Part shown: positions 1 through 64,000 of the stretch, piece by piece
Layout of the letters: every line of letters starts with the position of its first letter
Position numbering within the stretch: the stretch's first letter is position 1
From: Psammoneis japonica
Lineage: Eukaryota
DNA length: 64,000 nt
Reading direction: 5' to 3'
NCBI GenBank assembly: GCA_008632985.1
Contig: QPGO01000093.1
Location: forward strand, 124,001-188,000
Notes under the pieces: model-generated
The model's database searches: none
Told to the model about the DNA's origin: nothing
The model's input: only the letters and a program-made list of their open reading frames with translations
Translations under genes and position numbers: made by a program

Positions 1-964
1 ACGGTACACGCCGAGCGGGAGTTCACGTGCAACGTCACTTATTGGCGCGGGGGGAGGGGCAGACGCGGAGCAAGGGTGGAACGTGGAACTGTTCTGAGTC
101 ACACAGGCAGGAAAAAGGATGGATTTCGAATTGGGGTTGGAGAGTTGGGATTGTAGCTTGGCAGAGTAGCGGGTCAGTTGGTCAGCAAGCGATTTAGTAA
201 TTGCAAGGCTCAGGCTTTGAAGGCCCCACTGTGATGGAGTTGAAGCGTGGTGGGTCAGGCCAAAGTGCTCGGCTGTGTTGTGTTTTGCCAAGCGGCAGCA
301 GCAGTGGGGAGAATGGCTGACGGTGACAATTGGGCACAGGCGCATGCGGCATGGGCAGCTGGGTGTTGGAAAGAGGATTCAGTGGTCCAGGGAGGGGCGG
401 GTGGGGCAGGGATGGGGTGTGTTTTGCCACATTGCGGAGCAGAGCTTGACGAATCCAGTCATCCATCAGAGACCCGCAGAAAAGGCCATGAGTCACAGGT
501 CATCGAACCCCACCATCTCATGGTGTGCACACGTGCGCAAACATTGGTCAACCCCTGCTCCAGATTGAAACTGACATCTCTCATTGGGGGTGCAACATTT
601 TCACTCATTTTCACCATCCTGATCGGCGTGTTTCGCACTTGTTGCTCCCAGATGTGTTTTGTTCAATGTGCACTCATTGACTTGCATGCCAACATGCCAA
701 GCAACATGGCAGCATTGCTCCTTTGTCTCTGAACAATTGCACTTCATTCCAACTGAAACATGTTCATTTTCACATTGTGCGTGCATTTGCACCGAAAGTG
801 CAGCATTTCCGTCTTCATGACAAATGTCAATCATTCAGCAAAAATTTCACCTTTTTCTGTTTCCCTTTTGTGTAAAAAAAAACATCCCCACCGTCAACTC
901 ACAATGTTCCTTTTGCAGCATTCATCCGGCCAATCGTGTGTGGGGCATTTGTCCCCTCCACTTG

Positions 965-1063
965 CACTCTCCATCGTGAGTCTATGCGTCGACCGTTCTT
1001 CGCGCGCGCGCTCGCACGCACCCGAAGGTCTCCTCATAGACTCTCGCGGAAGTAAGACGGACG
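965..1063 (+). repeat. Left TIR of MULE-like element
   Basis: CACTCTCCATCGTGAGTCTATG...AAGTAAGACGGACG is the reverse complement of 2615-2713. Contains an internal inverted pair GAGTCTATG/CATAGACTC. Confidence 0.95.
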
Positions 1064-2614
1064 ATGTACCAGGGTCGTATGTAGGCCGTTTGTTACGGTG
1101 CCGTATTGCGCATCGTCTCATTGCTCATTTGCTGTTATCGGCATGAACTACTCCCAAGGCTATCTAGCACTGTAGAATGAATCTTTTATAGTATTGGGAC
1201 GTTTCGAGTATACCATAACAAAGCCTATAGTTACATAACTGCTACATAGCTCCTCATTCCATCATTCACAATCGGATGTGTTGATCCTTTTCTCTCGGCT
1301 CGATCGCGATAGCCACACATCGAACCACGACCCATGAACTATCACGCCAGGTCATTGAGCTGGTAGTCGTCCACCAGTAGTTACCGTAGGAGGCCAAAAA
1401 GAGAAAGGAGGATACAAGAAGTGAGAACATCCGTGACACAGGATTCAAGAGAGGCAACAAAATTGGAAACATCAATGCAAAAAATAGAAACATTCTCACC
1501 GGCAATTAACGCCAAGGAAGAGACACGACAGTACCACTGAGCACCGAGAGGTACGCCAAAGAATGCTACTGAATCCCCACCAAGCCCATTAATCAGCCTG
1601 TGTTTTCGATCCACGCTACGTCTTAAAGTAGGAGATCTTGCTAGAGGCGAAAACAAAAACTGCAATTGTTGAGTTACAGAAGCAAATTATGAGCAAAATC
1701 ATAACACCAACTTACCCAATTAACCTTTGTACACATTCTTTTGTGTCTCCTGTGTGTATGTGCTTGTCGCTGTAACGGTATTTGTCTCATGCCATTGCTA
1801 GAGGCATTCATACTATCGCGAACTGATGAAATCTGCGCGAAGTACAAGCCCCATTGAGTGAGTTTGAATGCCAACAATTAACAATATTATCACATGATCT
1901 TACCTCCTTGACTCAGTGTCACTAAATGAGTATAGCCAATGCACTCAAATCTACCCAAGCGGTAAGAAATCGACACAACCGTCCAAAAATCTCCAAAATT
2001 GTCATAAAACAGCGACGCCCAACCGAAAATGAGACCCCAGACTATCTTTGCCTCGAATCTCAGAGCTGTGGTCAAACCACGCCTCATATAGACACCAATG
2101 AACAACACCAAGGTATTGTGTGGACTGAGAACCTGCGTGATAACGAGGAAGAGCCCAATCCGTGAGTGAGCACATTTCTGGCAAAAAATGTGAAGCCATT
2201 TGTTACGAACGACAGAAACAATGGTTGTGCCACAAGAAAGACAATGCCATTGCAAGGCAATAACGAAAATACGCATAAGTTTCCATGTCATAACTTACAG
2301 GGCGCAACGGAGCGGAACATGCGACGATAATCAACGACACATGTCAGCACCTACCGAAAAAGTGACGATTTTGCACTTAGTCAGTCTCGGGGATAAATCA
2401 ATCAAATATTTACCAATTTTCTCCGTTCCAACACCATGGTACGCTTCAACAGCGAGTATCCGAACAACCACTGAACGGTGTAAGGCATAGCGGTCGATGC
2501 GCCGATGAAATCGATCATCGTCGGAACGGCCCATTTTCTGGTATGTTTTGTGTAGAAAGCTCTGTAGAGCGTTTCGCCAAATCCAGGGAGGCATGGTAAC
2601 AAATTTTGAGCCAC

Positions 2615-2713
2615 CGTCCGTCTTACTTCCGCGAGAGTCTATGAGGAGACCTTCGGGTGCGTGCGAGCGCGCGCGCGAAGAACGGTCGACGCATAGACTC
2701 ACGATGGAGAGTG
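2615..2713 (-). repeat. Right TIR of MULE-like element
   Basis: Reverse complement of 965-1063; the same peptides appear in opposite-strand ORFs of the track. Confidence 0.95.
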
Positions 2714-3576
2714 CTCCACTTAACTTGTGATCTGCGGATCCAATCCCCCGCGCATTTTGCGAATCAGTGCAGAACCGCAAAAGTGGCATGACGAGGAGTC
2801 CGTGGATTCTCCACGCAAGACTGCACAGGTTCTCCACAAATCAATGTTTTAAAACCCACTGCATGCATCATCAAGAGCTGCCAAACAACTTGACCCCACC
2901 ATGACAATGAAATGTGTGACGGCGTTGATGCTCATTCCGCCTTTTATGAAGCACACATGGTCGCCAAGAAACAACAACAAACAGCAAAAAAAAAAAACAG
3001 GCTCCTTTCCTTTGATGCAAGTGGCAAGTTCGCGATTGATTGTTGATGGCTGATCAATGAATTTGCAGCAAAACATGCCTTCAGCATGGGACACACAGCT
3101 TCTGATGACATGAGTTCATTGTTGTGGTTGCCTCATGTGACTCATTGGTGATTTTCACTCTGTGAGACTCGGAAATCGACCCGAATGTGCTGCATCATGG
3201 TCATCGCGGTCGATGACTCGAGATGTTGGTGAAAGCACATTTTCCTCGCACGTGAGCCACGCAGAAATCATGCAGAAAAATGGCTCTTATTTTTGGACAG
3301 AGGATCCATTTAAATTCGAGTGCAGATGCACAGCCAAATAAAAAAACACATGGGAAGCACTCTTTTCAGGCAAGTAAAAAAACACAAAGAGGGGAAAAAT
3401 GCAGCCGTCGCTCCGCAAGACTCAAGAGACAACACAAAAAAGGGAGGGCCGGCTTGCAATGGCATGCAAAGCAGTGCAACCACGGCACAGTGAGTGCAGG
3501 CAAACACACAACACAAAAAACAACAAAGAATTGTTGCAACTGTGCCTCAGAGACAGACCAATCTGAGCAAGTGGAT

Positions 3577-3890
3577 GGCTGATGATCAAAAGGCCGGCAG
3601 AGACATCATCAAGGTGAGAGATCGTGTCAAAGAAGAGGCTTTTCTGAGCATCGCACTCACACTTTGTGCAACAAAACAGGTGCACTGCACAAAAACAAGT
3701 TTCGCTGCAAGTTTTGCTGGGGGGTTGATGTTGCAGACGGCTGATGATCAAAAGTCTGGTGGAGACATCTTCAAGGCAAGAGATCTCGTGTCAAAGAAGA
3801 AGCTTTTCTGAGCGCCGCACTCACGCTTGGCGCAAAATGACCAGACGAAACAAACAAGCTGTGCAAAGACAAGCTTCACCATGAGTTTCA
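3577..3890 (+). repeat. Diverged tandem duplication (~162-bp period) within a degenerate coding remnant
   Basis: GGCTGATGATCAAAAG...GAGACATC..CAAGG..AGAGATC..TGTCAAAGAAGA.GCTTTTCTGAGC occurs at 3577 and again at 3739. Confidence 0.7.
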
Positions 3891-4730
3891 TCAGAGAATT
3901 GATGTTGCACAAGATTCAAAACTCACACCAGCAGCGTGGCCATTTCCAATGACACAGGGGCGGGACAAAACAAGAGAGCGACTCTCAGCTCTGATGGGCA
4001 TTGCGAACGAGCTTGAGAGCATCGCCGACAAGGGGCTCATGCAAAAGGAGGATGTCACAAAGAAGAGAAAGTGCGCAAGATGACTCAAGCACTTTGTGCC
4101 AAGCAACTCGTTCCCGGCAAAGGAGGGCGCAGGAGGAGACGATGCATGGCACCAAGGAAGAGCAGCAAGGGAGGGGATGGTTGCCGAGAGCCAACAAGTT
4201 CTTCAAGGAGCCGGTCATGGAGATCAAACGCAACATCACGAGTGAGCAACTTGGTTGACAGGAAGATTTGTGTAGAATGATTTCAGGCAGCCACGGAAAG
4301 CAAGCGGGGGAGGACTTCACGGCTTGGGTGACAAGGGGGAGACCCCACATGGTGAGCTGTGCCAAGGTCGGCAAGCTGGAGCTGATGGTGGTTTGGCAGA
4401 TAAAAACCCATGATTGTAATTTCGTTGTTGTCCAACTCGAGCATTCTTACATTGTAGAAGCTGCACTTTAGACGGCCACTTGAACATTTCGTGTGGATGT
4501 AAACTTCTTGAATTTCACCGTGCAGATTGGATGCACCTCCCTGGATTCGAACCCACGGACATTTGTTGGAGGTGCGCGACATTTTATTCGAACCAACGGA
4601 CATTTGTTCGTTGATGTGGACATTCATTTATTATGTCAATCACGACTGTTTGTACAAGAAGAGTCGAAACATTGGTTTAAAATTTCAAATTCAACGGATG
4701 CTAGACCTTCATCGACGAATTTAACACAGC

Positions 4731-7700
4731 ATGGAGCGAAGTGACGTCACCTCGCGAACACCGTTGGCCGTGTTGGACGACACCAACAATGGCGACAATG
4801 GCGGTTCCGATTCGACGCCCACGAAACCTCCGGCTAAAAGAGCAAGAGTGGAGACTCAAGCCCTCACCCTCTGCACCAAGAAGGAACAAAAGCCAAAGAG
4901 ATTGAGCGGGAAGACGTGCTGCAATTGCACCTTGGGGTCAACCTGCCAAACACGTGGCTGCTCATGCTGCAAACATGATTGACCATGCACCTCTTGCGTC
5001 TGCTTCCACAAGTGCAAGAACAAGGAAGGGCTCAAAACTTGTGGCACAAGTGACAGGAATTCGGACAAGAAACAACGGAAAACCTCAACCTCCCCGGAAA
5101 CCAGCCCACTTCAGCCGAAAATCTGTCAACTCATCTCCGACACCCCTGATGATGCCAACAAACAGAACAAACCCAAGGCCAACACCAAAGCCAACAAAGA
5201 AAACACCACGCCCAACAATCAAGCGAAGGACACTGATGAGGGCAGAGATGGTGAGGAGGTTGACACTGCCTCAAGGGGAAGAGAGCAGCCGGAAGACAAG
5301 GAGAGCTCGGAGGGAGCAAAAATTCCGTCACATGACGACCCCGACAATGCACCCAACGACTTCAATTCGGACGCGGAACAAATCATGTGCAAGGTGTGCA
5401 GCAAGACCCATCACCTCAATGATGGCTCCCATCTGGATGGTGGAATGTCGGATGACAAAATTTGGCAAAAGCTGATGCCCCATCCATCACAACGATGCGA
5501 CGTTCCGAACGGTTCCGCAGGAAAACGGTTCATCAGAACGTCAGCAGAGTTGCCACATGGAGTCAAGACGCGAAAGTGGAACTCGGAGAGGTTCGCAGTG
5601 TTCCAGGCAGTGATTTTGCAGCAGGACCGCAACGCAAAACGAGCCAAGGACATTGGAACCCTGCTCACCAGGTGCATGGATGACTGGGACGCAGATGAGC
5701 ACAAGATGTTGGTCCAAGCGACCGAACTGCTGCTTGAGAGCAATCTGAAGACCGTTCAGAAGGAGGAGACACCAGAGCAGCACGCCAAGACATTCAATGG
5801 AATGGTGCTGCGAGGAAACCCAAGAGGAGCAGTTGGGCACATTTCGGAACATGAAAAAGGTGGAGCACTCGCACCCGATGACATTGACGAAAAGACCAAA
5901 GACACCGTGTTTGAGGCACTAGAATCGAAACATCTGGACCCGAGAATTCTGGAAGAAGACCAATTTCACAAATTTGACGAACTGCCTGAACTCCAGGATG
6001 TCATGATCACCGACAGTGCTGTCAAGACCGTCGCACGACGACTGTCCGGGAGTGCAGGCCTTGGCGGATCCGATGCTGGTGCAGTGTCGCAGTGGCTGCT
6101 CCACTGCGGAGAAGCCAGTGGATTGCTTCGTGAGGTGTTGTGCATGTTCACAAACTGGCCAGCCAATGAATCGCCCCCATGGGCCGCCTGCCGCGCAATC
6201 ATGGCAAAGCGACTCATCGCGCTGGACAAAAACCCGGGAGTGCGCCCGGTTGGCACAGGAGAGGTGTGGCAATGAGCCATGGCCAAAGCCGTTCTCCTGG
6301 TTGCTGGAGCAGAGGCCAAAGAAGCCTGTGGAATGGATCAGCCATGTGCAGGTCTAGAAGCAGGCATCGAAGGCGCGATTCACATGATGAATCTCCTCTG
6401 GGAACAGCACAAGTTCGAGGATGACTGCGGCTTCCTCTTCGTTGACGCCTCCAATGGATTCAACGAAGAGAACAGAGTGCTAATGTCACACAACGTTGGA
6501 CACCTCTGGCCATCCGGCGCCAGGTTCACTTTCAATGGCTGCAAGCATTGGAGCATCCCAATTGTCCACGGACACTTTGGCACCGCCTTCGCACCATTCA
6601 GCAAGGAAGGTGTCACGCAGGGCGACCCACTTGGCATGGTGGCCTGTGGACTGGGCCTTCTCCCACTGGTCCACAAGTTGAATGACATCTGTCAAGATGC
6701 TTTCACGCCATGGTACGCTGACGACTCCGCTGCAGCTGGGAAATTCAACATCCTTCGGGAATTTTTCTTAACTCTTCGAGTCGAAGGACCCAAGCATGGT
6801 TGCTGCCCTGCCGCCAATGAAAAGAACATCCCAGCAGTCCCAGAACGCAACCTGGAAAGCACCAGGGCGTGCTTTGGAGACCTCGGCTTCACTGTCTGCT
6901 CAGGTGGCCGCTGCCTTGGAGGCTTTGTCGGAGAGACGGACGCACGCGACCGATGGCCAGCGGAGAAAGCCGAGCAGTGGACCTCGGTCGTCCAAGGACT
7001 CGCAAATGTGGCAATTCATCATCCGCAGACCGCCCATGCCGGTCTTCAAAAGTCCCTGCAACACCAGTGGCAATGCGTCCAACGGGCAGCAAAGGACTGC
7101 GGCAAATCCTTTGCGGAAGTGGAGAGCGCGATCCAGCACCAATTCCTTCCAGCACTGGTTGGCGAGACCTTGGCAGACGACGATCCGAGACTAGCCCCAT
7201 CTGCCCTCCCAATCAAATTTGCAGGACTGTCCATCCCTCGTCCAACGGAGTCTGCATCCCAAAACCATGAAGCAAGTGCTCTCACGTGCTCTCACATGAC
7301 AGACTCACTCTGCGGCCACTCAGATTTCTCTTCAGCAGTCCACAAGGACACCATGCTCGAAGTGAAGGAAGAAGCAGCCAATGGGAAAGCCAAGACACAC
7401 AAGGAGAAACTCAAGACAATCCTCCGGACTCTAACCGACCTAAAAGCCAGAGCCATCAAGTGCAGCACCAGCACTGGAGCATGGCCATCGGTGCACCCAT
7501 CGATCATAAACGGCACGGAACTCTCTTGTCTAGAATTCCATGATGCGCTCTGTCTATGACATGGCTGCACTCCCCCCAACCTCCCGGAGCACTGCGATGG
7601 ATGCACCTGCAAATTCTCCATTGCCCATGCCCTGCAGTGCAAAAAGGGTGGCCCAGTCATCTCACGACACGACGATGTGCGTGATGACCTCGGTGACCTA

Positions 7701-8552
7701 ATTGGAGCGGCCTTCAAGCCCTCCTGCGTACGCGACGAACCCCTCATTAACCCTGTTGGTCACATCTCAGGAAGCCCAGGCTCCTCCAACAACTCCCAAG
7801 GCAACACAAACTCCAACATGTCCAAGGATGGCGACCGCGGAGATCTTTTGTCCAAAGGATTTTGGGACAAAAGGACAGACACCGTCATGGATGTTCGCAC
7901 TCCGGACACGGACGCGAAGTCATGCCTGTCCAAGACACCGGAAGAAGTTCTGGAACAACACGAACAAGAGAAAAAGCGCAAGCACCTCAAGCCCTGCCTT
8001 GAGCAACGACGTCACTTCACTCCCTTTGTCGCATCATGCGACGGACTGTTTGGCAAGGAAGCCAAAGCAGCGCTGCGCAGAATCTCTGCAAAACTGGCTG
8101 AGAAATGGCAAAAGCCACATTCAGAGGCACGCGGCTACATTGACGCAAGAATGAGCATCACTTTGGCACGGGCGACTCACCGTTGCCTCAGGGGATCACG
8201 TGTCCCTTCATCCCAGATCAGCTCAAGACGTCCTCAATGGGAGGATGGAGCTGGTCTGTCCCTTTGCAAACACCAAGTGACCCCCACTCGCACCAGACCA
8301 CTCATGCGGAACGATTGCTGACATGCTGCACACAGAGACCATCAATGCCACGCCAAGATGACAACAAAAACCTGGCAACATGCTGACAACGGCGCCAGAA
8401 TCGATTCGGATCTCACGCGCACAGCCCACAAAAACTGCACGCGACAACCACCCCTTGCTCGTATGACTGCATTAACTGCACAACATCCATTTTCTGATTT
8501 GTGGCAAACAGTCGTGATTCGTGTTAAATGGCCATGATTCATCATAAACAAA
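4731..8552 (+). mobile_element. Degenerate CRE-like non-LTR retrotransposon (Cys-rich N-terminus, RT, zinc knuckle, restriction-like endonuclease)
   Basis: RT motifs ALDKNPGVRPVG, AGLEAGIEGAIH, VDASNGFN, GVTQGDPLGM, WYADD and LGGFVG. Followed by CDGC...HALQCKKGG...RHDDVRD (7592-7685) and the RLE-type RGDL...MDVR..DTDA...EKKRKH...FTPFV. Broken by TGA stops at 4980, 6273 and 7557. Possible decayed (TAAA)n tail CATAAACAAACA near 8543. Ends are approximate. Confidence 0.88.
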
Positions 8553-8779
8553 CATGTGTGCGGGCTCTCACAAATGTCATCACAAACAATGTCCGTTGGT
8601 CAGACCATGAGACAATTCATGGAAACGGGCCTCTGATGTCCATTCATGTGCACCACAGCGAAGCACTGAGGAACAGCATTGGGTTTTCCTCCCACTCTAA
8701 ATGCAAAGGACTGTTCCAAGCATTGGGCCGGTCGTTCCAAGGCTGCAAGGCATGGAGGAGCCCTGACGGTTAACTCTTG

Positions 8780-9540
8780 AAGGTCGGCCGATGGACAAGT
8801 GGCCAGAGTGCAAAACTGAATGCTGCAGCCCAATCCACAGTCCAAAATCAAATGCATCGCACACTGTCACACAGTTTGACATTGTACACTGTGCTGCATT
8901 CTAAGCGCACCTGTCCCCATGAGCAACATGTCAACGAACAACGTCTTTCACTGCCTTCTTGACGCTTTGAAAGATGAGTTTGTGGGTTTCCTCATCTTCA
9001 TTTGATGCAATGCCACAAGCAACAATGTGGCCCTCTTGATTCAAACTTGCAACCTTGATTGGCATTAAACCAGCCTTTTCATGTGTGCAACAGCATGACG
9101 TGTCGATGGCAAAAAAGAAATCCTGCCCCGGCGCAAGTTGACAACATCCATTTGGCAGAAGATTCTCTGTAGAAAAAGCACAACAAAATCGCTCCATTTT
9201 GCTGTTGCAAAAATGCTCATCCCCGCAAAGGCATGTTGTGTGCTTGTCAAATGCATCAAGATTCATGGAGTTGTGCTTGCATCCCTCAAGTGTGTCCACA
9301 ATGCATCCCCAGCCTGCTCCACACTCCCTCCATTGGCAAGGTGCAACGTCAACACTTTCTTGGCTTGTTTTGAAAGCATCCTCTTGGCCTTCCACTGCAC
9401 ATCCTTGTCAAGATTCAAATTCTGTCCAAGGCCCCTTTGGAGCAATTGACTCAGACGCAACTCAGCAGGGTTGGTGTGTTGCACGCATTCCACCATGGCG
9501 CACTTTTCTGTTTGGTGTGTGCATGGGTGAAAGATCATGC
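8780..9540 (-). pseudogene. Degenerate MULE-type transposase fragment
   Basis: FFFAIDTS(C)...LMPIKVASLNQEGHIVA(C)GIASNEDEET(H)KLIFQSVKKAV resembles the MULE transposase core once Cys/His are read as former Tyr. Confidence 0.5.
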
Positions 9541-10274
9541 ATGACTCGCCATCGCTTTCCTTTTTAAAGAAACAGTGCAGCCGGGACAGGAAGAACAGAT
9601 CCCCCTCCTGCTCCCAAAGTTCACATTGGCCCAGTCATGCACAGATCCTTCACTGTTGCAGCCAGGGTGGGCGCAGCAGTGCAAGCATCTGCCAAAGGTC
9701 ATCAGAGGAGTTCTCTCCTGCGCCGATGCAATCCCTCCACATTTTCTTAAAGAAATTGAGCAGGACCAGGTGAACCTGACATTGCATTTGCTTTGTGTGC
9801 CAGAGGAAGGTGACTGCCTTGTTCGTTAGACTGCAATGGAGGGAAAATGTGCTCCCCCCCAGTTTGTGTTGTTCAATCTCATGTGGGATGTCTTTTCTTT
9901 CATCCTTGGAAGAAATCCATGGGTCAGCCAACAAGGCTTGGTGCACTGTCATTTGATCTTCCATGTGTGACACCACCTGACCAAGGAACACGCGCCAAAG
10001 CTGCATTGTTGTGTTGTTGCCAAGGGCAGTTTGAAAAAGTCCTTTGACAAAGATTCCCCGAGACCCGTGTCAAAGTTCATGGTGTGGCAGAAGTGACAAA
10101 GAAAGATTGGCAGGTGCAGCAGCTCATGCAGCTTTTGCAGCTTCCGCCCAGCTCTTCATGTCTGGGGGGAGAAATGAACCACGCGAGACACCAGCAGCCA
10201 AATTTTCTTTCAGATTTTGTTTGGATCGGCTCTCTCTTTTGGTGGGTTGCAAAGTTGATGCCATGCATGGAAGG

Positions 10275-12190
10275 TCAGCAAGTCTCTCTTTTTTTTCTTT
10301 TCCATTGGTTGCGTGTGGTGTTCTCTCCTTCGTCTTCGGATTTGGTGTCATCATGTTCTAAAGAATCATCCACATCCGTCTTGCAGGGAGCATCAGTTTC
10401 ATCCTCACTGCACTCTTCCTTGTCCACTGAATGCTTGTTGTTGGGATTGCACTCTTCCGGAAGTTGCAAATGATTGACTTGGAATTTGGAAATGCTGCAA
10501 CCCTCTGGCAATGGAAGATCTTCTTTGTCTTCCACACAGAAACAAGATTTGCACACTTCTTGGCCTTCCTTTGTCAGAAGTAGAAGATGAAATGCAAAGG
10601 CCATGCCCACCCAGTGATGAGAGTTTAGGAAGGCAAGTGAGGTCACACCGCCTTTGAAAGTGGTGTTTGCAAGAAAGAGTGGTGAGTTGATCTGTGTTTC
10701 CCAAACATTTTTCCACCAATCTGTCAACCTCACTTCTCACAGAGTTGGTCATGCTGTTGACAAAGACACCAATCTCCCTTTTTGGGGTTCAATTTTGAAA
10801 TGGGTGCATCATGTTGCTGGCAGCAGAAAGGGTGACCCTGAGTGGCTGCTCACCAAAATCTGCATTGAGCAAGCAGTTGGTGGCAACATTGTGTTGCTTC
10901 ATGCAGCACAGCTCTTGCTGCCAGTGACTCCTCTTCTCCTTGTCATCAAGGCTGGCATTGTTGACCTTGTGCTGAACAAGCAACAGATCACTTGCACACA
11001 CGAGCTTGCAATCCTTCCAGGGGTCATCAAGGTCATTGCATCCTGTCACGCAAAACCTGGAACAACGTTGGCAACAATTCTTGGTGCCATGCTGACCCAC
11101 AAGACAGTCGCCACTCTTTGCATCCCCATCAATTAGGGCCATTGTTGGAACCACATGCAGGTGGCAGATCATGTCACCCCATTGCACGCAACAGCAGAAG
11201 CCACCTTGTTCCACAATGTCAAGAAGTGGCTGGAGTGTTGTGCCCAAAACCTTGTGACAGTCATGAAGGCCGTGCCTCTTCTCCAACTTGTGCACATCAG
11301 ACTGCTGTTTGGCTGTGGAGGAGGACATTTTCTCCAAGTCAGGCATGCAGCCAAGGACTTGCCACTTGGCCCTGTCATGCCATTGTTTGCAGGCAACATG
11401 TGCCAAGGCAGCTGTGACAGGTTCTCCACAAGAAGATCCCATGGAAGTGGTTTTTCCCGTCTTGTCCATGCAAACTGTCAAACAATCAAGAAACTGTTTT
11501 TGAGGATCTGTGACTCTGGCTGTGCATGTCCTTCTGTGCCACTTGCTGGCCAAAACACACTTGTTGTTGTTGCCCTTGGCAACATGCATTCCAAATGGAT
11601 TGTTTGGGTCTGTGAGATTGCTTTTGGTTGCCCATGTGCAAGTGTCTGACATGAAGGATTCCCAGACATCTTTGAAATTCCACTGCGGAACTTTGACAGT
11701 TGTCTCACCACGTTCCCCAGCTGCACTTTCCAGGTTGACTGGAATCATCTCCCACTCCGAACCAGGAGATGATTTGTGGAGGGTCTCCATCAGTTTGCTC
11801 CAGCATGGCATTTGCATCCCAACCTGGAATGTGCTGCCACAGTGTCTTTCAATGAATCCAGCAATTTTGTCATGCAGGTGTGCATTGGTGCTCTGCAGTC
11901 ATCCACCAGCTTGCAAAGCTCAACGCAGGCACCGTTGAGGTTGCTCAGAGATGGCAAGCTGGCAAATGCATCTTCGGATGGGTGCCGGCAGACCTTTCCC
12001 AATCTGCTGTCATTGATGAGTGATGCATCGTTTGTGTCTGATGATGCAAAATCTCATCATTCGGTGTGGTTTTGGAAGCCTCCATGGTGACATCGGGTGA
12101 TGCATCAAACAAGTTGGCTTCTGACTTGCTCTCATCCAACATCATCTCCAACGACATGCACTGGTGCTCCTCTTTGTTGCACTGCAACCC
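10275..12190 (-). pseudogene. Degenerate Plavaka-like (CACTA-related) transposase
   Basis: ORF 10789-11817 has (C)MDKT, GEPV, WQVLG(C)MPDLE, IDGDAKSGD(C)LVG..CQRCSR.C and MMH motifs. ORF 10275-10733 continues with F.GGVTSL...VGM. No Tyr in 342 aa. Confidence 0.65.
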
Positions 12191-12997
12191 AAGAGGGGAA
12201 ACATCATCATCAAAAGGTGCTGACCATGGTGCATCAGTTGGGTCCTCTTCAACAAGCAGTCAACCTGAGTTGGATGTTTGCAACAGATGCTCCCCACTGT
12301 GACCGCCTCAACCTGGGGAGTGACACAAAAGTTGTCTGATGATGAAGAAATGTCCAGTTGCTCTGACAGCATTCCATTCAATTGGACATTCCTGGAAGGA
12401 GAAGTTTGACCCACAACTTTAACGGAGACGTCCGGTGATGGGGAGGGGGGCAACAGGCTCTCAACGCGACAAGTTGGCCTTCTCGTGAGTGACCAAAAAA
12501 CGTTGTGGGTTGTGATGGAAATGGGTGAGCGTGCATGTGAATGACCATTTGCAACACGGACATGCAACAGCCTCACCCTGCTGAACACCATTGCTGTCCA
12601 TTTTGAAAAACGCAAAGTGTTGTGAGTTGCACAACTGCAGTTGTGGAGCAATGGCCAAACTTGGTTAGATCATGGAAATTGGGTGGATTGTGTTGGGAAG
12701 CAAGGAAAACACGACACAAAATGGTGCAAAAACACAAGTTCATTGCTTTCTTTGCGTGAATGAAAACATTTGCAGGTGCAAATGAATTGCATGCATTGGG
12801 ATCATTGATCACTTTGAGCAAGGAAAGGAGAAAGCAAGTTGTGATGTGTTGGTCACAATCATTCTGGGCGCACCTCACAATGAATTTTGATCACTTTGCT
12901 GCAAACCATGAACCTGGTTGCACAAAATGAGACAGATCATTGGCCCATTGACCAAACAACTGCTGGCAAAAATTCAAGGAGATGACAAATGTGATGG

Positions 12998-14203
12998 ATG
13001 AAACAAGAAAACAAATTGCAGAAGTGGAGTGTGGTGCAGCTTGAATCTGGGAGAAGGGAACACACTGATGACAATGGGGGGTGCTGGATCAAGGAGGGAA
13101 GGAGGGAACTCACAGATGACCCGCACAATTGCCGTGACTGCATGGACATGTTTTGCATGTTGGACAGTGTTCAATTTTGTGTGGATGATGTGGAACTCTG
13201 GTGGATGTGGAAGGAACAATGGAAAAACAAGTGCAGGTTGATGGTTTTTGCATTGGCCCATGTGAGAGAGTGGAGTGACAAAGCAGTTGAGTGCACACAT
13301 GCCAGTGCCCACATGTTCTCCATGAACAATGAGATCAACTGGGCAAATGCAAACATTGATCATGGGAAAAATGCACACAAGTGCAAGGAGCATTGGGGCT
13401 GCATTGTGACCCACCAGGACAGGCAAGCTGAGAAGCATTGTGTCTGCAGTCATTGCCACAATGATGGAGAGAGTGAAGTGAGAGATGAGTTTGCAGTGGG
13501 ATCAATGGGGGGCAACATGAAATTAGCCATGGACAGGCAAAACATTCATGCTTTGAAGGACATGTCCAGCATCAGCTTGCCAACTTGTGGAACAGACAAA
13601 AAAGGAAGGTGCGGGCCACTCGGAGTTAGATCCAAGTGGGGAGGCACTTGCGGACTGGTGATGGACAAAGAGGTGATTGTCTTTGATGCATTGAAACTGG
13701 CAAAGTGGTTCCAGCATGAAATGCTGCAGGACAATCATGAAAAGCTGTGGTTTTGTGACGGAATGGAGTTCTTTTGTTTGTCACCCAGGACAGTCAATGG
13801 TTGGATGATGGATTTGGTTGAGAAGGAGAGTCAAGGTGGAACTCATGAGCCACACCATCCAAATGAGAACAAGAGATGCTGCAGGGCAGAGAAACTCTGG
13901 CGTGATCACATGGACCATTTTGTGAATTGTGTCAAGCCAGAGACATTGGCTTTCAATCGCATGACTGATTGTTCTGACATCGGGCAGCACAGCAAGTTTA
14001 AAATTGCAAGTTTGGAGGGAGATGCATTGGGGGAAGTGGACCAGACAGGATTGTGGTGCCAAAATGCTGGTGGCACTCCACCACCAGTGGGACGACGGGA
14101 AGGCGGGAACTGGTGTCATTTGTTTGTTGCATTCAAAATCTCTTTTGTGGGTGCCATGGTTTCCAAATGCCTTTGTGAGTTGGACAAATGTGTGTGTCAT
14201 TGA
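12998..14203 (+). pseudogene. Degenerate ORF of unknown function, probably cargo or accessory gene of the Plavaka-like element
   Basis: 401-codon open frame with protein-like composition but no Tyr and excess His/Cys; oriented divergently from the transposase. Confidence 0.4.
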
Positions 14204-14456
14204 ATGAGCTGGAAATGGATTTAGAAATCACAGTTGTGCAGATGTTTGAACTGGATTGTGCATCAACAGAAAATTTTCAAAAACAACAAAGAATGGTGAA
14301 ATTCATTTTAAAAGAATGTGCAATCACAGTCATGGTCATTTGCAAGTTACATGGCTGTAAAAAGAACAGAGTCATTGGTGAGAGCATCAGGTGTTTGGTG
14401 TTAAAAGAGAGGTTTGAAATTTTTGCAATGGCAACAATCATCAAGGGAACAGAGGC

Positions 14457-15825
14457 GTGCAGCTGCCCCTCATTTGCACAACATTGTCAGAGGCAATGGC
14501 AAGGAAGAAGAAAAAAACAGAGTGGGGAAGTGGCTGGAGATCAACCAACCAGCCAAAGGCTGGCAGCGGCATTGATGCGGGCAGGAGCCAGTGGAGATCA
14601 CCAGTCTGTAAAGAGGGAGGTCAAAGAGGTGGCACAGAGAGAGCCATTCCCAAAGGCAAAGTTCCTTGTCAAGGCAGACATGGAGAGCAGTGGAAAAGTG
14701 TTGCGGCTCATGTGAAAAAAAAAACAGCCGGTTGCAATTTCAGCATGCAAGACTGGGCAGGATCGTGGGAAGACTGGGCAAAGAAGTGCATCATGAATGC
14801 AACCAATGTAAAAGGGAACACCGTCACACAGACGATGCAGAAGAGCGCAATGGCTGGCAAGTGTTTTGTGATGCATGGCATGTTGAGTGCAGCAACACAC
14901 TCAACACAACCCTTCTTTGGTGCAGTCATGATGACAGAGCAGCAAGCAAAGCAATTGCATGGTCAGAAGAGAGCTGCTGTAAAAAAAAGAGGAAAGAGGA
15001 AGAGGAAGGGTCAAGCGGCAGATGAAGCTGTTCCTGGTGACATGGGAGGATGAGACAGTGGACATCATTGTGGGGGAGAAGTGAAGGAACAAGGAAGCAC
15101 ATGTGCGGTTCTACAAAAATGTCCTTAAATTCACAAAGAGCACTGCGGTGTGGAGAAAGAAGGTGGAGTCGGGTGAGACCAAGGCTCCAGATCTAACTGC
15201 GGCAAGCAACAAGGCTCTGGGGCTGTTGACATTGGAAAACTGCTGGAAGATTTGGGAGCACAAGGCCCTTCATGACAAGACTGTTGAAGGGGGAGCAGAC
15301 ACAGGGGATGAAGAGGAGGAGGAGGAGGAGTCAAAACCAGCGCCCAAGTGTGCAGACCCAGTGCAACAGCGCAACTCATGGAATGATGAAGGAATGTTGC
15401 AATTCAACACCCCACTTGCACAAGTGAAGGAGGACAGGGCAAGTGAGAAAGGTGTGCAGTTTGACACATGGCAGAGTGGCGGCAATGAGAGGGAGAGCAA
15501 TGAAAAGGTCGAGGGAGCAAAAAAGAAGAAAATGCCGGTGGAGAAGCAGGTGAGGAAACAGGCAATGACAGAGCTTTCCAGCAACAATGAGGAGGACAAG
15601 GAAGAGGAAACGGAAAAGGACCTGCACAACAAGGACAGCAAAGAAGAGGAGGAAGGAAGTGAAGCAGGAACCAAGGATGAAGAAGAGGCAGAAATGGAGC
15701 AAACTCCAGTGCAGAGAGGGAGGGAAGCCTTTTGTCAATGCCAGAATGGAAAACTGCAAAGCACTGCATTGGTGTTCATTGAAAACACTTGCAAACCAGG
15801 AATGCAGAAATTCGATGTCAATTGA
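14457..15825 (+). pseudogene. Degenerate accessory gene of the Plavaka-like element with acidic C-terminus
   Basis: FPKAKF, then SNKALGLLTLEN(C)W.IW...WNDEGMLQFN...VKEDR...F. I associate this pattern with accessory ORFs next to Plavaka-type transposases (from memory, unverified). Frameshifted. Confidence 0.45.
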
Positions 15826-15908
15826 GAGATGTCTCACACTGTTGGTTGATGAACAACTTGTGCCACACATTCTAAAAAAAACATTGAATGTGATTGTCAG
15901 CACAAATT

Positions 15909-16076
15909 TGTGGACTGCCAGCATTGGGACAACATGATGGATGTCTGGGACAGATGACAATTGTGCGCTGGATGAGAAAGAAAGTGAACAAAGGAGAGAT
16001 CATCAGATCTCTCCATGCTGTCTGTGCCAGTCTGTCCAACACAAGGGAGTGCGCTCCCCCTCTCAGATGTCTGTCA
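15909..16076 (-). repeat. 3' LTR of Copia copy 1
   Basis: TG...CA on the minus strand; colinear with 21625-21792 and 34795-34963; preceded by the purine tract AGGGGAGGG (16077-16085, minus). Confidence 0.9.
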
Positions 16077-19000
16077 CCCTCCCCTGATGAGCAATGCAAT
16101 GCTTGTCAAGGAAGAGAACATCTGAAAAAAAGAGGACCAGAACAGCAGAACAAAGTGAGGGCCAAAAATTTTGCCCAAGACTTGACTCACAAACACGACA
16201 ACAATCAACAGCAGTGTCCCATCAAGTGGCAGGCATGGCAGGAATGAAGCATCCAAACCACAACCTTGGTCAGCACATCAGCAGGGTTGATGACACCCGG
16301 AATGTGTCGAGTGACAATTTTGCCCGCCTCGCGCCAGTCTTGGATTGCAAAATGTGAACATCAATGTGGCGGGAATGCTCCGCAGGCACCTTGTGATTGA
16401 CCATCTGGGTGGCAGAAGAGTTGTCAACATGCAAGGGAGCAGGTTCACATTGGGGAAATCCCAGCTCTTCAAGTGCCATCCTGAGATTCAAAGCCTGCTT
16501 CACACTGGCAACAGCAGCAACAAGAAATTTGGCTTCTGTGGAGCTGGCAGCTGCAATTGTCTGAGTTTGGCAATGGCAATCAACCACAGCACCAGCAAGG
16601 ACATGTGCATGTCCAGCAGCAGAACGCAGATGCCAAAGTTTGTTGGCATGTGCTGCATCAACAAAGCCAAGAAGTTGGAACAGATCATCAGCACAAGGAA
16701 ATTCTGGAAGAGTTGGATCCAGTTCCAACCATTCAAACAAAGCAAGGAGGAAGACCTGGATTGTGCTTTGTCTTCTTGTGCATCAAACCCCCCAATGTTT
16801 GGTGCAGCGCAAATGCTTTGCCACGCACTTGAGAGAGGTGCAGTGAATCTCAGTGGGACAACCAATGTCCAAACAACAACAAGTGCGTGCAAAAATAAAT
16901 TCACCCACAACAGATTAACAGGAAAAAACCTGGAATTCCGCCAATGCTTCACAGTCCAGGGTGCCTTCAAAGGGGCCTTCAGCAGTGTGCAGTTCTGCAA
17001 TGCTTTCAACCAGGATGGGTGCAGCCTTGAAGTCACTGTGTCAGATTTGTCAGCAGCAAGTGAGTCCCAGCTGTCAGTCTTGAAGACTTGGTCTAAGCAG
17101 CTTGCACATTTTGTCATGATGGAGTCCTTGTTCTACACCACATCAATGCCATTGAACTCGGCAACCAAACTGAGATGCTTGAAAGGAGGCAAGTCTTTGT
17201 TTTCCATTTGGAGTTCCTTGCCAACATGATCACAGATTGCTTTGGCAACATCCTCTGAGGGACAAACAAGAGCAAAGCCATCAACCTGATGGAGCAACAA
17301 TGCTTTGACACCATCACAAGTGCCAGAGTGGACACACTTCTTGTTGTGGGTGGTGTTGCGGAAGAGAAGTTTTGCCTCCTTGAGTGTCAAATTGATGTGC
17401 TTTTCCCATGGAACACCAGCTTCAGGATGGCCCTGGAGAGCATGCTTGAGCAGGAGAACAAAGTTGCATGTGACCTTCTTCCCCAAATGCTTCTCATGCC
17501 ACACAGCACATGCATCATCTGTGGCAACATAAACAGGTGCAGATGGACCTGGAGAGTGAGCATGAGCATCATGAGCATCACCACCAAAAATGCAATGCAA
17601 CAAGGCAGCACCAAGAGCAAAGAACATCTTCTCAATCAATTGGTCAACACAAGATGAACACGTGGAGGTCAACTTGTGCAAAGCTGGTGGGGCAGACTTT
17701 GAGCCATTTCCACACTGCCTGGAGCAACATTGGCCATCAGGTTTCACCATGTGATCCCAACACAGATGCACAGCAGTGGCGCCAGGAGGTTGTGGTTGTG
17801 GAGGACCACACATGCCGAGTGCAAAGAGTTGGTCCAGTTGATGGTGTTCACCTTTCTCCCATTCAGGCCATGCATCCAATTTTCTAAGCTTGGATTGGGC
17901 AAGTTGATCAAGAGCAGCTTCCTTGGGGGTGAGAGAGCAAGAGCTGATTGCATTGAGATGTGCATGAAAGTCTTCCGTTGGAACAGATTGTTCCAAAAAA
18001 TCATCTTCAGGATGGAGAAGAGCCGCAATTGAACACGCATCTTCAAGGGCAAGTTCCGGCACATGTGAGTCATCTTCCATGGAATTGGGGTCAAATGACT
18101 CTGCTTCCTCAAAAGCTTTGTTGAGAGTTTGTGAGTCCAAATGTCTTTCTGGTGCAAAAGTGATCTCAAAAGTTGGGATCTCTTCATGGAAGAAATGTGA
18201 CAGTGCAGCTTCAGCATCCTTTGGTGTGAATGCTTCATGCTTGTTGACAGAGACAATGTGAGCACCCATGATCTTGTTGCGAGTGGCACAAAGTGAAGGA
18301 AAAAAAGAAGCTGCAGGACTGCGCTGCTTGATTTCAGATGCATGGGCATGATCCATCAAAGCACACTGGGAGAAGCCAAGCCCACAAGTGGGATCTGTGG
18401 GAGGGTGTTTCATGGTGCAGGTGACAGTCTTGGCAAAAGGATTTGAGGATGAAGCAAACATGGGAACAGTTGTTTCCTGTGTTTCAGCCAGGAAAGGCTG
18501 ACCATTTTTCACATGCTGCAAATGGGTGGCATTCAGGGAAAGCCTGTCAGATGACAAATCATTCATGCCTTCATCATGCTGCACATGCTCAGCCCTCTTG
18601 ACTTTGTCAGTCATGGGGTCCCACCAAAGAACGTTCTTCAAAGTGTTTGGCAGATGGCCAAGGAATGCCCCTTTCTTTGAGTTTGTCCTGAATGTGGCTG
18701 GATGAGCAGAAGGTTGTTCAGCCCATGCTTGGCATCCAAAAGTTTTCAACGTAGAGAAGTCTTCAATCTTTCCAGTGGCAAGGGTGATCGGGGCAGCATC
18801 TTGATCTTTTGAAGGAGTGGCATTCTTGACATGCAGGCAATGACAAAAAGCACAGGGCCAGAATCTGATCGGGAGGTTGGCACCAATTAAAAATGCGCAA
18901 ATCGCATTCTCAACAGTCAAATGTGAGTGTTTGACAGGTCCACATTGGTTGGAGGTGCCAGTGCCAGAAGGACACATGTCATGCTGGAATTCACATTCAA

Positions 19001-20686
19001 AGATGTCACGAACTTTTGGATTTTTGTGTGATTCCCCACCTTGGTCCACAAAGACATGTTTGTCATGACAGTTTGGCAAATGTTGATCCAAGAATCAGCA
19101 AAGCCACTTGAGAGGACTGGCTTTGGAAACCCATGCAACCCCATGGAGCATGCAAGTTTTGTGGTCGCACACACTGATCCAACATGTTTCATCTTTGAAA
19201 CCAAGATGGTCAGACTGGCAGTTTTCATTCTTTTAGAGACTTGACCAGCAAAAGCAAAATCCACAGCAAGACCTTGGCATGGTTGAGTTGCCTTTTGAGT
19301 TGCATTGGGTCCAGCAGCTGTCTTGACTCATTTTGCCTGGATGCGTGCTGGACAAACATCAAGCACCGGGTTGGCATGACAAAACTTGGGAACTCCTTTG
19401 ACACACTTGCGAGCATCACACAAGCAATGATCACTGGGATGACCAAGATGGTGATGCCACAGCAGAAATTCAGTCTCAATTTTTAGAGAACAGACCAGAG
19501 CAGGAGCAGGCAAAGGGGGCAAGACTTCATCAATGGAGTTGCACTTCATCAAAAACAGCTCAGTGTCCATCACAGGAGGGGCAGTTGAGTCATGTTGGAC
19601 ATTGACACAGAACGCAGCATGTTGGCATGCATCTTCAAGATCAGCAACCAAGGTTGGATTGGACATTGGAAGTGCTTGATGTCTGGCAGCCTCTGACGGG
19701 GGAACCAAAGCTTGGGCAAAGACCTTTCCATGGCAAAGAATGCCATGGACAACCACCTTGTGGGCATTGGTCAAAGCAGCACATGTGCAAGCACTGTCAG
19801 CACAGGTCTTCTCAAGGAGCTTGGATCCAATGGCATGGGGTTTAAAACCAGAAGCCCGCACAAAATCACATTCATCAATCAAGGTGGAATGCAGACTTGG
19901 GTGGCAAAAAGTGCGCACAAAAAGGAAGCCGTCTGCATTCTCTGCAGGCACTTGCAAGCAACCATGGCCGTGGGGAATTGCATCAGGAGATCCTTTGGTG
20001 GCAGGCAGCATCTTCAAAGGGCATGGGTTGTCTGGTCCAAATGGGGTGTGGGCATGAAGAAGGTTCTTGTCTCCAGCGCAGGACACCCAAGCACCTGTGT
20101 CAATCTGTGCATGGCACATCGATGAATCTTGGAGCACATGGACCAAATTGGGAGGAAGTCAAATGGAGTCATCTTGAGGGCAGCACATCCATCACCGTGG
20201 CAGACCCATTGGCGGACAATGTCAGGACACTTGGAGTCAGCTGGAAAAATCCCAACCTTCTGGATGTGCTGGAAGATGGTCAACTTCATCCAATCAAGTG
20301 GTGCGTGCATGCAAAGTGGTGGGTCATCTGTGGAATCATTGCCACTTGTGAAACCTCAATTGCTGCCATCCTTGACAAAACACCACAAAGGATGCATGTG
20401 TGCACCACAAGCTGAAGCTTGTTGGGTTGCAGTTGTGTGCCATGCACGGATTCCTTGAGGAGAGATGTCATCACAAGTGAGAAGAGCATGAAGAAACAAC
20501 TTGGCATCCCAATTGGTGCAATGGACAGAAAGAGAGCCATTGGCGCAAGTGTGAGATGTTCTGCACCATCTTCATGATGAAGATTGCCAGACTTGTGGGG
20601 TGTCAGTGATTTCCCTGACACTGTGTTCCCTGCTTCCTTGCATTGATGGCAAGCCAACACATCCTTGGGGAGTCCTTTTGGGTTGA

Positions 20687-20688
<2 letters not shown>

Positions 20689-20721
<33 letters not shown>
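20689..20721. repeat. (GT)16 microsatellite inside the gag region of Copia copy 1
   Basis: Directly visible; absent at the homologous position (~35855-35865) of copy 2. Confidence 0.95.
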
Positions 20722-20722
<1 letters not shown>

Positions 20723-21624
20723 CACTGGTTGCAGTCAAGGCAGAAGCCACAGTGGCAGCAGTCATGGCAGAAGATGCAGAAGATGGTGCAGGAAGAGTGG
20801 TCTTCTTCAACATGTCGTCAGTCACAGCCTTCTCACACTCTTTTGGACCGGGCAAATGGGTGGCCAAGGCCTTGGCAAGATCTTCAAGGTTGGCACCTGC
20901 AGCGGCAGCCAGTGGAGGTGCAGAACTTGAGGCATGACATGACTTTGGATGTGGAGTGTCGGGTGTGTTGTCCCAACATGCATGAGATTGAAAATCAGGA
21001 CTGAAGAAGAGACAGATGGATGCAAACACATGTTGTCACAGCATCCTGACCATGCAAGATTGCCTTGATCATGGCCTTCTGAAGATTGGCATGGTTCAGA
21101 CAAACCTGAGAACCTTGAGGAGCAGCCACAAATGGAGGAGCCTTGTCAATGATTGATGCAATCCATGTGAGATCCTCAATCAGCGCAGCTTGGGGGGTGG
21201 TGAGGTCCTGAACAATCTCGCGAGATGGAGTGTTGGAACAGCATCACTCTTGAGGCCTTGAGGAGCAAATCCATCTAGAAGATCTTCAGGAGCAGGGATC
21301 TCATCTGAACAAAGGGTGTTCAGGTGAATGTGGGCATCAGGTGAGAGGTGATGTGGCTTGAATTTGACCAGCATGGGCACGATCTTGGTGAAATTGACGG
21401 CGTTTGTGTGTTCTTGTTGACCACGGTTGCAAAGGAAAAAATTAAGTTCCTGCACAGAGCTCTGGCATGTGCTCTGTGGTGGTTGTTTGATCACAAATCA
21501 AGAGGCAAAAAACAGCTGTGACAATGATGACGATTTCAACGGAGGAAAGTTGCCAAACCACACAACGGGCATTGCAGCACAGCAGTGCAGAGAAAGACAA
21601 ACAGCGCACTGCTGCTCACAACCT

Positions 21625-21792
21625 TGCAGACTGCCAGCATTGGGACAATTCAATGGATGTCCAGGGCAGATGACAATCATGCACCAGATGAGAAAGAAAG
21701 CGAGCAAAGGAGAGATCATTGGATCTCTCCATGCTGTCTGTGCCAGTCTGTCTGACACAAGGGAGTGCACTCCCCCTCTTGGATGTCTGTCA
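21625..21792 (-). repeat. 5' LTR of Copia copy 1
   Basis: Colinear with the 3' LTR; followed on the minus strand by GGTTGTGAGC, a mutated Copia-type PBS (GGTTATG...). Confidence 0.9.
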
Positions 21793-22032
21793 CAAATTGT
21801 TTTTGTCAAAAGGCTTTTTAGTGTTGAAGTCTGCAGGCAAAAAAGGCAAGCACTCTGAAGGGGAAACAGGGTGCATTTTCACAGTTGAAGGTTTCATCTC
21901 ACAGGACACAGTGGGGTGCAAATTGTCACCACAACAGTCAAGGCTTGAAACAATGGAATTTCATGCCGTGACAGATTGAAAAAATTGCCATGAGAAAGGT
22001 GGTCTGGATCACTGCAATGCATGCTCTGATGC

Positions 22033-22611
22033 ATGTCAGCCACATCTCATCAACGTTGTCATGTCTGTGCTTGCAAGAACACCAAGTGCCCAGCAAAGCG
22101 GGGTGACAACTCCATGAAAGGCATCTTCCTTGGGCACATGCCGGACCCAACCAAGGACATTGTGTGGTGTGATCCAGTGTCTGACCTTGTCAAGATGGAC
22201 ACACATTTTTGCCTCAATGAAGGTGTGAATGATCTCCCCCATGGCCAAACACCACCGAGCATCATTCATCTTCAATGGACACAGAATGGCGAACTTTTTC
22301 CAGCTGAGGAAGAGGAGACATCAATTGAGAAGTTTCACTTTGCTGGCAATCCTTTTGCCCAGACCCTCAAGTTCAAGATGTGGTGGTCTGCATTGGATCC
22401 AAAGTGTGGCATGACTTTCAAGACTGATGAGCTCTTCAACCATGTGTGCTTGTCTGATGTCAAGTGTGGCAGCTCTGCGGCATGCCTCTTCTCCTCTCAC
22501 AAGGCGCTGCTCGGAACAAGATCTGATTGGATCCACAACCACTGGAGGCAGGTTGTGCACCTGTCAATTGTTGACACCATTGGCAAAGAAGATTTCATGA
22601 AGAAGCAATGA
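22033..22611 (+). mobile_element. Fragment of a related Copia pol (post-integrase SH3 region)
   Basis: KGIFLGHMP...IVWCDP..LVKM.TH..LNEGVNDLP...NGELFPAE is paralogous to the same region in copies 1 and 2. Confidence 0.75.
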
Positions 22612-22774
22612 TGTGCACTTTGCCAGTGTTGGGGCACTCCAGTACAGATGTTCAGTTCGCTTAGAGACGAGTATGGAAGGTGAGGGAGGGGGTAGTTCGT
22701 TTGTGATAATGTATGCTACTGACGCATTTTGATGCAAAGTGTAAATGACAAAAGTATGAAAACTACCTCATGTC

Positions 22775-25700
22775 TCACGGTCTGAAGAGGTCGTTCATTG
22801 AAAACTCGCTTGGGAATTCGCCACGGTTGGGACAAATCCTGTTCAGCATGTCTCCGTCGTCCACCCCTGCCCATCTGCCGACAGCGGGCCATATTTGATC
22901 AAAGCTTGTCGTGGGTATGAAGCGTCCACGTCCTAAATTGAGTTCGCCGTTTTCCGACATGTCCTCGGGGTATTCTCCCAGGATTTTGCCGCCCTTGACG
23001 GAGCCACCAAATAAAAAGTAATTGCCACCCCACGCATGATCGGTTCCTCCACCGCTATTGGGAGACAACGTCCTTGCAAAATCACTTACTTGCACCACTG
23101 TTGTACTACTCCACATGTCTTGCTTCTTAAGCTCCGTCGTGAACGCGCTGATGGCCTCATTCACATCCGAAAAAAGACTCGACAAGCCTTCCTGCATGTT
23201 GGAATGTAGATCAGAACCTCCCATCTAGACATTACAAGAGAGCCGAGACAGACATGATTAGACAAGCCGTAGCTCCAGCATGAGACAAGCAGAAAAATGT
23301 ACACTCACCTCGACGTAAAAAACATCGGCATTCTTGTCCCTCTCTTTGTGGGTTCGTATCATTTTTGCTACAATTTCTAGCTTCTTTCCAATGTCGGACT
23401 CACCAAAGTCTTGGCTGACCTGCGCGAGACGCAGCGTCTTGTAGAGAGCTTCGTTCTGTTTTAATGATTCAATGAGCAAATTTGACCACGTGCTCGCCAT
23501 GAAACCGCTGTCCACATTTGTGGCGTTGTTGAGATCCTTAATGGTACGAACCATGGTCGACCGTGTTATCATTGTAGCTGCATCGGTTCGCATGAACTGG
23601 CTGACACCTGCGGGGCTCAAACTGATCGGTGGCGGAGCGACACGGGCATCTCCTACGAGTGCGATTGAAGTGAAGTCAATCGAGACAGAACCAACCGAAA
23701 GACCTTGCTAAGACATTGCATCAGCAAGTCTGCCCAAAACACCAGTACCTGATGCAGCGTCGAACAAATCAACTCATTTTGCACTTCTCTGCATTGTGTT
23801 GTGAGCGAATAACTGCGTTGGGGTGTGTCTTGCAAAATACGCTTCTTTGCTGGACGGTCGACCAAGAGAGCCGGTGTTTGCAGAAAACAGCAGATCTTTC
23901 TCGTTTTATAATTGTTGCACAATGGGTAAGTCCTCATGCACACCATACCAAAGGTTGAGCAGCCAAACTTGACCAGATCCGCTTATCGGCAGGATACTCT
24001 GTAGCAGTAGATGAGCATGCTATAGCAGGAGTCCGAGCTATGACGTAGCGTGAATATGCGTCATCCCCACCACCTTCGCGTGCTCTGCATGTCTTGGGTA
24101 CAAACATATTGAAAGAGTCGCAACCACCAGCAAATACCAGCATAACTTACACCTTGTAAGGCTTTCCTGGAGCCGGAATACGCTCCCGTGTCTCCTGAAG
24201 GGCTTCACCACTCAGTTTAACCTTATTCGTTGTGTGAAACTCCGCGGTCGTTACTATGAGCTGCTGTGCAATGCGTAACCCCGCGTCCCTGTCGATCTTT
24301 TCTACTGCGACATCATATGCTTCCATTATCGTCTGCCGACTCTTTGCATCTAAGCGGCCTGATGTCGGCATTGTCGCAAGTTCATCGACCACTTCCATGG
24401 ATGTCGTCCCGGTCGGACGATAGGTGAGCATTCCAGTAGCGCGCATGTTGCGACCATCATCGAGGCGCTTTCTTTGTATCCGCCGGCAATGGTAAAACCA
24501 AAGCCGTGATCACAGTCTGAAAGCCCATACTTCATCAGGCTTCGAGCGCAATTCACCCACGCCACCATTCGAGCTGTCTGCAACGTAGCAAATCAACGAG
24601 GCACAATATTGAGAGTTTCCAATACACGTGACGAAGAAAGAAGAAACGACAAACTTACATCTAGAAGCTGAGCTTGGGGGCAACAAGCAATCCAGTTGAA
24701 CCTCTTTGTCAGGCTGGTATTCCGAAAGGAAGAATGAAAAAACTGTGTCGTGTTCGTGCGCCATTTGACCTATCTTCTCGTCCAGATTGTCGAAAACAAC
24801 GTATGGATATCCACCAGGAATTCCTGTCTTCGGTTTGAATTCCATGCTGCGCATTAGACTAATCACCTTCAGCAGAGGTTCGCAAATGGATCCGTGAGAA
24901 GGCACACATCGAGCACTACTGACCGAGACTCTCTGTCAAGCAGAATAGCTGCGATTTTTGAAGCGAGATCTCCGTATTTACATGTGCCAAAGCTAGTATC
25001 CCCGGACTTGAACGTTCCGGTTCGAAAAGCAGTTGCACACTCCTTAACGTATCGCGAGCTTGGGTTCGAGATGCCAAATCGTTGGCTTAGCCGCGTACAC
25101 ACGAAGGGCGCGGTGTTTGGATAGTGCACAAGGTGCGTAAGCCATGCTTCAGTCTCGTATTCCACATCGCGGACCGTACCGGTAGCCTCAGACGGCACCA
25201 AACTTTTAAACTGTACAGGGTTTCTGAAGCTAAACGAAGAGTCTCCAAGCTAGACAACCACCTCAGCGTTCTTTAGGAAGAGCGTACGACCAAAATCTTC
25301 CGCAACTTCAAAAATTGTATCAGACGTATAGCCCGGACTACTCGGCATGTGTACGGTGAAATCATTGATCCTCCTGGAATCGAACTTCCCTGAATCAAAA
25401 GATGCAGTGTCCGGGGCACCGATCCGAAGCCGGGAAATAGTCAAGTCGGAACTGGCGGGGTCACGGTCGAATACAACCATTTCTTTTACGGGTACAGACG
25501 TCTCACATAGGCAATTCTCTCCTTCGATTGTCTTGCACCAAAGGGTATCACAGTCTCCTTTCTTTTGTCGAGGGTAGGCGCCATCCGCCCATGGAACGCG
25601 GATATAGTTCTTTGTGTCGTCGTCAACATGCGCACCTTTCCTCGACCGCCATTCGGAACAGTGAAGTCATGGACCAACGCAACAAAGCCACGTGGGTTTA

Positions 25701-28700
25701 CTTTCACCATGGTTAAAACTAGGGTCAGATGGGTGTGTGCTTGGGTATGCGAGGAAATGGTGCCCATTGTCGAGAAACTTTTTTATTGGGTGGGGATGGT
25801 TCATGGAGGCAGCATGTTGATTCCCAGGGTGCGCGTCGGGGAGAGTCCTACAAATACTCGAAGAGCACGCACAAATGAGACGGATGCAACAAAAACGAAA
25901 ATTCAAGACAGCTACAACATTCTCACCAATACGTTGAATCCCAGACACCCATGTGATCGGGATGAACGTGCTTCCAACAAATGCCTCCAACTTCGATCTC
26001 GATTTCCATGTTGTTCTTATCCGCGTGATCGCATGTCATTCCTCCCTTGAACACGACGTCCTGTAGTAATGGATTTGTGTCCTTCGAGCTTGAAAGCACA
26101 ACAGTGAGGGTATCTATTGTCTTTGGATGTAGTCTGGATGGCGAGCTGCAACCACTTCCTGGCTGTTTCTCCCAACGACTACGAACTCCTTTTGTACAGG
26201 GATGCTTAACTTCGTCCCCCAATTGCAATCCTTTCATTCCATAGACATACCGCCCGGTCAGTTCATGTAACTTAAGAATAGTAGTGCTGTTTAGCTTGAT
26301 GCTAATATCTGGAGTCGTTTCGGGCCCGCAGACAGCGTCTTGCAACGAAAGAATGCACATTTCCCGATTCACAAAGGTTCTAGGGGCGTTCGCGCAGAGT
26401 GTCTCGCCGCCAGTCGCAGCACTAACCGCCCCTCCGCCATCTCGAACGGGAGCTTCTAAAGTATTTCTCGCAAGGGAGAGCCGTGGGTCCCATTGAACCC
26501 AGCCAATATTTGGGTCTGGGTGCGCGGCAAACACCGGTGCATCAAAATCTTCCGATTGTTTAAGAATGAGCAACAGGTGTGATTCCACCAACTGTTACAG
26601 ACTCGATTGACACCTTACTCAGCGTGCAAAGGACAGGCGAGATCCTAAACGGCAGTGCTTGCTTCACTAAGATCGATTTACCTGGCTCCGGGCAAACATT
26701 AGATTCGGCACCTGGCGGAGGTACGGGCATTGACAATGACTGCGGAGGTGGTGTATGAGTAGGTTCCATTCCAGAATGGCTTGGAGAGGCGCTTGGTGCA
26801 GGGAGCTCTGGGGACGGCGTGCCAGGTGGAAGCGTAGACCCAACAACTCTTATGCCAAGGCTAGAGAGAATGAGATCATAGTTGCTGTTGAAGTCTCGAA
26901 CCATAATATACATCTTGGCAGGTTCCGAGATATCTTCAGGGACCGTTGTGAATCCAACAAAGCGATTGCGACTCCTCGATTCCCACGGCGACACGTAAGC
27001 TCCATTGAAAATGCGTTCTCGCCAAACCACTTTCTTAGGGTTGGAGGCATCGAACGCGACAATTCTTATTGAAGGACATGCCTCGCTTGGAGATGCTGTG
27101 GACGAAATGTCGCAACTTGCGGACTTGAAGCTGCCTCCTTCTTTCAGCTGAAAGTCAGCGGTTATCTGCAAACGCGTCCCAGCAGAGATGCAGCGTAAAT
27201 CGATGAAGTCATTCGCTTGGTACTGCAGACCGTCGTTTGTTGCTTTTCGTCCCGATATGCGGAGCCGAATGCCGCCGTCGCCTCGTACTTTTTCTCGATA
27301 GCTCCAGAGCCATATACACGCCAGTACCCAAGATGAAGTAAGTCCAGACTCGAATTCAATGCCATGTCACCGCTACAATCTTTTGACTTCTCCCTTATTT
27401 GAACATTGTCAATAATTATAGTTTCGTTGTCGCGACTGCTCTTGAATGAGATTCTGATAGCAGCGTCGGGGTCAGCGTCTACTTCCCTGCTCCTGAAGAG
27501 TCCATACATGGCACTCCATCCAGAGTCTCCTTGTAACCCGGAGCCTCTAGCAATAGTCATAACATGTTGTTTCGTTCCAAGCTTTGTTCGCATTTGCAAT
27601 ATGGGGCTGAACCGAGTCAAATTATAGCCGAAGCATTGGTTAGAAAGATACAAAAAGATCGTCGAATAATGTCATCTTGAACATACCATTCGTCCCCGTA
27701 ACACGTGGTCCTTTTGTCATTCCTATCTCTCAGTTTGTACTGTAACCTAACCTGAGAAACGGGAAATGCGAATGACATTAAGTCTCGACCGAGCAACTCT
27801 TTTTGTCGTTCCAACGACTTGTAACTTACCTCATACGTCGATCCTTGTTGAATGCACCCAGAACGGATTATCTGAAACGGAGATCCCCGCACATACAACG
27901 CATAGTCGCCTTTCCCATCGGTCCCCATGACCAAAAAAACCTTACCACGATCCTTCTCAAACCATGGCGCGGTATCGCGAGATTTGAAACTGCCATTATA
28001 AACCAGATCAAGGCATTGAGNGGTAAAGGCACCGGGTTTGAGCAGGAGTGCAGCTGGCAGTCCTGTAGCCTCCCGAGTTGGCAACCACAAAATAAGGGTA
28101 GAGGCAGGTGACAGGGATGGAGTGGGAAAAGTGCAGCCGGAAAACAACTTACGAGAACAGATGTCGCAAAATGACAAGGAAAGAAATGGTTCGGTCCAGT
28201 GGCTCCTAGCAATGGTGCATCCCATCGAAGTGCATCTTTGNTTTTCTCGATAGCTCCAGAGCCATATACACGCCAGTACCCAAGATGAAGTAAGTCCAGA
28301 CTCGAATTCAATGCCATGTCACCGCTACAATCTTTTGACTTCTCCCTTATTTGAACATTGTCAATAATTATAGTTTCGTTGTCGCGACTGCTCTTGAATG
28401 AGATTCTGATGGCAGCGTCGGGATCAGCGTCTACTTCCCTGCTCCTGAAGAGTCCATACATGGCACTCCATCCAGAGTCTCCTTGTACCTAACCCGGAGC
28501 CTCTAGCAATAGTCATAACATTTTGTTTCGTTCCAAGCTTTGTTCGCATTTGCAATGTGGGGCTGAAACGAGTTAAATAAATTACAGCCGAAGCATTGGT
28601 TAGAAGCAAACAGAAAGATCGTCGAATTGTCACCTTGAACATACCATTCGTCTCCGTAACACGTGGTCCTCTAGTCATTGCCATCTCTCCATTTGTATTG

Positions 28701-28830
28701 TAACCTCACCTGAGAAACGGGAAATGCGAATGACATTAAGTCTTGACCGAGCAACTTTTTTGTCAATCCAACAACTTGTAACTTACCGTACCTCATACGT
28801 CAATGCTTGTTGAATGCACCCAGAACGGAT
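22775..28830 (-). pseudogene. Large intron-containing DUF1800/DUF1501-type gene, disrupted
   Basis: C-terminal SDFARTLSPNSGGGTDHAWGGNYF.GG.V.GG...G.YP...GRFIPTTS and upstream GGCDSFNMFVP (DUF1501-like). HYPNTAPFVC.RL.QRFGISNPS.RY and EPLLKV (DUF1800-like). Intron at 23225-23309. Several apparent frameshifts or stops (~23900-24000, ~24890). The 5' end is unresolved, with N gaps and duplications. Disruptions could be assembly errors. Confidence 0.75.
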
Positions 28831-29205
28831 TATCTTTTGTCCTACAAGCAGGCTGGGATCAGATTGTGATGAAGGGTGAGAAGGTCCGTTGGCTCCTCTC
28901 TGCGTGTCAAGGTGACGCTGCGATCTTCCGGTGGGAAAAGCAGCCGTACCCCACCCCATGAAAATGACTTGGAGGTGCTCTCTGGTAAAGGCACCGGGTT
29001 TGAGCAGGAGTGCAGCTGGCAGTCCTGTAGCCTCCCGAGTTGGCCACACCACAAAATAAGGGGTAGAGGCAGGTGACAGGGATGGAGTGGGAAAAGTGCA
29101 GCCGGAAAACAACTTACGAGAACAGATGTCGCAAAATGACAAGGAAAGAAATGGTTCGGTCCAGTGGCTCCTAGCAATGGTGCATCCCATCGAAGTGCAT
29201 CTTTG
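27285..29205. repeat. Near-identical local duplications bracketed by N bases
   Basis: ~27289-27872 matches 28242-28834, and 28022-28240 matches ~28984-29204. Single Ns sit exactly at the junctions (28021, 28241). Confidence 0.85.
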
Positions 29206-29910
29206 TCGCGATTCTCCTTTTCTTTCTTGTACATCTTACTATGCATCGTTCACGTTCATAGTCCCAGCACGAAGTGCTTCCAAAACATTGCTTGGTTCTG
29301 CCGATGGTGCATTTGATGGCACGTCACTATAACCTGCACTTGGCATTGCAGAGGGAATAAATTCCAAGGGCTCCATCGAAGACAGTTTCTTTTCGTTAGA
29401 TGGCTTCGCTTCAACGGACAGCTGGACAGCTTCCGCCTTTTATCCCAACTCCGGTCATTGTCTCGTTGACGGTGAATCCTCCCGTGGTGAATCCTCATCC
29501 GATGACGACGGTGCCGTGAATATCGCCATACTTAATTCAAACGGCCTGCGAGACAACCTCAAGCTTCACTTGAGGGAAAGACGAAAACAAAGCATGTTTG
29601 TCAGAGAGAGATGGGGATGGGGAGACTTTGACAAAGAGGAGTGCATTCAAATGCAACAGCGATACAAAGAAATTCTTACCTCTCGCCAGGCGGCAACGGT
29701 TTTTCGTGTCGATTTGAAACTCGACACTACCGGTAAATCCGAGCTTTGATTTGTCGTCTGACACCCAACAGGCGTTTCTCAACGTTGCTACAAGCAGAAG
29801 TGACACACGAGACGTACGACAAGGACATCAAATGTAACAACAAACAGAAATGAATGGCACAAGACCAACACTCACAGCTTGCAAGCCTACAACGACAAAA
29901 CAGCGACAGC
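29205..29910 (-). pseudogene. 5' fragment paralogous to the gene starting at 47983
   Basis: Minus-strand ATG at ~29529 gives MAIFTAPSSSDEDSP versus MTRFTAPSSSDEDSP at 47983, and KRRKLS is shared. Upstream non-coding DNA also aligns (TTGCAAGC.GTGAGTGTTG, TTGTAGCAACGTTG). Confidence 0.7.
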
Positions 29911-32900
29911 AACTGACGGCTTGTGAGCGGATGGATTTTGGCGAGCCCAACGAATTTCTCATGACTACTGCCGGTACAGCTAGAGTAGAGAGTAGCTAAG
30001 TAGAAATCAACGTAGGTTTTTCGTAGCCACAATTTCAAATTTCGAGCGAACTGTGCGCGCGGTGGCCGACCGCATGTCCCCGCCGCCCCGCCGCACACTA
30101 GCACAGACAGCGAGCAGAAAACTACCGTAGGCCCTAGTAGTCTAGATTGAAGATAGATGATGATGTTGTTGTGTTTGTCGCTGTTGTCATCCTCATCAAC
30201 CACGCATCGTCGATCACAGCACCAATTATTCTCGTTGCTTCGAAAGTCGGAAATTCTTCAATGTATGTATTAGTATGGTCGAATCGACTTGACCTACCGC
30301 CAGTTTTGAAAGCATACAAAGAGATCTTGAGCCAAGGGAACATTCACCATACAATACAGCGGTACCAGTACAAGGGCTTATTGAGCATCCCAAACAGCGA
30401 AACGCTTTCGGTCACAGTTCAGTGTGGAGTGTGGGGCAAGTTTCGTAGACAAGATGATACCTCTCGAGTTTGATTATTTGATGGACTGCGTACCCGCCAG
30501 CGGAGAAGAGACCCGCAACTGGCCTGCGCGTCATTACAGTATCGCTCCTGACTAACTCCGGAGCAGGTTGAAGGTCGAGCATCCAGTTATCTACACTCAC
30601 TATTCGTCGTATTTTTACGTTTTTGTGTTTGTAATGATTCCCCGTGGAAGGCAAAAACGTCACTATTTGACATCGTCACGTAAATTTTCCGATTTCAAGC
30701 GTCCTCATGATGAGCCTGCGGCAACGGAAATATAGGTCTGTGAGTGCTGTACTGTAAATGCAACGCATGGACACCGGAGAAAGGTAGGGCCTACTGTATT
30801 TTGTTACGCTCTGACTTTTGCAAGGTGCACAATAGCAGACTTTGCGCCACGTATTTGTGCAAGTCTCTTGAATACGATCCGTTTGCAGAACACCCGAGAA
30901 TTCTGCCTTTGCAACAGCAACAACACGTTTCTATCCGATTCATGCATACATATTTCTTTTCTGAAACAATTATCCATAATGACATTACCATTCTTGTGCT
31001 GCTAAAACATACATGTTATCAAGCGGAAAACAAAAGAGTCACAAAGCTGGATCCAAAGTAAGTTTGTTCCTTCTTCCTAGCCGTGCGTTGTTATTTGTGC
31101 GATAGTTGTATGATACCGTTCTTTTCTCAAAGACACCTAATTTTTTGTTTGCACTGGGCCGACTGGGAACCAATCGAGCTGGAAAAGCTCAAGCTAAAAC
31201 GCAGAAGAGGGTGCGGCCGTGATTGGCGGTGCCATTGTGTCGTCTATCGTCTGTTCCGGGTACTACTCGAGATTGATGAGAACGCATTGGATGGATTGGC
31301 GGTACAGCATTTTCTCTTGTCGAATCAGCAGGGATTGATGGGGAGTGGTTTGCTGCATTATTTGGAAAACAAGCATCAGTCAAGAAGCAAATGATGACAC
31401 AAACCATGGAGGCTCCCGAACAAGCAGACTTGGTTTTTATTGTTGGATGCAAAGGTCCCATTGCAAATCCGTGGCACCGCCTGGTCATTATGTTACCTGT
31501 GTATGATGATACAAAAAAGTTGTACCACAGCTTCTTCTCAATTATTGCGGAGAGGGAGAAGTACAGAATGAATACTCGCACACTTGCTCCCTCCCTCCTT
31601 GTCCAGACACTGTTTCTCCCCAACAAGAACAGGGAGGAAGATTGATGCGACTGCAGAATGCAGAATGATTACATTATAGAGGGACTGGAGGGAGCCCCTC
31701 GTTGAATGCTCAGCTCTTTCCTGAATCCAATTTTCAAACTTTTCCGCGATATGTACCTGCTTTCATCACTTTCATGCTTCGCCGTTGTCGACACTGAACC
31801 TTGACTCATGCTGTATCAGCTAAAGAGATGCATACTTACAACGTTTTGCTCCTCTCGCTATTGTCTTCTGTGGCGGATGGATGTCTTGGGTGACGAGACG
31901 GATTTTTCACACGAGGGTGGCTGCCACTCCCGCAACTCATTTCGACCTAGTCCAGCAAGCAGCGGGTCCCCGTCGGATGCTGAGGGGGGGAAGCAGCGAG
32001 TGACAATCTACTAGATTGAAAGTAAATAGCACCTATGGAAGTTGCACGCTCCGAGCTTGGATTCACTTGCTATCTCTCATTTGCTCTCGTTGTTGGCGCT
32101 TATTTTAGTCGCATGAAAGCTCACGCATGCTGCATCATTAGCAGCAGTCATTGCTCATTGTCTCACTTTGTAAAGCTAGCCGTCAGTCGTTCTATCTCGC
32201 ATGAAGGAGGTGCGGCTTCATCCTCTTATTTCTCCCCGTGCAATGAGAATTTCTCACTGCTCAGCAGCTCAAGATCATCACACAACTTCGACCCCATCAC
32301 CCCAAAAACAAAAAAATCCGCTCTGTTTCCAACGAATTGCGCCATGATTCTTCTTTTGCTCAGCTCCCCAAAACAAAGAATCAACTCGTCTTCAATGAAT
32401 GACCACACACCTTTTGCATCTTCAGGGCAACATGTGAACAGCCACATTGAGTCACTCTTGCCTTCGACTCGGTGGTCTGGATGTTCAGACAAACCACAAT
32501 CAAACAAATGTGGATTGGCCCCATTTGCTGGAAAGAGGAAGCAGTTGACTGGCCCAACTCACTTGTTCTTGCATCCACTCTACACTCAACACATCAAACT
32601 GCAACTGCCACAGTTTTCTGACTCATTGGAGAAATTGAGGAAATGTGCCATCATTGGAGGAGGGGCTCAAGGAAGGAATCTGAGGAGAAGCAGCGCGCAG
32701 GCAAGCTCCTCTTGTTGGTGGCATGTTGCAGCAACATTTTGACTCTCAAGATGTTGACACCAACCAACCACTCTCTGTTCATTCTCTCCACAATGAGAAA
32801 GTCATGGATCTTGCGTTCAACTCATGTCCAGCAAGTGGAGCGGGCGCGCTGTTGTGTGAGTGGCCACGTCAGGCAACAGGGCCATCACAGAGCTCATGGG

Positions 32901-33026
32901 CAGCCACTGGATTGCCAAAATGGGTGCACAAGTCCCACGACAGAGAGCTGCAAATGTCAGAATCTACACCTCTTGGTGGGTGGAAAGACAGCTGTGGCAA
33001 ATGATCAAAGTGCCTGCTGCAATTAA

Positions 33027-33524
33027 CCCTTCAACCACCAGGGGAGCAAATCTCCACGGGTGGAGATTTGCTCTACTTAAGGATGTGTGACGTGTCATGC
33101 AATTTTATAATAATATAATGAACATAGTATGAAAATGTCATGTCGTGTAGAATCTACGTAAACTATACCACGTGCATTTACTTATTGGGAGCAAATCTCC
33201 ACCGGCGGAGATTTGCTCCAAGGGTGTGGTATTATTGGTCTATTTGCGATAGTCATTGATGATAACCTGCATTGTTAAAGGTTGAGATTTAGTTCCTCTC
33301 TATTCATAGATGTAGCTTGCAAAAAACCAGGTGTTGAAAGTCGACATTGAACTTTCTAAATTACAAAAAGGGTTCCCCGAGATTTTCGGCGAATGCGCGT
33401 TCCAAAACAAAATCGCGTGAATTAAATATCATCCATATCTGTAATAACTTCGTTTACTATATTTGTGACGTAAGGGAGCAAATCTCCACCCGTGGAGATT
33501 TGCTCAAGTCCGGTGGTTGAAGGG
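33027..33524. mobile_element. Non-autonomous piggyBac-type MITE (498 bp)
   Basis: TTAA|CCCTTCAACCACC ... GGTGGTTGAAGGG|TTAA: 13-bp TIRs with a TTAA TSD. Three copies of the palindrome GAGCAAATCTCC.C.GG.GGAGATTTGCTC (~33044, ~33190, ~33476). AT-rich, non-coding. Confidence 0.92.
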
Positions 33525-34039
33525 TTAAAAAAGATGTGATGTGCCATCATCTTTCCAGAGTGGCGAGAAATGTCCAATGTGCCACGAGAAGAACAAGAAA
33601 TGGAAAAAGAGACAAAAACACCTTGAGACACACCTCATCTTGTGCTGGCATCCCAGAGCAACAAAAGGCTGCAGCGCTGCTTTGGCACATGCTGTCTCTC
33701 TGCCCAACACTGCCCTCTGGCGACCATTGGGGCTTGTGGTTTGATTTTTGCATGAGCTGTGGAAGCTGCTGTGCAAATGATCAAAGGCAGTCATTGGGCA
33801 AAATGTGGAGAGATGCGCCAATGACAAGAGCAACCCCCAATGCCGCGCTGACAACAAATGATCCTTTGTCTGTTTTGTGGCAACTGGAATCTTGAACTCT
33901 CTCAACAAATCCAATGATGGGCCCAAGGCATCTTCAAGCACCTGCAAAAAAGCACCAGGCTTGGATCAAAGCAAGCACTGCACACTGCAAAATAAAAAAA
34001 GAACATCTGAGCAGACTTGATCAAGGAGAAAGAAGTGCT

Positions 34040-34290
34040 GTGTGGTCATCATGTTGGAATGTTGGGGTCAGAGGCAGTTTTCACAGAACAGACAGACAAA
34101 GTTGCAGCAAAAGACACACTGACAATTGTGGATGACTGGCAAATTTACATCACAGCTTGGTTTGGGTTGTGGGTCTTGTGCTCACTTTTTAGCTTCTGCA
34201 CCCAGCCAACATGGTGACAGCAGTCAACAGCAATGGCAGTGTGTTTGCAAGCAATGTGGCTGGTGAGTTCAGGGTCAGTGAGGCCAAACT
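34040..34290 (+). repeat. Dispersed ~250-bp repeat (copy 1 of 3), possibly the LTR/UTR of another retroelement
   Basis: Aligns with ~41800-42050 and ~42950-43190 (CAGACAAAGTTGCAG...TTTTTAGCTTCTGCACC...GTGTTTGCAAGC). Confidence 0.75.
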
Positions 34291-34794
34291 CACACTGACC
34301 GGAAGGCTGTAAAACTCCAACACAGAAACTGAAAGTCACTGCATGACACTCTAAAAGGTGTTGTTGTTTGAGGGCCAGGAAGTCAAGAGGAGCCTCCAAC
34401 AAAAGGCTGGGAAGTTGACAAAAATCCAAGGGCAAAGGCTGGGAAGTTGATGGGAGTCCAAAGGCACCTTTTGTGTCAGCAGATCACAGCAAATGAGATG
34501 GCTGGATGAGGGCAAACAAACAATCTCTGGAAGCAGGCCTTGCTGTTGAAGAAGCTGTTGAGGGTCTGCCAAAAGAGGGCATGGCAAGGTTGTGTCAGGG
34601 ACCAGCAAGGCAGAGTGCACGGCTGTTGGCAAGCCATGATCATGCTCCAGCATGAGCCCACAAAAGATTCACAAGAGTGGGTGCATGGTGCCATTGCCCA
34701 GTTGGGACAACAGGCAGATGGTCACACAGGAAACAACAAGAAAGATCAGCAAGCATGTCCGTTGGAAGAATGTGCAGGCCGGAGATTCAGGTGC

Positions 34795-37700
34795 TGACAG
34801 ACATCCAAGATGAGGAGTGCACTCTCTTGTGTCAGACAGACTGGCACAGACAGTGTGGAGAGATTCAATGATCTCTCCTTTGCTCACTTTCTTTCTTCTC
34901 TGGTGCATGACCACCACCTGTCCTGGACATCATCAGATCATCCCAACACACCAGCAGTCTGCAAGGTCATGTGCAGCAGCACACTGTTTGTCTTCCTCAA
35001 TGCAGCCACATTTCAACATCCGTTGTGTGATCATTTGGCGATGTCTGTTGAAATTGTCATCTTTGTCACAGCTGTTTTTCTCTCTTGATTTGTGAGATCA
35101 TCACAACCACAGCAGAACACATGCCAGCACTCTGTGCAGGAAAATTTGATTTTTTCCATGCAACCACAGTCAATGAGAGCACAAACACTGTCAACTTGAC
35201 CACAAGATCAAGTCGACACTGGTTGAGTTCAAACTGTGTGATTGCTTGCCTGATGCCCATTGTCACCTGAGTGAGCTTCATTCAGACAAGATGCCTGTTG
35301 ATGTTCCTGAAGATCTTCTGGATGGATTTGCTTCCCTGGGCCTCGAGACCAATGCTGCAGCAGCTCTCCATCACAAGATCATTTGGGATCTCATCATTCC
35401 CAAAGCTGCACTGACCAAAGATCTCAGCCGGATTGGGCCAATCATGGACAAGGCGGCTCTCTTTGTGGCTGCCCCTCAAGATTCTCTGGTTTGTCCAAAC
35501 CAAGCCAATCATCAGAAGGCTGTGATCAAGGCAATCTCAGATGATCAGGATGCCACAAGAACACATGTTGGTGGGTCCACCTGTCTCCATTTCTGTCATG
35601 GTGCCCGTTTTGAGTGTTGTGATTGTTGGGATGGTGCATCTGATGCGCCACACCCAAAATCCTCCTCTGCCCCAAGTTTTTCATCTCTGCCAGCTGCTGC
35701 TGCTGCACAGGTGCTGCCTCTGAAGCCCTTGTCAAGGCTGCTCATTTGCCTGGTGCAAAAGAGCACAAACAAGGCACAACCAATGCATCAAAGAGTGCTC
35801 CACCTCCTCCTGAGCCTTCTGCCATGACTGCCATGACTCTGACTCTGGCCAGTGCCCCACGCACTTTCAACCCCAAAGGGCTCCCTGGCGAGGATGTGCC
35901 AGGAGCTTGTCACCAACACAAAGAAGCTGGAAAGGTGATTTTGGGGAGCAACTGGCTCCCTGCAAGTCTGGAAACCTCAGTTGTGAAGACAGAGCTGAAA
36001 ACGTGGTTCTCTTTTTGTCCATCATGCTGGTTGGGATGCCAAGTCATTCCTGCAAGACCCTCTTGCTTGCAAGGAATCTGTGCATGGCATGCACTGCTGT
36101 GACCAAACAAGCCACGGCTTGTGGTGTGAACATGCGTGCATCCTCTGTGGTGTTTTGTCAAGGATGGCAGCAATTGGAGCTTCATGAGTGGCAATGATCC
36201 CACTGATGACTTGCCACTTTAAATGCAAGCACCTCTTGATTGAATGAAACTGACTGTTTTCCAGCACATCCAGAAGGTTGGGATCTTTCCCACTGACTCC
36301 AAGCACCCTGATGATGTTCATCAATGCTGTGGTGATGGGCGTGCAGCTTTCAAGATAATCTTGTTTGACATTCTCCCAATTTGGCTAAAGCACCCCCACA
36401 ACCTGATCAAGAGTCATCCATGCCAGAACAATCTCATGACTCTCAGCTGCTGTGCTCTTTTCAGAGACTTCCTCCAGTTGCAAGTGATTGTCTTGAATGT
36501 TGGTGCATCTCTTGATGACCCTGGTGAGCTGGACATTTTCCTTGGCAATGCCTGACATGGAGAACATCTGCACTGCAAAACTGCAGATGCATGAGAAGCC
36601 AAGAACGAGAAGCATCAGTTTGCTCAGAAGAAGATTGTTGAGACTGTCAGCACACTCCTGAAGGAACTGGGTGGCCCTGCTCTCCATGCCCAAGCATCCA
36701 CTGCACCACCTCTCAACAACAGTCAGACTCAATCCTCCTTTGGCAGCTTCCATCTGAGGTCTAGACCTGCTCACTGTTGATGAACCATCTGATCCACCAG
36801 CAGTTGCTGAGGAACCTCCTGTGGAAACGTGTCCTCCTCCTGCAGAAGTGCCTTCTGACACTGTGGAATTCTTTGTGAACGAACTTGCCACTTTGGAAAT
36901 CTTCAAAGATGATGAGGCACAAGCGCTGCATGGTGTTTGCAAAGCTTGTGTCTGTGGGCTCAAGGCTGCTGCATCTGCTGCACAGACTTGCCCTTGTCTT
37001 GCATGCAGAGGTGGCCATTGCTTTGCCAAATGTTGGCATTGAACAATGCCGACTGCTTGCATTCTCACCTCATCTGTTTCAGTCAATTCCTTCAATGTGA
37101 CCAGCATGCTCAAGATGCACTTGGAGCTGACAAGACCAAGAAGGATGGCTCTGCTCCCTCGGATTTTCTGCAGGGCCATTGTTGCTGCTTTCAGATGTGC
37201 AATGCTGCCCACCTGCCTCTGATCTGACACCAACTCCTGCAAGCAGGGTAACTGCAAAAGAGGGTCCAATTGACCAATTGCCTTCTGCTCATCTGCCTTG
37301 TTCTTTTACATGTCATTTGCTGACCTTCTTTCAGACTTGACAAAAGCCAGCACTCCAGATGCAAAGATGATTCCTGATGATGACCCTGACAGTGTGAATC
37401 AGGGGAGGGAAACCATTCTCCAAGAACCTCCTCCACCGGACATGGATCTTCCCCTGTCTGCTGGTGATCAAGACTGAGATTTTGAGCACCTTTGTGCAAC
37501 TGCTTGGCAACATCTGTCACCTTTGAGTGTTGCTTGCGTGTCTCTGACCCCTTTTCCCCCAGATTCACCTGCTCTGTTTGCACCTTTGGATGCTTCAATT
37601 GTTTCCATCAACCACATGCTCCAAGATTCAATGATGCATCATGTGCAGATTGATGTGGGTGCTTGGGTCTCATGCACTGAAGGATCTGATGTGATTCCTC

Positions 37701-40700
37701 ATGGCCATGGTTGCTTGCAAGTGCCTGCAAAAATGCAGACAGCTTCCTTCTTGCATGGACCTTTTGCCACCCAAGTTTGCATTCTACCTTGATCAACAAA
37801 CATGATTCTACACAGGCTTCTGGTTTTAAAGCTCAAGCTGTTGAATCCAAAGTGCTCCAGAAGACACATGCTGACAGCACCTGTGTGTGTGCTGCATCAA
37901 CTGACACCCATGAGGTGGTTGTCCATGGTGTTCTTTGACATGAAACAGTGTTTGCTCAAGCACTGGTCCCTCCATGATCTGAGACTCCCAAACGTCTGGC
38001 ACCTCAGCTCCAATGTCTGATCCAACTTTGGTTTCCAATTTTGAAGATGCACGCCAATGTGCAGCATTCCATGTCTGCATCTAACAAGACTCAACCAGTG
38101 CTTCTGTGATGGATGCTGAGTTGTTTTTGATGCAATGTCATTCTGTTGATGATGTCAAGTCACTGCACCCACATCTGCCCTGGTTTTTGTTCCTTGAAAG
38201 TCAAGACTGAATGCTTTCTTTGGCACCACCGCCTTGGTCACTCAAGTGATCATTGTTTGTATGATGCTCACAAGTGCATCAAGGGTGTTCCCAAGTTTTG
38301 TCATGAAAACCCTGTTCTTGATGTTTGTCCAGCATGCATCCAAGCAAAACAGGTGAAGACACCTGCTGGACCTGATGCAACCTGGAAAACTCAGCCATGT
38401 CAAGGTTTCACTGCAGACTTTGCTTTTGATGGTCAAGCCTCTAAGAATGAAGACAGCAAGTCTGGCTGTGTCGGTTTCAATGGTGCAACTTGTTGGATCA
38501 CTGCACATGATCATCCTTCTTGTGTGCTCCATGGTGTTGCATGAGTTTGCAAGCCAGTGTCCTGTCAAGTGGCTTCACTGATTCTTGGATCAACATTCAC
38601 CAAACTGTCATGACAAACATGCACTCATGGGTCAAGGTGGAGAATCATGCAAGAATCCAAAAGTTCATGACCTCTTCAAACACAAATTCCAGTGTGACTT
38701 GCATCCCAATGTGGATGTGCCCTGTGTTGAATGCTCACATTTGACTGTTGAGAATGCAACTTGTGCCCTCTTGATCAGTGCCAACCTTCCAATCCAATTC
38801 TGGCCCTGTGCTTTTCATCATTGCACACAAATCAAGAGTGCTGCTCCTGCAAAAGATCAAGACAATTTCCTGATTGCTGTTGCCACTGGAACTGCTTTGA
38901 AGACTCTTGGATGCCAAGTGTGGGCCAAATGACCATCTGATTGCCTGGCTCAATTCAAGATGAATTCCAAGAGGGGAATTTCCTTGGGCATCTTCCCAAC
39001 ACTTTGAAGAATGTTCTGTGGCAGGGTCCAGAGACTGACAAGGTCAAGACAGCCAAACATGTGCAGTGTGATGAGGGTGTGAATGACTTGCCATTGGACA
39101 ACCTTCCTCTGAAAGCCACACATTTGCAACCTGTGGAGAGTGGCCAGTCTTTTCCAGCTGATGCACAAGAAACAACTGTTCCTGTGTTCACTTCTTCATC
39201 AAATCCTTTTGCCACAACTGTGTTGCTCATGCCATGAAGCACTCTCCTGAGGATCCCACTTGTTGCTTTGGTTTCTCCCAGTGTGCCTTGATGGATTGTG
39301 TCTGTGCATCTGAAATCAAGCATTGCAGCTCTGCAGCTTCTTTGTCCTCCTCACTCCATGCCAGTTGCAACAAGATCATGGGTTTTCATGTGGTGTCCAC
39401 CATGAACAAGCACAAGGTTTTTACACTGAAGGATGAAAAGGCCGAGCTTTCTTGTGTCTTCTTCCATGAAAAGACCACTGCTTTTGAGATTGCTTTTGCA
39501 CCAGAATGATGTTTGGACTCATGGTCACTCAACAAAGCATTTGAGAAAGTGGAGCCATTTGATCCCGACGCTGTGGAAGACAAATCTCATGCACTGGAAC
39601 TCACTTTGGAGGATGTGTGGTCCATTGTGGCTGTCATTTGCCCTGAAGACAATTTTTTGGGAGAAGCTGTTTTCCTTCAGATGACTTTTGTGCTCATGTC
39701 AATGCAATCAGCTGCCGTGCTCTCATGCCAGAAGAAGCTGCTCTTGATTGCCTTGCTCACTCCAAGCTGTGCAAACTTGACACATGGCCAGAATGGGAAG
39801 AAGGCAAGAAGCATCAATTGGGTCAGTTCCATGCACTCCACATGTCTGGCCCTCTGCAGCCACAACCTCCTGGAGCAACTGACATGCATCCACATTAGAG
39901 TCACTTGCATGGTGAAAGCAGATGGCCAACATTGATGTTTTGGCAATGTGGCAATGAACCCAAGTCTGCAGTGCCTGCTTTGCACAAACTGACATCCACA
40001 CACTCTTCTTGTGTGGAACAATTGATTGAAAACATGTTCTTTTCACTTGGTGCAGCCATGTTGCATCAATTTTATGGTGGCGATGCTTGTGATGCATGTG
40101 CTCATTCTCCATCAGGTCCATCTCAACCTGCTGTCTTTGTTGCTGTTGATGATGCACATGCTGCGCAGTGTGAGAAATGGTTTGGCAAGTGGGTTCCTGA
40201 CATCACCATGTCCTTCCACTCAAGCACACCCTTCAAGGTCATCCTTGGGAGAAGCATGTCAACTTGATTCTCAGCCATGGACATGAAACTTCTCTTCTGC
40301 AACACTGCCCATTGTGAGTGCGTCCACTCTGGTGTGTGCAAAGGTGTCAAGGTGTTGTTGCTTTGTAAAGTTGATGATTTTGCACTTGCTTGTCCATTGG
40401 AGGATGTTGCAAAAGCAACCCATTGTCATGTTTGAAAGGCACTCCAAATGGAGAATGAAAAATTGCCTCCATTCAAGTGTCTGGGTTTGGTCACTGAGTT
40501 CAACGGCATTGACATTGTGCAAAATGATGAGTCAGTCACGACCAACTGTGCAAGCCACCTTGACCATGTTTCAAAACCCATGGCTGGGATGCCCTGCTGC
40601 TGATGAATCTGACAGCATTTTCAAGGCTGCTTTTTTCTGGTTAAATGCATTGCTGAGTCATGCACTGCTGAAGGTCCTCTTGAAGGTGCTCTGGAACACA

Positions 40701-41430
40701 ATGCACTGGCAACTTCTCAAGGCTTCTCTCATCAGTCTGTCTTGGGTGAACTGATTTTTGCATGCACTTGTTGTCAATTGGATGTTGTTTGTTCTTTTGT
40801 GACATTGTTGGAGTTCTCCAAGAGCCCTGACTAGATCCATTGTTCATCTCTCAAGCACATGGCCAAGTGTTTGTGCCGCACCAAGCACTGGGGTTTGACA
40901 CATGAGAAGTCCAAACATGATCTGGGCCTTCCTCCTTTGACTGGCTGGAAAACAATCCTTCTCTCCCTGATTTTCCTTGCACCATTGATTTGTTCCAGCT
41001 CTTTGGCTTTGTTGATGCTGCCCATGCCAATGTGCTTTGGCATTGTCATTCCACTGCAGGCCACGCACATGCCCTTGCAGGTGCTGTGATTGACTGTCAA
41101 TGCCAGGTTCAGACAATCACTGCTGTCAGCTCTACGAAGGCAGAATTTTTGGTGAGTGTTGCTGGTGCAAAGCAAACTCTGCATCTTTGGTCAGCACTTG
41201 AGGAACTGTGTTTCCCTCAACCTGGTCCTGCTCCTTTGCACATTGATGGTTCCTCTGCCATCCAGATGATCAATGACAAGGTGCCTGCGGAGCAACCCCA
41301 CATGTCGACATTCAACATTTTGGGATCCAAGACTGGCAGGAGGCAGGAAAAATTGTTGCTCAACACATTTTGGGTGTCATTGACCCTGCTGATGCACTGA
41401 CCAAGGCTGTGGGTTGGACACTTCACCAAT
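34795..41430 (+). mobile_element. Ty1/Copia (CoDi-like) LTR retrotransposon, copy 2, 3'-truncated
   Basis: 5' LTR 34795-34963 homologous to the copy-1 LTRs, PBS GGTCATG. Gag, protease IDVGA, LWHHRLGHSS, integrase, RT (..KVDDF) and RNase H (GFVDAAHAN) are colinear with copy 1. No 3' LTR found. Confidence 0.9.
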
Positions 41431-41434
41431 GACC

Positions 41435-43199
41435 ATTGGCATGTCTTGAAAGACCTGCATTGGCATTTTGCATTTGGGGTTGACACCCACCCCCTGATTC
41501 AGCCAAGGAGGTGCTGCAAGTGTTGGACACCTGTGGGGTCAACAAGAAACCTGAGGGTGCAAGTTTGCATGCAGAATGACAGGAAGAAGATTGCATGCTG
41601 GAAGTCTGCAACAAGGAGGCTTTGGACATCAAAGGAGGGACTGTCCTGACAGTGATCATCCATCAGCAAAGTCAGATGATGTGGGCCATGGGAATCAATG
41701 GAACAGTCAATGTGGTGTTGGGTGGCATGCTTGCCAAGTGTCATCCTCCTGTGCTTGATGCACACCAGGTCAATCAATTGATGAGACTCATGCAAAGGAG
41801 TGTGTTGGAAAATTGGGGCCAGAGGCAGTTTTGTGGGACAAACAAACAGACAAAGTTGCAGCACAAGATGCACTGATGATTGTGGACAACATGGCAAGTT
41901 TGTTGAATTTACAACTCAGATTGAGTTGTGGGTCTTGTGCTTGCTTTTTTAGCTTCTGCACCTGGTTGTCATGGCAACAACAGCCAATGGCAACAGTTGT
42001 GTGTTTGCAAGCCACACGGTGAGTTCGGAGATGGCAAAACTGAGCACATGCCAGTTGGCAAGTGCAAAGCTCCAGCAGGAGAGCATGCCAAAAGAGCCAG
42101 GTTGTCCATTGGGAGACACCACACCACATTGGACAAGGATGAGGAAACTTGGGAAAGCAGCGCAATCACTGTGTAAAACAGAGTGCAATCTGCAAGACAC
42201 AGAAAGCAAAGGCATTCAATGCAATTGCAGGGAAATGTGTGAAGGCTGTTTTTGTTGCAAACTTGAGGGAGTGATGGAGTTTGCAAGAGTTGCAAAGGGG
42301 TGGGATGTGGCAGTGCTGCTGGATGTTCTCAAGTCAACCTTGTTTGTTGCAAATGAGAAAACAAGCCCACATGTGCAGGTGTTCAAGGCTTGAAAGCAGT
42401 TGTCACTCATTCATCACGACGAAAGAGAAGCACTTCAAGATTGTCACAATCAGTCCATGAGCATGGTTGAAGTGGTGAAAATGTCCCATGACAGGATGAA
42501 CCCAGAAGAAATTGCCAACAAAGAAGATGGGTTCAGCAAGAATGCCAAAAAGTTGCCAGCGGCCATGCTGGTGGAAGGCACCAAGAAGAAACACTGGCAT
42601 GTCTTGAAAGACCTACATCAGCAGCTCACATTGGGGGTTGACATTCACTCCAATTCAGCTGAGGAGGGGCATTGCAGGTGCTGGACACCTGCAGGACCAA
42701 CAGGAAGCCTGGGGGCACAAGCTTTTCACTGAATGAGTGGAAGCAGATTAAATGCTGGAAATGTGACAAGGTCAGGCATGTGAGAAGGGATTGCCCCAAC
42801 AGCGGTCATTTGTTGGCAGAGTTGGATGATGCAGACCATGGGAATCAGCAGAACAGCCAATGTGGTGTTGAGTGACATGGTTTCCAAGTGTCATCCTCCT
42901 GAACTTGATGTGCATGAGGCCAATCAAGGGTTGATGGCTCATGCAAAGGAGTGTGTTGGAATGTTGAGGTCAGAGGTGCTTTCAGCAGGACAGACAAAGT
43001 TGCAGTGTAAGATGTGCTGACTTGTGGACTGCCACACAATGAATTTGCATCTGCAACTTGGTTTGGGTTGCACAGCTTGTGCTCACTTTTTAGCTTCTGC
43101 ACCTGCTTGACATGGCAACAGTGGTTGACAGCACAGCAGCAATGTGTTTGCAAGCCATGTGGTGAGTTTGGCATCAGAGAGACCAAATGAGTGCTGGTC

Positions 43200-43200
<1 letters not shown>
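41435..43200 (+). mobile_element. Tandemly duplicated degenerate gag C-terminus (CCHC knuckle) of another LTR element
   Basis: 41437-42050 matches ~42595-43190. CWKCDKVRHVRRDCP at ~42753 is a CX2CX4HX4C knuckle, with a frameshifted counterpart at ~41596. Confidence 0.65.
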
Positions 43201-47590
<4,390 letters not shown>

Positions 47591-47982
47591 TGCCACGTAC
47601 AATACAGTTACGGAAAAAAGACCCTTGACGTCATCACCGGTAATTTAATTATTGAAATAATGCCAGGTCATTAAATGGCGTGTCTGCCTGCCGGCGCGGC
47701 AAGAAATGTCGTTGGCAATTCTCAATCAGCGAACCACATTTTTTTTTCTCGCAAAACGCAAAAGCGCGTTTATTGTTTTTGTTCGTTGTGTTGACTGTTT
47801 GCAAGCCGTGAGTGTTGCTCTTTGCCTTCCCTTCTCATTTGTCCTTGCGTCTTGTAATCGTATCTCATGTCTCGTTTGTTACTTTGTAGATTGTAGCAAC
47901 GTTGGGAGAAGCTCTTTAAACAACAAAGCGAAGCACTCCGACTGAAACGTCGATTTTCAAAATCGCCTCGTTCTAATTGAAT

Positions 47983-50900
47983 ATGACGAGATTCACGGCA
48001 CCGTCATCATCGGATGAAGATTCGCCGCTCTGCGAAACACGAACTCTTGCTTCGCACATTTCTAAAAGGAGGAGGGGGAAACGAGACAAGGATCAGAATC
48101 GCACTAAGCGGCGGAAGTTATCTGATGAAACGAAAGCTTCAAAGTCCCTCCGCCCCCGCCAAAGCTCGCGCGAGACGGGCCACGCCGAAACTATTCAGTA
48201 CGAAGAATTTCTGCAATGTGAGGAGACCGATAAAAGTCAAGGGCTGATAATAAAACGACCCTACGTGGTTAGAAGGCCAATTGGATTGTCGGAAGAAGAC
48301 ACTAAGGCTCTGACCACGACTCGAGTTTGGGAGGAGGACAAACCATATCAACGGCCCACCAGTGAAATTCGAAAACAAAAGCGAGGTAAGAGAATATAAA
48401 ACGACTCGTTTTTCATTTTGATGCCGGCACGATCACGACCGTTCACGAATGTCTTCTCATTGACACCATCTCATCCTTTGAACACACAAACACACACACA
48501 CACAGGGAACGCACCTTCTGTCTGGCATCAGTTTGTCAACGACGTTCCTTTGCCCGACCCGAACTCGGCCAGCTCTCAAGACCGTCAAGGCCATACTACT
48601 GCCATAGAAGGAACAACGGATTTGCATACCATCAAGATAATGCCGTCTTCACGTGCAGAGTTAGTAAAACGAACGCCTTCTGTCTGGCATCAGTATGTCA
48701 ACGACGTTCCTTTGCCCGACCCGAACTCGGCCCGCTCTCAAGACCGTCAAAGCCATACTACTACCATAAAAGGGACAAAAGAATTGCATACTATCAAGAC
48801 AATGCCATCTTCACGTGCAGAGTCAGTAAAACGAACGCGTGAGTTTGCTGACGGATTGCCGCGAGTTCAGCACAGAAATGCAGAAGCTGCTGGTTTCCCT
48901 GAAGAATCTTCCACGAAGAAGCGTCAACGAAATCTAGGTGAGAAAGCGACTCGCGTTGTTTTTTCCTTCAATGTGATGATTGTCGTGGTATGAAACTCAT
49001 TCTTGTCAATTTCATCGCGTTTGTGAATGTAGACACACATGGAGCTGCCAACGCTACAACCACTGGTGGCATCGCCTCGGAGGCACCAGCTACTGCAACA
49101 GAGGGTGCAACACTAGCTGCCAATAGATTTGCAGAGCACAGTGGCAAATCTTCTGAGGCTGCATCTTTGCACGTTGCAGCTGCTCGTAAGATGAAGACGA
49201 CTCCACCTGTTGGATCCCATCAAAGTGTGTTTGGGACTAATCGAAGCAACAGCCAAGGTGGTCTCAAGACGCTGAAGGACACACGTAGCCGTCGGGATCT
49301 TGGCATTGCTACGAATCGTCGGAGTTTCTGCCACACCTCTTCCTCCAATCTGGTTGCCGCCAAAGCGAAGAAAAAGAGATGGACTCGAAAAATTTCATAT
49401 GGGGACACACCATTTAAGAAGAAAACATGTCGGCCATCCGTTCCCCTTCCGAGCATTTTCGAGACGAGCGAAAAGGAAAACCATGAAGCAGAACCGAGCA
49501 TAGACAGCATGTTGTCCAAAGCGCTACCCGACAGAGCTATCAGGTCTGCCAGCCTCAGTGAAGCAGATTCTGCATCACTTGATGGAGTGCACGCTGCTGC
49601 GACAGGTGATTCTGGCCTCGACAAATCCAGCTATGAACGGAATGGTCCTTCAGCGAAAACGACAAATGTCACCAATGAAAACGCATTGGCAGCCGCCGCA
49701 GATTCAACGATAGCAACAAGCCAAACTCCTGAAAAGAGCGGCTTGTCAGGGGACGCTGTTTCGAATGTCCCAGGTAAGACTTTCTTGATGTGTTTGTATC
49801 TTGTGCTTGCTGACAAGAAACTCGCTCTCATCGATTTTATTTTGCTTTTATCAGCTACGCTTTTACCAGAAGGAGCGCCGGCCGCCAATGCCATCGATCC
49901 GGAGAAAGCCCACGCTACATCGCCATTCTCGTCGCCTTTCCTCTCTGCACTGTCAGACGAAAGTACGGAACAAGAGGGCGACAGTTCCTGCAACAAGCCT
50001 TCCGACAACGCAGTCAACTCTGCAGTTAGCAACGCTACGAGTGCTTGCACATGCAAGGAGAATGAAAGTACGGTCCAAGAAACGGCCAACTCTGCAATTG
50101 GTGATGCTTTGCTTGGCTTTGCCTTGGACGAACCCGATGATACGGCCGGGGAAGAAGAACCGCGAAACGATGACGTGGGAGCTGCCGCTGGGGCCGTGAA
50201 CGACTCTGCAGTTGGCAACGCTGCCCCTCGCATTACCTTGGACGACGAGCACAATGCTGCAGTTATGACAAGGGGTGCCACACTAGCTGCCAATGGATCA
50301 GCCAAGCACAATGGCAAATCTCCCTTGGCCGCTTCTTCAATCGTTGCAGCTGCTCATCAGATGATGTCAGGGCGTGCTAGTCTCGACACACACAGCTCCG
50401 AACGGAGTGGTCCTTCCGCGAAAACGAAACCTGTCACCAATGAAAACGCCACAGATTCAACGTTAGACGCAAATAAATCTCCTGAAAAAAAAGGCTTGTC
50501 AGGGGATGCTGTTTCGAATATTCCAGGTGAGGCGTTCGCCATTTGTTTGCATCTTGTGTTTGTTTCTTGACTCAAAACTCATTCTTATCGATTTTATTTT
50601 GTGTTGACCAGCTTTCCCTTTACCAGAAGGAGTGTCGGTCACCAATGCCATCAATCCCGAGAAAGCCCAAGAACGCTTCCCTCGTGGCGAAGATTTTGCT
50701 CTAGTGAAGTCCGCCAAAACCGGACAGAACCAGGAAGACCAAAATGTTTCGACTTGTAATCGGATGGATGCTTCACCACTGTCGTCGCCATTCCTCCATG
50801 CACCATCAGACGAGTCTACGGAACAAGAGGTCGACAGTTACGGCTACAGACCTACTGACGGTACAGTCGACTCTTCAGTTGCCAACGCTTCGAGTGCTCT

Positions 50901-52533
50901 CGCATGCAAGGAGCATGAAAGGACGGTCCAAGCCACAGTCAATTCTGCAGTTGGTGACGCTTCGCCGGGCATTGCCTATGACGAGCTCGATGACAAGACC
51001 GGGGAAGCAGAACTGCCACAAAGTGAAGTGTCGTCGCCTTTCATTCCTGCACCTTCAGACGAGACTACGGAACAAGAGGACGGTAGTTCCGGCTACGAAC
51101 CTTCTGATAATGCAGCAAACTCAGCAGTTAGCAACGCTTCGGGTGCTCTCGCACGCAAGGAGAATAAAAGACGGTCCAAACCACGGTCAATTCTGCAGTT
51201 GGTAATGCTTTGCCTGTCATCGCCTTTGACGAGCCCAATGATACGACCGGGGAAGTAGAACTACTACACGATGAAGTGGGAGCTGCCACTTGGGCCGCAA
51301 ACGAGTCTTCAGTTGGCAACGCTTCACCTCGCATGGCCTTGGACGAGCCCAGCGATACGGCCGGGAAAGCAAACCACGCTGCTGCGGCTGTGACAGAGGG
51401 TGCAACTACAGCTGCCGATGGATCAGTAGAGCACAGTGGCAAATCTCCTTCAATCGTTGTAACGGCTCGTAAGATGAAGAAAACTCTACCGGTTGGATCC
51501 CGTAAAATCTCTCGTCGAAAAGCAAACATCGAAAAGGAAGAGAAGAAATCTGCAGGGGCTAAGTTTGTGACACGGGGCGGTCTTCGTCAGGGTGGAATCG
51601 ACATACCCACCGGGAACCTCAACTCCTGCCTTGTTGACGCGGTGACAGTGGCTCTTAGTGCCATGGTGCCCAAAGGAGATAGAAAGACATTGGCGGTCAG
51701 TAGAGAATCGTTGAAGAAGGACCTTGCACCCAATGGCGAGCGGCCGGAAGTGGGGACAGTCAAGTCTGTTCTGGACACGAAAGGCTTTGTTTTCGAAAAG
51801 TTGAAGCTTTGCGAATGCAACAGCAAGTTAGCCTTGCTCCGAAAGAGAGAGGGTGTATACGTCTCCATTTTTGACATTTGGGATGACTAAACAGAAGAAA
51901 CGGAGGAGCACGCAGTAGCTTTCCTTGCCAGGGAAGGTCAACTTGTGGATTGTATTGGCACTTCTCAGCCTGTTGAGCTCGAAGAAGAAGACCACCGAGT
52001 GTTGAACTGTCAGAACAAGCAGTTGGCCGAAGAGAAAGCTGCGGAAATAATCCGGAAAGTAATCGACAGCGAAAACAGAATTTCTATGACGTATTCGGTG
52101 TCTAGGAAAGTGGAACCGCCAATGTCGGAAGAGAATACGCGGGGCAAAGAAGACAAAGTCTCCGATGCACTAAAAAAGCCACACGAAGCAACAAAAAAGC
52201 GCAAAAGTTGCGAGGAAGTCATCGAGCTTCCGTCAGCTACCACGGCGAAAAAGCAGAAAGGGGTGCAGGAGCGCAAGTGTGCAACGTGCGACGACCTAAA
52301 GCCCCGAGAAGCATTCTCTGCCACACAGTGGAAAAAAAATGTTGCTGGTAACTGCCGCTGCAGGAACTGCCTTGAGAAAGAAAAAAATATTCCACGAGTG
52401 TGCAAAGTGCGGCAACGTGAAGCCCCGAGAATGGTTCTCTAGTACACAGTGGAAGAAAATTGAGAAGGGCCGCTGCAGGGACTGCGTTGAGGAAGAAAAA
52501 CAGTTCCAGCGCTGCCGGCAGGGACTGCCTTGA
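47983..52533 (+). pseudogene. Multi-exon repeat-rich gene with a putative papain-fold Cys protease domain and tandem Stc1-like zinc ribbons; reading frame disrupted
   Basis: Probable introns at ~48386-48505, ~48938-49032, ~49773-49854 and ~50527-50610. NSCLVDAV...HAVAF...LVD is a Cys/His/Asp pattern. Two CxxC...KPRE.FS.TQWKK...CR.C units. In-frame TAA at 51888 and apparent frameshifts near 51170 and 52385. Confidence 0.6.
48514..48837 (+). repeat. Two tandem 162-bp (54-aa) coding repeats
   Basis: PSVWHQ.VNDVPLPDPNSA.SQDRQ...MPSSRAE.VKRT at 48514 and 48676. Confidence 0.9.
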
Positions 52534-54526
52534 CTGTGAGGACACATGGCATTCTTCCAGCGATAGCTCAAATGTTGTATACTAGATGATGTGTTGACCG
52601 ACTATCTCCGTCCTTGCCAAGGGATAATGCCTTCTCCCATTCAAAGTACTGACTTCACGGACTCTTCGGAAGCAGCTGAACACTAGCTCGAGAATGCCTT
52701 AAAAGCTTTATAGGATTTTTGTAAGTCTTCATCCGCAGGCCTCGAGGTTGTCCTGTTGACGCCAAGCAATCATTCGTTGCTAATGCTCACTTTGATACAC
52801 GCTTTTCTTGAGAGGCTTTCAACAATTCTGCTTCGCGTTCCTTTGCTGCCTGTGTCGTTCCAAGCTTTTGTTCCATGCGTGGTTCGAACTTGGTTACCAC
52901 GCTCTTGATTCTTATCTTGAAGCGTGGGGAGAATCCGATCCTCTGTCCACGTCCCGTACCATCACCTCATACTGCTCATGATTATCCCAGTTTCACATGA
53001 GCTGAAGTGGTATCGCAGACAACATGAGCATACTTCAACAGCGGGAGGACACCACATATACTGCTCAAATGTCGACGTCATGGACACCAACAAGACGACC
53101 CTCAGAAGTAAGAGTTTCATCGGATTCCACGCTGGGAAACTGATGCGGTACTTTGGAGTACGGTGTCGGCGACAGCATGCAAACACTCGCCAAGTCGACT
53201 TATCGAGGGGACCCAATGTTTTGATTACCATGCCACGTTTCTTATTCAGAAATTGGCAGCCGAAGAGCAGCAAGTCCGCAACCATGACTCACCTGGTGGA
53301 AGCTTACAAGTCAAAGGACAAGTCTGTTTAGAAGATAATCAACAAGGTGGGCCCAAGCAGTGCAGTCCATGATTCCGATCGCGACTCAAACCGAGCTCCT
53401 CCTGTTTCTGCAGTTCTGACCCCTCTGCTTGAGAAGGGACTGGTCAGTGACACCAATCTTGAAATTTTGTTTTGAGACGTTGTGCATGTTCGGGGTATTT
53501 ATTCGAATTGGGAGCTTCTTTCAGAACACCGCCAACAATGGACAGTCCGGCCGGAGCCGTTGTTACACCGTTGCTCGGCATACTAAAGCTCGGCCCGTGT
53601 CAAAGACAATGTGGCGAATATGGGGTGTCAGAGCAGACTCATGGAATTCCTTTGTCTCTGCCAATTTTGTGAACAGGTTATTGCGGTAAAGACTGCAGGA
53701 GAAAAGCGATGCGGATTCACAAGCCCTATATTATTGCTTGACCGCCCAAGGGAAAGCCGTGCCCGCGATCGTTCGTGCTAATTTAGCACGTGCAAAAGAG
53801 GGTCGAGAGCAACTCGTCAAGAAGACACAACGGCAAGAAGCATCTCAACAAATGGAGACGGCTAATGCGGGGTGGGAAGCATTCCTACAGGAGGCTTCAA
53901 GTCAAGTTGATCGGTTCTTGTATGACTGCAACGGAAAACGACGAAGAGTACATCTTCCCAGTTTTGGTTGGATATCGCCGACACATTCGTCACCGACACA
54001 TTCGTCACTAAGCTTTGACGAGCGACTGTCGTTGGTAATTTATCCAAACGGCATTGACCCGGACGCTACAACTTTCGCGGAAGCCTCTACAGCGATCATG
54101 CGAGTGGTGGTGCCGTTCGCTCCTCTTCACCTGTCTCTATGAGTCAGCTGATGAATCAAGGGATTGCACCGGATATTGCATTGACGGGATCTTTGTCGTG
54201 GATCGGGTCATTGACAAACGCGTCCAATGGAAGCTTGTTCCCAGGCCGCATCTCAGTCGAGATTATTCTACTCAATGCAATTCCTCGGCATGCACTTGTT
54301 GGCTACCGGTACGAAAGCAAAAGCCCAGTTAGTCGGCGGGGATATCGATTCGGGGATTCACAATCCTAGTTTTCCTCCTCTCAACCTTGTCAATGCGTCC
54401 AATTGCTTCGCATAACGAAGAATGGCATAACCGTAGCCAAGTTTGTGGTGACACATAGACCAATATTGCATCGATATTCTTCACCGAATGCCAGTAGAAG
54501 AACTCACAATATCGTCACTTGCGCAT

Positions 54527-55405
54527 TCAACGCATACTAAAAGCCTTTCTTGACAGACTGCGCCAGAGCGCTCTTCGCTTGTTTATTTGGGTGAACTCCA
54601 AAATTCCCACTACTATACCTGATACATGAGATTCGTGAAATTTTTCGACCAATTGATGCTCTGCCCACTTGTGATGTTCTTCCTGAATGTCTTCGATTGT
54701 CCTACAAGCAGGAAGGCTGGGATCATACATTTGCTGCAGCATGAACCAAGTCGAGTCAGGCTTCCCTACCAGCTCTCGAGTCGTCCAGTCGAGAAAAGTT
54801 CTGTTCGACTGCTGTAGGGTTTGTATTTGAATCACCTTTCTTCCCACCAGAAACCACTGATGTCGAGCGCTTTTGGCAAGATACGTGGTGTAGGCAATTT
54901 CATTGACTTGTCTCTTCTTATTCTGGAACGATAAGTATTCTTTGGGATTTGGGGTGTAGTGGACATTCATGATTTGGTAATCAATGTACTCCTCTTCAAC
55001 ACCATGATACTTCAGCCCCTCCCCAATGATTCGAACATAGCGCTCTTGAGGAAGCTCGTCCGTTTCAGGTTGCTGCTCCTTATCCATTACGTAAGTAAAG
55101 GCCTGAATCGGACTATCTTCTTCGTCATAGCGATAAACGTGCACTTTCGAAAGCTCGTATTCTGCACCAATTTCTTGCAACAGAGGCAAATCGTGTTCTT
55201 TTGAATCAAACTCAAGCAGAACACCATGGACTGTCCAGCCTCGCTGCTTCACAATATTTGCGGCTCCTCCTTGACTGAAGGAGATGCGGTGATCAAGCAA
55301 TGTTGCCGGAAATGCAGAACGAGTGTGAATGTCACGCCTCGCTCTACTGATGGGATTTGACATCGCTCCATAAACAAAGCAAAAATGGTGGTCTTCGTGG
55401 CTCAT
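54527..55405 (-). CDS. Gamma-glutamylcyclotransferase (GGCT/AIG2-like) family protein
   Basis: Intact 292-aa ORF with N-terminal FVYGAM.N, ATLLDHRISF, GAANIV, VHGVL and a later P.ERY..II..G motif. Confidence 0.8.
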   Translation of the reverse strand: MSHEDHHFCFVYGAMSNPISRARRDIHTRSAFPATLLDHRISFSQGGAANIVKQRGWTVHGVLLEFDSKEHDLPLLQEIGAEYELSKVHVYRYDEEDSPIQAFTYVMDKEQQPETDELPQERYVRIIGEGLKYHGVEEEYIDYQIMNVHYTPNPKEYLSFQNKKRQVNEIAYTTYLAKSARHQWFLVGRKVIQIQTLQQSNRTFLDWTTRELVGKPDSTWFMLQQMYDPSLPACRTIEDIQEEHHKWAEHQLVEKFHESHVSGIVVGILEFTQINKRRALWRSLSRKAFSMR

Positions 55406-55872
55406 CTTATTCTTAGAAAGGGTTCGCAGTTATGCACTATTAGTCTAACGATAACACACCATTTACCGCACAGCGAACAGCGAACTACCGGTACGCGATG
55501 GCTGTGTCATCTTCTCACTCCCCCGACAAGGAATTGAAAATCTTCTCTCAAATCGAATCCGTTCGCAGATGTGCGATGCGTCGAAGTTGAACACGAAGTT
55601 GAAGTTGATTTTTCTGGAAAGAAACTGTCCAAAGAAATTCTGTCTTACAGTGCGTTCGGTTTTTCCCCGTACAATTTTTAACTTCAAAAGATACGTGCGT
55701 AGAGAGTCTGTCCTGCATCCAACGAACACCCATGCTCCTATGTGACTGATTTGCGATTGACAGACTGCTTCAGTACAAATTCTACAATTCATTCTTTGGA
55801 CAGCTGCTGTCCAGAGTCGTGTCGTCACCTGCCAGCATTCGACCGAGGGGAAGAAGGATTTAGGAACAAGGA

Positions 55873-58800
55873 ATGAACAACTTCCAAAAATGGCAACGGG
55901 AGGGCGTTCATCATCAAATAATAATGCAAGATCGACAATCTGTAGTGTCATCCCCTAGTAAGCCTGAGGCTGTCGCAGCCGCAGCGTTGGACGAAAGATT
56001 GAATATATTTGACAAGGAGGAGGGAGTCGAAACAAGTGCCGAGTTAAGTAGCACAGCATCATGCAGTCACTCCTCCACATTGAGCGCTTCTTTAATACAA
56101 GCTTCTCACGCCGACAGAACAAGCCTCCCTCTGGGCCTAGAGAAGGTTTCCCTTGTGGGGAGGTCCGACGAGATACAACAACTTATCCAGGCTTATAATC
56201 GAATTCGGGAAGAAACCGCCGCGGCAGAAGTTGTTCTGATACGTGGAGAATCTGGCACAGGAAAGAGTGTGCTTGTGGAGCACTTAGAACGAATTGAGAA
56301 GAAGGGCCGAGAGTTTTTCGTTACAGGCAAATTCGCCCAGCTCGGCCAAGCTCGTCCTTATGGAGGATTTATGGATGCCACCACTGATCTGTGTTTTGCT
56401 ATCAAACAGAGTAGCGAGAGTTTGGACCGAATTCGAGGTACGATAAACGAAATGCTATCGTCGGACGAAATCCATCTACTGGTCAGCGTCATGCCTACTA
56501 TTGAATTCGTTGCTCCACTAACAGATACGAGAGATCCACTTCTACCGAATGCTGAAACATTCAATCGATTCATGGAAATCTATCGAAAATTTTTGCAATG
56601 CATATGTCGCCCAGAGCACCCTCTTGTTTTGTTTCTTGATGACCTTCAATGGGTGGATGATGTCTCGCGACAATTGATTGATTCAATTGCCAGAGACTCC
56701 AAGATGCGGAATTTCCTTCTCATCGGAACTGTACGGCAACAGCTCAGTCTTTCTGGCGTGTACGACCTAACTTCAGAGGCTGCGCTGAAGTGTTCTGAAA
56801 TTGCCCTTGGCGTGTTGGACGAGAAGGACGTGAATGTTGTGGTGTCCAGGGCAACGGATCGTCCCTTATCTGAAACTATGGATCTTTCCGCTATTGTATA
56901 TCGCAAGACTGGTGGCAATGCTTACTTCGTCATTCAATACCTCGAGATGCTTCACCGGGATGAGCTGCTTGTTTTCGATTTCATCAAAGGACACTGGCAG
57001 TGGAACGCTGAGCATGTGTCGGCTCGTACGAATGTCTCAGAAAACGTGGTCGAGTTTCTGATACGCAAGATTGAATCTTTGGCTCCAGAAGTACAAGTAG
57101 TACTCATGGTTGCCGCCTGTCTTGGCTTCTCATTTCGAGTGGACGTCGTTGAATGCATTCTTGGGTCGGAAGCTCTTTTGAATTCATCGTCATCCTTCTC
57201 CGAAGAAAAACACCTATCACTTCCATTGCACGTATCCGAGACACAAATTGCACTGTCGATAGCCGTTCAAGCTGGTCTGCTTGACAAGTTAACGGGTAAA
57301 AGGTGCAAATTCTCTCACGATCGTGTCCAACAGTCTGCATACTCCATGCTTCCCGACGGCGAAGAAGGCCAGCGTTTCCAGATTACTCTCGGTAACATTC
57401 TACTGGATCTAAGTCGAAAGAAAAATGCGGAAGACTGGATGCTGTATTCGGCCATTGATATGCTGTCGAATAGCAACAACCGGACATCAGAGGGCTTTCG
57501 AGACATTGGCTTCTCAGAGATCTGTCTTCAAGCCGCACGAAAGGCATCAAAGAAGGCTGCATTCCGATCAGCGGCTAAGTATGCAGATCTAGGAATCAAA
57601 GGATTAAATCCAGCTGATGAACGGGAGGAAAGGTACGACCTTTGGCTGGAACTAGCCAATTTATCGGCTGAGATGCACTTTTCGAGAGGAGACTTCTCGG
57701 AGAGTGAAGTTGTTGTCCAAAACATTCTAGAGGATTCGAAATCTGTTGACGACTGTTTTCGAGCACATATTGTATCCATAAATACTCTCATTTCAACCGA
57801 GGAATGGGGATTGGCGGTCAAATGCGGAATCGGTATCCTCGAAGACCTTGGAGTGCCGACTCCAAAAAATCCAAGCATGTCCAATGTCATTTGGGTTCTG
57901 ATGAAGACAAAATGGACACTGAAAGGCAGGAAGCCAAGTGACCTCGAAACGCTGAAACCCATGGAGAATCCTCGAATGGCACATGCTTTGTTCATTCTCG
58001 GAACCACGGCGTTTTCGTCGTGGATTGTAGGTCACGAGCATAGGTGTACGGTTTTATGCTTGAAGATGTTTCTGTTGACCCTCCAGCATGGTATCTGCAG
58101 AGATAGTCCGTACGCCTTTGCCGCATATGGCATGTGCATGAGTCATCTCGGGGAGTATGCTCTGGCCTATGAATATGGCTCTCTCGCTGTAACGATGCTT
58201 GACCGACCTGGAATGGAGAGTAGCGTAGCTAAGGTGATGGTTGTTGTGCACAACTACTTGTACTACCTCAAGAAGCCCATTCAAGAGTCACTCGCACCGC
58301 TTCTCGTCGGATATAAAGTAGGAATGAAAAGTGGCGATGTGTACAAGCTGCCTACAGTTTGCGAGCACGTGCCTGCATGGGGATTTTTGCCGGTGTACAC
58401 CTCAAGGAACACGAGAGGTAAGAACATCATTAGTCATGCAGAGTGTCGCTTTGCGTCTTGTTCGTTTCTTTACACTGCTCTAATTTATCTGTTGTAAAGG
58501 GAATTGTTGAGCTTCTGTGACTTTTACCGTGAATTTAAGCAATATGGCACGATGAAAATGCAGGCTCCGTGGCTTCAACTGACACAGAACCTTCTGGGTA
58601 AATCAGATAATGCGTTGAAACTGACAGGCATGGCCATGAACGAAGACACGATGCTAGAAGAGTTGATGTCGATCCAATCTGCTAAGATGGACGGGAACCC
58701 AGATCTTGCCTTTCTCTTTTACAATATTCAGTATGCGAAGCGCGCTCTCTTTTGCATCTTTGGAGAATTTGAACTGGCGGATGAGAATCGCACCAAGACT

Positions 58801-59343
58801 GAACGCGTGGTAGGGGGTGAAACAGCGACGATATATTTGAAACTTTATGACTTTGTCTTCTGTTGCTTGGCTTGCCTTGCCATGGCCCGCAAGGGCAAGC
58901 GGGTTCGATACTACATGCGGCAGGCCAAGATGTATCGAAAGGAACTGACTGCACGAGCTGAACAAGGGTCCGTGAACTGCGTTCCTCTATTGGCTCTTTT
59001 CAAAGCAGAAAAGCGCGCCGTGCAGGACAAGTCGGGAAACATTTCTTTATACGAGGATGCGATTGCGATGCTAGGTCGCTGCGGCTTTCGACTATTCAAA
59101 GCGATTGCTTGTGAACGCACCGGCGAGTATTTGTTAGAATGCAACAACAAGGAGGGTGGCGTTGAATATCTCAGGCAGGCTTGGGATGAATTTCGCGATT
59201 ATGGAGCTTACGCGAAACGTAGTCAGATGGTTGAGAAGTACAAAGGAATCACTGATTTCTCAAATCAAACAGATTCCTGCGGATCACGATCTTCTTCACG
59301 CTTAAAAGCGTGCCAACTGAGAAAGTGGCAACAAGACGTGTAA
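55873..59343 (+). CDS. AAA_16/STAND-type ATPase with helical TPR-like C-terminus
   Basis: LVGR..E, Walker A GESGTGKS, GKF, Walker B LFLDDLQW.D, KTGGN.YF and FSHDRVQQSAY. Intron at ~58418-58499. An apparent 2-bp insertion at ~58339 (GATGTGTACAA) shifts the frame just before the intron. Confidence 0.85.
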
Positions 59344-59532
59344 ACCTGTTCCGATTGCTTGCTTTTTCCGTAGCAATCTATGCTCCTCGGCCACTCCGCC
59401 TTGTCTAAGGTACTTTCGGTCAAACGGCGGGTAGACAAGTGGCCGAAAGAAGCTCCTCTTGGTGTTAGCAAGAGTATCCCCAACGAACGAAGAAACGAGC
59501 TGTGCGAAAACAAAGAAGGCAGAAGGGACTTG

Positions 59533-61324
59533 CTAGACCTTAGTTGCTGTGATTTGTACGCTCTTCTTCTTCGTCTTGGACGTCGTAGCCAGTTGGCCAC
59601 AAGCAGATTGTTCGTCGTCGCCCCGTGTCGTTCGGACATGGGCAAAAATGTTATTCGTCCACAAGTGTTGTTGAAAGGCTTTGATGATTCCCATGGAAGG
59701 TTTTTGATAGATATCTTGTCGACCGGCGGGATTATAGGGGATTAGATTCACGATCAATTTACACTTGGGGACAGAATCTATAATGACTTTGGAAAACTCT
59801 GCCAACTCCTGTGCGTGCTGTGTCGAATCATTAACGCCTTCAATCAACGTTACTTCCAACATTGTGGTTCTCTGAAAGGTTGGCTGACGCCTCAAGAGAG
59901 CTGATATCAATCCTTCGCGCAGTTCCTCCATTGTGTGTTTTGTTGTGGGCACCAAGGATTTGCGCAATTTGTTGTTTGCGGCATGAACACTCCATGCCAA
60001 CACACAAGATCCCTCCGACAATTCGGAAAACGATTCTGGTGTTGGTCCTACCGTGGAGACGGTCACCTTGGACGCACTCAATTGAAACAGTTCGCGTGTC
60101 GTGAGAATCTTGGTTGCAGCTACTACGGCATCCACATTGTCCGCTGGTTCACCCTGTCCACATAGCAACGTACCATGATTGAAACACAAGTACTCTTTTA
60201 ATAATAACACAAGAAACCATTGAAGAAACTCACCATGCCCATAAACACAATGTTCGTAACCGGCGGAAGCTTTTCTAATCGACAAATCTTGCGCGCAAAA
60301 AACATCTAACGAGCAATGCAGAAAAAGGAAAGGTCCAACACGGCATTCAGCATCAAGCTACAACAACATGATAAAAATTAAAATCTCGTCTACCAACATA
60401 CCTGCGCCAATATTTCATCACTTGAAAGAGACCTTCCCATGCCCATGCGTCCGGTATTACAAAACGTACAAGCTATCGGGAGTAATTTGCGACAGGTGAG
60501 TTTACGAAAGAATAGACATATATCGAAGAGTCTCTTTCAAGTAGGTTACCTTGTCTGCACCCCACTTGAGAACTACGAGTAAAGCGCGGTGAGATATATT
60601 GTGAGCACTGTGCGAGATGGGGGCGCTCAGATTCAAACCAACTCATAGACACACAATAACCAATAACTCACGAGATGCAAAGAGTACTTCTGGTGTTGTT
60701 CCATGGAATAACGACAGTCTCCACCTCGACTCCATCTTCAAGTCGCAGCAAGAGCTTTGTTGTATCGTCTGCACTACGAGAAATATAACTAAGGGACGCA
60801 ATCCCGCCTTCTACAGCCTGGCCACCATTGACTTGTTTCAATCGTTCCAACGCAGGTCGGCCCATTGTTTGGGTTTTGCGGCATGTTGGTAGTAAGTCTT
60901 GTATTTCTGGGTCTGGCTCTTTTTCAAAGTACAGCTGTGGGTCAATCCCGATAGAATAGCAGTCCCATGCAAGCCTCGCTCGACCATAGCCTCCCAGCTC
61001 TTGAGCTAATTCATCCACCGTCAAGGACAAAGCTCCTCGAATACTAGGTGCAACTTTGTCCGAGAGCGTCGGGCTATCAGTGTCATCGACGACCATGGAG
61101 AACGAGAGTGGATTCAAGTTGCTGGTTCGTTTCACCCCCCACGGGACGACCAGCGACGACACAGAACAAGTCGGCGGTTTCAGCAGTGCCAACAAGACCG
61201 CAAGAAGCAGAACATCTCGAAGTGATGGCACGCCACCATGTCTCGTTTCTACTCTTCTGGGAACCCTACGTCTTCTCGTTAGCACCAGCATGGACAACGA
61301 GGTGGTCAGTGTACTAAACAACAT
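59533..61324 (-). CDS. rlmN: Dual-specificity radical-SAM RNA methyltransferase RlmN-like, probably organelle-targeted
   Basis: Spliced exons give [16 protein letters not shown]...TLCIS / SQVGCRQ / ACTFC.TGRMG (CxxxCxxC) / NIVFMGMG / EPADN...TVSTVG...SVHA...GVNDS...VNLIPYNP...RG....ACGQL. Four short GT-AG introns between ~60155 and 60671. Start codon uncertain. Confidence 0.92.
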
Positions 61325-61569
61325 CCCATGACAATGGAACAAAGCAGCTCTGCACAAAGATAGACATCATCCATCATCCATCAACCGTTGACTGTCGGCG
61401 TGCGAGCTCTAGCTCTATGTAGTACGGTAGTGCGAGACGCCAGCCTTCTTCCCAAACATACGGTACACACTTTACCTGTACAAGCAGATGGACGGACGGC
61501 AACAAGAACCGCACACGCACATAGACTACGTTACATCGCATCGCTCACGTTTCACGCCAACTGTTTCAA

Positions 61570-64000
61570 ATGCGGGGCCTTGAAGACACTGCGTGAATGA
61601 AGAAGAAACAAAGAAACAAAACCAATGCCCTTCACATCACAAAGGTTCTGAAAAAAAATGTCATGTCTTGTTTTTGATGCTTTGTTGTGAGTCACCAGGG
61701 GTGTTCCACAGACTCAAAAGCCAACAACAACAACAGGTGGCAACAACACGCCCAAAAGAAGTGTGCGCACACCCTGTGTTTTCAACAACTGCTGCCAAAG
61801 CTCTGAGGTTGCTCCTCTGTTGAGCTGGCAGGCACCAAGTGGTGGCATTTTCCAATCAAAGGCAGGTGGAAACATCTGCCAGTGCAGCAAAATCTCAGCG
61901 AGACATCATGGCGGCCCATTGGCAGGTGCTGTCACCATTTTGCACTGACACACACGCAGCCAGCTGTGGTGTCAAACCACACACTCCATCAACAAGGCAT
62001 CAGCTCATGACATTGTCACAATTTGCACTTTCACTCTCATGACTGCCTTGGGATTCATGGGTTTGTGGCTCAACGTTAAATGCGGAGATCTCTTGGTGTC
62101 AGTTCGGGGCTGGCGCTGGTGTTGGCTGTGCCACACAGCTGGGGGGCAGCTGCTGGTGGCAACATGGCTGTAGAAAGTGGCCTTTGGTCATGCAGCAGTT
62201 AAGGGCATGGCTTGCAGGCCAAGTTTGCCAGTGCATGGGCAGTCATTTGCACAGCTCAAGCTTCAATCAATTTGTTGGTTTTCTTTTGTGCATTCACTGC
62301 TGCTGGGGGGGGGGGCATTGTCAGAATTGAGCTCTCAGGTGTGTGCGCAGCTGGTGCATGCTGACATGTGTGATGTCTGTTCTGGGATGGATGCAGAAAA
62401 GCAGACCAAGCAAGCAAGAGAATTCAAGAGTGTCTTTGAGAGCATTGTGGCCAAAGGGTGCTGTTGACTTGCACACCCCGATTGAGCCACACCTCTCTCA
62501 TGTGGTTGTTTGGTGCCAATTGAAAGATGAGTTCCAGTGCTTTAGGGGGGAACTTGCTGTGAGGAACTGTGGTGACATTTTGCATTTTTCATGTCTCAGT
62601 GTGCAAAGCTCATGTGCGCATTTGCACAACTTTGGATTCAATGTGTCTGTGGAGCACAAACACGCTTCACAGATTTCCAAAATTTTCAATGTGAACAAGA
62701 GGGACAGCAGTGCCACAAAAGTGGTCTTCTTTTGTTTTGATGTCAATGACAAATGCGCTCATTGCCTGGTGCATGAGCTGCAGAGCTCTCATGCACAGAA
62801 CTCTGTGATGGGGGGACAAATGTGTCCAAAACTTTCCCATCTGGAGCCACATCAAAAGAACATTCTCTGGTTGCATGTTGCCTCCCACCCCCCCCACACT
62901 GGAGCTGAAGGAGTCATTGCTGCACCTGCTGATCCAGGCACAGCTAGAATGTGTGTGCTCACACTGGAAAAACTGCCAGTGTGGCACACACCTGCAATGA
63001 TGGGTGCTTCAACCAACCAGCTGACAAACCCAACACAGAGTGTCACATGACAAGCACACCATCACTTGGGGCACAAGAATGCCTGCTTGAAATCAAGGTG
63101 CTGGGCAAAGTTGTCATGGAGCCACTAAAATGACAAGCACAAAAAACTCACAGCCTGGATCTAAAACTGCCTCCAAAGAAGACAACAAGACAGCTGTTCA
63201 CTTTTTGGCTGCCCATGTTGAGACATTCATTTGAACAGTCAGCAGCTCTCCTCAGACAGCAAAGTTTCTGAGTCTCCTTGCTCTTTTGCTGTTCTTTTGG
63301 TGACAGCATTGTGCAAGAGCCCACCCAGATGGCGTTGTTGTGTGTGATGGGTTCATCCAGAGAGAATCAACTCAAGCACACCAAAGTTGTCTCCCCTTTC
63401 CCACATTGAAAATAGAGAGATGGAAAAGAGGCAAGGTGTGCCATGTTGCATGATGGCACAAACACTTTGAAAATGGAAAACTGGACAACAAGTTGGCACA
63501 AGAGCCTGGAGAGCCTGCGTGTGCTGAGCAGTGTGCATGCCACCACTGCTGTTCTTGTTGACAAGCAAGAAGGCACCCTCATCTGCCCATGAGAGGGCAA
63601 GCAGCAGATTGCAGAAATGGGAACCTGCAGTGCTGAACTTTCACAACACCGCATGCTTCCAACCTCAGCTGCATGCACAGTTGAAATTTGTGCAGTTGAA
63701 TGCAGAGTTGAAGAGGAGCTTGTGGGGAAAGGAAGGGAACAGCAGAGGGGGGCACAGAACAAGCAGCTGCAGCAGCAGGAGAGCAGAAAGGCTGCAATGT
63801 GCAGGGCATTTGGCACAGAAGAAGCAGGGGGGAGATGAGCCAGTGTGTGAAGAGAGGAGGAGGCAAAGTGAAGGGTGCACATGAAAAGATGGCAAACTGG
63901 GTTGTGGCCAAGTGTTTGAACAGCCCACCAAGAAGGAGAGGTGGGGTGGTGTGTGCTGCCAAAGTGCCAATCACTGGAAAGGCAGCTCCAGGTGAAATCA
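61570..64000. other. TpA-depleted degenerate repeat DNA, family not identified
   Basis: Abrupt loss of TA (and most CG) about 250 bp upstream of rlmN; dense overlapping His/Cys-rich pseudo-ORFs. Confidence 0.55.

Follow-up and report, generated by a model that had tools for sequence, protein, structure and literature searches.

In the window (the whole 64-kb stretch of diatom DNA analysed here), two saturating, context-specific transition processes have rewritten the old transposon copies, which comprise unclassified repeats, an RVT_1 retroelement and two Copia elements, and have spared the neighbouring host genes. The first process converts TpA to TpG or CpA, an A:T to G:C change, and the second converts CpG to TpG or CpA. 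Both end in the same CA/TG sink and, pulling GC content in opposite directions, offset each other. The TpA process acts about equally on both strands and runs roughly a hundredfold faster than background change, and it is highly probable that it represents a DNA hypermutation restricted to transposable elements (TEs). The sequence-only reading that our analysis follows up was aware of no description of this kind of DNA editing; one exists, in a 2026 bioRxiv preprint that reports TpA-only hypermutation in an unrelated alga, Bigelowiella natans.

Observed-to-expected (o/e) ratios in 1-kb windows, together with TA counts in 200-bp bins at the edges, revealed an alternation of TA-free and host-gene blocks (Table 1). 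Over 3-22, 34-47 and 62-64 kb TA o/e is 0.00-0.25, whereas the host-gene blocks (23-32 and 48-61 kb) have 0.37-0.83. The transitions are abrupt, taking place within 200 bp: TA per bin rises from 0 to 10 near 22.6 kb and from 2 to 8 at 47.6 kb, and drops from 12 to 0 at 61.6 kb. Pooled counts give 143 TA sites in the 37,803 bp of the TE blocks (0.38%, o/e 0.06), where the host frequency would yield 1,463, compared with 970 in the 25,102 bp of the host blocks (3.87%, o/e 0.58), in agreement with the near-absence of TA from transposons noticed in the earlier reading. CG is also lower in the TE blocks, 1.61% (o/e 0.27) versus 5.66% (0.98) in the host blocks, while CA reaches 11.17% (o/e 1.74) versus 7.58% and TG 10.72% (o/e 1.78) versus 7.00%. 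Relative to the host blocks, TA and CG together lose 7.55 points, CA and TG gain 7.3 points, and each remaining dinucleotide shifts by at most 1.1 points, mostly by less than 0.7. The loss of TA and CG is thus matched by the gain of CA and TG, leaving GC content unchanged. CpG is depleted in the same blocks, a decay that had been overlooked, and therefore supplies part of the TG/CA excess. The two processes can be separated, because CpG depletion is strong from 9 kb on but mild at 3-9 kb (o/e 0.58-0.83), where TA is nearly gone and CpG is largely retained. The first TA-free run, formerly taken to start at 2723, starts at about 200 and is interrupted by a young DNA transposon. In the main block the summed word depth per bin is 90-3265, versus about 58-64 for single exactly matching contigs, indicating that most of the block is multi-copy. 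Single N letters occur at 28021 and 28241, both within a host-gene block.

Table 1. Blocks and elements along the window (TIR, terminal inverted repeat; LTR, long terminal repeat).
Feature	Coordinates	Strand	Basis
TA-free repeat block, left part, resumes at 2715	201..963	.	1 TA in 763 bp (o/e 0.02); CG o/e 0.45, CA 2.09, TG 1.51
Young TIR DNA transposon, unmutated	964..2714	.	103-nt terminal inverted repeats; TCCACTT target duplication
Main TA-free block, nested transposons	2715..22640	.	o/e windows, bins, pooled counts
RVT_1-type retroelement frame	4983..8321	+	3 frames split by 2 stops; YADD box retained; homologues carry PF00078
Copia LTR retrotransposon, copy 1	15901..21793	-	LTRs 15901-16077 and 21617-21793; SH3_retrovirus and gag_pre-integrs domains
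Host-gene block, TA and CpG normal (control)	22650..32150	.	DUF1501 and DUF1800 exons on minus strand
TA-free repeat block	32200..33022	.	3 TA in 823 bp (o/e 0.06); CG o/e 0.35
piggyBac-like MITE (presumed), unmutated	33023..33528	.	TTAA at both ends; CCC...GGG inverted termini
TA-free, CpG-poor transposon block	33529..47600	.	34-47 kb: TA o/e 0.00-0.08, CG 0.06-0.16
Copia, copy 2	34795..41425	+	Opposite orientation to copy 1, about 72% identical; gag_pre-integrs in 38131-38541
Host-gene block, TA and CpG normal (control)	47650..61550	.	AAA_16 ATPase 55864-58494; GGACT 54530-55429
TA-free, CpG-poor block, continues past window end	61600..64000	.	TA o/e 0.05-0.08, CG 0.05-0.15

At the protein level, the stop-to-stop frames at 4983-6272 (430 aa), 10792-11898 (369 aa) and 12995-14200 (402 aa) contain no Tyr and those at 6276-7556 (427 aa) and 17136-19094 (653 aa) one each, versus 24 in 877, 14 in 300 and 15 in 281 residues in host open reading frames (ORFs). 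Homologues have a normal Tyr content, with a median of 2.9% of residues over 283 proteins. The altered motifs listed in the sequence-only reading (RCLGG, KKRKH, WPCA, FLGH, WPAN and TGE) were all found, and its picture of long transposon ORFs nearly free of Tyr beside normal host genes stands. Comparison of the Copia and RVT_1 ORFs with outgroup proteins revealed that Tyr is retained in 1 of 12 conserved columns, the replacements being mainly Cys (TGY) and His (CAY), and the polarised changes also include conserved Ile to Thr (ACA). In the Copia ORF, compared with 21 homologues, none of seven conserved Tyr columns is retained (four His CAY, two Cys TGY, one Trp) and Arg is retained in 1 of 19, with CGN codons turned into His, Cys or Gln, versus 132 of 185 for the other residues (Fisher p = 2e-4 for Tyr). 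The Pfam search no longer recognises the reverse transcriptase domain of the Copia elements in the window. The RVT_1 element has lost nearly all TA with only mild depletion of CpG; compared with 43 homologues, which include diatom records (Attheya, Thalassiosira), its ORF retains Tyr in one of five conserved columns with four changed to Cys (TGY), Arg in 5 of 11 and other residues in 116 of 144. Conserved Leu has become Pro in 6 of 27 columns, in every case as CCA, which fits an origin from CTA. As Tyr gives both His and Cys, CTA gives CCA, and CA and TG are similarly frequent, both strands are hit about equally. The Tyr, CTA and Ile changes therefore uphold the claim that A:T pairs become G:C in TpA context, whichever strand is considered, and that mobile DNA is affected but host genes are not. 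Short-read contigs joining 4629 to 8498 and 4632 to 8568 suggest that the RVT_1 element was inserted into another repeat.

The LTR pair of Copia copy 1 shows 85.9% identity. Its 25 differences over 177 bp comprise 16 in eight CA/TG swaps, three of CpG versus TG or CA, and six elsewhere; neither LTR has any TA left and no CG is common to both. At seven of the eight discordant CA/TG sites one LTR matches the LTR of copy 2, so the choice of direction (TG or CA) is not wholly random. Between copies 1 and 2, CA/TG is the commonest dinucleotide difference, with 240 instances in 5,568 aligned positions; both comparisons point to independent change in each copy. A crude two-state model can account for these swaps by CpG ancestry alone, and the swaps by themselves cannot be assigned to TA or CpG ancestry.

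A substitution spectrum was obtained from a related environmental Copia family, whose protein is only 32-47% identical to that of the window's element (44 copies, 3,231 consensus positions and 69,950 site-copies, polarised against the consensus). The TpA enrichment anticipated by the sequence-only reading is evident: A>G reaches 10.7% at TpA versus 1.6-3.5% when A, C or G precedes, and T>C reaches 8.8% at TpA versus 4.0-6.2% in other contexts. By the 3' neighbour of A, the rates are 11.3% for TAT, 11.3% for TAC, 8.8% for TAA and 6.0% for TAG; on the mirror strand they are 14.1% for ATA, 11.2% for GTA, 6.5% for CTA and 5.8% for TTA. The signature is carried copy by copy. In copy L058, 45 of 55 TA sites have become TG or CA, with a CpG loss of 25% and a background divergence of 5.4%; L067 has changed at 42 of 57 TA sites and L057 at 66 of 117, and 29 of the 44 copies have lost at most 20%. 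Among close metagenome protein variants, Tyr>Cys occurs 22 times versus one Tyr>His. The surviving TA sites of the window agree with the neighbour preference of the environmental family (TTAA 6.4-fold and CTAA 2.9-fold over-represented, ATAT 0 and ATAC 0.09). Some of them may have arisen from TG or CA by back-mutation, however, so that context inference from the window is weakened.

Two young DNA transposons nested in the TA-free blocks are unmutated. In the first, the terminal repeats (964-1066 against 2714-2612) are 99% identical, TCCACTT flanks both sides, and 93 TA sites are present (o/e 0.75; CG o/e 1.13). The second, which we take to be piggyBac-like from the hallmarks of a TTAA target and CCC/GGG ends, terminates in TTAACCCTTCAACCACC and GGTGGTTGAAGGGTTAA and has 39 TA in 506 bp (o/e 0.85; CG o/e 1.01). 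The median TA o/e of 80 related metagenome Copia loci is about 0.66, and together with these two transposons it indicates that the elements are not natively TA-free. A tandem duplication of about 950 bp inside a host gene is also unmutated. These three sequences lend no support to the earlier term 'repeat-targeted', in the sense that duplication itself is sensed. The classifiable affected elements of the window are all retroelements and its only two DNA transposons are clean, as would also be expected if replication intermediates were edited, or from the youth of the two transposons alone.

We propose that in-situ TpA hypermutation serves as a defence, carried out by a TadA/ADAT-like deaminase and accompanied by CpG decay through 5-methylcytosine (5mC), an explanation that we hold to be rather probable as a whole. 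The TpA process would target the double-stranded copy after its integration, where chromatin carries the marks of silent mobile DNA, and would be the same kind of event as was measured directly in the mutation-accumulation lines of B. natans. Adenine at 5'-TA-3' would be enzymatically deaminated to hypoxanthine, which is read as G, slightly more readily where a pyrimidine follows the A (TAY), by a putative TadA/ADAT-like enzyme recruited to silenced elements, while the CpG loss would be ordinary 5mC deamination of methylated transposons. Such a mutational genome defence would destroy Tyr codons and turn Leu into Pro through CTA>CCA. The adenine deaminase is the weakest step and is put forward only tentatively. 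Among the candidates named in the sequence-only reading, which were a TadA-type deaminase, an adenine modification and Pol eta, the last is a poor match: its WA motifs include AA, which shows no depletion (o/e 1.19 in TE versus 1.14 in host blocks).

TpA is palindromic, so that A>G on one strand is indistinguishable from T>C on the other, and adenine deamination and thymine modification predict identical spectra. A TET/JBP-type dioxygenase might hydroxylate T at TpA in silenced transposons, and the resulting 5-hydroxymethyl- or 5-formyluracil would mispair with G at replication to give T>C, seen as TA>CA and TA>TG. This route, which we consider unlikely, fits the spectrum equally well, and by the mirror-strand rates above RTA is as good a reading of the neighbour preference as TAY. 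In the telomere repeats of trypanosomes base J occupies the T of TpA, in dinoflagellates 5hmU is enriched at TpA, and 5-formyluracil causes A:T>G:C transitions. However, the single published case, in B. natans, argues for a deaminase, though without proof.

It is also improbable that the copies landed already hypermutated, through an APOBEC-like logic applied to adenine at UA/TA, in which a deaminase of single-stranded RNA and cDNA would produce TG from genomic RNA and CA from minus-strand cDNA. Such editing of replication intermediates would accommodate the restriction to retroelements (Copia twice, RVT_1) and the clean state of both DNA transposons, and boundaries at element ends would come automatically. 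The all-or-little pattern among copies of the metagenome family resembles APOBEC-hypermutated proviruses, and the excess of Tyr>Cys among the metagenome variants is a sense-strand bias. However, the window elements show both directions about equally, about 95% saturation is hard to attain within one cycle, TA is just as absent from the unclassified repeats into which other elements have inserted, and the B. natans targets are integrated DNA viruses mutated in situ. The LTRs of Copia copy 1 count against it as well, as edits on RNA or early cDNA would be common to both, yet each LTR is saturated and they differ at eight CA/TG sites in 177 bp.

Very little speaks for families that always avoided TA, for example under a TA-cutting nuclease or TA-targeting insertions, with no mutation after insertion: TA avoidance exists in some genomes and the host genes are already somewhat TA-low (o/e 0.58), but conserved Tyr, Leu and Ile of the catalytic region have become exact one-transition products, Pfam fails to recognise the Copia reverse transcriptase, frames are interrupted by stops, CA/TG swaps distinguish the two LTRs of the same insertion, and relatives are normal in TA and Tyr, so that native avoidance is refuted within the limits of one window. 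An assembly or sequencing artefact is practically negligible: nothing in its favour was found, the two N letters lie in host-gene DNA, the pattern follows element boundaries and codon logic, and the short-read contigs agree with the assembled bases, the eight longest pieces listed (590-889 bp, word depth about 58-64) having 0-3 differing letters, although their sample, X1, may be the very one behind the assembly and hence no independent support. Among the listed differences from other copies, 295 of 346 are transitions.

Fungal RIP changes C to T, mostly at CpA, and thereby creates TpA and AT-rich DNA. Similar to RIP, the changes in the window are saturating context-specific transitions that kill transposon copies in a copy-specific manner and spare genes. 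However, the chemistry and direction are opposite, as here TpA is lost without any shift in GC content, and the tandem duplication of about 950 bp is spared. Diatom DNMT4 enzymes related to RID exist without known function, and in Phaeodactylum DNMT5a methylates transposons (PMC9998398). Decay of CpG through 5mC accounts for one of the two processes, CpG>TpG/CpA, including Arg CGN to His, Cys or Gln, but cannot remove TpA, which is nearly gone at 3-9 kb beside a CpG o/e of 0.58-0.83. ADAR/ADAT editing and the TadA-derived adenine base editors convert A to G with a 5' U/T preference. The tRNA substrate of TadA is U-A-C, compatible with the TAY preference in the related Copia family, whereas ADAR prefers a 3' G, the least favoured neighbour in that family (TAG). 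Natural ADAR/ADAT-type enzymes edit RNA, and RNA editing would be sense-strand only; no natural enzyme is known to edit chromosomal double-stranded DNA at TpA.

The closest system is B. natans, in which integrated viral DNA undergoes TpA-restricted A/T>G/C hypermutation (Mettrop et al., bioRxiv 10.64898/2026.01.13.699255). Of the 231 mutations that its mutation-accumulation lines gained in two integrated viral regions, 230 are A>G or T>C; every one of these GC-directed changes falls at TpA, the rate is about 6e-7, and the authors propose an ADAT2 homologue for the enzyme (10.64898/2026.01.13.699255). The long-term footprint described there consists of TpA-poor, CpA- and TpG-rich sequences enriched in reverse-transcriptase and DDE domains (10.64898/2026.01.13.699255). 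The hosts differ (a diatom, a stramenopile, here, as the host genes of the window also indicate, versus a chlorarachniophyte, a rhizarian), as do host TA (3.87% versus a reported 6.0%) and the targets, which are retrotransposons and repeats here and NCLDV/virophage inserts in B. natans. TA depletion is near saturation here (o/e 0.06) versus 0.45 in the B. natans NCLDV region, and CpG decay is coupled to it, whereas the word CpG is absent from the main text of that paper. The evidence here is a historical footprint, in contrast to the de novo mutations of the accumulation lines. In both algae, TpA>TpG/CpA change is limited to foreign or mobile DNA and the host genome is normal.

We show here that old transposon copies in the window have undergone TpA>TpG/CpA hypermutation on both strands, restricted to transposable elements (TEs), alongside a separable CpG decay. 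TE blocks were set by TA density (201-1000, 2801-22600, 32200-33000, 33600-47600 and 61600-64000; 37,803 bp pooled) and compared with adjacent gene stretches, the host blocks (25,102 bp pooled). The host blocks contain 970 TA sites (3.87%, observed/expected (o/e) 0.58), whereas 143 are left in the TE blocks (0.38%, o/e 0.06), where 1,463 would be expected at the host frequency. CG is also reduced, from 5.66% (o/e 0.98) to 1.61% (o/e 0.27), and CA increases from 7.58% to 11.17% and TG from 7.00% to 10.72%. Together TA and CG lose 7.55 points and CA and TG gain 7.3, with a shift of at most 1.1 points in each of the remaining twelve dinucleotides; TA and CG are the only dinucleotides that fall, AA, AT, GA and others being nearly flat. 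The GC content remains unchanged (48.6% versus 48.1% in host blocks) because the two processes oppose each other, and hence the blocks are invisible to the GC- or AT-based scans that detect RIP. The sequence-only reading had recognized the near-absence of TA in transposons and the normal Tyr content of host genes, but overlooked the CpG depletion. Its start at position 2723 has to be corrected, as TA-free DNA starts near position 200 and is broken by an apparently young element, the TIR transposon of the table.

In 200-bp bins, the TA count rises from 0 to 10 near 22.6 kb, and at 61.6 kb it drops from 12 to 0. The depletion is limited to mobile DNA, next to host blocks of normal composition, with a transition of at most 200 bp. 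Between 3 and 9 kb, comprising the RVT_1 element and its surroundings, TA o/e is 0.02-0.25, yet CG o/e is still 0.58-0.83, indicating that the TpA process and CpG decay are separable. Directly ahead of the frames of this element, a 600-bp patch in the TA-free block (4250-4850) has a TA o/e of 0.37 (15 sites) and a CpG o/e of 1.03.

Mobile elements and duplicated host DNA in the window
Feature	Coordinates (strand)	Length	Structure and relatives	Identity
Copia copy 1	15901-21793 (-)		opposite orientation to copy 2; LTRs of 177 bp	LTRs 85.9% identical
Copia copy 2	34795-41425 (+)			~72% identical to copy 1
RVT_1-type retroelement frames	4983-8321 (+)		related records include some of the diatoms Attheya and Thalassiosira	
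TIR DNA transposon	964-2714	1,751 bp	103-nt inverted ends; TCCACTT target duplication	inverted ends 99% identical
piggyBac-like MITE	33023-33528	506 bp	TTAA at both ends, CCC...GGG termini; TA o/e 0.85, inside TA-free block	
Tandem duplication	27290-29205	~950 bp	host gene region, CBM_4_9 match nearby	pieces 92.8% and 98% identical

The remaining TE-block DNA is unclassified repeat without Pfam recognition. A Pfam scan of the 214 stop-to-stop frames of at least 100 aa found a family at E<=0.01 in nine, four of them in TE blocks, and 22 TE frames scanned with laxer settings yielded noise only. Pfam fails on mutated copies, and the transposon content will therefore be under-annotated. TAA and TAG are almost gone from the TE blocks, leaving TGA as nearly the sole stop codon, and their loss accounts for long false ORFs in each of the six frames. 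In total, 342 stop-to-stop frames reach at least 80 aa in the window, the majority of them in TE blocks.

The host blocks have features of their own. The short separate frames at 22778-25249 (-) carry DUF1501 and DUF1800, domains typical of planctomycete-like bacteria, and resemble exons of host genes that contain introns and derive from bacteria. For an AAA_16 ATPase and its neighbouring gene, the nearest protein-atlas clusters are eukaryotic, most often Bacillariophyta, and the best sequence matches are metagenome proteins at 61-66% identity and one diatom transcriptome protein at 38%. Together with the host TA frequency, these matches led us to regard the host as a diatom rather than Bigelowiella natans. 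Plus-strand frames at 48400-52600 contain internal repeats 74-91% identical (e.g. 49929-50364 versus 51031-51477) and look like a repetitive host protein gene; TA o/e there is 0.37-0.51, a little under other host genes.

The direction of change was determined by aligning ORFs with homologues and scoring the columns in which at least 60% of the homologues agree on the residue. Comparison of the Copia ORF (17136-19094) with 21 homologues revealed that none of seven conserved Tyr columns is kept (4 His with CAY codons, 2 Cys with TGY, 1 Trp), as against 132 of 185 for other residues (Fisher p = 2e-4 for Tyr loss). In addition, two conserved Ile residues became Thr (ACA) and four conserved Val became Ala. 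Arg persists in one of 19 columns (7 His, 3 Cys, 3 Gln, 3 Lys, 1 Phe, 1 Ser), so that 13 of the 18 losses lead to His, Cys or Gln; CpG transitions were added over the TpA changes in this element. In the RVT_1 ORF (6276-7556, 43 homologues), one of five conserved Tyr is kept and the other four are Cys (TGY). Leu is replaced by Pro in 6 of 27 columns, with a CCA codon every time, as results from CTA>CCA. Arg persists in 5 of 11 columns, CGC and CGG codons included, and other residues are kept in 116 of 144. Over both ORFs, 10 of the 12 conserved Tyr columns became Cys (6) or His (4), the others being Trp and one kept. It follows from the normal Tyr content of the homologues (median 2.9%, 283 proteins) that the ancestors carried TA and that A>G or T>C occurred at TpA, whichever the strand; the changes in the window are almost only such transitions (Tyr to Cys or His, Leu to Pro). 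The Tyr counts and family motifs quoted by the sequence-only reading were all reproduced in stop-to-stop frames and translations, and the Tyr, Leu and Ile changes, polarised by outgroups, support its core proposal of A:T>G:C conversion at TpA in repeats.

Our preferred explanation of these changes is a TadA/ADAT-like enzyme that would deaminate adenine at TAY. Thymine modification (TET/JBP, with 5hmU or 5fU mispairing with G) may also be their source, since TpA is palindromic and the thymine route gives a spectrum identical to that of adenine deamination.

The LTRs of Copia copy 1 differ at 25 of 177 positions: 16 fall in 8 CA/TG swaps, 3 are CpG versus TG or CA, and 6 are other differences. 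No TA remains in either LTR, and no CG is common to both. Under independence, about 9.5% of the 177 dinucleotides would once have been TA or CG, with about half resolving oppositely. The 8 discordant sites are close to this full-independence expectation, indicating that each LTR was mutated separately, with the caveat that at 7 of them one LTR matches the LTR of copy 2. APOBEC-like editing of retroelement intermediates is a less probable alternative, with every mutated element that was classified being a retroelement and both spared ones DNA transposons; however, edits on RNA or early cDNA would be common to both LTRs. Most simply, the LTRs would have been mutated after integration. The nested repeats in the TE blocks are all TA-free, yet the classified targets are all retroelements and both DNA transposons are clean. 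With some 90-95% of TA sites converted versus ~1.7% other change per LTR, the TpA rate is roughly estimated at about 100 times the background.

The two Copia copies likewise mutated independently of each other, showing 240 CA/TG swaps in 5,568 aligned positions, although the swaps alone are not assignable to TA or CpG ancestry: only 2 CG and 2 TA sites are still shared, and in a two-state model CpG alone could yield the 240 swaps. Runs tests for strand-coordinated clusters gave z = -1.54 for this pair and -2.38 to +1.31 for eight related metagenome copies, with nominal clustering in one of them (L058) only; no sign of long processive runs was found in these tests.

The assembled bases were checked by comparing the Logan contigs of the short-read run X1, possibly from the same sample as the assembly, with positions 2723-22640. 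The eight longest contig pieces listed (590-889 bp, word depth 58-64) agree with the window save for 0-3 letters, in support of the assembled bases. Summed word depth per bin is 90-3265 versus ~58-64 for single exact-matching contigs, indicating that most of this stretch is multi-copy. Against other copies, transitions make up 295 of the 346 differences listed, several of them adjacent CA>TG or TG>CA pairs. One contig links 15897 to 21795 with 7 other letters between, omitting exactly Copia copy 1, whose flanks have a very high depth (1,200-3,265). Therefore, Copia copy 1 is probably inserted in a high-copy repeat, other copies of which lack it.

Several public predicted proteins among the 150 Copia matches listed from a search of protein representatives lack Tyr and are rich in Cys and His. 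One metagenome cluster consists of near-identical copies that differ chiefly by Tyr>Cys, with 8, 9, 2 and 3 such changes in four members relative to an intact 1,422-aa member (P0281). A metagenome scan with the window's own Copia protein gave 63 pattern matches and no relatives, and a scan with P0281 gave 80 loci with a median TA o/e of ~0.66, seven of them at 0.24-0.40. Against one locus (L010), 44 copies were aligned; 31 loci without a match reaching both 84% identity and 400 bp were dropped, as were 5 near-identical duplicates. Relative to the majority consensus (3,231 positions, 69,950 site-copies) there are 4,949 changes, of which 1,397 are transversions. A>G reaches 10.7% at TpA versus 1.6-3.5% in other contexts, the kind of TpA enrichment that the sequence-only reading requires, and T>C 8.8% versus 4.0-6.2%. 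C>T at CpG is 13.0% versus 3.2-5.8% elsewhere, and G>A 11.2% versus 1.8-6.2%.

By the base 3' of A, A>G amounts to 11.3% in TAT, 11.3% in TAC, 8.8% in TAA and 6.0% in TAG, the least mutable TpA context, and the opposite strand mirrors this effect (ATA 14.1%, GTA 11.2%, CTA 6.5%, TTA 5.8%). This gives a first flanking-preference estimate for TpA hypermutation. The 143 TA sites surviving in the window agree with this neighbour preference and with a simple multiplicative model for each strand, some survivors possibly being back-mutations: TTAA is 6.4-fold and CTAA 2.9-fold over-represented, against 0.43 for GTAC, 0.09 for ATAC and 0 for ATAT.

The TA-loss signal in the metagenome family is copy-specific. 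TA-site loss is at most 20% in 29 of the 44 copies, whereas in L058, L067, L057, L069 and L072/L073 conversion to TG or CA reached 59-93% of the consensus TA sites, with a background divergence in the ordinary range. L058 lost 51 of its 55 TA sites, 45 of them by conversion to TG (30) or CA (15), with a CpG loss of 25% and a background divergence of 5.4%; 42 of 57 sites were converted in L067 and 66 of 117 in L057. The direction of change (TG versus CA) along a copy is near random. TA depletion spans the entire hypermutated contigs, so that boundaries are not visible, and the DNA flanking the Copia match of L069 is more depleted still (TA o/e 0.12-0.17). The 3' parts of L055 and L057 have the same converted-site pattern, which would fit duplication or recombination of a mutated copy. 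The family provides evidence that TpA hypermutation is widespread among environmental eukaryotes.

Repeats spared by the process lie inside or near the TE blocks. The TIR transposon, in whose frames no Pfam domains were found, has a TA o/e of 0.75 and a CG o/e of 1.13 though nested in TA-free DNA, and is thus either a recent insertion or of a class that the process spares. A 32-nt palindromic unit (GGGAGCAAATCTCCAC..GTGGAGATTTGCTC) occurs three times in the MITE; TTAA, so enriched at the surviving TA sites of the blocks, is the piggyBac target. The tandem duplication has a TA o/e of 0.60-0.72 and mixed substitutions, with no hypermutation; single N letters stand exactly at its piece boundaries, 28021 and 28241, and may mark an assembly seam. 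As the nested transposons and the host duplication are unmutated, the process is not a regional effect. The ~950-bp host duplication and the two transposons suggest that duplication by itself may be no trigger. Either the process needs time or a silencing mark, or else it passes over DNA transposons.

Based on these results, we propose that an enzymatic process would act on integrated, silenced copies, with adenine deamination at TAY as its preferred chemistry. A mechanism based on 6mA, which in eukaryotes is located at ApT, was rejected, as AT is barely altered (o/e 0.87 in TE versus 0.91 in host blocks). Pol-eta-like repair at WA motifs, a candidate of the sequence-only reading, fails on the unchanged AA; GC-biased gene conversion lacks TpA specificity, and CpG decay as a creator of new TA is impossible by dinucleotide logic. 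More speculatively, and with less than even odds in our judgement, diatoms and chlorarachniophytes, perhaps SAR more widely, might share a chromatin-guided TpA editor of chromosomal dsDNA (A:T>G:C). It would be a true reverse RIP, which with 5mC deamination would drive silenced transposons and integrated viruses to a TA-free, CpG-free and CA/TG-rich state of unchanged GC. If so, the shared enzyme would be without precedent as a natural adenine editor of DNA, or a thymine-directed mutator, serving genome defence. A natural A:T to G:C activity at TpA in chromosomal DNA would be relevant to the base-editing field. Diatoms dominate ecologically, genetic work is possible in several species, and the enzyme becomes findable. 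Tyr-free, Cys/His-rich pseudo-proteins will enter gene calls and protein databases, several of the Copia matches being of this kind already.

The CpG loss with TpG/CpA gain (CG o/e 0.27; Copia Arg kept 1/19) resembles, as judged from sequence, 5mC-driven decay, and diatom transposons are CpG-methylated according to the text of PMC9998398, which also describes that many diatoms carry DNMT4 enzymes, which have no known function and are related to RID of fungal RIP. ADAR-type editing of retroelement RNA changes A to G on the sense strand alone and prefers a 3' G, whereas the elements of the window are changed on both strands (Tyr to His in 4 columns, Tyr to Cys in 6, CTA to CCA in 6) and TAG is the least mutable context in the metagenome family. 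Fungal RIP converts C>T at CpA (or CpN) and makes TpA and AT-rich DNA; the window instead loses TpA at unchanged GC.

The sequence-only reading was not aware of any prior description, but a 2026 preprint on B. natans (Mettrop et al., bioRxiv 10.64898/2026.01.13.699255) describes TpA hypermutation; a full-text literature search for TpA hypermutation returned this preprint only, and nothing for diatoms. Its main text, in which the words diatom, CpG, trinucleotide and flanking do not occur, reports 231 mutations in two integrated viral regions, of which 230 are A>G or T>C; these GC-directed changes all lie at TpA, at a rate of ~6e-7, ~1000-fold above background. Hypermutation was episodic, in some mutation-accumulation lines only. 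The genome is also reported to have a set of TpA-poor coding sequences in which domains of the reverse-transcriptase and DDE types are enriched, and an ADAT2 homologue is put forward as the enzyme. Reported host TA frequency is 6.0%, versus 3.87% in the window. The two systems are alike in consisting almost only of A>G and T>C transitions, in their restriction to TpA and in their confinement to mobile or foreign DNA with normal host composition. The window would add a second, independent lineage, beyond viral inserts, to a mutational defence of the genome first described in 2026. Although TpA hypermutation is not categorically new since then, the window is a second lineage with it, at saturation and on ordinary transposons.

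Follow-up and report, generated by a model that had tools for sequence, protein, structure and literature searches.

Dense transitions that arise at one dinucleotide of repeats after insertion and kill transposons are familiar from fungal RIP, a premeiotic, RID-dependent process that changes C to T, chiefly in turning CA to TA, and so raises TA. Deamination of adenine in chromosomal DNA is known mainly from engineered base editors. In the alga Bigelowiella natans, mutation-accumulation lines have revealed A>G and T>C changes at TpA only, in integrated viral DNA, with a local rate of roughly 1000-fold and with activity in some lines only (Mettrop et al., a bioRxiv preprint of 2026, 10.64898/2026.01.13.699255). 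The available part of that paper also reports that TpA-poor coding sequences are enriched for transposon domains, proposes an ADAT2-type deaminase as a still unproven cause, and contains none of the words “diatom”, “LTR” or “CpG”. For diatoms, the accessible portion of a further source describes CG methylation of transposons and the enzyme DNMT5, and indicates that DNMT4 enzymes are possibly related to RID (PMC9998398). A search of the literature, chiefly of openly accessible papers, turned up no diatom study that describes TpA erasure, and TpA-specific rewriting is to date on record from a single unrelated alga, Bigelowiella.

The window analyzed here, a stretch of 64,000 nucleotides from the diatom Psammoneis japonica, contains a dead Ty1/copia retrotransposon (Table 1) in which traits of the group are present, namely LTRs, a TSD, a primer site and an integrase region ahead of RT. 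It has in common with other Ty1/copia elements (CoDi in diatoms) the LTRs, the 5-bp TSD, the tRNA-Met primer site and homologues bearing PF07727 (11 of 11 polyproteins, 1279–2106 aa, 31–47% identical), while its LTRs end in TG...AA on the element strand, rather than in the usual TG...CA. The pol region consists of four tblastn pieces interrupted by stops and frame changes, with a Pfam match to PF25597 and one to PF13976 below the cut-off. The LTR pair had been described in the original prediction as 168 bp long; the pair is present, but each LTR is one base longer, an end that is supported by the flanks of sister copies, and with these ends the TSD is intact as claimed. A search for a second LTR of the inverted copia copy found none. 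The reverse-transcriptase remains to the left of the element, which we judge from motifs to be of the non-LTR class, are followed by DNA (9,000–15,800) for which there was no Pfam identification.

Table 1. Positions of the copia element, its parts and neighboring features, counted from the first letter of the window.
Feature	Position	Strand	Remark
TA-erased domain enclosing the element	2600..22640	.	TA/CG counts per 500 bp, TA positions, o/e profile
Reverse-transcriptase element remains	4983..8321	+	homologues with PF00078
Left TSD, CAAAT	15903..15907	+	same 5 bp as 21793-21797
Dead Ty1/copia element	15908..21792	-	
3' LTR, 169 bp	15908..16076	-	no TA remaining
3' LTR swap-site starts	15911, 15935, 15946, 15962, 15969, 16004, 16037, 16064		
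Broken copia pol region	16214..20128	-	pre-integrase, SH3-like, part of RT
Primer binding site	21614..21623	-	matches the genome's own tRNA-Met (L116) in its anticodon arm; TA step reads CA
5' LTR, 169 bp	21624..21792	-	no TA remaining
5' LTR TA-type swap-site starts	21651, 21662, 21685		
5' LTR CG-type swap-site starts	21627, 21678, 21720, 21753, 21780		
Right TSD, CAAAT	21793..21797	+	same 5 bp as 15903-15907
Second copia copy, inverted	34795..41430	+	right end approximate; carries third LTR, ~34795-34964

Comparison of 15909–16076 with 21625–21792 shows 23 differences in 168 positions, 22 of them transitions and one a transversion. Eight TG/CA swaps, in line with the “about eight” anticipated, make up 16 of the 23; two (15935/21651 and 15969/21685) come in addition to the six originally named. 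Random placement of 23 transitions on the LTR gives a mean of 0.68 swaps and a maximum of 5 in 20,000 trials, compared with the 8 observed. The remaining differences are two CG/CA, one CG/TG and four others. The CG/TG and CG/CA pairs of the original prediction are there, with few other changes, but they probably do not go back to old CG, since the CG form occurs at those places in at most 2 of 56 LTR copies. That these differences stem from sequencing or polishing errors at modified bases has a negligible chance of being right. Public contigs of run X1, which contains 0.80 of sampled words, match the element in pieces of 395–831 bases with 0–3 differences, though X1 may be the assembly's own sample and its library type is unrecorded; none of the six in-element differences listed restores TA, and the duplicated copies L056 and L057 have the same TG/CA outcome at 99% of 151 sites.

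The ancestral state of the swap sites was read from 56 related LTRs, including the window's three, and, for the window element, from copies that are about 20% diverged from it. Each swap site has a single third state, which is CG (in 23–44 of the 56 copies) at five sites and TA (in 18–39 of the 56) at three, and no sister carries CG at these latter three. Both of the palindromic ancestors that had been proposed thus occur side by side, and the caution that the LTR pair by itself cannot separate them was well placed, as TG/CA swaps alone are evidence of neither process. Five of the six swaps first named are CG-derived, and this pair mostly shows CG decay, which makes it a weak showcase for TA loss. 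Of the 56 LTRs, none but the window's three has lost all TA and all CG at the diagnostic columns, which places the pair among the most decayed. Across 33 LTR pairs, swaps are found in 32 (128 in total), along with 67 differences of TA versus TG or CA; in 21 family pairs there are 47 swaps at TA-type columns and 10 at CG-type columns, with 99 of 426 TA and 200 of 310 CG kept.

It is worth considering whether ordinary 5mC decay alone could lie behind all of the swaps, as CG is the third state at five of eight (five of the six named) and several intact C5-methylase frames are present in the genome, among whose methylase matches DNMT5 was not identified. Diatom CG methylation, which would itself have to be assumed here, accounts for the CG part and leaves TA untouched. 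We consider decay of 5mC alone hardly credible given the three sites with TA and never CG and the 67 TA-versus-TG/CA differences, and CG decay is insufficient to explain the pattern. CG at every swap site, the outcome that would have told against the original prediction, is not what the sister copies show.

The proteins and the primer site point in the same direction, with changes that cannot begin from CG. None of 30 conserved Tyr is kept in the element, where 12 read His and 11 Cys, while Trp (15 of 15), Asn (14 of 16), Lys (14 of 18) and Phe (26 of 36) are mostly kept; Arg is kept at 8 of 49. The second copia copy keeps 1 of 30 Tyr (12 His, 13 Cys), and the reverse-transcriptase remains read Cys or His at five of six. 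In 23 copies compared at 31 conserved Tyr positions, the 705 readings include 345 Cys, 227 His and 28 Tyr, and both His and Cys are seen at 28 of the 31; other readings comprise 75 Phe, confined to 5 positions, and 12 Trp, confined to one. The TA of the primer site, which is fixed by the tRNA, reads CA at 16 and TG at 10 of 26 places. No Tyr-poor homologues were found in other species (0 of 120 RT, 0 of 11 copia) by searches of a kind that favors intact proteins.

Loss of TA is several times faster than loss of CG. In the interiors of two copia families 6.2% and 12.5% of TA-type sites are kept, compared with 40% and 69% of CG-type sites, where the TA-type class includes sites with TG and CA only (104 of 156 and 122 of 160). 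The loss amounts to roughly 60–220 times background per LTR copy, depending on the background chosen. A>G and T>C are restricted to TpA, other adenines being spared: where the preceding base is A, C or G, A>G occurs at 3.8–8.5 per 1000, similar to C>T in CC (5.9–9.2). CG changes at 36–42 per 1000 against a background of 2–9, with an excess of TG and CA and a small flank effect (66–72% and 36–44% kept across purine/pyrimidine flank classes). The relative rate of TA loss depends on the 3' base (T 3.9, C 2.4, G 1.5, A 1) and is about twice as high with a 5' A as with the rest. LTR sites outside the context fit agree, as ATAT and GTAC keep 0–1 of 53–55, and the slow contexts CTAG and CTAA keep 8–39 of 54–56. 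Slow contexts also largely account for the higher TA of the family A LTRs, 0.24 vs. 0.03–0.09 inside.

These values set the process apart from fungal RIP, with which it shares dense post-insertion transitions at one dinucleotide and the killing of transposons. RIP creates TA from CA, whereas TA is removed here (element o/e of 0.03 for TA, 1.91 for CA and 1.73 for TG), and C>T in CA is only 1.6–2.1 per 1000. Nor are there strand-coordinated runs, although single rounds could be hidden from this test by saturation: in the interiors z reaches at most 2.8 across 16 tests, where the effect is 0.5 points, and in the LTRs neighbor agreement is 0.489, identical to the 0.489 of column-shuffled controls. 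Neighbors within a copy being no more alike than in shuffled controls, we rejected strand-coordinated or processive hits. A duplication trigger as in RIP was also rejected, because a tandem duplication at 27290–29205 (93–98% identical) retains 33 shared TA; its 800 columns hold 5 TA differences and 19 others, which, as one main control, leaves room for a small excess.

TA could also be lost as a by-product of repair, if T:G mismatches from 5mC decay recruit a Pol eta-like error-prone polymerase, with mutation of A:T pairs close by. The two losses occupy common domains and are correlated between LTR copies (rho 0.56), a relation that age alone would also produce. Pol eta favors TA and has AA as its other target. 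However, AA is at background here, local clustering is absent, and TA is 80–90% gone where about 70% of CG is kept, such that TA hits exceed the lesions supposed to trigger them, all of which makes the repair account quite unlikely.

The two strands are hit equally, with a sense/antisense ratio of TA loss of 0.99 (0.87–1.12) once flanking bases are modeled. This ratio bears on A-to-I RNA editing or reverse-transcriptase error before insertion, to which one might attribute the raw lean towards Cys on the coding strand. The lean disappears in the model; in Tyr codons a pyrimidine always follows the A. Family A copies do share outcomes slightly above independence (0.59), while concordance in family B is 0.54, LTR partners differ from each other, and two near-identical duplicates with common flanks differ at 10 TA and 95 CG sites. 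A pre-insertion origin is accordingly very improbable, as the original prediction had argued, and its central claim, that palindromic dinucleotides of the inserted DNA were mutated on one strand or the other, holds up in both the LTR pairs and the strand ratio.

In the genome at large, TA o/e is bimodal across 197 sampled and unannotated 1-kb bins, 120 of which (about 60%) are TA-poor. Nearly all CG-poor bins (84 of 85) are TA-poor as well, and 24 of the 120 TA-poor bins have CG at ≥0.6. Within the window, copia and RT-element DNA is TA-erased and gene-bearing DNA has a TA o/e of 0.4–0.7; the erased domain ends sharply near 22,640 on the right, its left edge being approximate. In the reverse-transcriptase remains TA is lost (o/e 0.05–0.17) and CG mostly retained (about 0.7). 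Protection at element edges was considered and dismissed, since the TA that LTRs retain shows no significant relation to TA in their flanks (rho −0.10 and 0.27), with flanks that are nearly all TA-poor.

We are thus highly confident of a two-process pattern, CG decay plus TA loss, both ending in TG or CA. Our best explanation of the whole, which we favor with moderate confidence, combines 5mC decay with adenine deamination at TpA in silenced transposon chromatin. A copia element would insert into silenced, transposon-rich chromatin with two identical LTRs. CG would then become TG or CA, presumably by deamination of 5-methylcytosine given that diatoms methylate transposon CG, and TA would become TG or CA on both strands equally, site by site, sparing gene-rich DNA. 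This distribution suggests chromatin targeting, and a host enzyme steered to the same chromatin may deaminate the A of TpA, giving hypoxanthine, a base read as G on copying. Since the LTRs were identical at insertion, hits on opposite strands of one site would leave TG in one LTR and CA in the other, and since every tyrosine codon contains TA, permanent inactivation of the element is the likely effect.

For the chemistry we lean somewhat towards adenine. Sequence cannot separate A>G from T>C, which are the same base pair viewed from opposite strands, and all counts would fit equally if, with the same pattern and targeting, a modified thymine paired with G or an abasic site were followed by C insertion. 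Outcomes are nearly all transitions, the Phe and Trp readings resembling lineage differences, which suits this alternative; against it, bypass of abasic sites usually yields transversions too. Chemistry on T or through an abasic site seems unlikely to us overall. The Tet_JBP profile matched nothing in this genome and was silent in every control genome too, and is thus uninformative.

Three profiled enzyme families revealed no expanded deaminase family in the genome. There are two genes with an A_deamin domain and nine PF00383 matches, among which we read one as TadA-like and one as ADAT2-like (L102), the latter presumably an ordinary tRNA enzyme. L102 has HAE and PCxxC as well as the Asn named in the Bigelowiella paper. 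TadA editors prefer a 5' T (with a gain of only 25–52%), favor a 3' C and disfavor a 3' A (PMC8989541), a loose likeness to our case, where a 5' T is all but obligatory and T is also the most favorable 3' base. The closer parallel is Bigelowiella, where, as far as the available text goes, TpA likewise changes only to TpG or CpA, on both strands, at the DNA level and in foreign-derived regions. There, in a rhizarian, real-time measurements cover two viral regions in which TpA persists (rho 0.45), whereas here TA is near extinction (o/e 0.03 in the element) and its loss extends over about 60% of sampled bins, alongside CG decay, with a measurable flanking preference and a loss expressed relative to background.

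Should the cause be an enzyme, adenine in chromosomal DNA would have a natural deaminase. That such a DNA adenine base editor, strictly TpA-specific and directed to the silenced chromatin of transposons, rewrote over half of this genome is a tentative proposal that we hold with some reserve; if true together with Bigelowiella, it would make mutational genome defense common to two SAR branches, opposite in direction to fungal RIP. The flank rule offers a fingerprint against which candidate enzymes and the Bigelowiella mutations can be compared. Dating by LTR divergence breaks down in such genomes, given the share of swaps among the differences of this pair, and dead elements can evade profile searches, as illustrated by the RT domain of this element, which the Pfam profile search did not call.

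The element carries the paired LTRs and intact target site duplication of the original prediction, its start lying one base from that predicted, with CAAAT present at both outer borders. Its interior matches 11 long polyproteins carrying the copia RT family PF07727 (31-47% identity), with tblastn returning four separate pieces, and a primer site adjoining the 5' LTR matches the anticodon arm of a tRNA-Met from the same genome. The host is probably a diatom, judging from the sequence, because named homologues of window proteins come only from Synedropsis, Attheya and Cyclotella (to which we take the protein label CCRYP to refer). On its own strand this copia family has the termini TG...AA rather than TG...CA, both in the element and in the genomic copies L046, L050 and L051, while a sister family (L072) has TG...CA. 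Five short elements (L066-L070, 2.6-3.1 kb) share the same LTRs, at least four of them with the primer site, and are probably non-autonomous derivatives.

Position and strand of the element and its LTRs in the window
Feature	Position	Strand	Remarks
LTR retrotransposon	15908-21792	minus	LTRs and matching CAAAT flanks
3' and 5' LTRs	15908-16076, 21624-21792	minus	169 bp each

Comparison over 168 bases shows 23 differences between the LTRs, of which 22 are transitions, and the expected swaps (TG in one LTR, CA in the other) are indeed found: eight of them take up 16 of the 23 differences, as against a mean of 0.68 and a maximum of 5 when transitions are placed at random (20,000 trials). The element has 13 TA steps (observed/expected, o/e, 0.03) and 66 CG steps (o/e 0.19). 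Contigs of the public sequencing run X1, which may be the source sample of the assembly, align to the element over 395-831 bases at a time, with 0-3 differences per piece; six differences are listed within the element, of which three oppose CG to TG or CA, and TA reappears in none.

Whether the swaps descend from TA or from CG had been left open, and a survey of LTRs (81 matches at 56 distinct places, one duplicated pair included) indicates both, with the caveat that the element is ~20% diverged from its sisters outside the swap sites. The sister copies hold CG at 21627, 21678, 21720, 21753 and 21780 (23, 39, 44, 34 and 40 copies; TA in none) and TA at 21651, 21662 and 21685 (39, 18 and 28 copies; CG in none), so that CG ancestry at every swap site does not hold for these 56 places, even though five of the six examples originally named fall in the CG group. 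The predicted CG/CA differences at 21682 and 21768 exist, in columns occupied by both TG and CA apart from a single TA and a single CG per column, and their CG is therefore probably a later gain. Only three of the 56 LTRs, the three in the window, have neither TA nor CG left at the diagnostic columns, which means that the element's pair is an old one in which the slower process is over-represented; what it chiefly records is CG decay superimposed on TA erasure.

The direction of change can be fixed from outside. At conserved positions (residue present in at least 8 of 11 homologues), the element keeps none of 30 Tyr (12 His, 11 Cys) and the second, inverted window copy keeps 1 of 30 (12 His, 13 Cys), while the element retains Trp at 15/15, Asn at 14/16, Lys at 14/18, Phe at 26/36 and Arg at 8/49. 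The best 10 genomic matches keep Tyr at 14 of 301 positions, although 64% of Arg are kept. Both His and Cys occur at 28 of 31 Tyr positions among 23 copies, so hits on different copies were independent. At the primer site, the TA fixed by the tRNA reads CA at 16 and TG at 10 of the 26 places examined (omitting two further pattern matches judged not to be primer sites), and an unrelated RT element at 4983-8321 has Cys or His at five of six conserved Tyr. Internal stops in 44 pol matches are nearly all TGA, with TAG seen once, the outcome expected if neither TAA nor TAG can survive.

Tests of 42 regions for self-repeats gave 33 scored LTR pairs, one duplicating another; one gappy pair was skipped, and eight regions had no pair or one of another family. 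Their 5,349 columns contain 128 swaps, 67 cases each of TA and of CG against TG/CA, 35 other transitions and 21 transversions, with 28 TA and 124 CG steps common to both partners. In 21 pairs of family A, one of two sets of related copia copies (excluding L047 and L057), 11 TA-type columns, one of which may be an old CA, account for 47 swaps and eight CG-type columns for 10, with TA retained in 99/426 and CG in 200/310. Relative to a background of 1.3% (33 pairs) or 4.8% (family A, inflated by aligning to a single reference), loss is ~60-220-fold for TA and ~18-67-fold for CG.

Interior alignments of family A (18 rows, one dropped) and family B (9 rows, three diverged ones dropped) show TA-type retention of 6.2% of observations (160 sites) and 12.5% (156 sites) and CG-type retention of 40% and 69%, where columns with TG and CA alone were scored as TA-type, which is safe only since CG sites mostly retain some CG. 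Adenines outside TA change at background level. A strand model of 316 sites (60 bootstraps; copies not fully independent) gives relative TA rates of 3.9 (3.0-5.0), 2.4 (1.9-3.0), 1.5 (1.1-1.9) and 1 for T, C, G and A after the A, and of 1, 0.57, 0.55 and 0.47 for A, C, G and T before the T, with a sense/antisense ratio of 0.99 (0.87-1.12). LTR sites, kept outside the fit, follow the same context order. Given this flank preference with equal strands, RNA editing is not needed to explain why Cys outnumbers His, and no strand-coordinated runs were found in interiors or LTRs. In L046 (G000:C108:70000-77400), the LTRs have only five differences, all TA against TG/CA, and six CG in common, while the interior keeps 6/160 TA-type and 120/243 CG-type sites; flanking context accounts for part of the TA gap but not for the CG gap, for which possible causes are gene conversion or protection of the LTRs.

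The element lies within a TA-erased domain that spans ~20 kb and ends sharply near 22,640. Sampling of large contigs at round positions (20 segments of 10 kb each) gave 197 bins; their TA o/e has two peaks and lies below 0.2 in 120 of them. Nearly all CG-poor bins (84/85) are also TA-poor, but 24 TA-poor bins retain CG, which argues that TA is lost first. A tandem duplication at 27290-29205 retains TA (33 shared, 5 differing) at a background divergence above that of the 33 scored LTR pairs, so duplication alone is no trigger; a 162-bp repeat, with four of nine TA differing, is too small a sample to judge. RIP was rejected, as the direction of change is wrong for it and the duplication control goes against it. 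Two copies, L056 and L057 (contigs C337 and C82), either a recent duplication or two alleles, are 97% identical over ~9.9 kb, flanks included, and differ at 95 CG sites, 10 TA sites and 18 swaps, so both processes were recently ongoing. Long Tyr-poor frames also occur in other stretches that have lost TA and CG (9000-15800, 41600-47000 and 61500-64000), and none of those tried was identified by Pfam. A 135-bp dispersed repeat (28105-28240) inside TA-normal DNA has copies in at least 15 other contigs, 83-99% identical.

The TA changes thus occur in DNA, after insertion, on both strands, at TpA only, and are flank-dependent and domain-confined. The same TpA-only signature is described for integrated viral DNA of Bigelowiella natans in a preprint that suggests it reaches transposons too (Mettrop et al., bioRxiv 10.64898/2026.01.13.699255). 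A literature search for TpA erasure in diatoms found no report, and the available text of PMC12344493 leaves TpA unmentioned. TA erasure here is a genuine variant, genome-wide in extent, of a process with a single earlier description; it places that process in a second SAR lineage and adds a new flanking-base rule.

CG loss would be 5mC decay, given the DNMT5-dependent transposon methylation of Phaeodactylum (PMC9998398) and several intact C5-methylase frames in this genome. TA loss would be adenine deamination in the same chromatin as CG loss, although T-directed chemistry would also be compatible with the sequence. As regards deamination, TadA-derived editors, which favour T on the 5' side and work less well with A on the 3' side (PMC8989541), match the context preference here only loosely, and the deaminase set of the genome is ordinary-looking only. 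Three C5 methylase frames (L090, L091 and L092; contigs C301 and C297) sit in TA-erased DNA (TA o/e 0.07-0.10) and are therefore probably cargo of mobile or viral elements. Another (L093, contig C34), in TA-normal DNA, has upstream on the same strand a chromodomain-like frame scoring just under the Pfam cut-off, and is possibly a chromatin-reading methylase. A single frame at L101:313-1785 (minus strand, contig C79) joins a zinc deaminase domain to a 2-oxoglutarate/Fe(II) dioxygenase, and the predicted protein is probably metabolic.

What the first reader, a model, noticed from the sequence alone, without database searches (positions are those of the whole stretch)
34795..41430. Two copies of the same Copia expose ancestral TA directly
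The PBS is GGTTGTG in copy 1 (~21617-21623, minus) and GGTCATG in copy 2 (34965-34971). Both derive from the Copia-type PBS GGTTATG by opposite-strand changes. Copy 2 still has TAT at 38260-38262 (HCLYDA), where copy 1 has TGT at 19418-19420 (HCLCDA). These sites point to TA rather than CG as the ancestral state.
Basis: partly seen in the sequence, partly recalled or inferred. Interest (0 to 1): 0.7.

Follow-up and report, generated by a model that had tools for sequence, protein, structure and literature searches.

The report
TA-erasing mutation of diatom retrotransposons
Two dead retrotransposon copies in a diatom had almost every TA step changed to TG or CA after they inserted, the mark of a targeted DNA-mutating process so far measured only in one unrelated alga, and in the youngest transposon family examined it is strongest at the element's start and fades downstream.

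Summary
Confirmed. Both cited sites were TA: a sister copy keeps GGTTATGAGC, which matches the host initiator tRNA, and 7 of 9 intact relatives have Tyr, none Cys/His, at the HCLY site. Conserved tyrosines survive at 0 of 27 and 2 of 26 sites, split evenly into Cys and His. But CpG decay also acted, making about a third to nearly half of resolvable CA/TG doublets, and the copies are 74%-identical family members, not twins. Short-read contigs match copy 2. LTR pairs show the change follows insertion, on both strands. Other Copia families give a time series: TA goes first, CpG later. In the youngest family (14 copies, similar age) TA loss ranges from 1% to 69%, falls 5' to 3' in 11, and hits the 5' LTR far more than the same-sequence 3' LTR (83/193 vs 16/192). 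Best reading: silencing-linked A-to-G mutagenesis at TpA, probably by an adenine deaminase (unproven). The same signature is in a 2026 Bigelowiella preprint, and this scan already noted it on other pieces of this genome; my look-ups did not find the polarity noted.

The parts
15908..21792 (-). Copy 1: dead Ty1/copia LTR retrotransposon, both LTRs, about 1.2 kb internal deletion, TA- and CG-depleted
   Evidence: LTR pair 85.9% identical; tblastn to intact pol relatives; SH3_retrovirus and gag_pre-integrs Pfam hits; extent against a full-length kin
21624..21792 (-). 5' LTR of copy 1 (169 bp); 5-bp target-site duplication ATTTG just outside both LTRs
15908..16076 (-). 3' LTR of copy 1, preceded by a polypurine tract; differs from the 5' LTR by 8 CA/TG doublets, 3 CG-type changes, 4 other transitions, 2 transversions
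21614..21623 (-). Primer-binding site of copy 1, GGTTGTGAGC (TG state)
   Evidence: host tRNA-Met match only for the TA state
19418..19420 (-). TGT (Cys) at a site that is Tyr in 7 of 9 intact relatives
34795..41425 (+). Copy 2: dead copia element of the same family, 5' LTR to RNase H region, no 3' LTR of this family
   Evidence: short-read contigs match it
34795..34964 (+). 5' LTR of copy 2, 84% identical to that of copy 1
34965..34974 (+). Primer-binding site of copy 2, GGTCATGTGC (CA state)
38260..38262 (+). Surviving TAT (Tyr) in the pre-integrase region; 3 of 8 younger kin also keep TA here, 3 have TG, 1 CA, 1 TT
3500..22500 (.). TA-depleted domain that holds copy 1 (CG still common at 3500-9500, depleted further right)
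   Evidence: TA/CG counts per 500 bp, O/E
33500..47500 (.). TA- and CG-depleted domain that holds copy 2

Best explanation
SHOWN (about 0.95): after insertion, these elements underwent near-saturating A:T-to-G:C transitions restricted to TpA, on both strands about equally and site by site, so each TA became TG or CA independently in each copy; slower CpG decay followed. SHOWN IN ONE FAMILY, assembly not checked by reads: the process is on or off per copy, is strongest in the first 0.5-1.5 kb and reaches a variable distance downstream. INFERRED (about 0.7): the host marks a domain of a new insertion starting at its promoter end (the same domain shows fourfold more CpG decay, so it is probably the methylated, silenced domain) and a mutator works inside that domain; loss of tyrosines kills the proteins for good. 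INFERRED (about 0.5): the chemistry is deamination of the A in T-A, best in TAC/TAT, by a TadA/ADAT-type enzyme, fixed as G at replication.
For: Direction: Tyr kept 0/27 and 2/26, Cys:His 11:10 in each copy, Trp kept 14/14 and 11/12; 11 of 243 Tyr kept in 8 kin, 123 Cys, 76 His; TA-normal vs depleted sister pair, 305 TA to 128 TG, 126 CA, 39 kept, while 242 of 315 CG and 528 of 572 AA stay. After insertion: 13 LTR pairs, 2742 columns, 41 CA/TG + 26 TA/TG or TA/CA + 36 CG-type against 20 other transitions and 18 transversions. Order: TA kept 13-32 of 277, CG 152-208 of 334, other transitions about 1% in 8 kin. Both strands: RTAY 179 TG:172 CA, YTAR 48:49. Domain: 11 of 14 copies with falling 5'-3' gradient, p<0.001 each; 5' LTR 83/193 vs 3' LTR 16/192, p=2e-15; TA loss tracks CG loss per copy, rho 0.90; private other differences 5-21 per copy whether TA loss is 1% or 69%. 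Context TAC 0.56 > TAT 0.44 > TAG 0.29 > TAA 0.21; almost no transversions. Same spectrum arose de novo in mutation-accumulation lines of Bigelowiella natans (10.64898/2026.01.13.699255). Genome has ADAT2, a TadA-like gene and two A_deamin genes; no AAG/MPG glycosylase was found while 4 of 14 controls rang.
Against: TA is its own reverse complement, so sequence cannot tell a changed A from a changed T. No enzyme is singled out: the Asn tied to DNA editing is in this ADAT2 but also in all four solved ADAT2s aligned; amphioxus ADAT2 prefers GAA and TCG, not TA (PMC10354150, passages); the A_deamin paralog I checked has relatives across diatoms; an endonuclease V gene is present. No strand-coordinated runs, which a processive single-strand deaminase would leave (463/883 same direction vs 0.506 permuted). 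The gradient is clear only in one family: one copy runs the other way (L208), and in four more heavily hit families it is weak or mixed. No methylation, small-RNA or chromatin data were available.
Confidence: 0.6

Rival explanations
1. Same targeting, other chemistry: the T of TpA is enzymatically modified (5-hydroxymethyl- or 5-formyluracil type) in silenced DNA and then read as C.
For: Fits every count above equally, since T-to-C in RTA is the same event as A-to-G in TAY. A symmetric dinucleotide is typical of a maintained DNA mark (general knowledge). Thymine-modifying TET/JBP enzymes exist (PMC12730594, passages).
Against: No Tet_JBP match in the genome, but the controls were silent too, so this is weak. 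Transversions at TA are nearly absent (3 vs 942 transitions in hot bins); oxidised thymines are recalled to give some.
Confidence: 0.2
2. Error-prone repair synthesis (polymerase-eta-like, as in the A:T phase of somatic hypermutation) in silenced or promoter-proximal DNA, perhaps set off by repair of deaminated 5mC.
For: Promoter-proximal gradient and the per-copy link with CpG loss. AA and CA show slightly raised A-to-G in hot bins (0.83% and 0.78% vs 0.33% and 0.18%).
Against: TA is hit about 50 times more than AA, whereas polymerase eta is recalled to hit TA and AA within a few fold; no transversions; no dependence on distance to a CpG (0.72-0.77 in all classes); no strand-coordinated patches. 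Y-family polymerases were not searched.
Confidence: 0.1
3. A methyl mark on the A of TpA (6mA) that is then deaminated or misrepaired.
For: Symmetric site; domain-like distribution.
Against: No MT-A70 match (controls silent, so weak); known eukaryotic 6mA is recalled at ApT in active genes, not TpA in repeats.
Confidence: 0.05
4. Changes made on the element's RNA or cDNA before insertion (ADAR- or APOBEC-like), or mutated 5' halves passed on by recombination.
For: ADAR-type preference for a 5' U (cited); a few copy pairs share direction more than context predicts (up to 0.76 vs 0.56).
Against: The two LTRs of one copy differ at these sites; both strands are hit equally; no long shared runs between copies (longest 13 sites); TA loss also covers kilobases of neighbouring non-Copia DNA.
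Confidence: 0.02
5. All CA/TG doublets come from ordinary CpG decay, with TA simply rare in the element.
For: CpG decay is real here and explains about 37-44% of resolvable doublets.
Against: CpG decay cannot turn Tyr into Cys and His, nor explain 206 CA+TG columns with no CG in 8 kin that keep about half their CpGs, nor the TA-normal vs depleted pair.
Confidence: 0.01
6. Sequencing or assembly artefact, such as a modified base misread.
For: Run X1 may be the source of the assembly, so it is not independent; the library type is not on record.
Against: Five contigs of 640-2552 bp covering most of 35514-41280 match copy 2 with 2 differences in all, at depth 57-68. A strand-specific misread would give all-CA or all-TG reads, not a fixed mixture.
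Confidence: 0.02

Closest known systems
TpA hypermutation of integrated viral DNA in Bigelowiella natans (Mettrop et al., bioRxiv 10.64898/2026.01.13.699255; read parts 1-3 of 5: abstract to conclusion, not methods or supplements)
   Same: TpA to TpG/CpA only, both strands, several hundred- to thousandfold above background, confined to foreign DNA, on or off; adenine deaminase proposed, not shown.
   Different: There: a rhizarian, two viral regions seen mutating, TpA only partly depleted (Rho 0.45), transposons implicated indirectly. Here: a diatom, LTR retrotransposons, near saturation (O/E about 0.04), a TAY context rule, a time order relative to CpG decay, and a 5'-to-3' domain; none of these appears in the parts I read.
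Repeat-induced point mutation (RIP) of ascomycetes (definition from abstracts)
   Same: Dinucleotide-specific transitions that permanently ruin repeats.
   Different: Opposite direction: RIP is C-to-T, makes TpA and stop codons; this removes TpA. RIP is homology-triggered, while here same-sequence LTRs of one copy are hit unequally and near-identical copies escape.
DNA deamination by ADAT2/TadA-fold enzymes (amphioxus BjADAT2, PMC10354150, passages)
   Same: A natural enzyme class can make A-to-G in DNA; this genome's ADAT2 has the matching Asn.
   Different: BjADAT2 prefers GAA and TCG and also hits C; here C outside CpG is not raised and the target is TA.
CpG decay by 5-methylcytosine deamination in diatom transposons
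   Same: Same end products (TG, CA), same domains, accounts for part of the doublets.
   Different: Ten to thirty times slower in young copies, passive, cannot remove tyrosines.
Ty1/copia (CoDi-like) elements of diatoms (PMC2806351, passages)
   Same: gag-pre-integrase, SH3, RT order; short LTRs; 5-bp duplication.
   Different: LTRs end TG...AA rather than TG...CA (that paper lists three CoDi families without the TG/CA box); no CoDi group was assigned here.

Membership tests
Bigelowiella-type TpA hypermutation | Transitions almost only at TpA, to TpG or CpA | tested here: met
   942 of 2324 T-sites in TA vs 0.2-0.8% for other non-CpG steps in hot bins (bins chosen on TA loss); sister pair
Bigelowiella-type TpA hypermutation | Acts on integrated nuclear DNA, both strands | tested here: met
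   LTR pairs; symmetric contexts 179:172 and 48:49
Bigelowiella-type TpA hypermutation | Confined to foreign or mobile DNA, host genes spared | tested here: met
   TA O/E 0.02-0.07 over the copies vs 0.44-0.68 in gene-rich bins; all 30 family loci fetched have TA O/E 0.20 or less
Bigelowiella-type TpA hypermutation | On or off between lineages, seen de novo | tested here: inconclusive
   On or off between copies of like age; no mutation-accumulation data
Bigelowiella-type TpA hypermutation | Same enzyme (homologous system) | not testable with these tools
   The enzyme is unknown in both organisms
RIP | C:G to T:A transitions that raise TpA | tested here: not met
   TpA is erased; CA to TA is at background (0.17-0.21%)
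RIP | Triggered by sequence duplication, hitting the duplicated sequences alike | tested here: not met
   5' vs 3' LTR 83/193 vs 16/192; 98% identical copies with 1-5% TA loss; a 93% tandem duplicate in the window keeps 25 shared TA
RIP | Premeiotic timing, RID methyltransferase | not tested
   C5 methyltransferase domains exist (27 matches) but were not classified
ADAR/APOBEC editing of retroelement RNA or cDNA | One-strand, pre-integration, LTRs alike | tested here: not met
Ty1/copia LTR retrotransposon | LTRs, PBS, polypurine tract, target-site duplication | tested here: met
   copy 1 and kin; PBS complementary to tRNA-Met positions 31-40
Ty1/copia LTR retrotransposon | Integrase before reverse transcriptase | tested here: met
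   Collinear tblastn to relatives carrying PF13976, PF25597, PF07727; Pfam hits in that order

The most novel reading that the evidence does not exclude
Diatoms and chlorarachniophytes share an undescribed genome-defence pathway in which a natural DNA adenine editor (or thymine modifier) is loaded at the promoter end of a newly silenced element and advances along it, erasing TpA on both strands: a mirror image of RIP that is guided by position and chromatin, not by sequence pairing.
Probability: 0.3. Interest if true: 0.92.

Novelty: new variant of a known kind. Interest (0 to 1): 0.7.

Why it matters
It extends a mutational process measured once, in a rhizarian alga, to a diatom and to retrotransposons, and shows it run to saturation. 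The young family is a natural time course: it says where the process starts, that it precedes CpG decay and that it is not simple homology sensing, which turns 'what targets it' into a direct test with methylation, small-RNA and long-read data. If the agent is an adenine deaminase it would be a natural DNA A-to-G editor acting in defence. In practice, transposon ages, GC content and domain searches in this genome are distorted: tyrosine loss hides dead elements from Pfam.

Tried and rejected
Strand-coordinated tracts: none. Dependence on distance to CpG: none; nucleosome-scale periodicity: none. Transcribed-strand bias: raw TG 635 vs CA 488 (p=1e-5) vanishes in self-complementary context classes. 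Erasure spreading in from flanks: two copies with TA-poor DNA downstream (L203, L182) have untouched 3' ends. Candidate enzymes: Tet_JBP and MT-A70 searches found nothing but their controls were silent; nine deaminase-domain matches read as dCMP deaminase, TadA-like, ADAT2, RibD-like and two nucleobase-deaminase-like genes by my reading of motifs, with no expanded family. Other hosts: 80 related loci from metagenomes have TA O/E 0.40-0.91, none erased, but 5 of the 6 search peptides contain Tyr, so erased copies were selected against; this says nothing firm about spread. DNA-level polarising with those loci (58% identity) was noisy: of 87 doublets the majority state was TA 13, CG 7, CA 22, TG 10, other 35. 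GGTTATGAGC matches in external loci lie antisense inside coding DNA and were not counted as PBS. Run X2 does not cover copy 2. Pfam and PDB searches did not name the other decayed elements in the window. Dropped rows: P0010-P0011 (2 of 11 relatives, most distant); L041 (probable allele of L040) from the 8-kin set; 7 polymorphic TA sites in the young family. Literature: five searches for TpA loss in diatoms or algae listed no diatom report; subscription journals and bioRxiv supplements are not covered, and the preprint's supplement may hold context or position data.

Full report
Observation. All four cited motifs are at the stated coordinates. The two elements are dead Ty1/copia retrotransposons. 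Copy 1 (15908-21792, minus) has two 169-bp LTRs, a polypurine tract, a 5-bp target-site duplication and a 1.2-kb deletion; copy 2 (34795-41425, plus) lacks a 3' LTR of this family. Over 4634 gap-free columns they are 74.2% identical, and 203 of 456 adjacent double differences are CA in one and TG in the other. Outside CA/TG/CG/TA steps they still differ at 373 of 2164 columns, more than copy 1's own LTRs do, so they come from different sublineages of one family. The host is a diatom: the named relatives listed for one host gene are diatom proteins.

Were the cited sites TA? Yes. The host tRNA-Met found by pattern (initiator-like by recalled features) is complementary at positions 31-40 to GGTTATGAGC and to none of the TG, CA or CG variants. 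Among 20 family loci the motif occurs 14 times: TA once (L032), TG 11 times, CA twice, CG never (one TG match lies in the opposite orientation). At the HCLY codon 7 of 9 intact relatives have Tyr and 2 Phe (9 of the 11 proteins were used), and 8 younger kin in the genome show TA 3, TG 3, CA 1, TT 1.

Is it general? Of tyrosines conserved in at least 7 of 9 relatives, copy 1 keeps 0 of 27 and copy 2 keeps 2 of 26; each has 11 Cys and 10 His in their place, while Trp is kept 14/14 and 11/12. Eight kin keep 11 of 243, with 123 Cys and 76 His. But arginines are lost as well (8/45 and 2/35 kept), so CpG decay acted too. Of 161 CA/TG doublets that align to the kin, 43 are TA-class, 25 CG-class, 9 have a single CG and 84 cannot be called. 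Surviving TAs are poor witnesses alone: only 4 of 21 are TA in the kin.

When and on what? After insertion and on DNA. Thirteen LTR pairs (2742 columns) differ by 41 CA/TG doublets, 26 TA/TG or TA/CA, 36 CG-type changes, 20 other transitions and 18 transversions. Both strands are hit alike once context is controlled (RTAY 179:172, YTAR 48:49), and neighbouring sites show no shared direction. The flank matters: on the strand where A becomes G, TAC 0.56, TAT 0.44, TAG 0.29, TAA 0.21.

A time series. An RVT_2 search of the genome scored 150 of 804 candidates; I examined the top 30. They include a TA-normal family, families with TA O/E 0.1-0.3 but CG 0.8-1.3, and a normal/depleted sister pair in which 305 TA became 128 TG, 126 CA and 39 TA while 242 of 315 CG stayed. 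The finding's own family continues the series: 8 kin keep 5-12% of TA-class and 46-62% of CG-class sites; copies 1 and 2 have lost nearly all of both. TA goes first, CpG later.

Where it starts. In the youngest family I compared 14 full-length copies (96-99% identical) with one TA-normal sister as yardstick. TA loss runs from 1% to 69% although each copy has only 5-21 private differences of other kinds in 6.6 kb, so it is a switch, not a clock. In 11 of 14 copies loss falls from 5' to 3' (p<0.001 each), peaking at 0.5-1.5 kb and ending anywhere from about 1.5 to 5.5 kb; two copies are barely touched; one (L208) is hit almost throughout and runs slightly the other way. The 5' LTR lost 83 of 193 TA, the same-sequence 3' LTR 16 of 192. 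TA-poor DNA downstream does not bring erasure in from that side (L203, L182). CpG transitions are 2.06% in hot bins and 0.48% in cold bins, and track TA loss per copy (rho 0.90). Directions are mostly independent between copies (0.52-0.76 shared vs 0.56 expected; a few pairs exceed this, longest shared run 13 sites). Limits: no reads were laid on these copies, so chimeric assembly or polishing is not excluded (L201 and L202 look alike downstream but not upstream); in four more heavily hit families the gradient is weak or mixed and the first 500 bp is often less hit than the interior.

Mechanism. Shown: a TpA-specific, two-strand, post-insertion transition process, several hundred times background inside its domain. 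Inferred: the domain is the silenced, methylated part of the element, set up from the promoter end; it is not plain homology sensing, since same-sequence LTRs fare differently. Inferred with less support: deamination of adenine. The genome has an ADAT2 with the Asn linked to DNA editing, but so do all four solved ADAT2s aligned, and amphioxus ADAT2 prefers GAA and TCG (PMC10354150, passages). No AAG/MPG glycosylase was found (4 of 14 controls rang), endonuclease V was. Because TA is self-complementary, a modified thymine fits the counts equally well; polymerase-eta-like repair fits poorly because AA is hit about fifty times less than TA and transversions are absent.

What is known. Mettrop et al. 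(bioRxiv 10.64898/2026.01.13.699255; abstract to conclusion read) saw the same TpA-to-TpG/CpA spectrum arise de novo at about 6e-7 per site per generation in integrated viral DNA of Bigelowiella natans and proposed an adenine deaminase. I reached this paper through earlier notes of this scan. Five paper searches listed no such report for diatoms. It works like a mirror-image RIP but fails RIP's defining features. This scan has noted the process before on other pieces of this genome (17 notes held my search words), including the Tyr argument and the TAY rule; two look-ups for the gradient returned nothing, and none for look-alike stretches in other genomes.

Verdict. Real, correctly polarised at the cited sites, overstated as an either-or with CpG. 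The phenomenon is a new variant of a kind reported once; this locus is one more example within the genome, and the added value is the time order and the 5'-anchored domain. Interest 0.7.

Noticed in passing
G000 young copia family: L181, L182, L197-L208, C388:8-15 kb: Half-erased copies: TA loss starts near the 5' end and stops at different distances; 5' LTR hit far more than 3' LTR; CpG nearly intact.
   Followed up: yes
window 3500-9500: TA-depleted but CpG-rich stretch with long broken frames (4983-8321) that read like a non-LTR retrotransposon by recalled motifs; an earlier stage of the same process. No Pfam or PDB match.
   Followed up: partly
L040 and L041 (C147, C390): Same insertion site on two contigs, 98% identical, probably alleles; differences are 68 CG-type, 10 TA-type, 8 CA/TG, 22 other in 6490 columns, so both processes went on after the alleles split.
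   Followed up: partly
family LTR ends, e.g. L037, L041, L045, window 15908: LTRs end TG...AA, not TG...CA, as fixed by the 5-bp duplications.
   Followed up: partly
L176 (C301:34166-37723) and matches on C297: C5 DNA methyltransferase genes lying in TA-erased DNA (TA O/E 0.07, no Tyr in the frame, CpG 0.73): possibly foreign or mobile genes hit by the same process.
   Followed up: no
L056:313-1785 (minus): Frame joining a deaminase domain to a 2OG-Fe(II) oxygenase (DIOX_N + 2OG-FeII_Oxy); probably nucleobase salvage, not examined as a mutator.
   Followed up: no
L209 (C40) and L210 (C79): Two A_deamin (ADAT1/ADAR-fold) genes; the C79 one has relatives in many diatoms.
   Followed up: partly
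window 41434-43190 and 34052-34288: Other decayed repeats (72-76% identical direct copies) abut both ends of copy 2; one begins where copy 2 breaks off.
   Followed up: no
window 22030-22611: Fragment of a further copia-like pol on the plus strand just outside copy 1's 5' LTR, at the edge of the depleted domain.
   Followed up: no
window 27290-29205: Tandem duplication (93-99%) with the window's two N bases; TA normal; may be an assembly join of alleles.
   Followed up: partly
window 31200-41300: Contig depth about 57-68 against about 120 nearby: copy 2 and its left flank look present on one haplotype only, or the other allele is too diverged to lay.
   Followed up: no
window 44134-44248: (TTTC)n microsatellite inside the depleted domain.
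   Followed up: no
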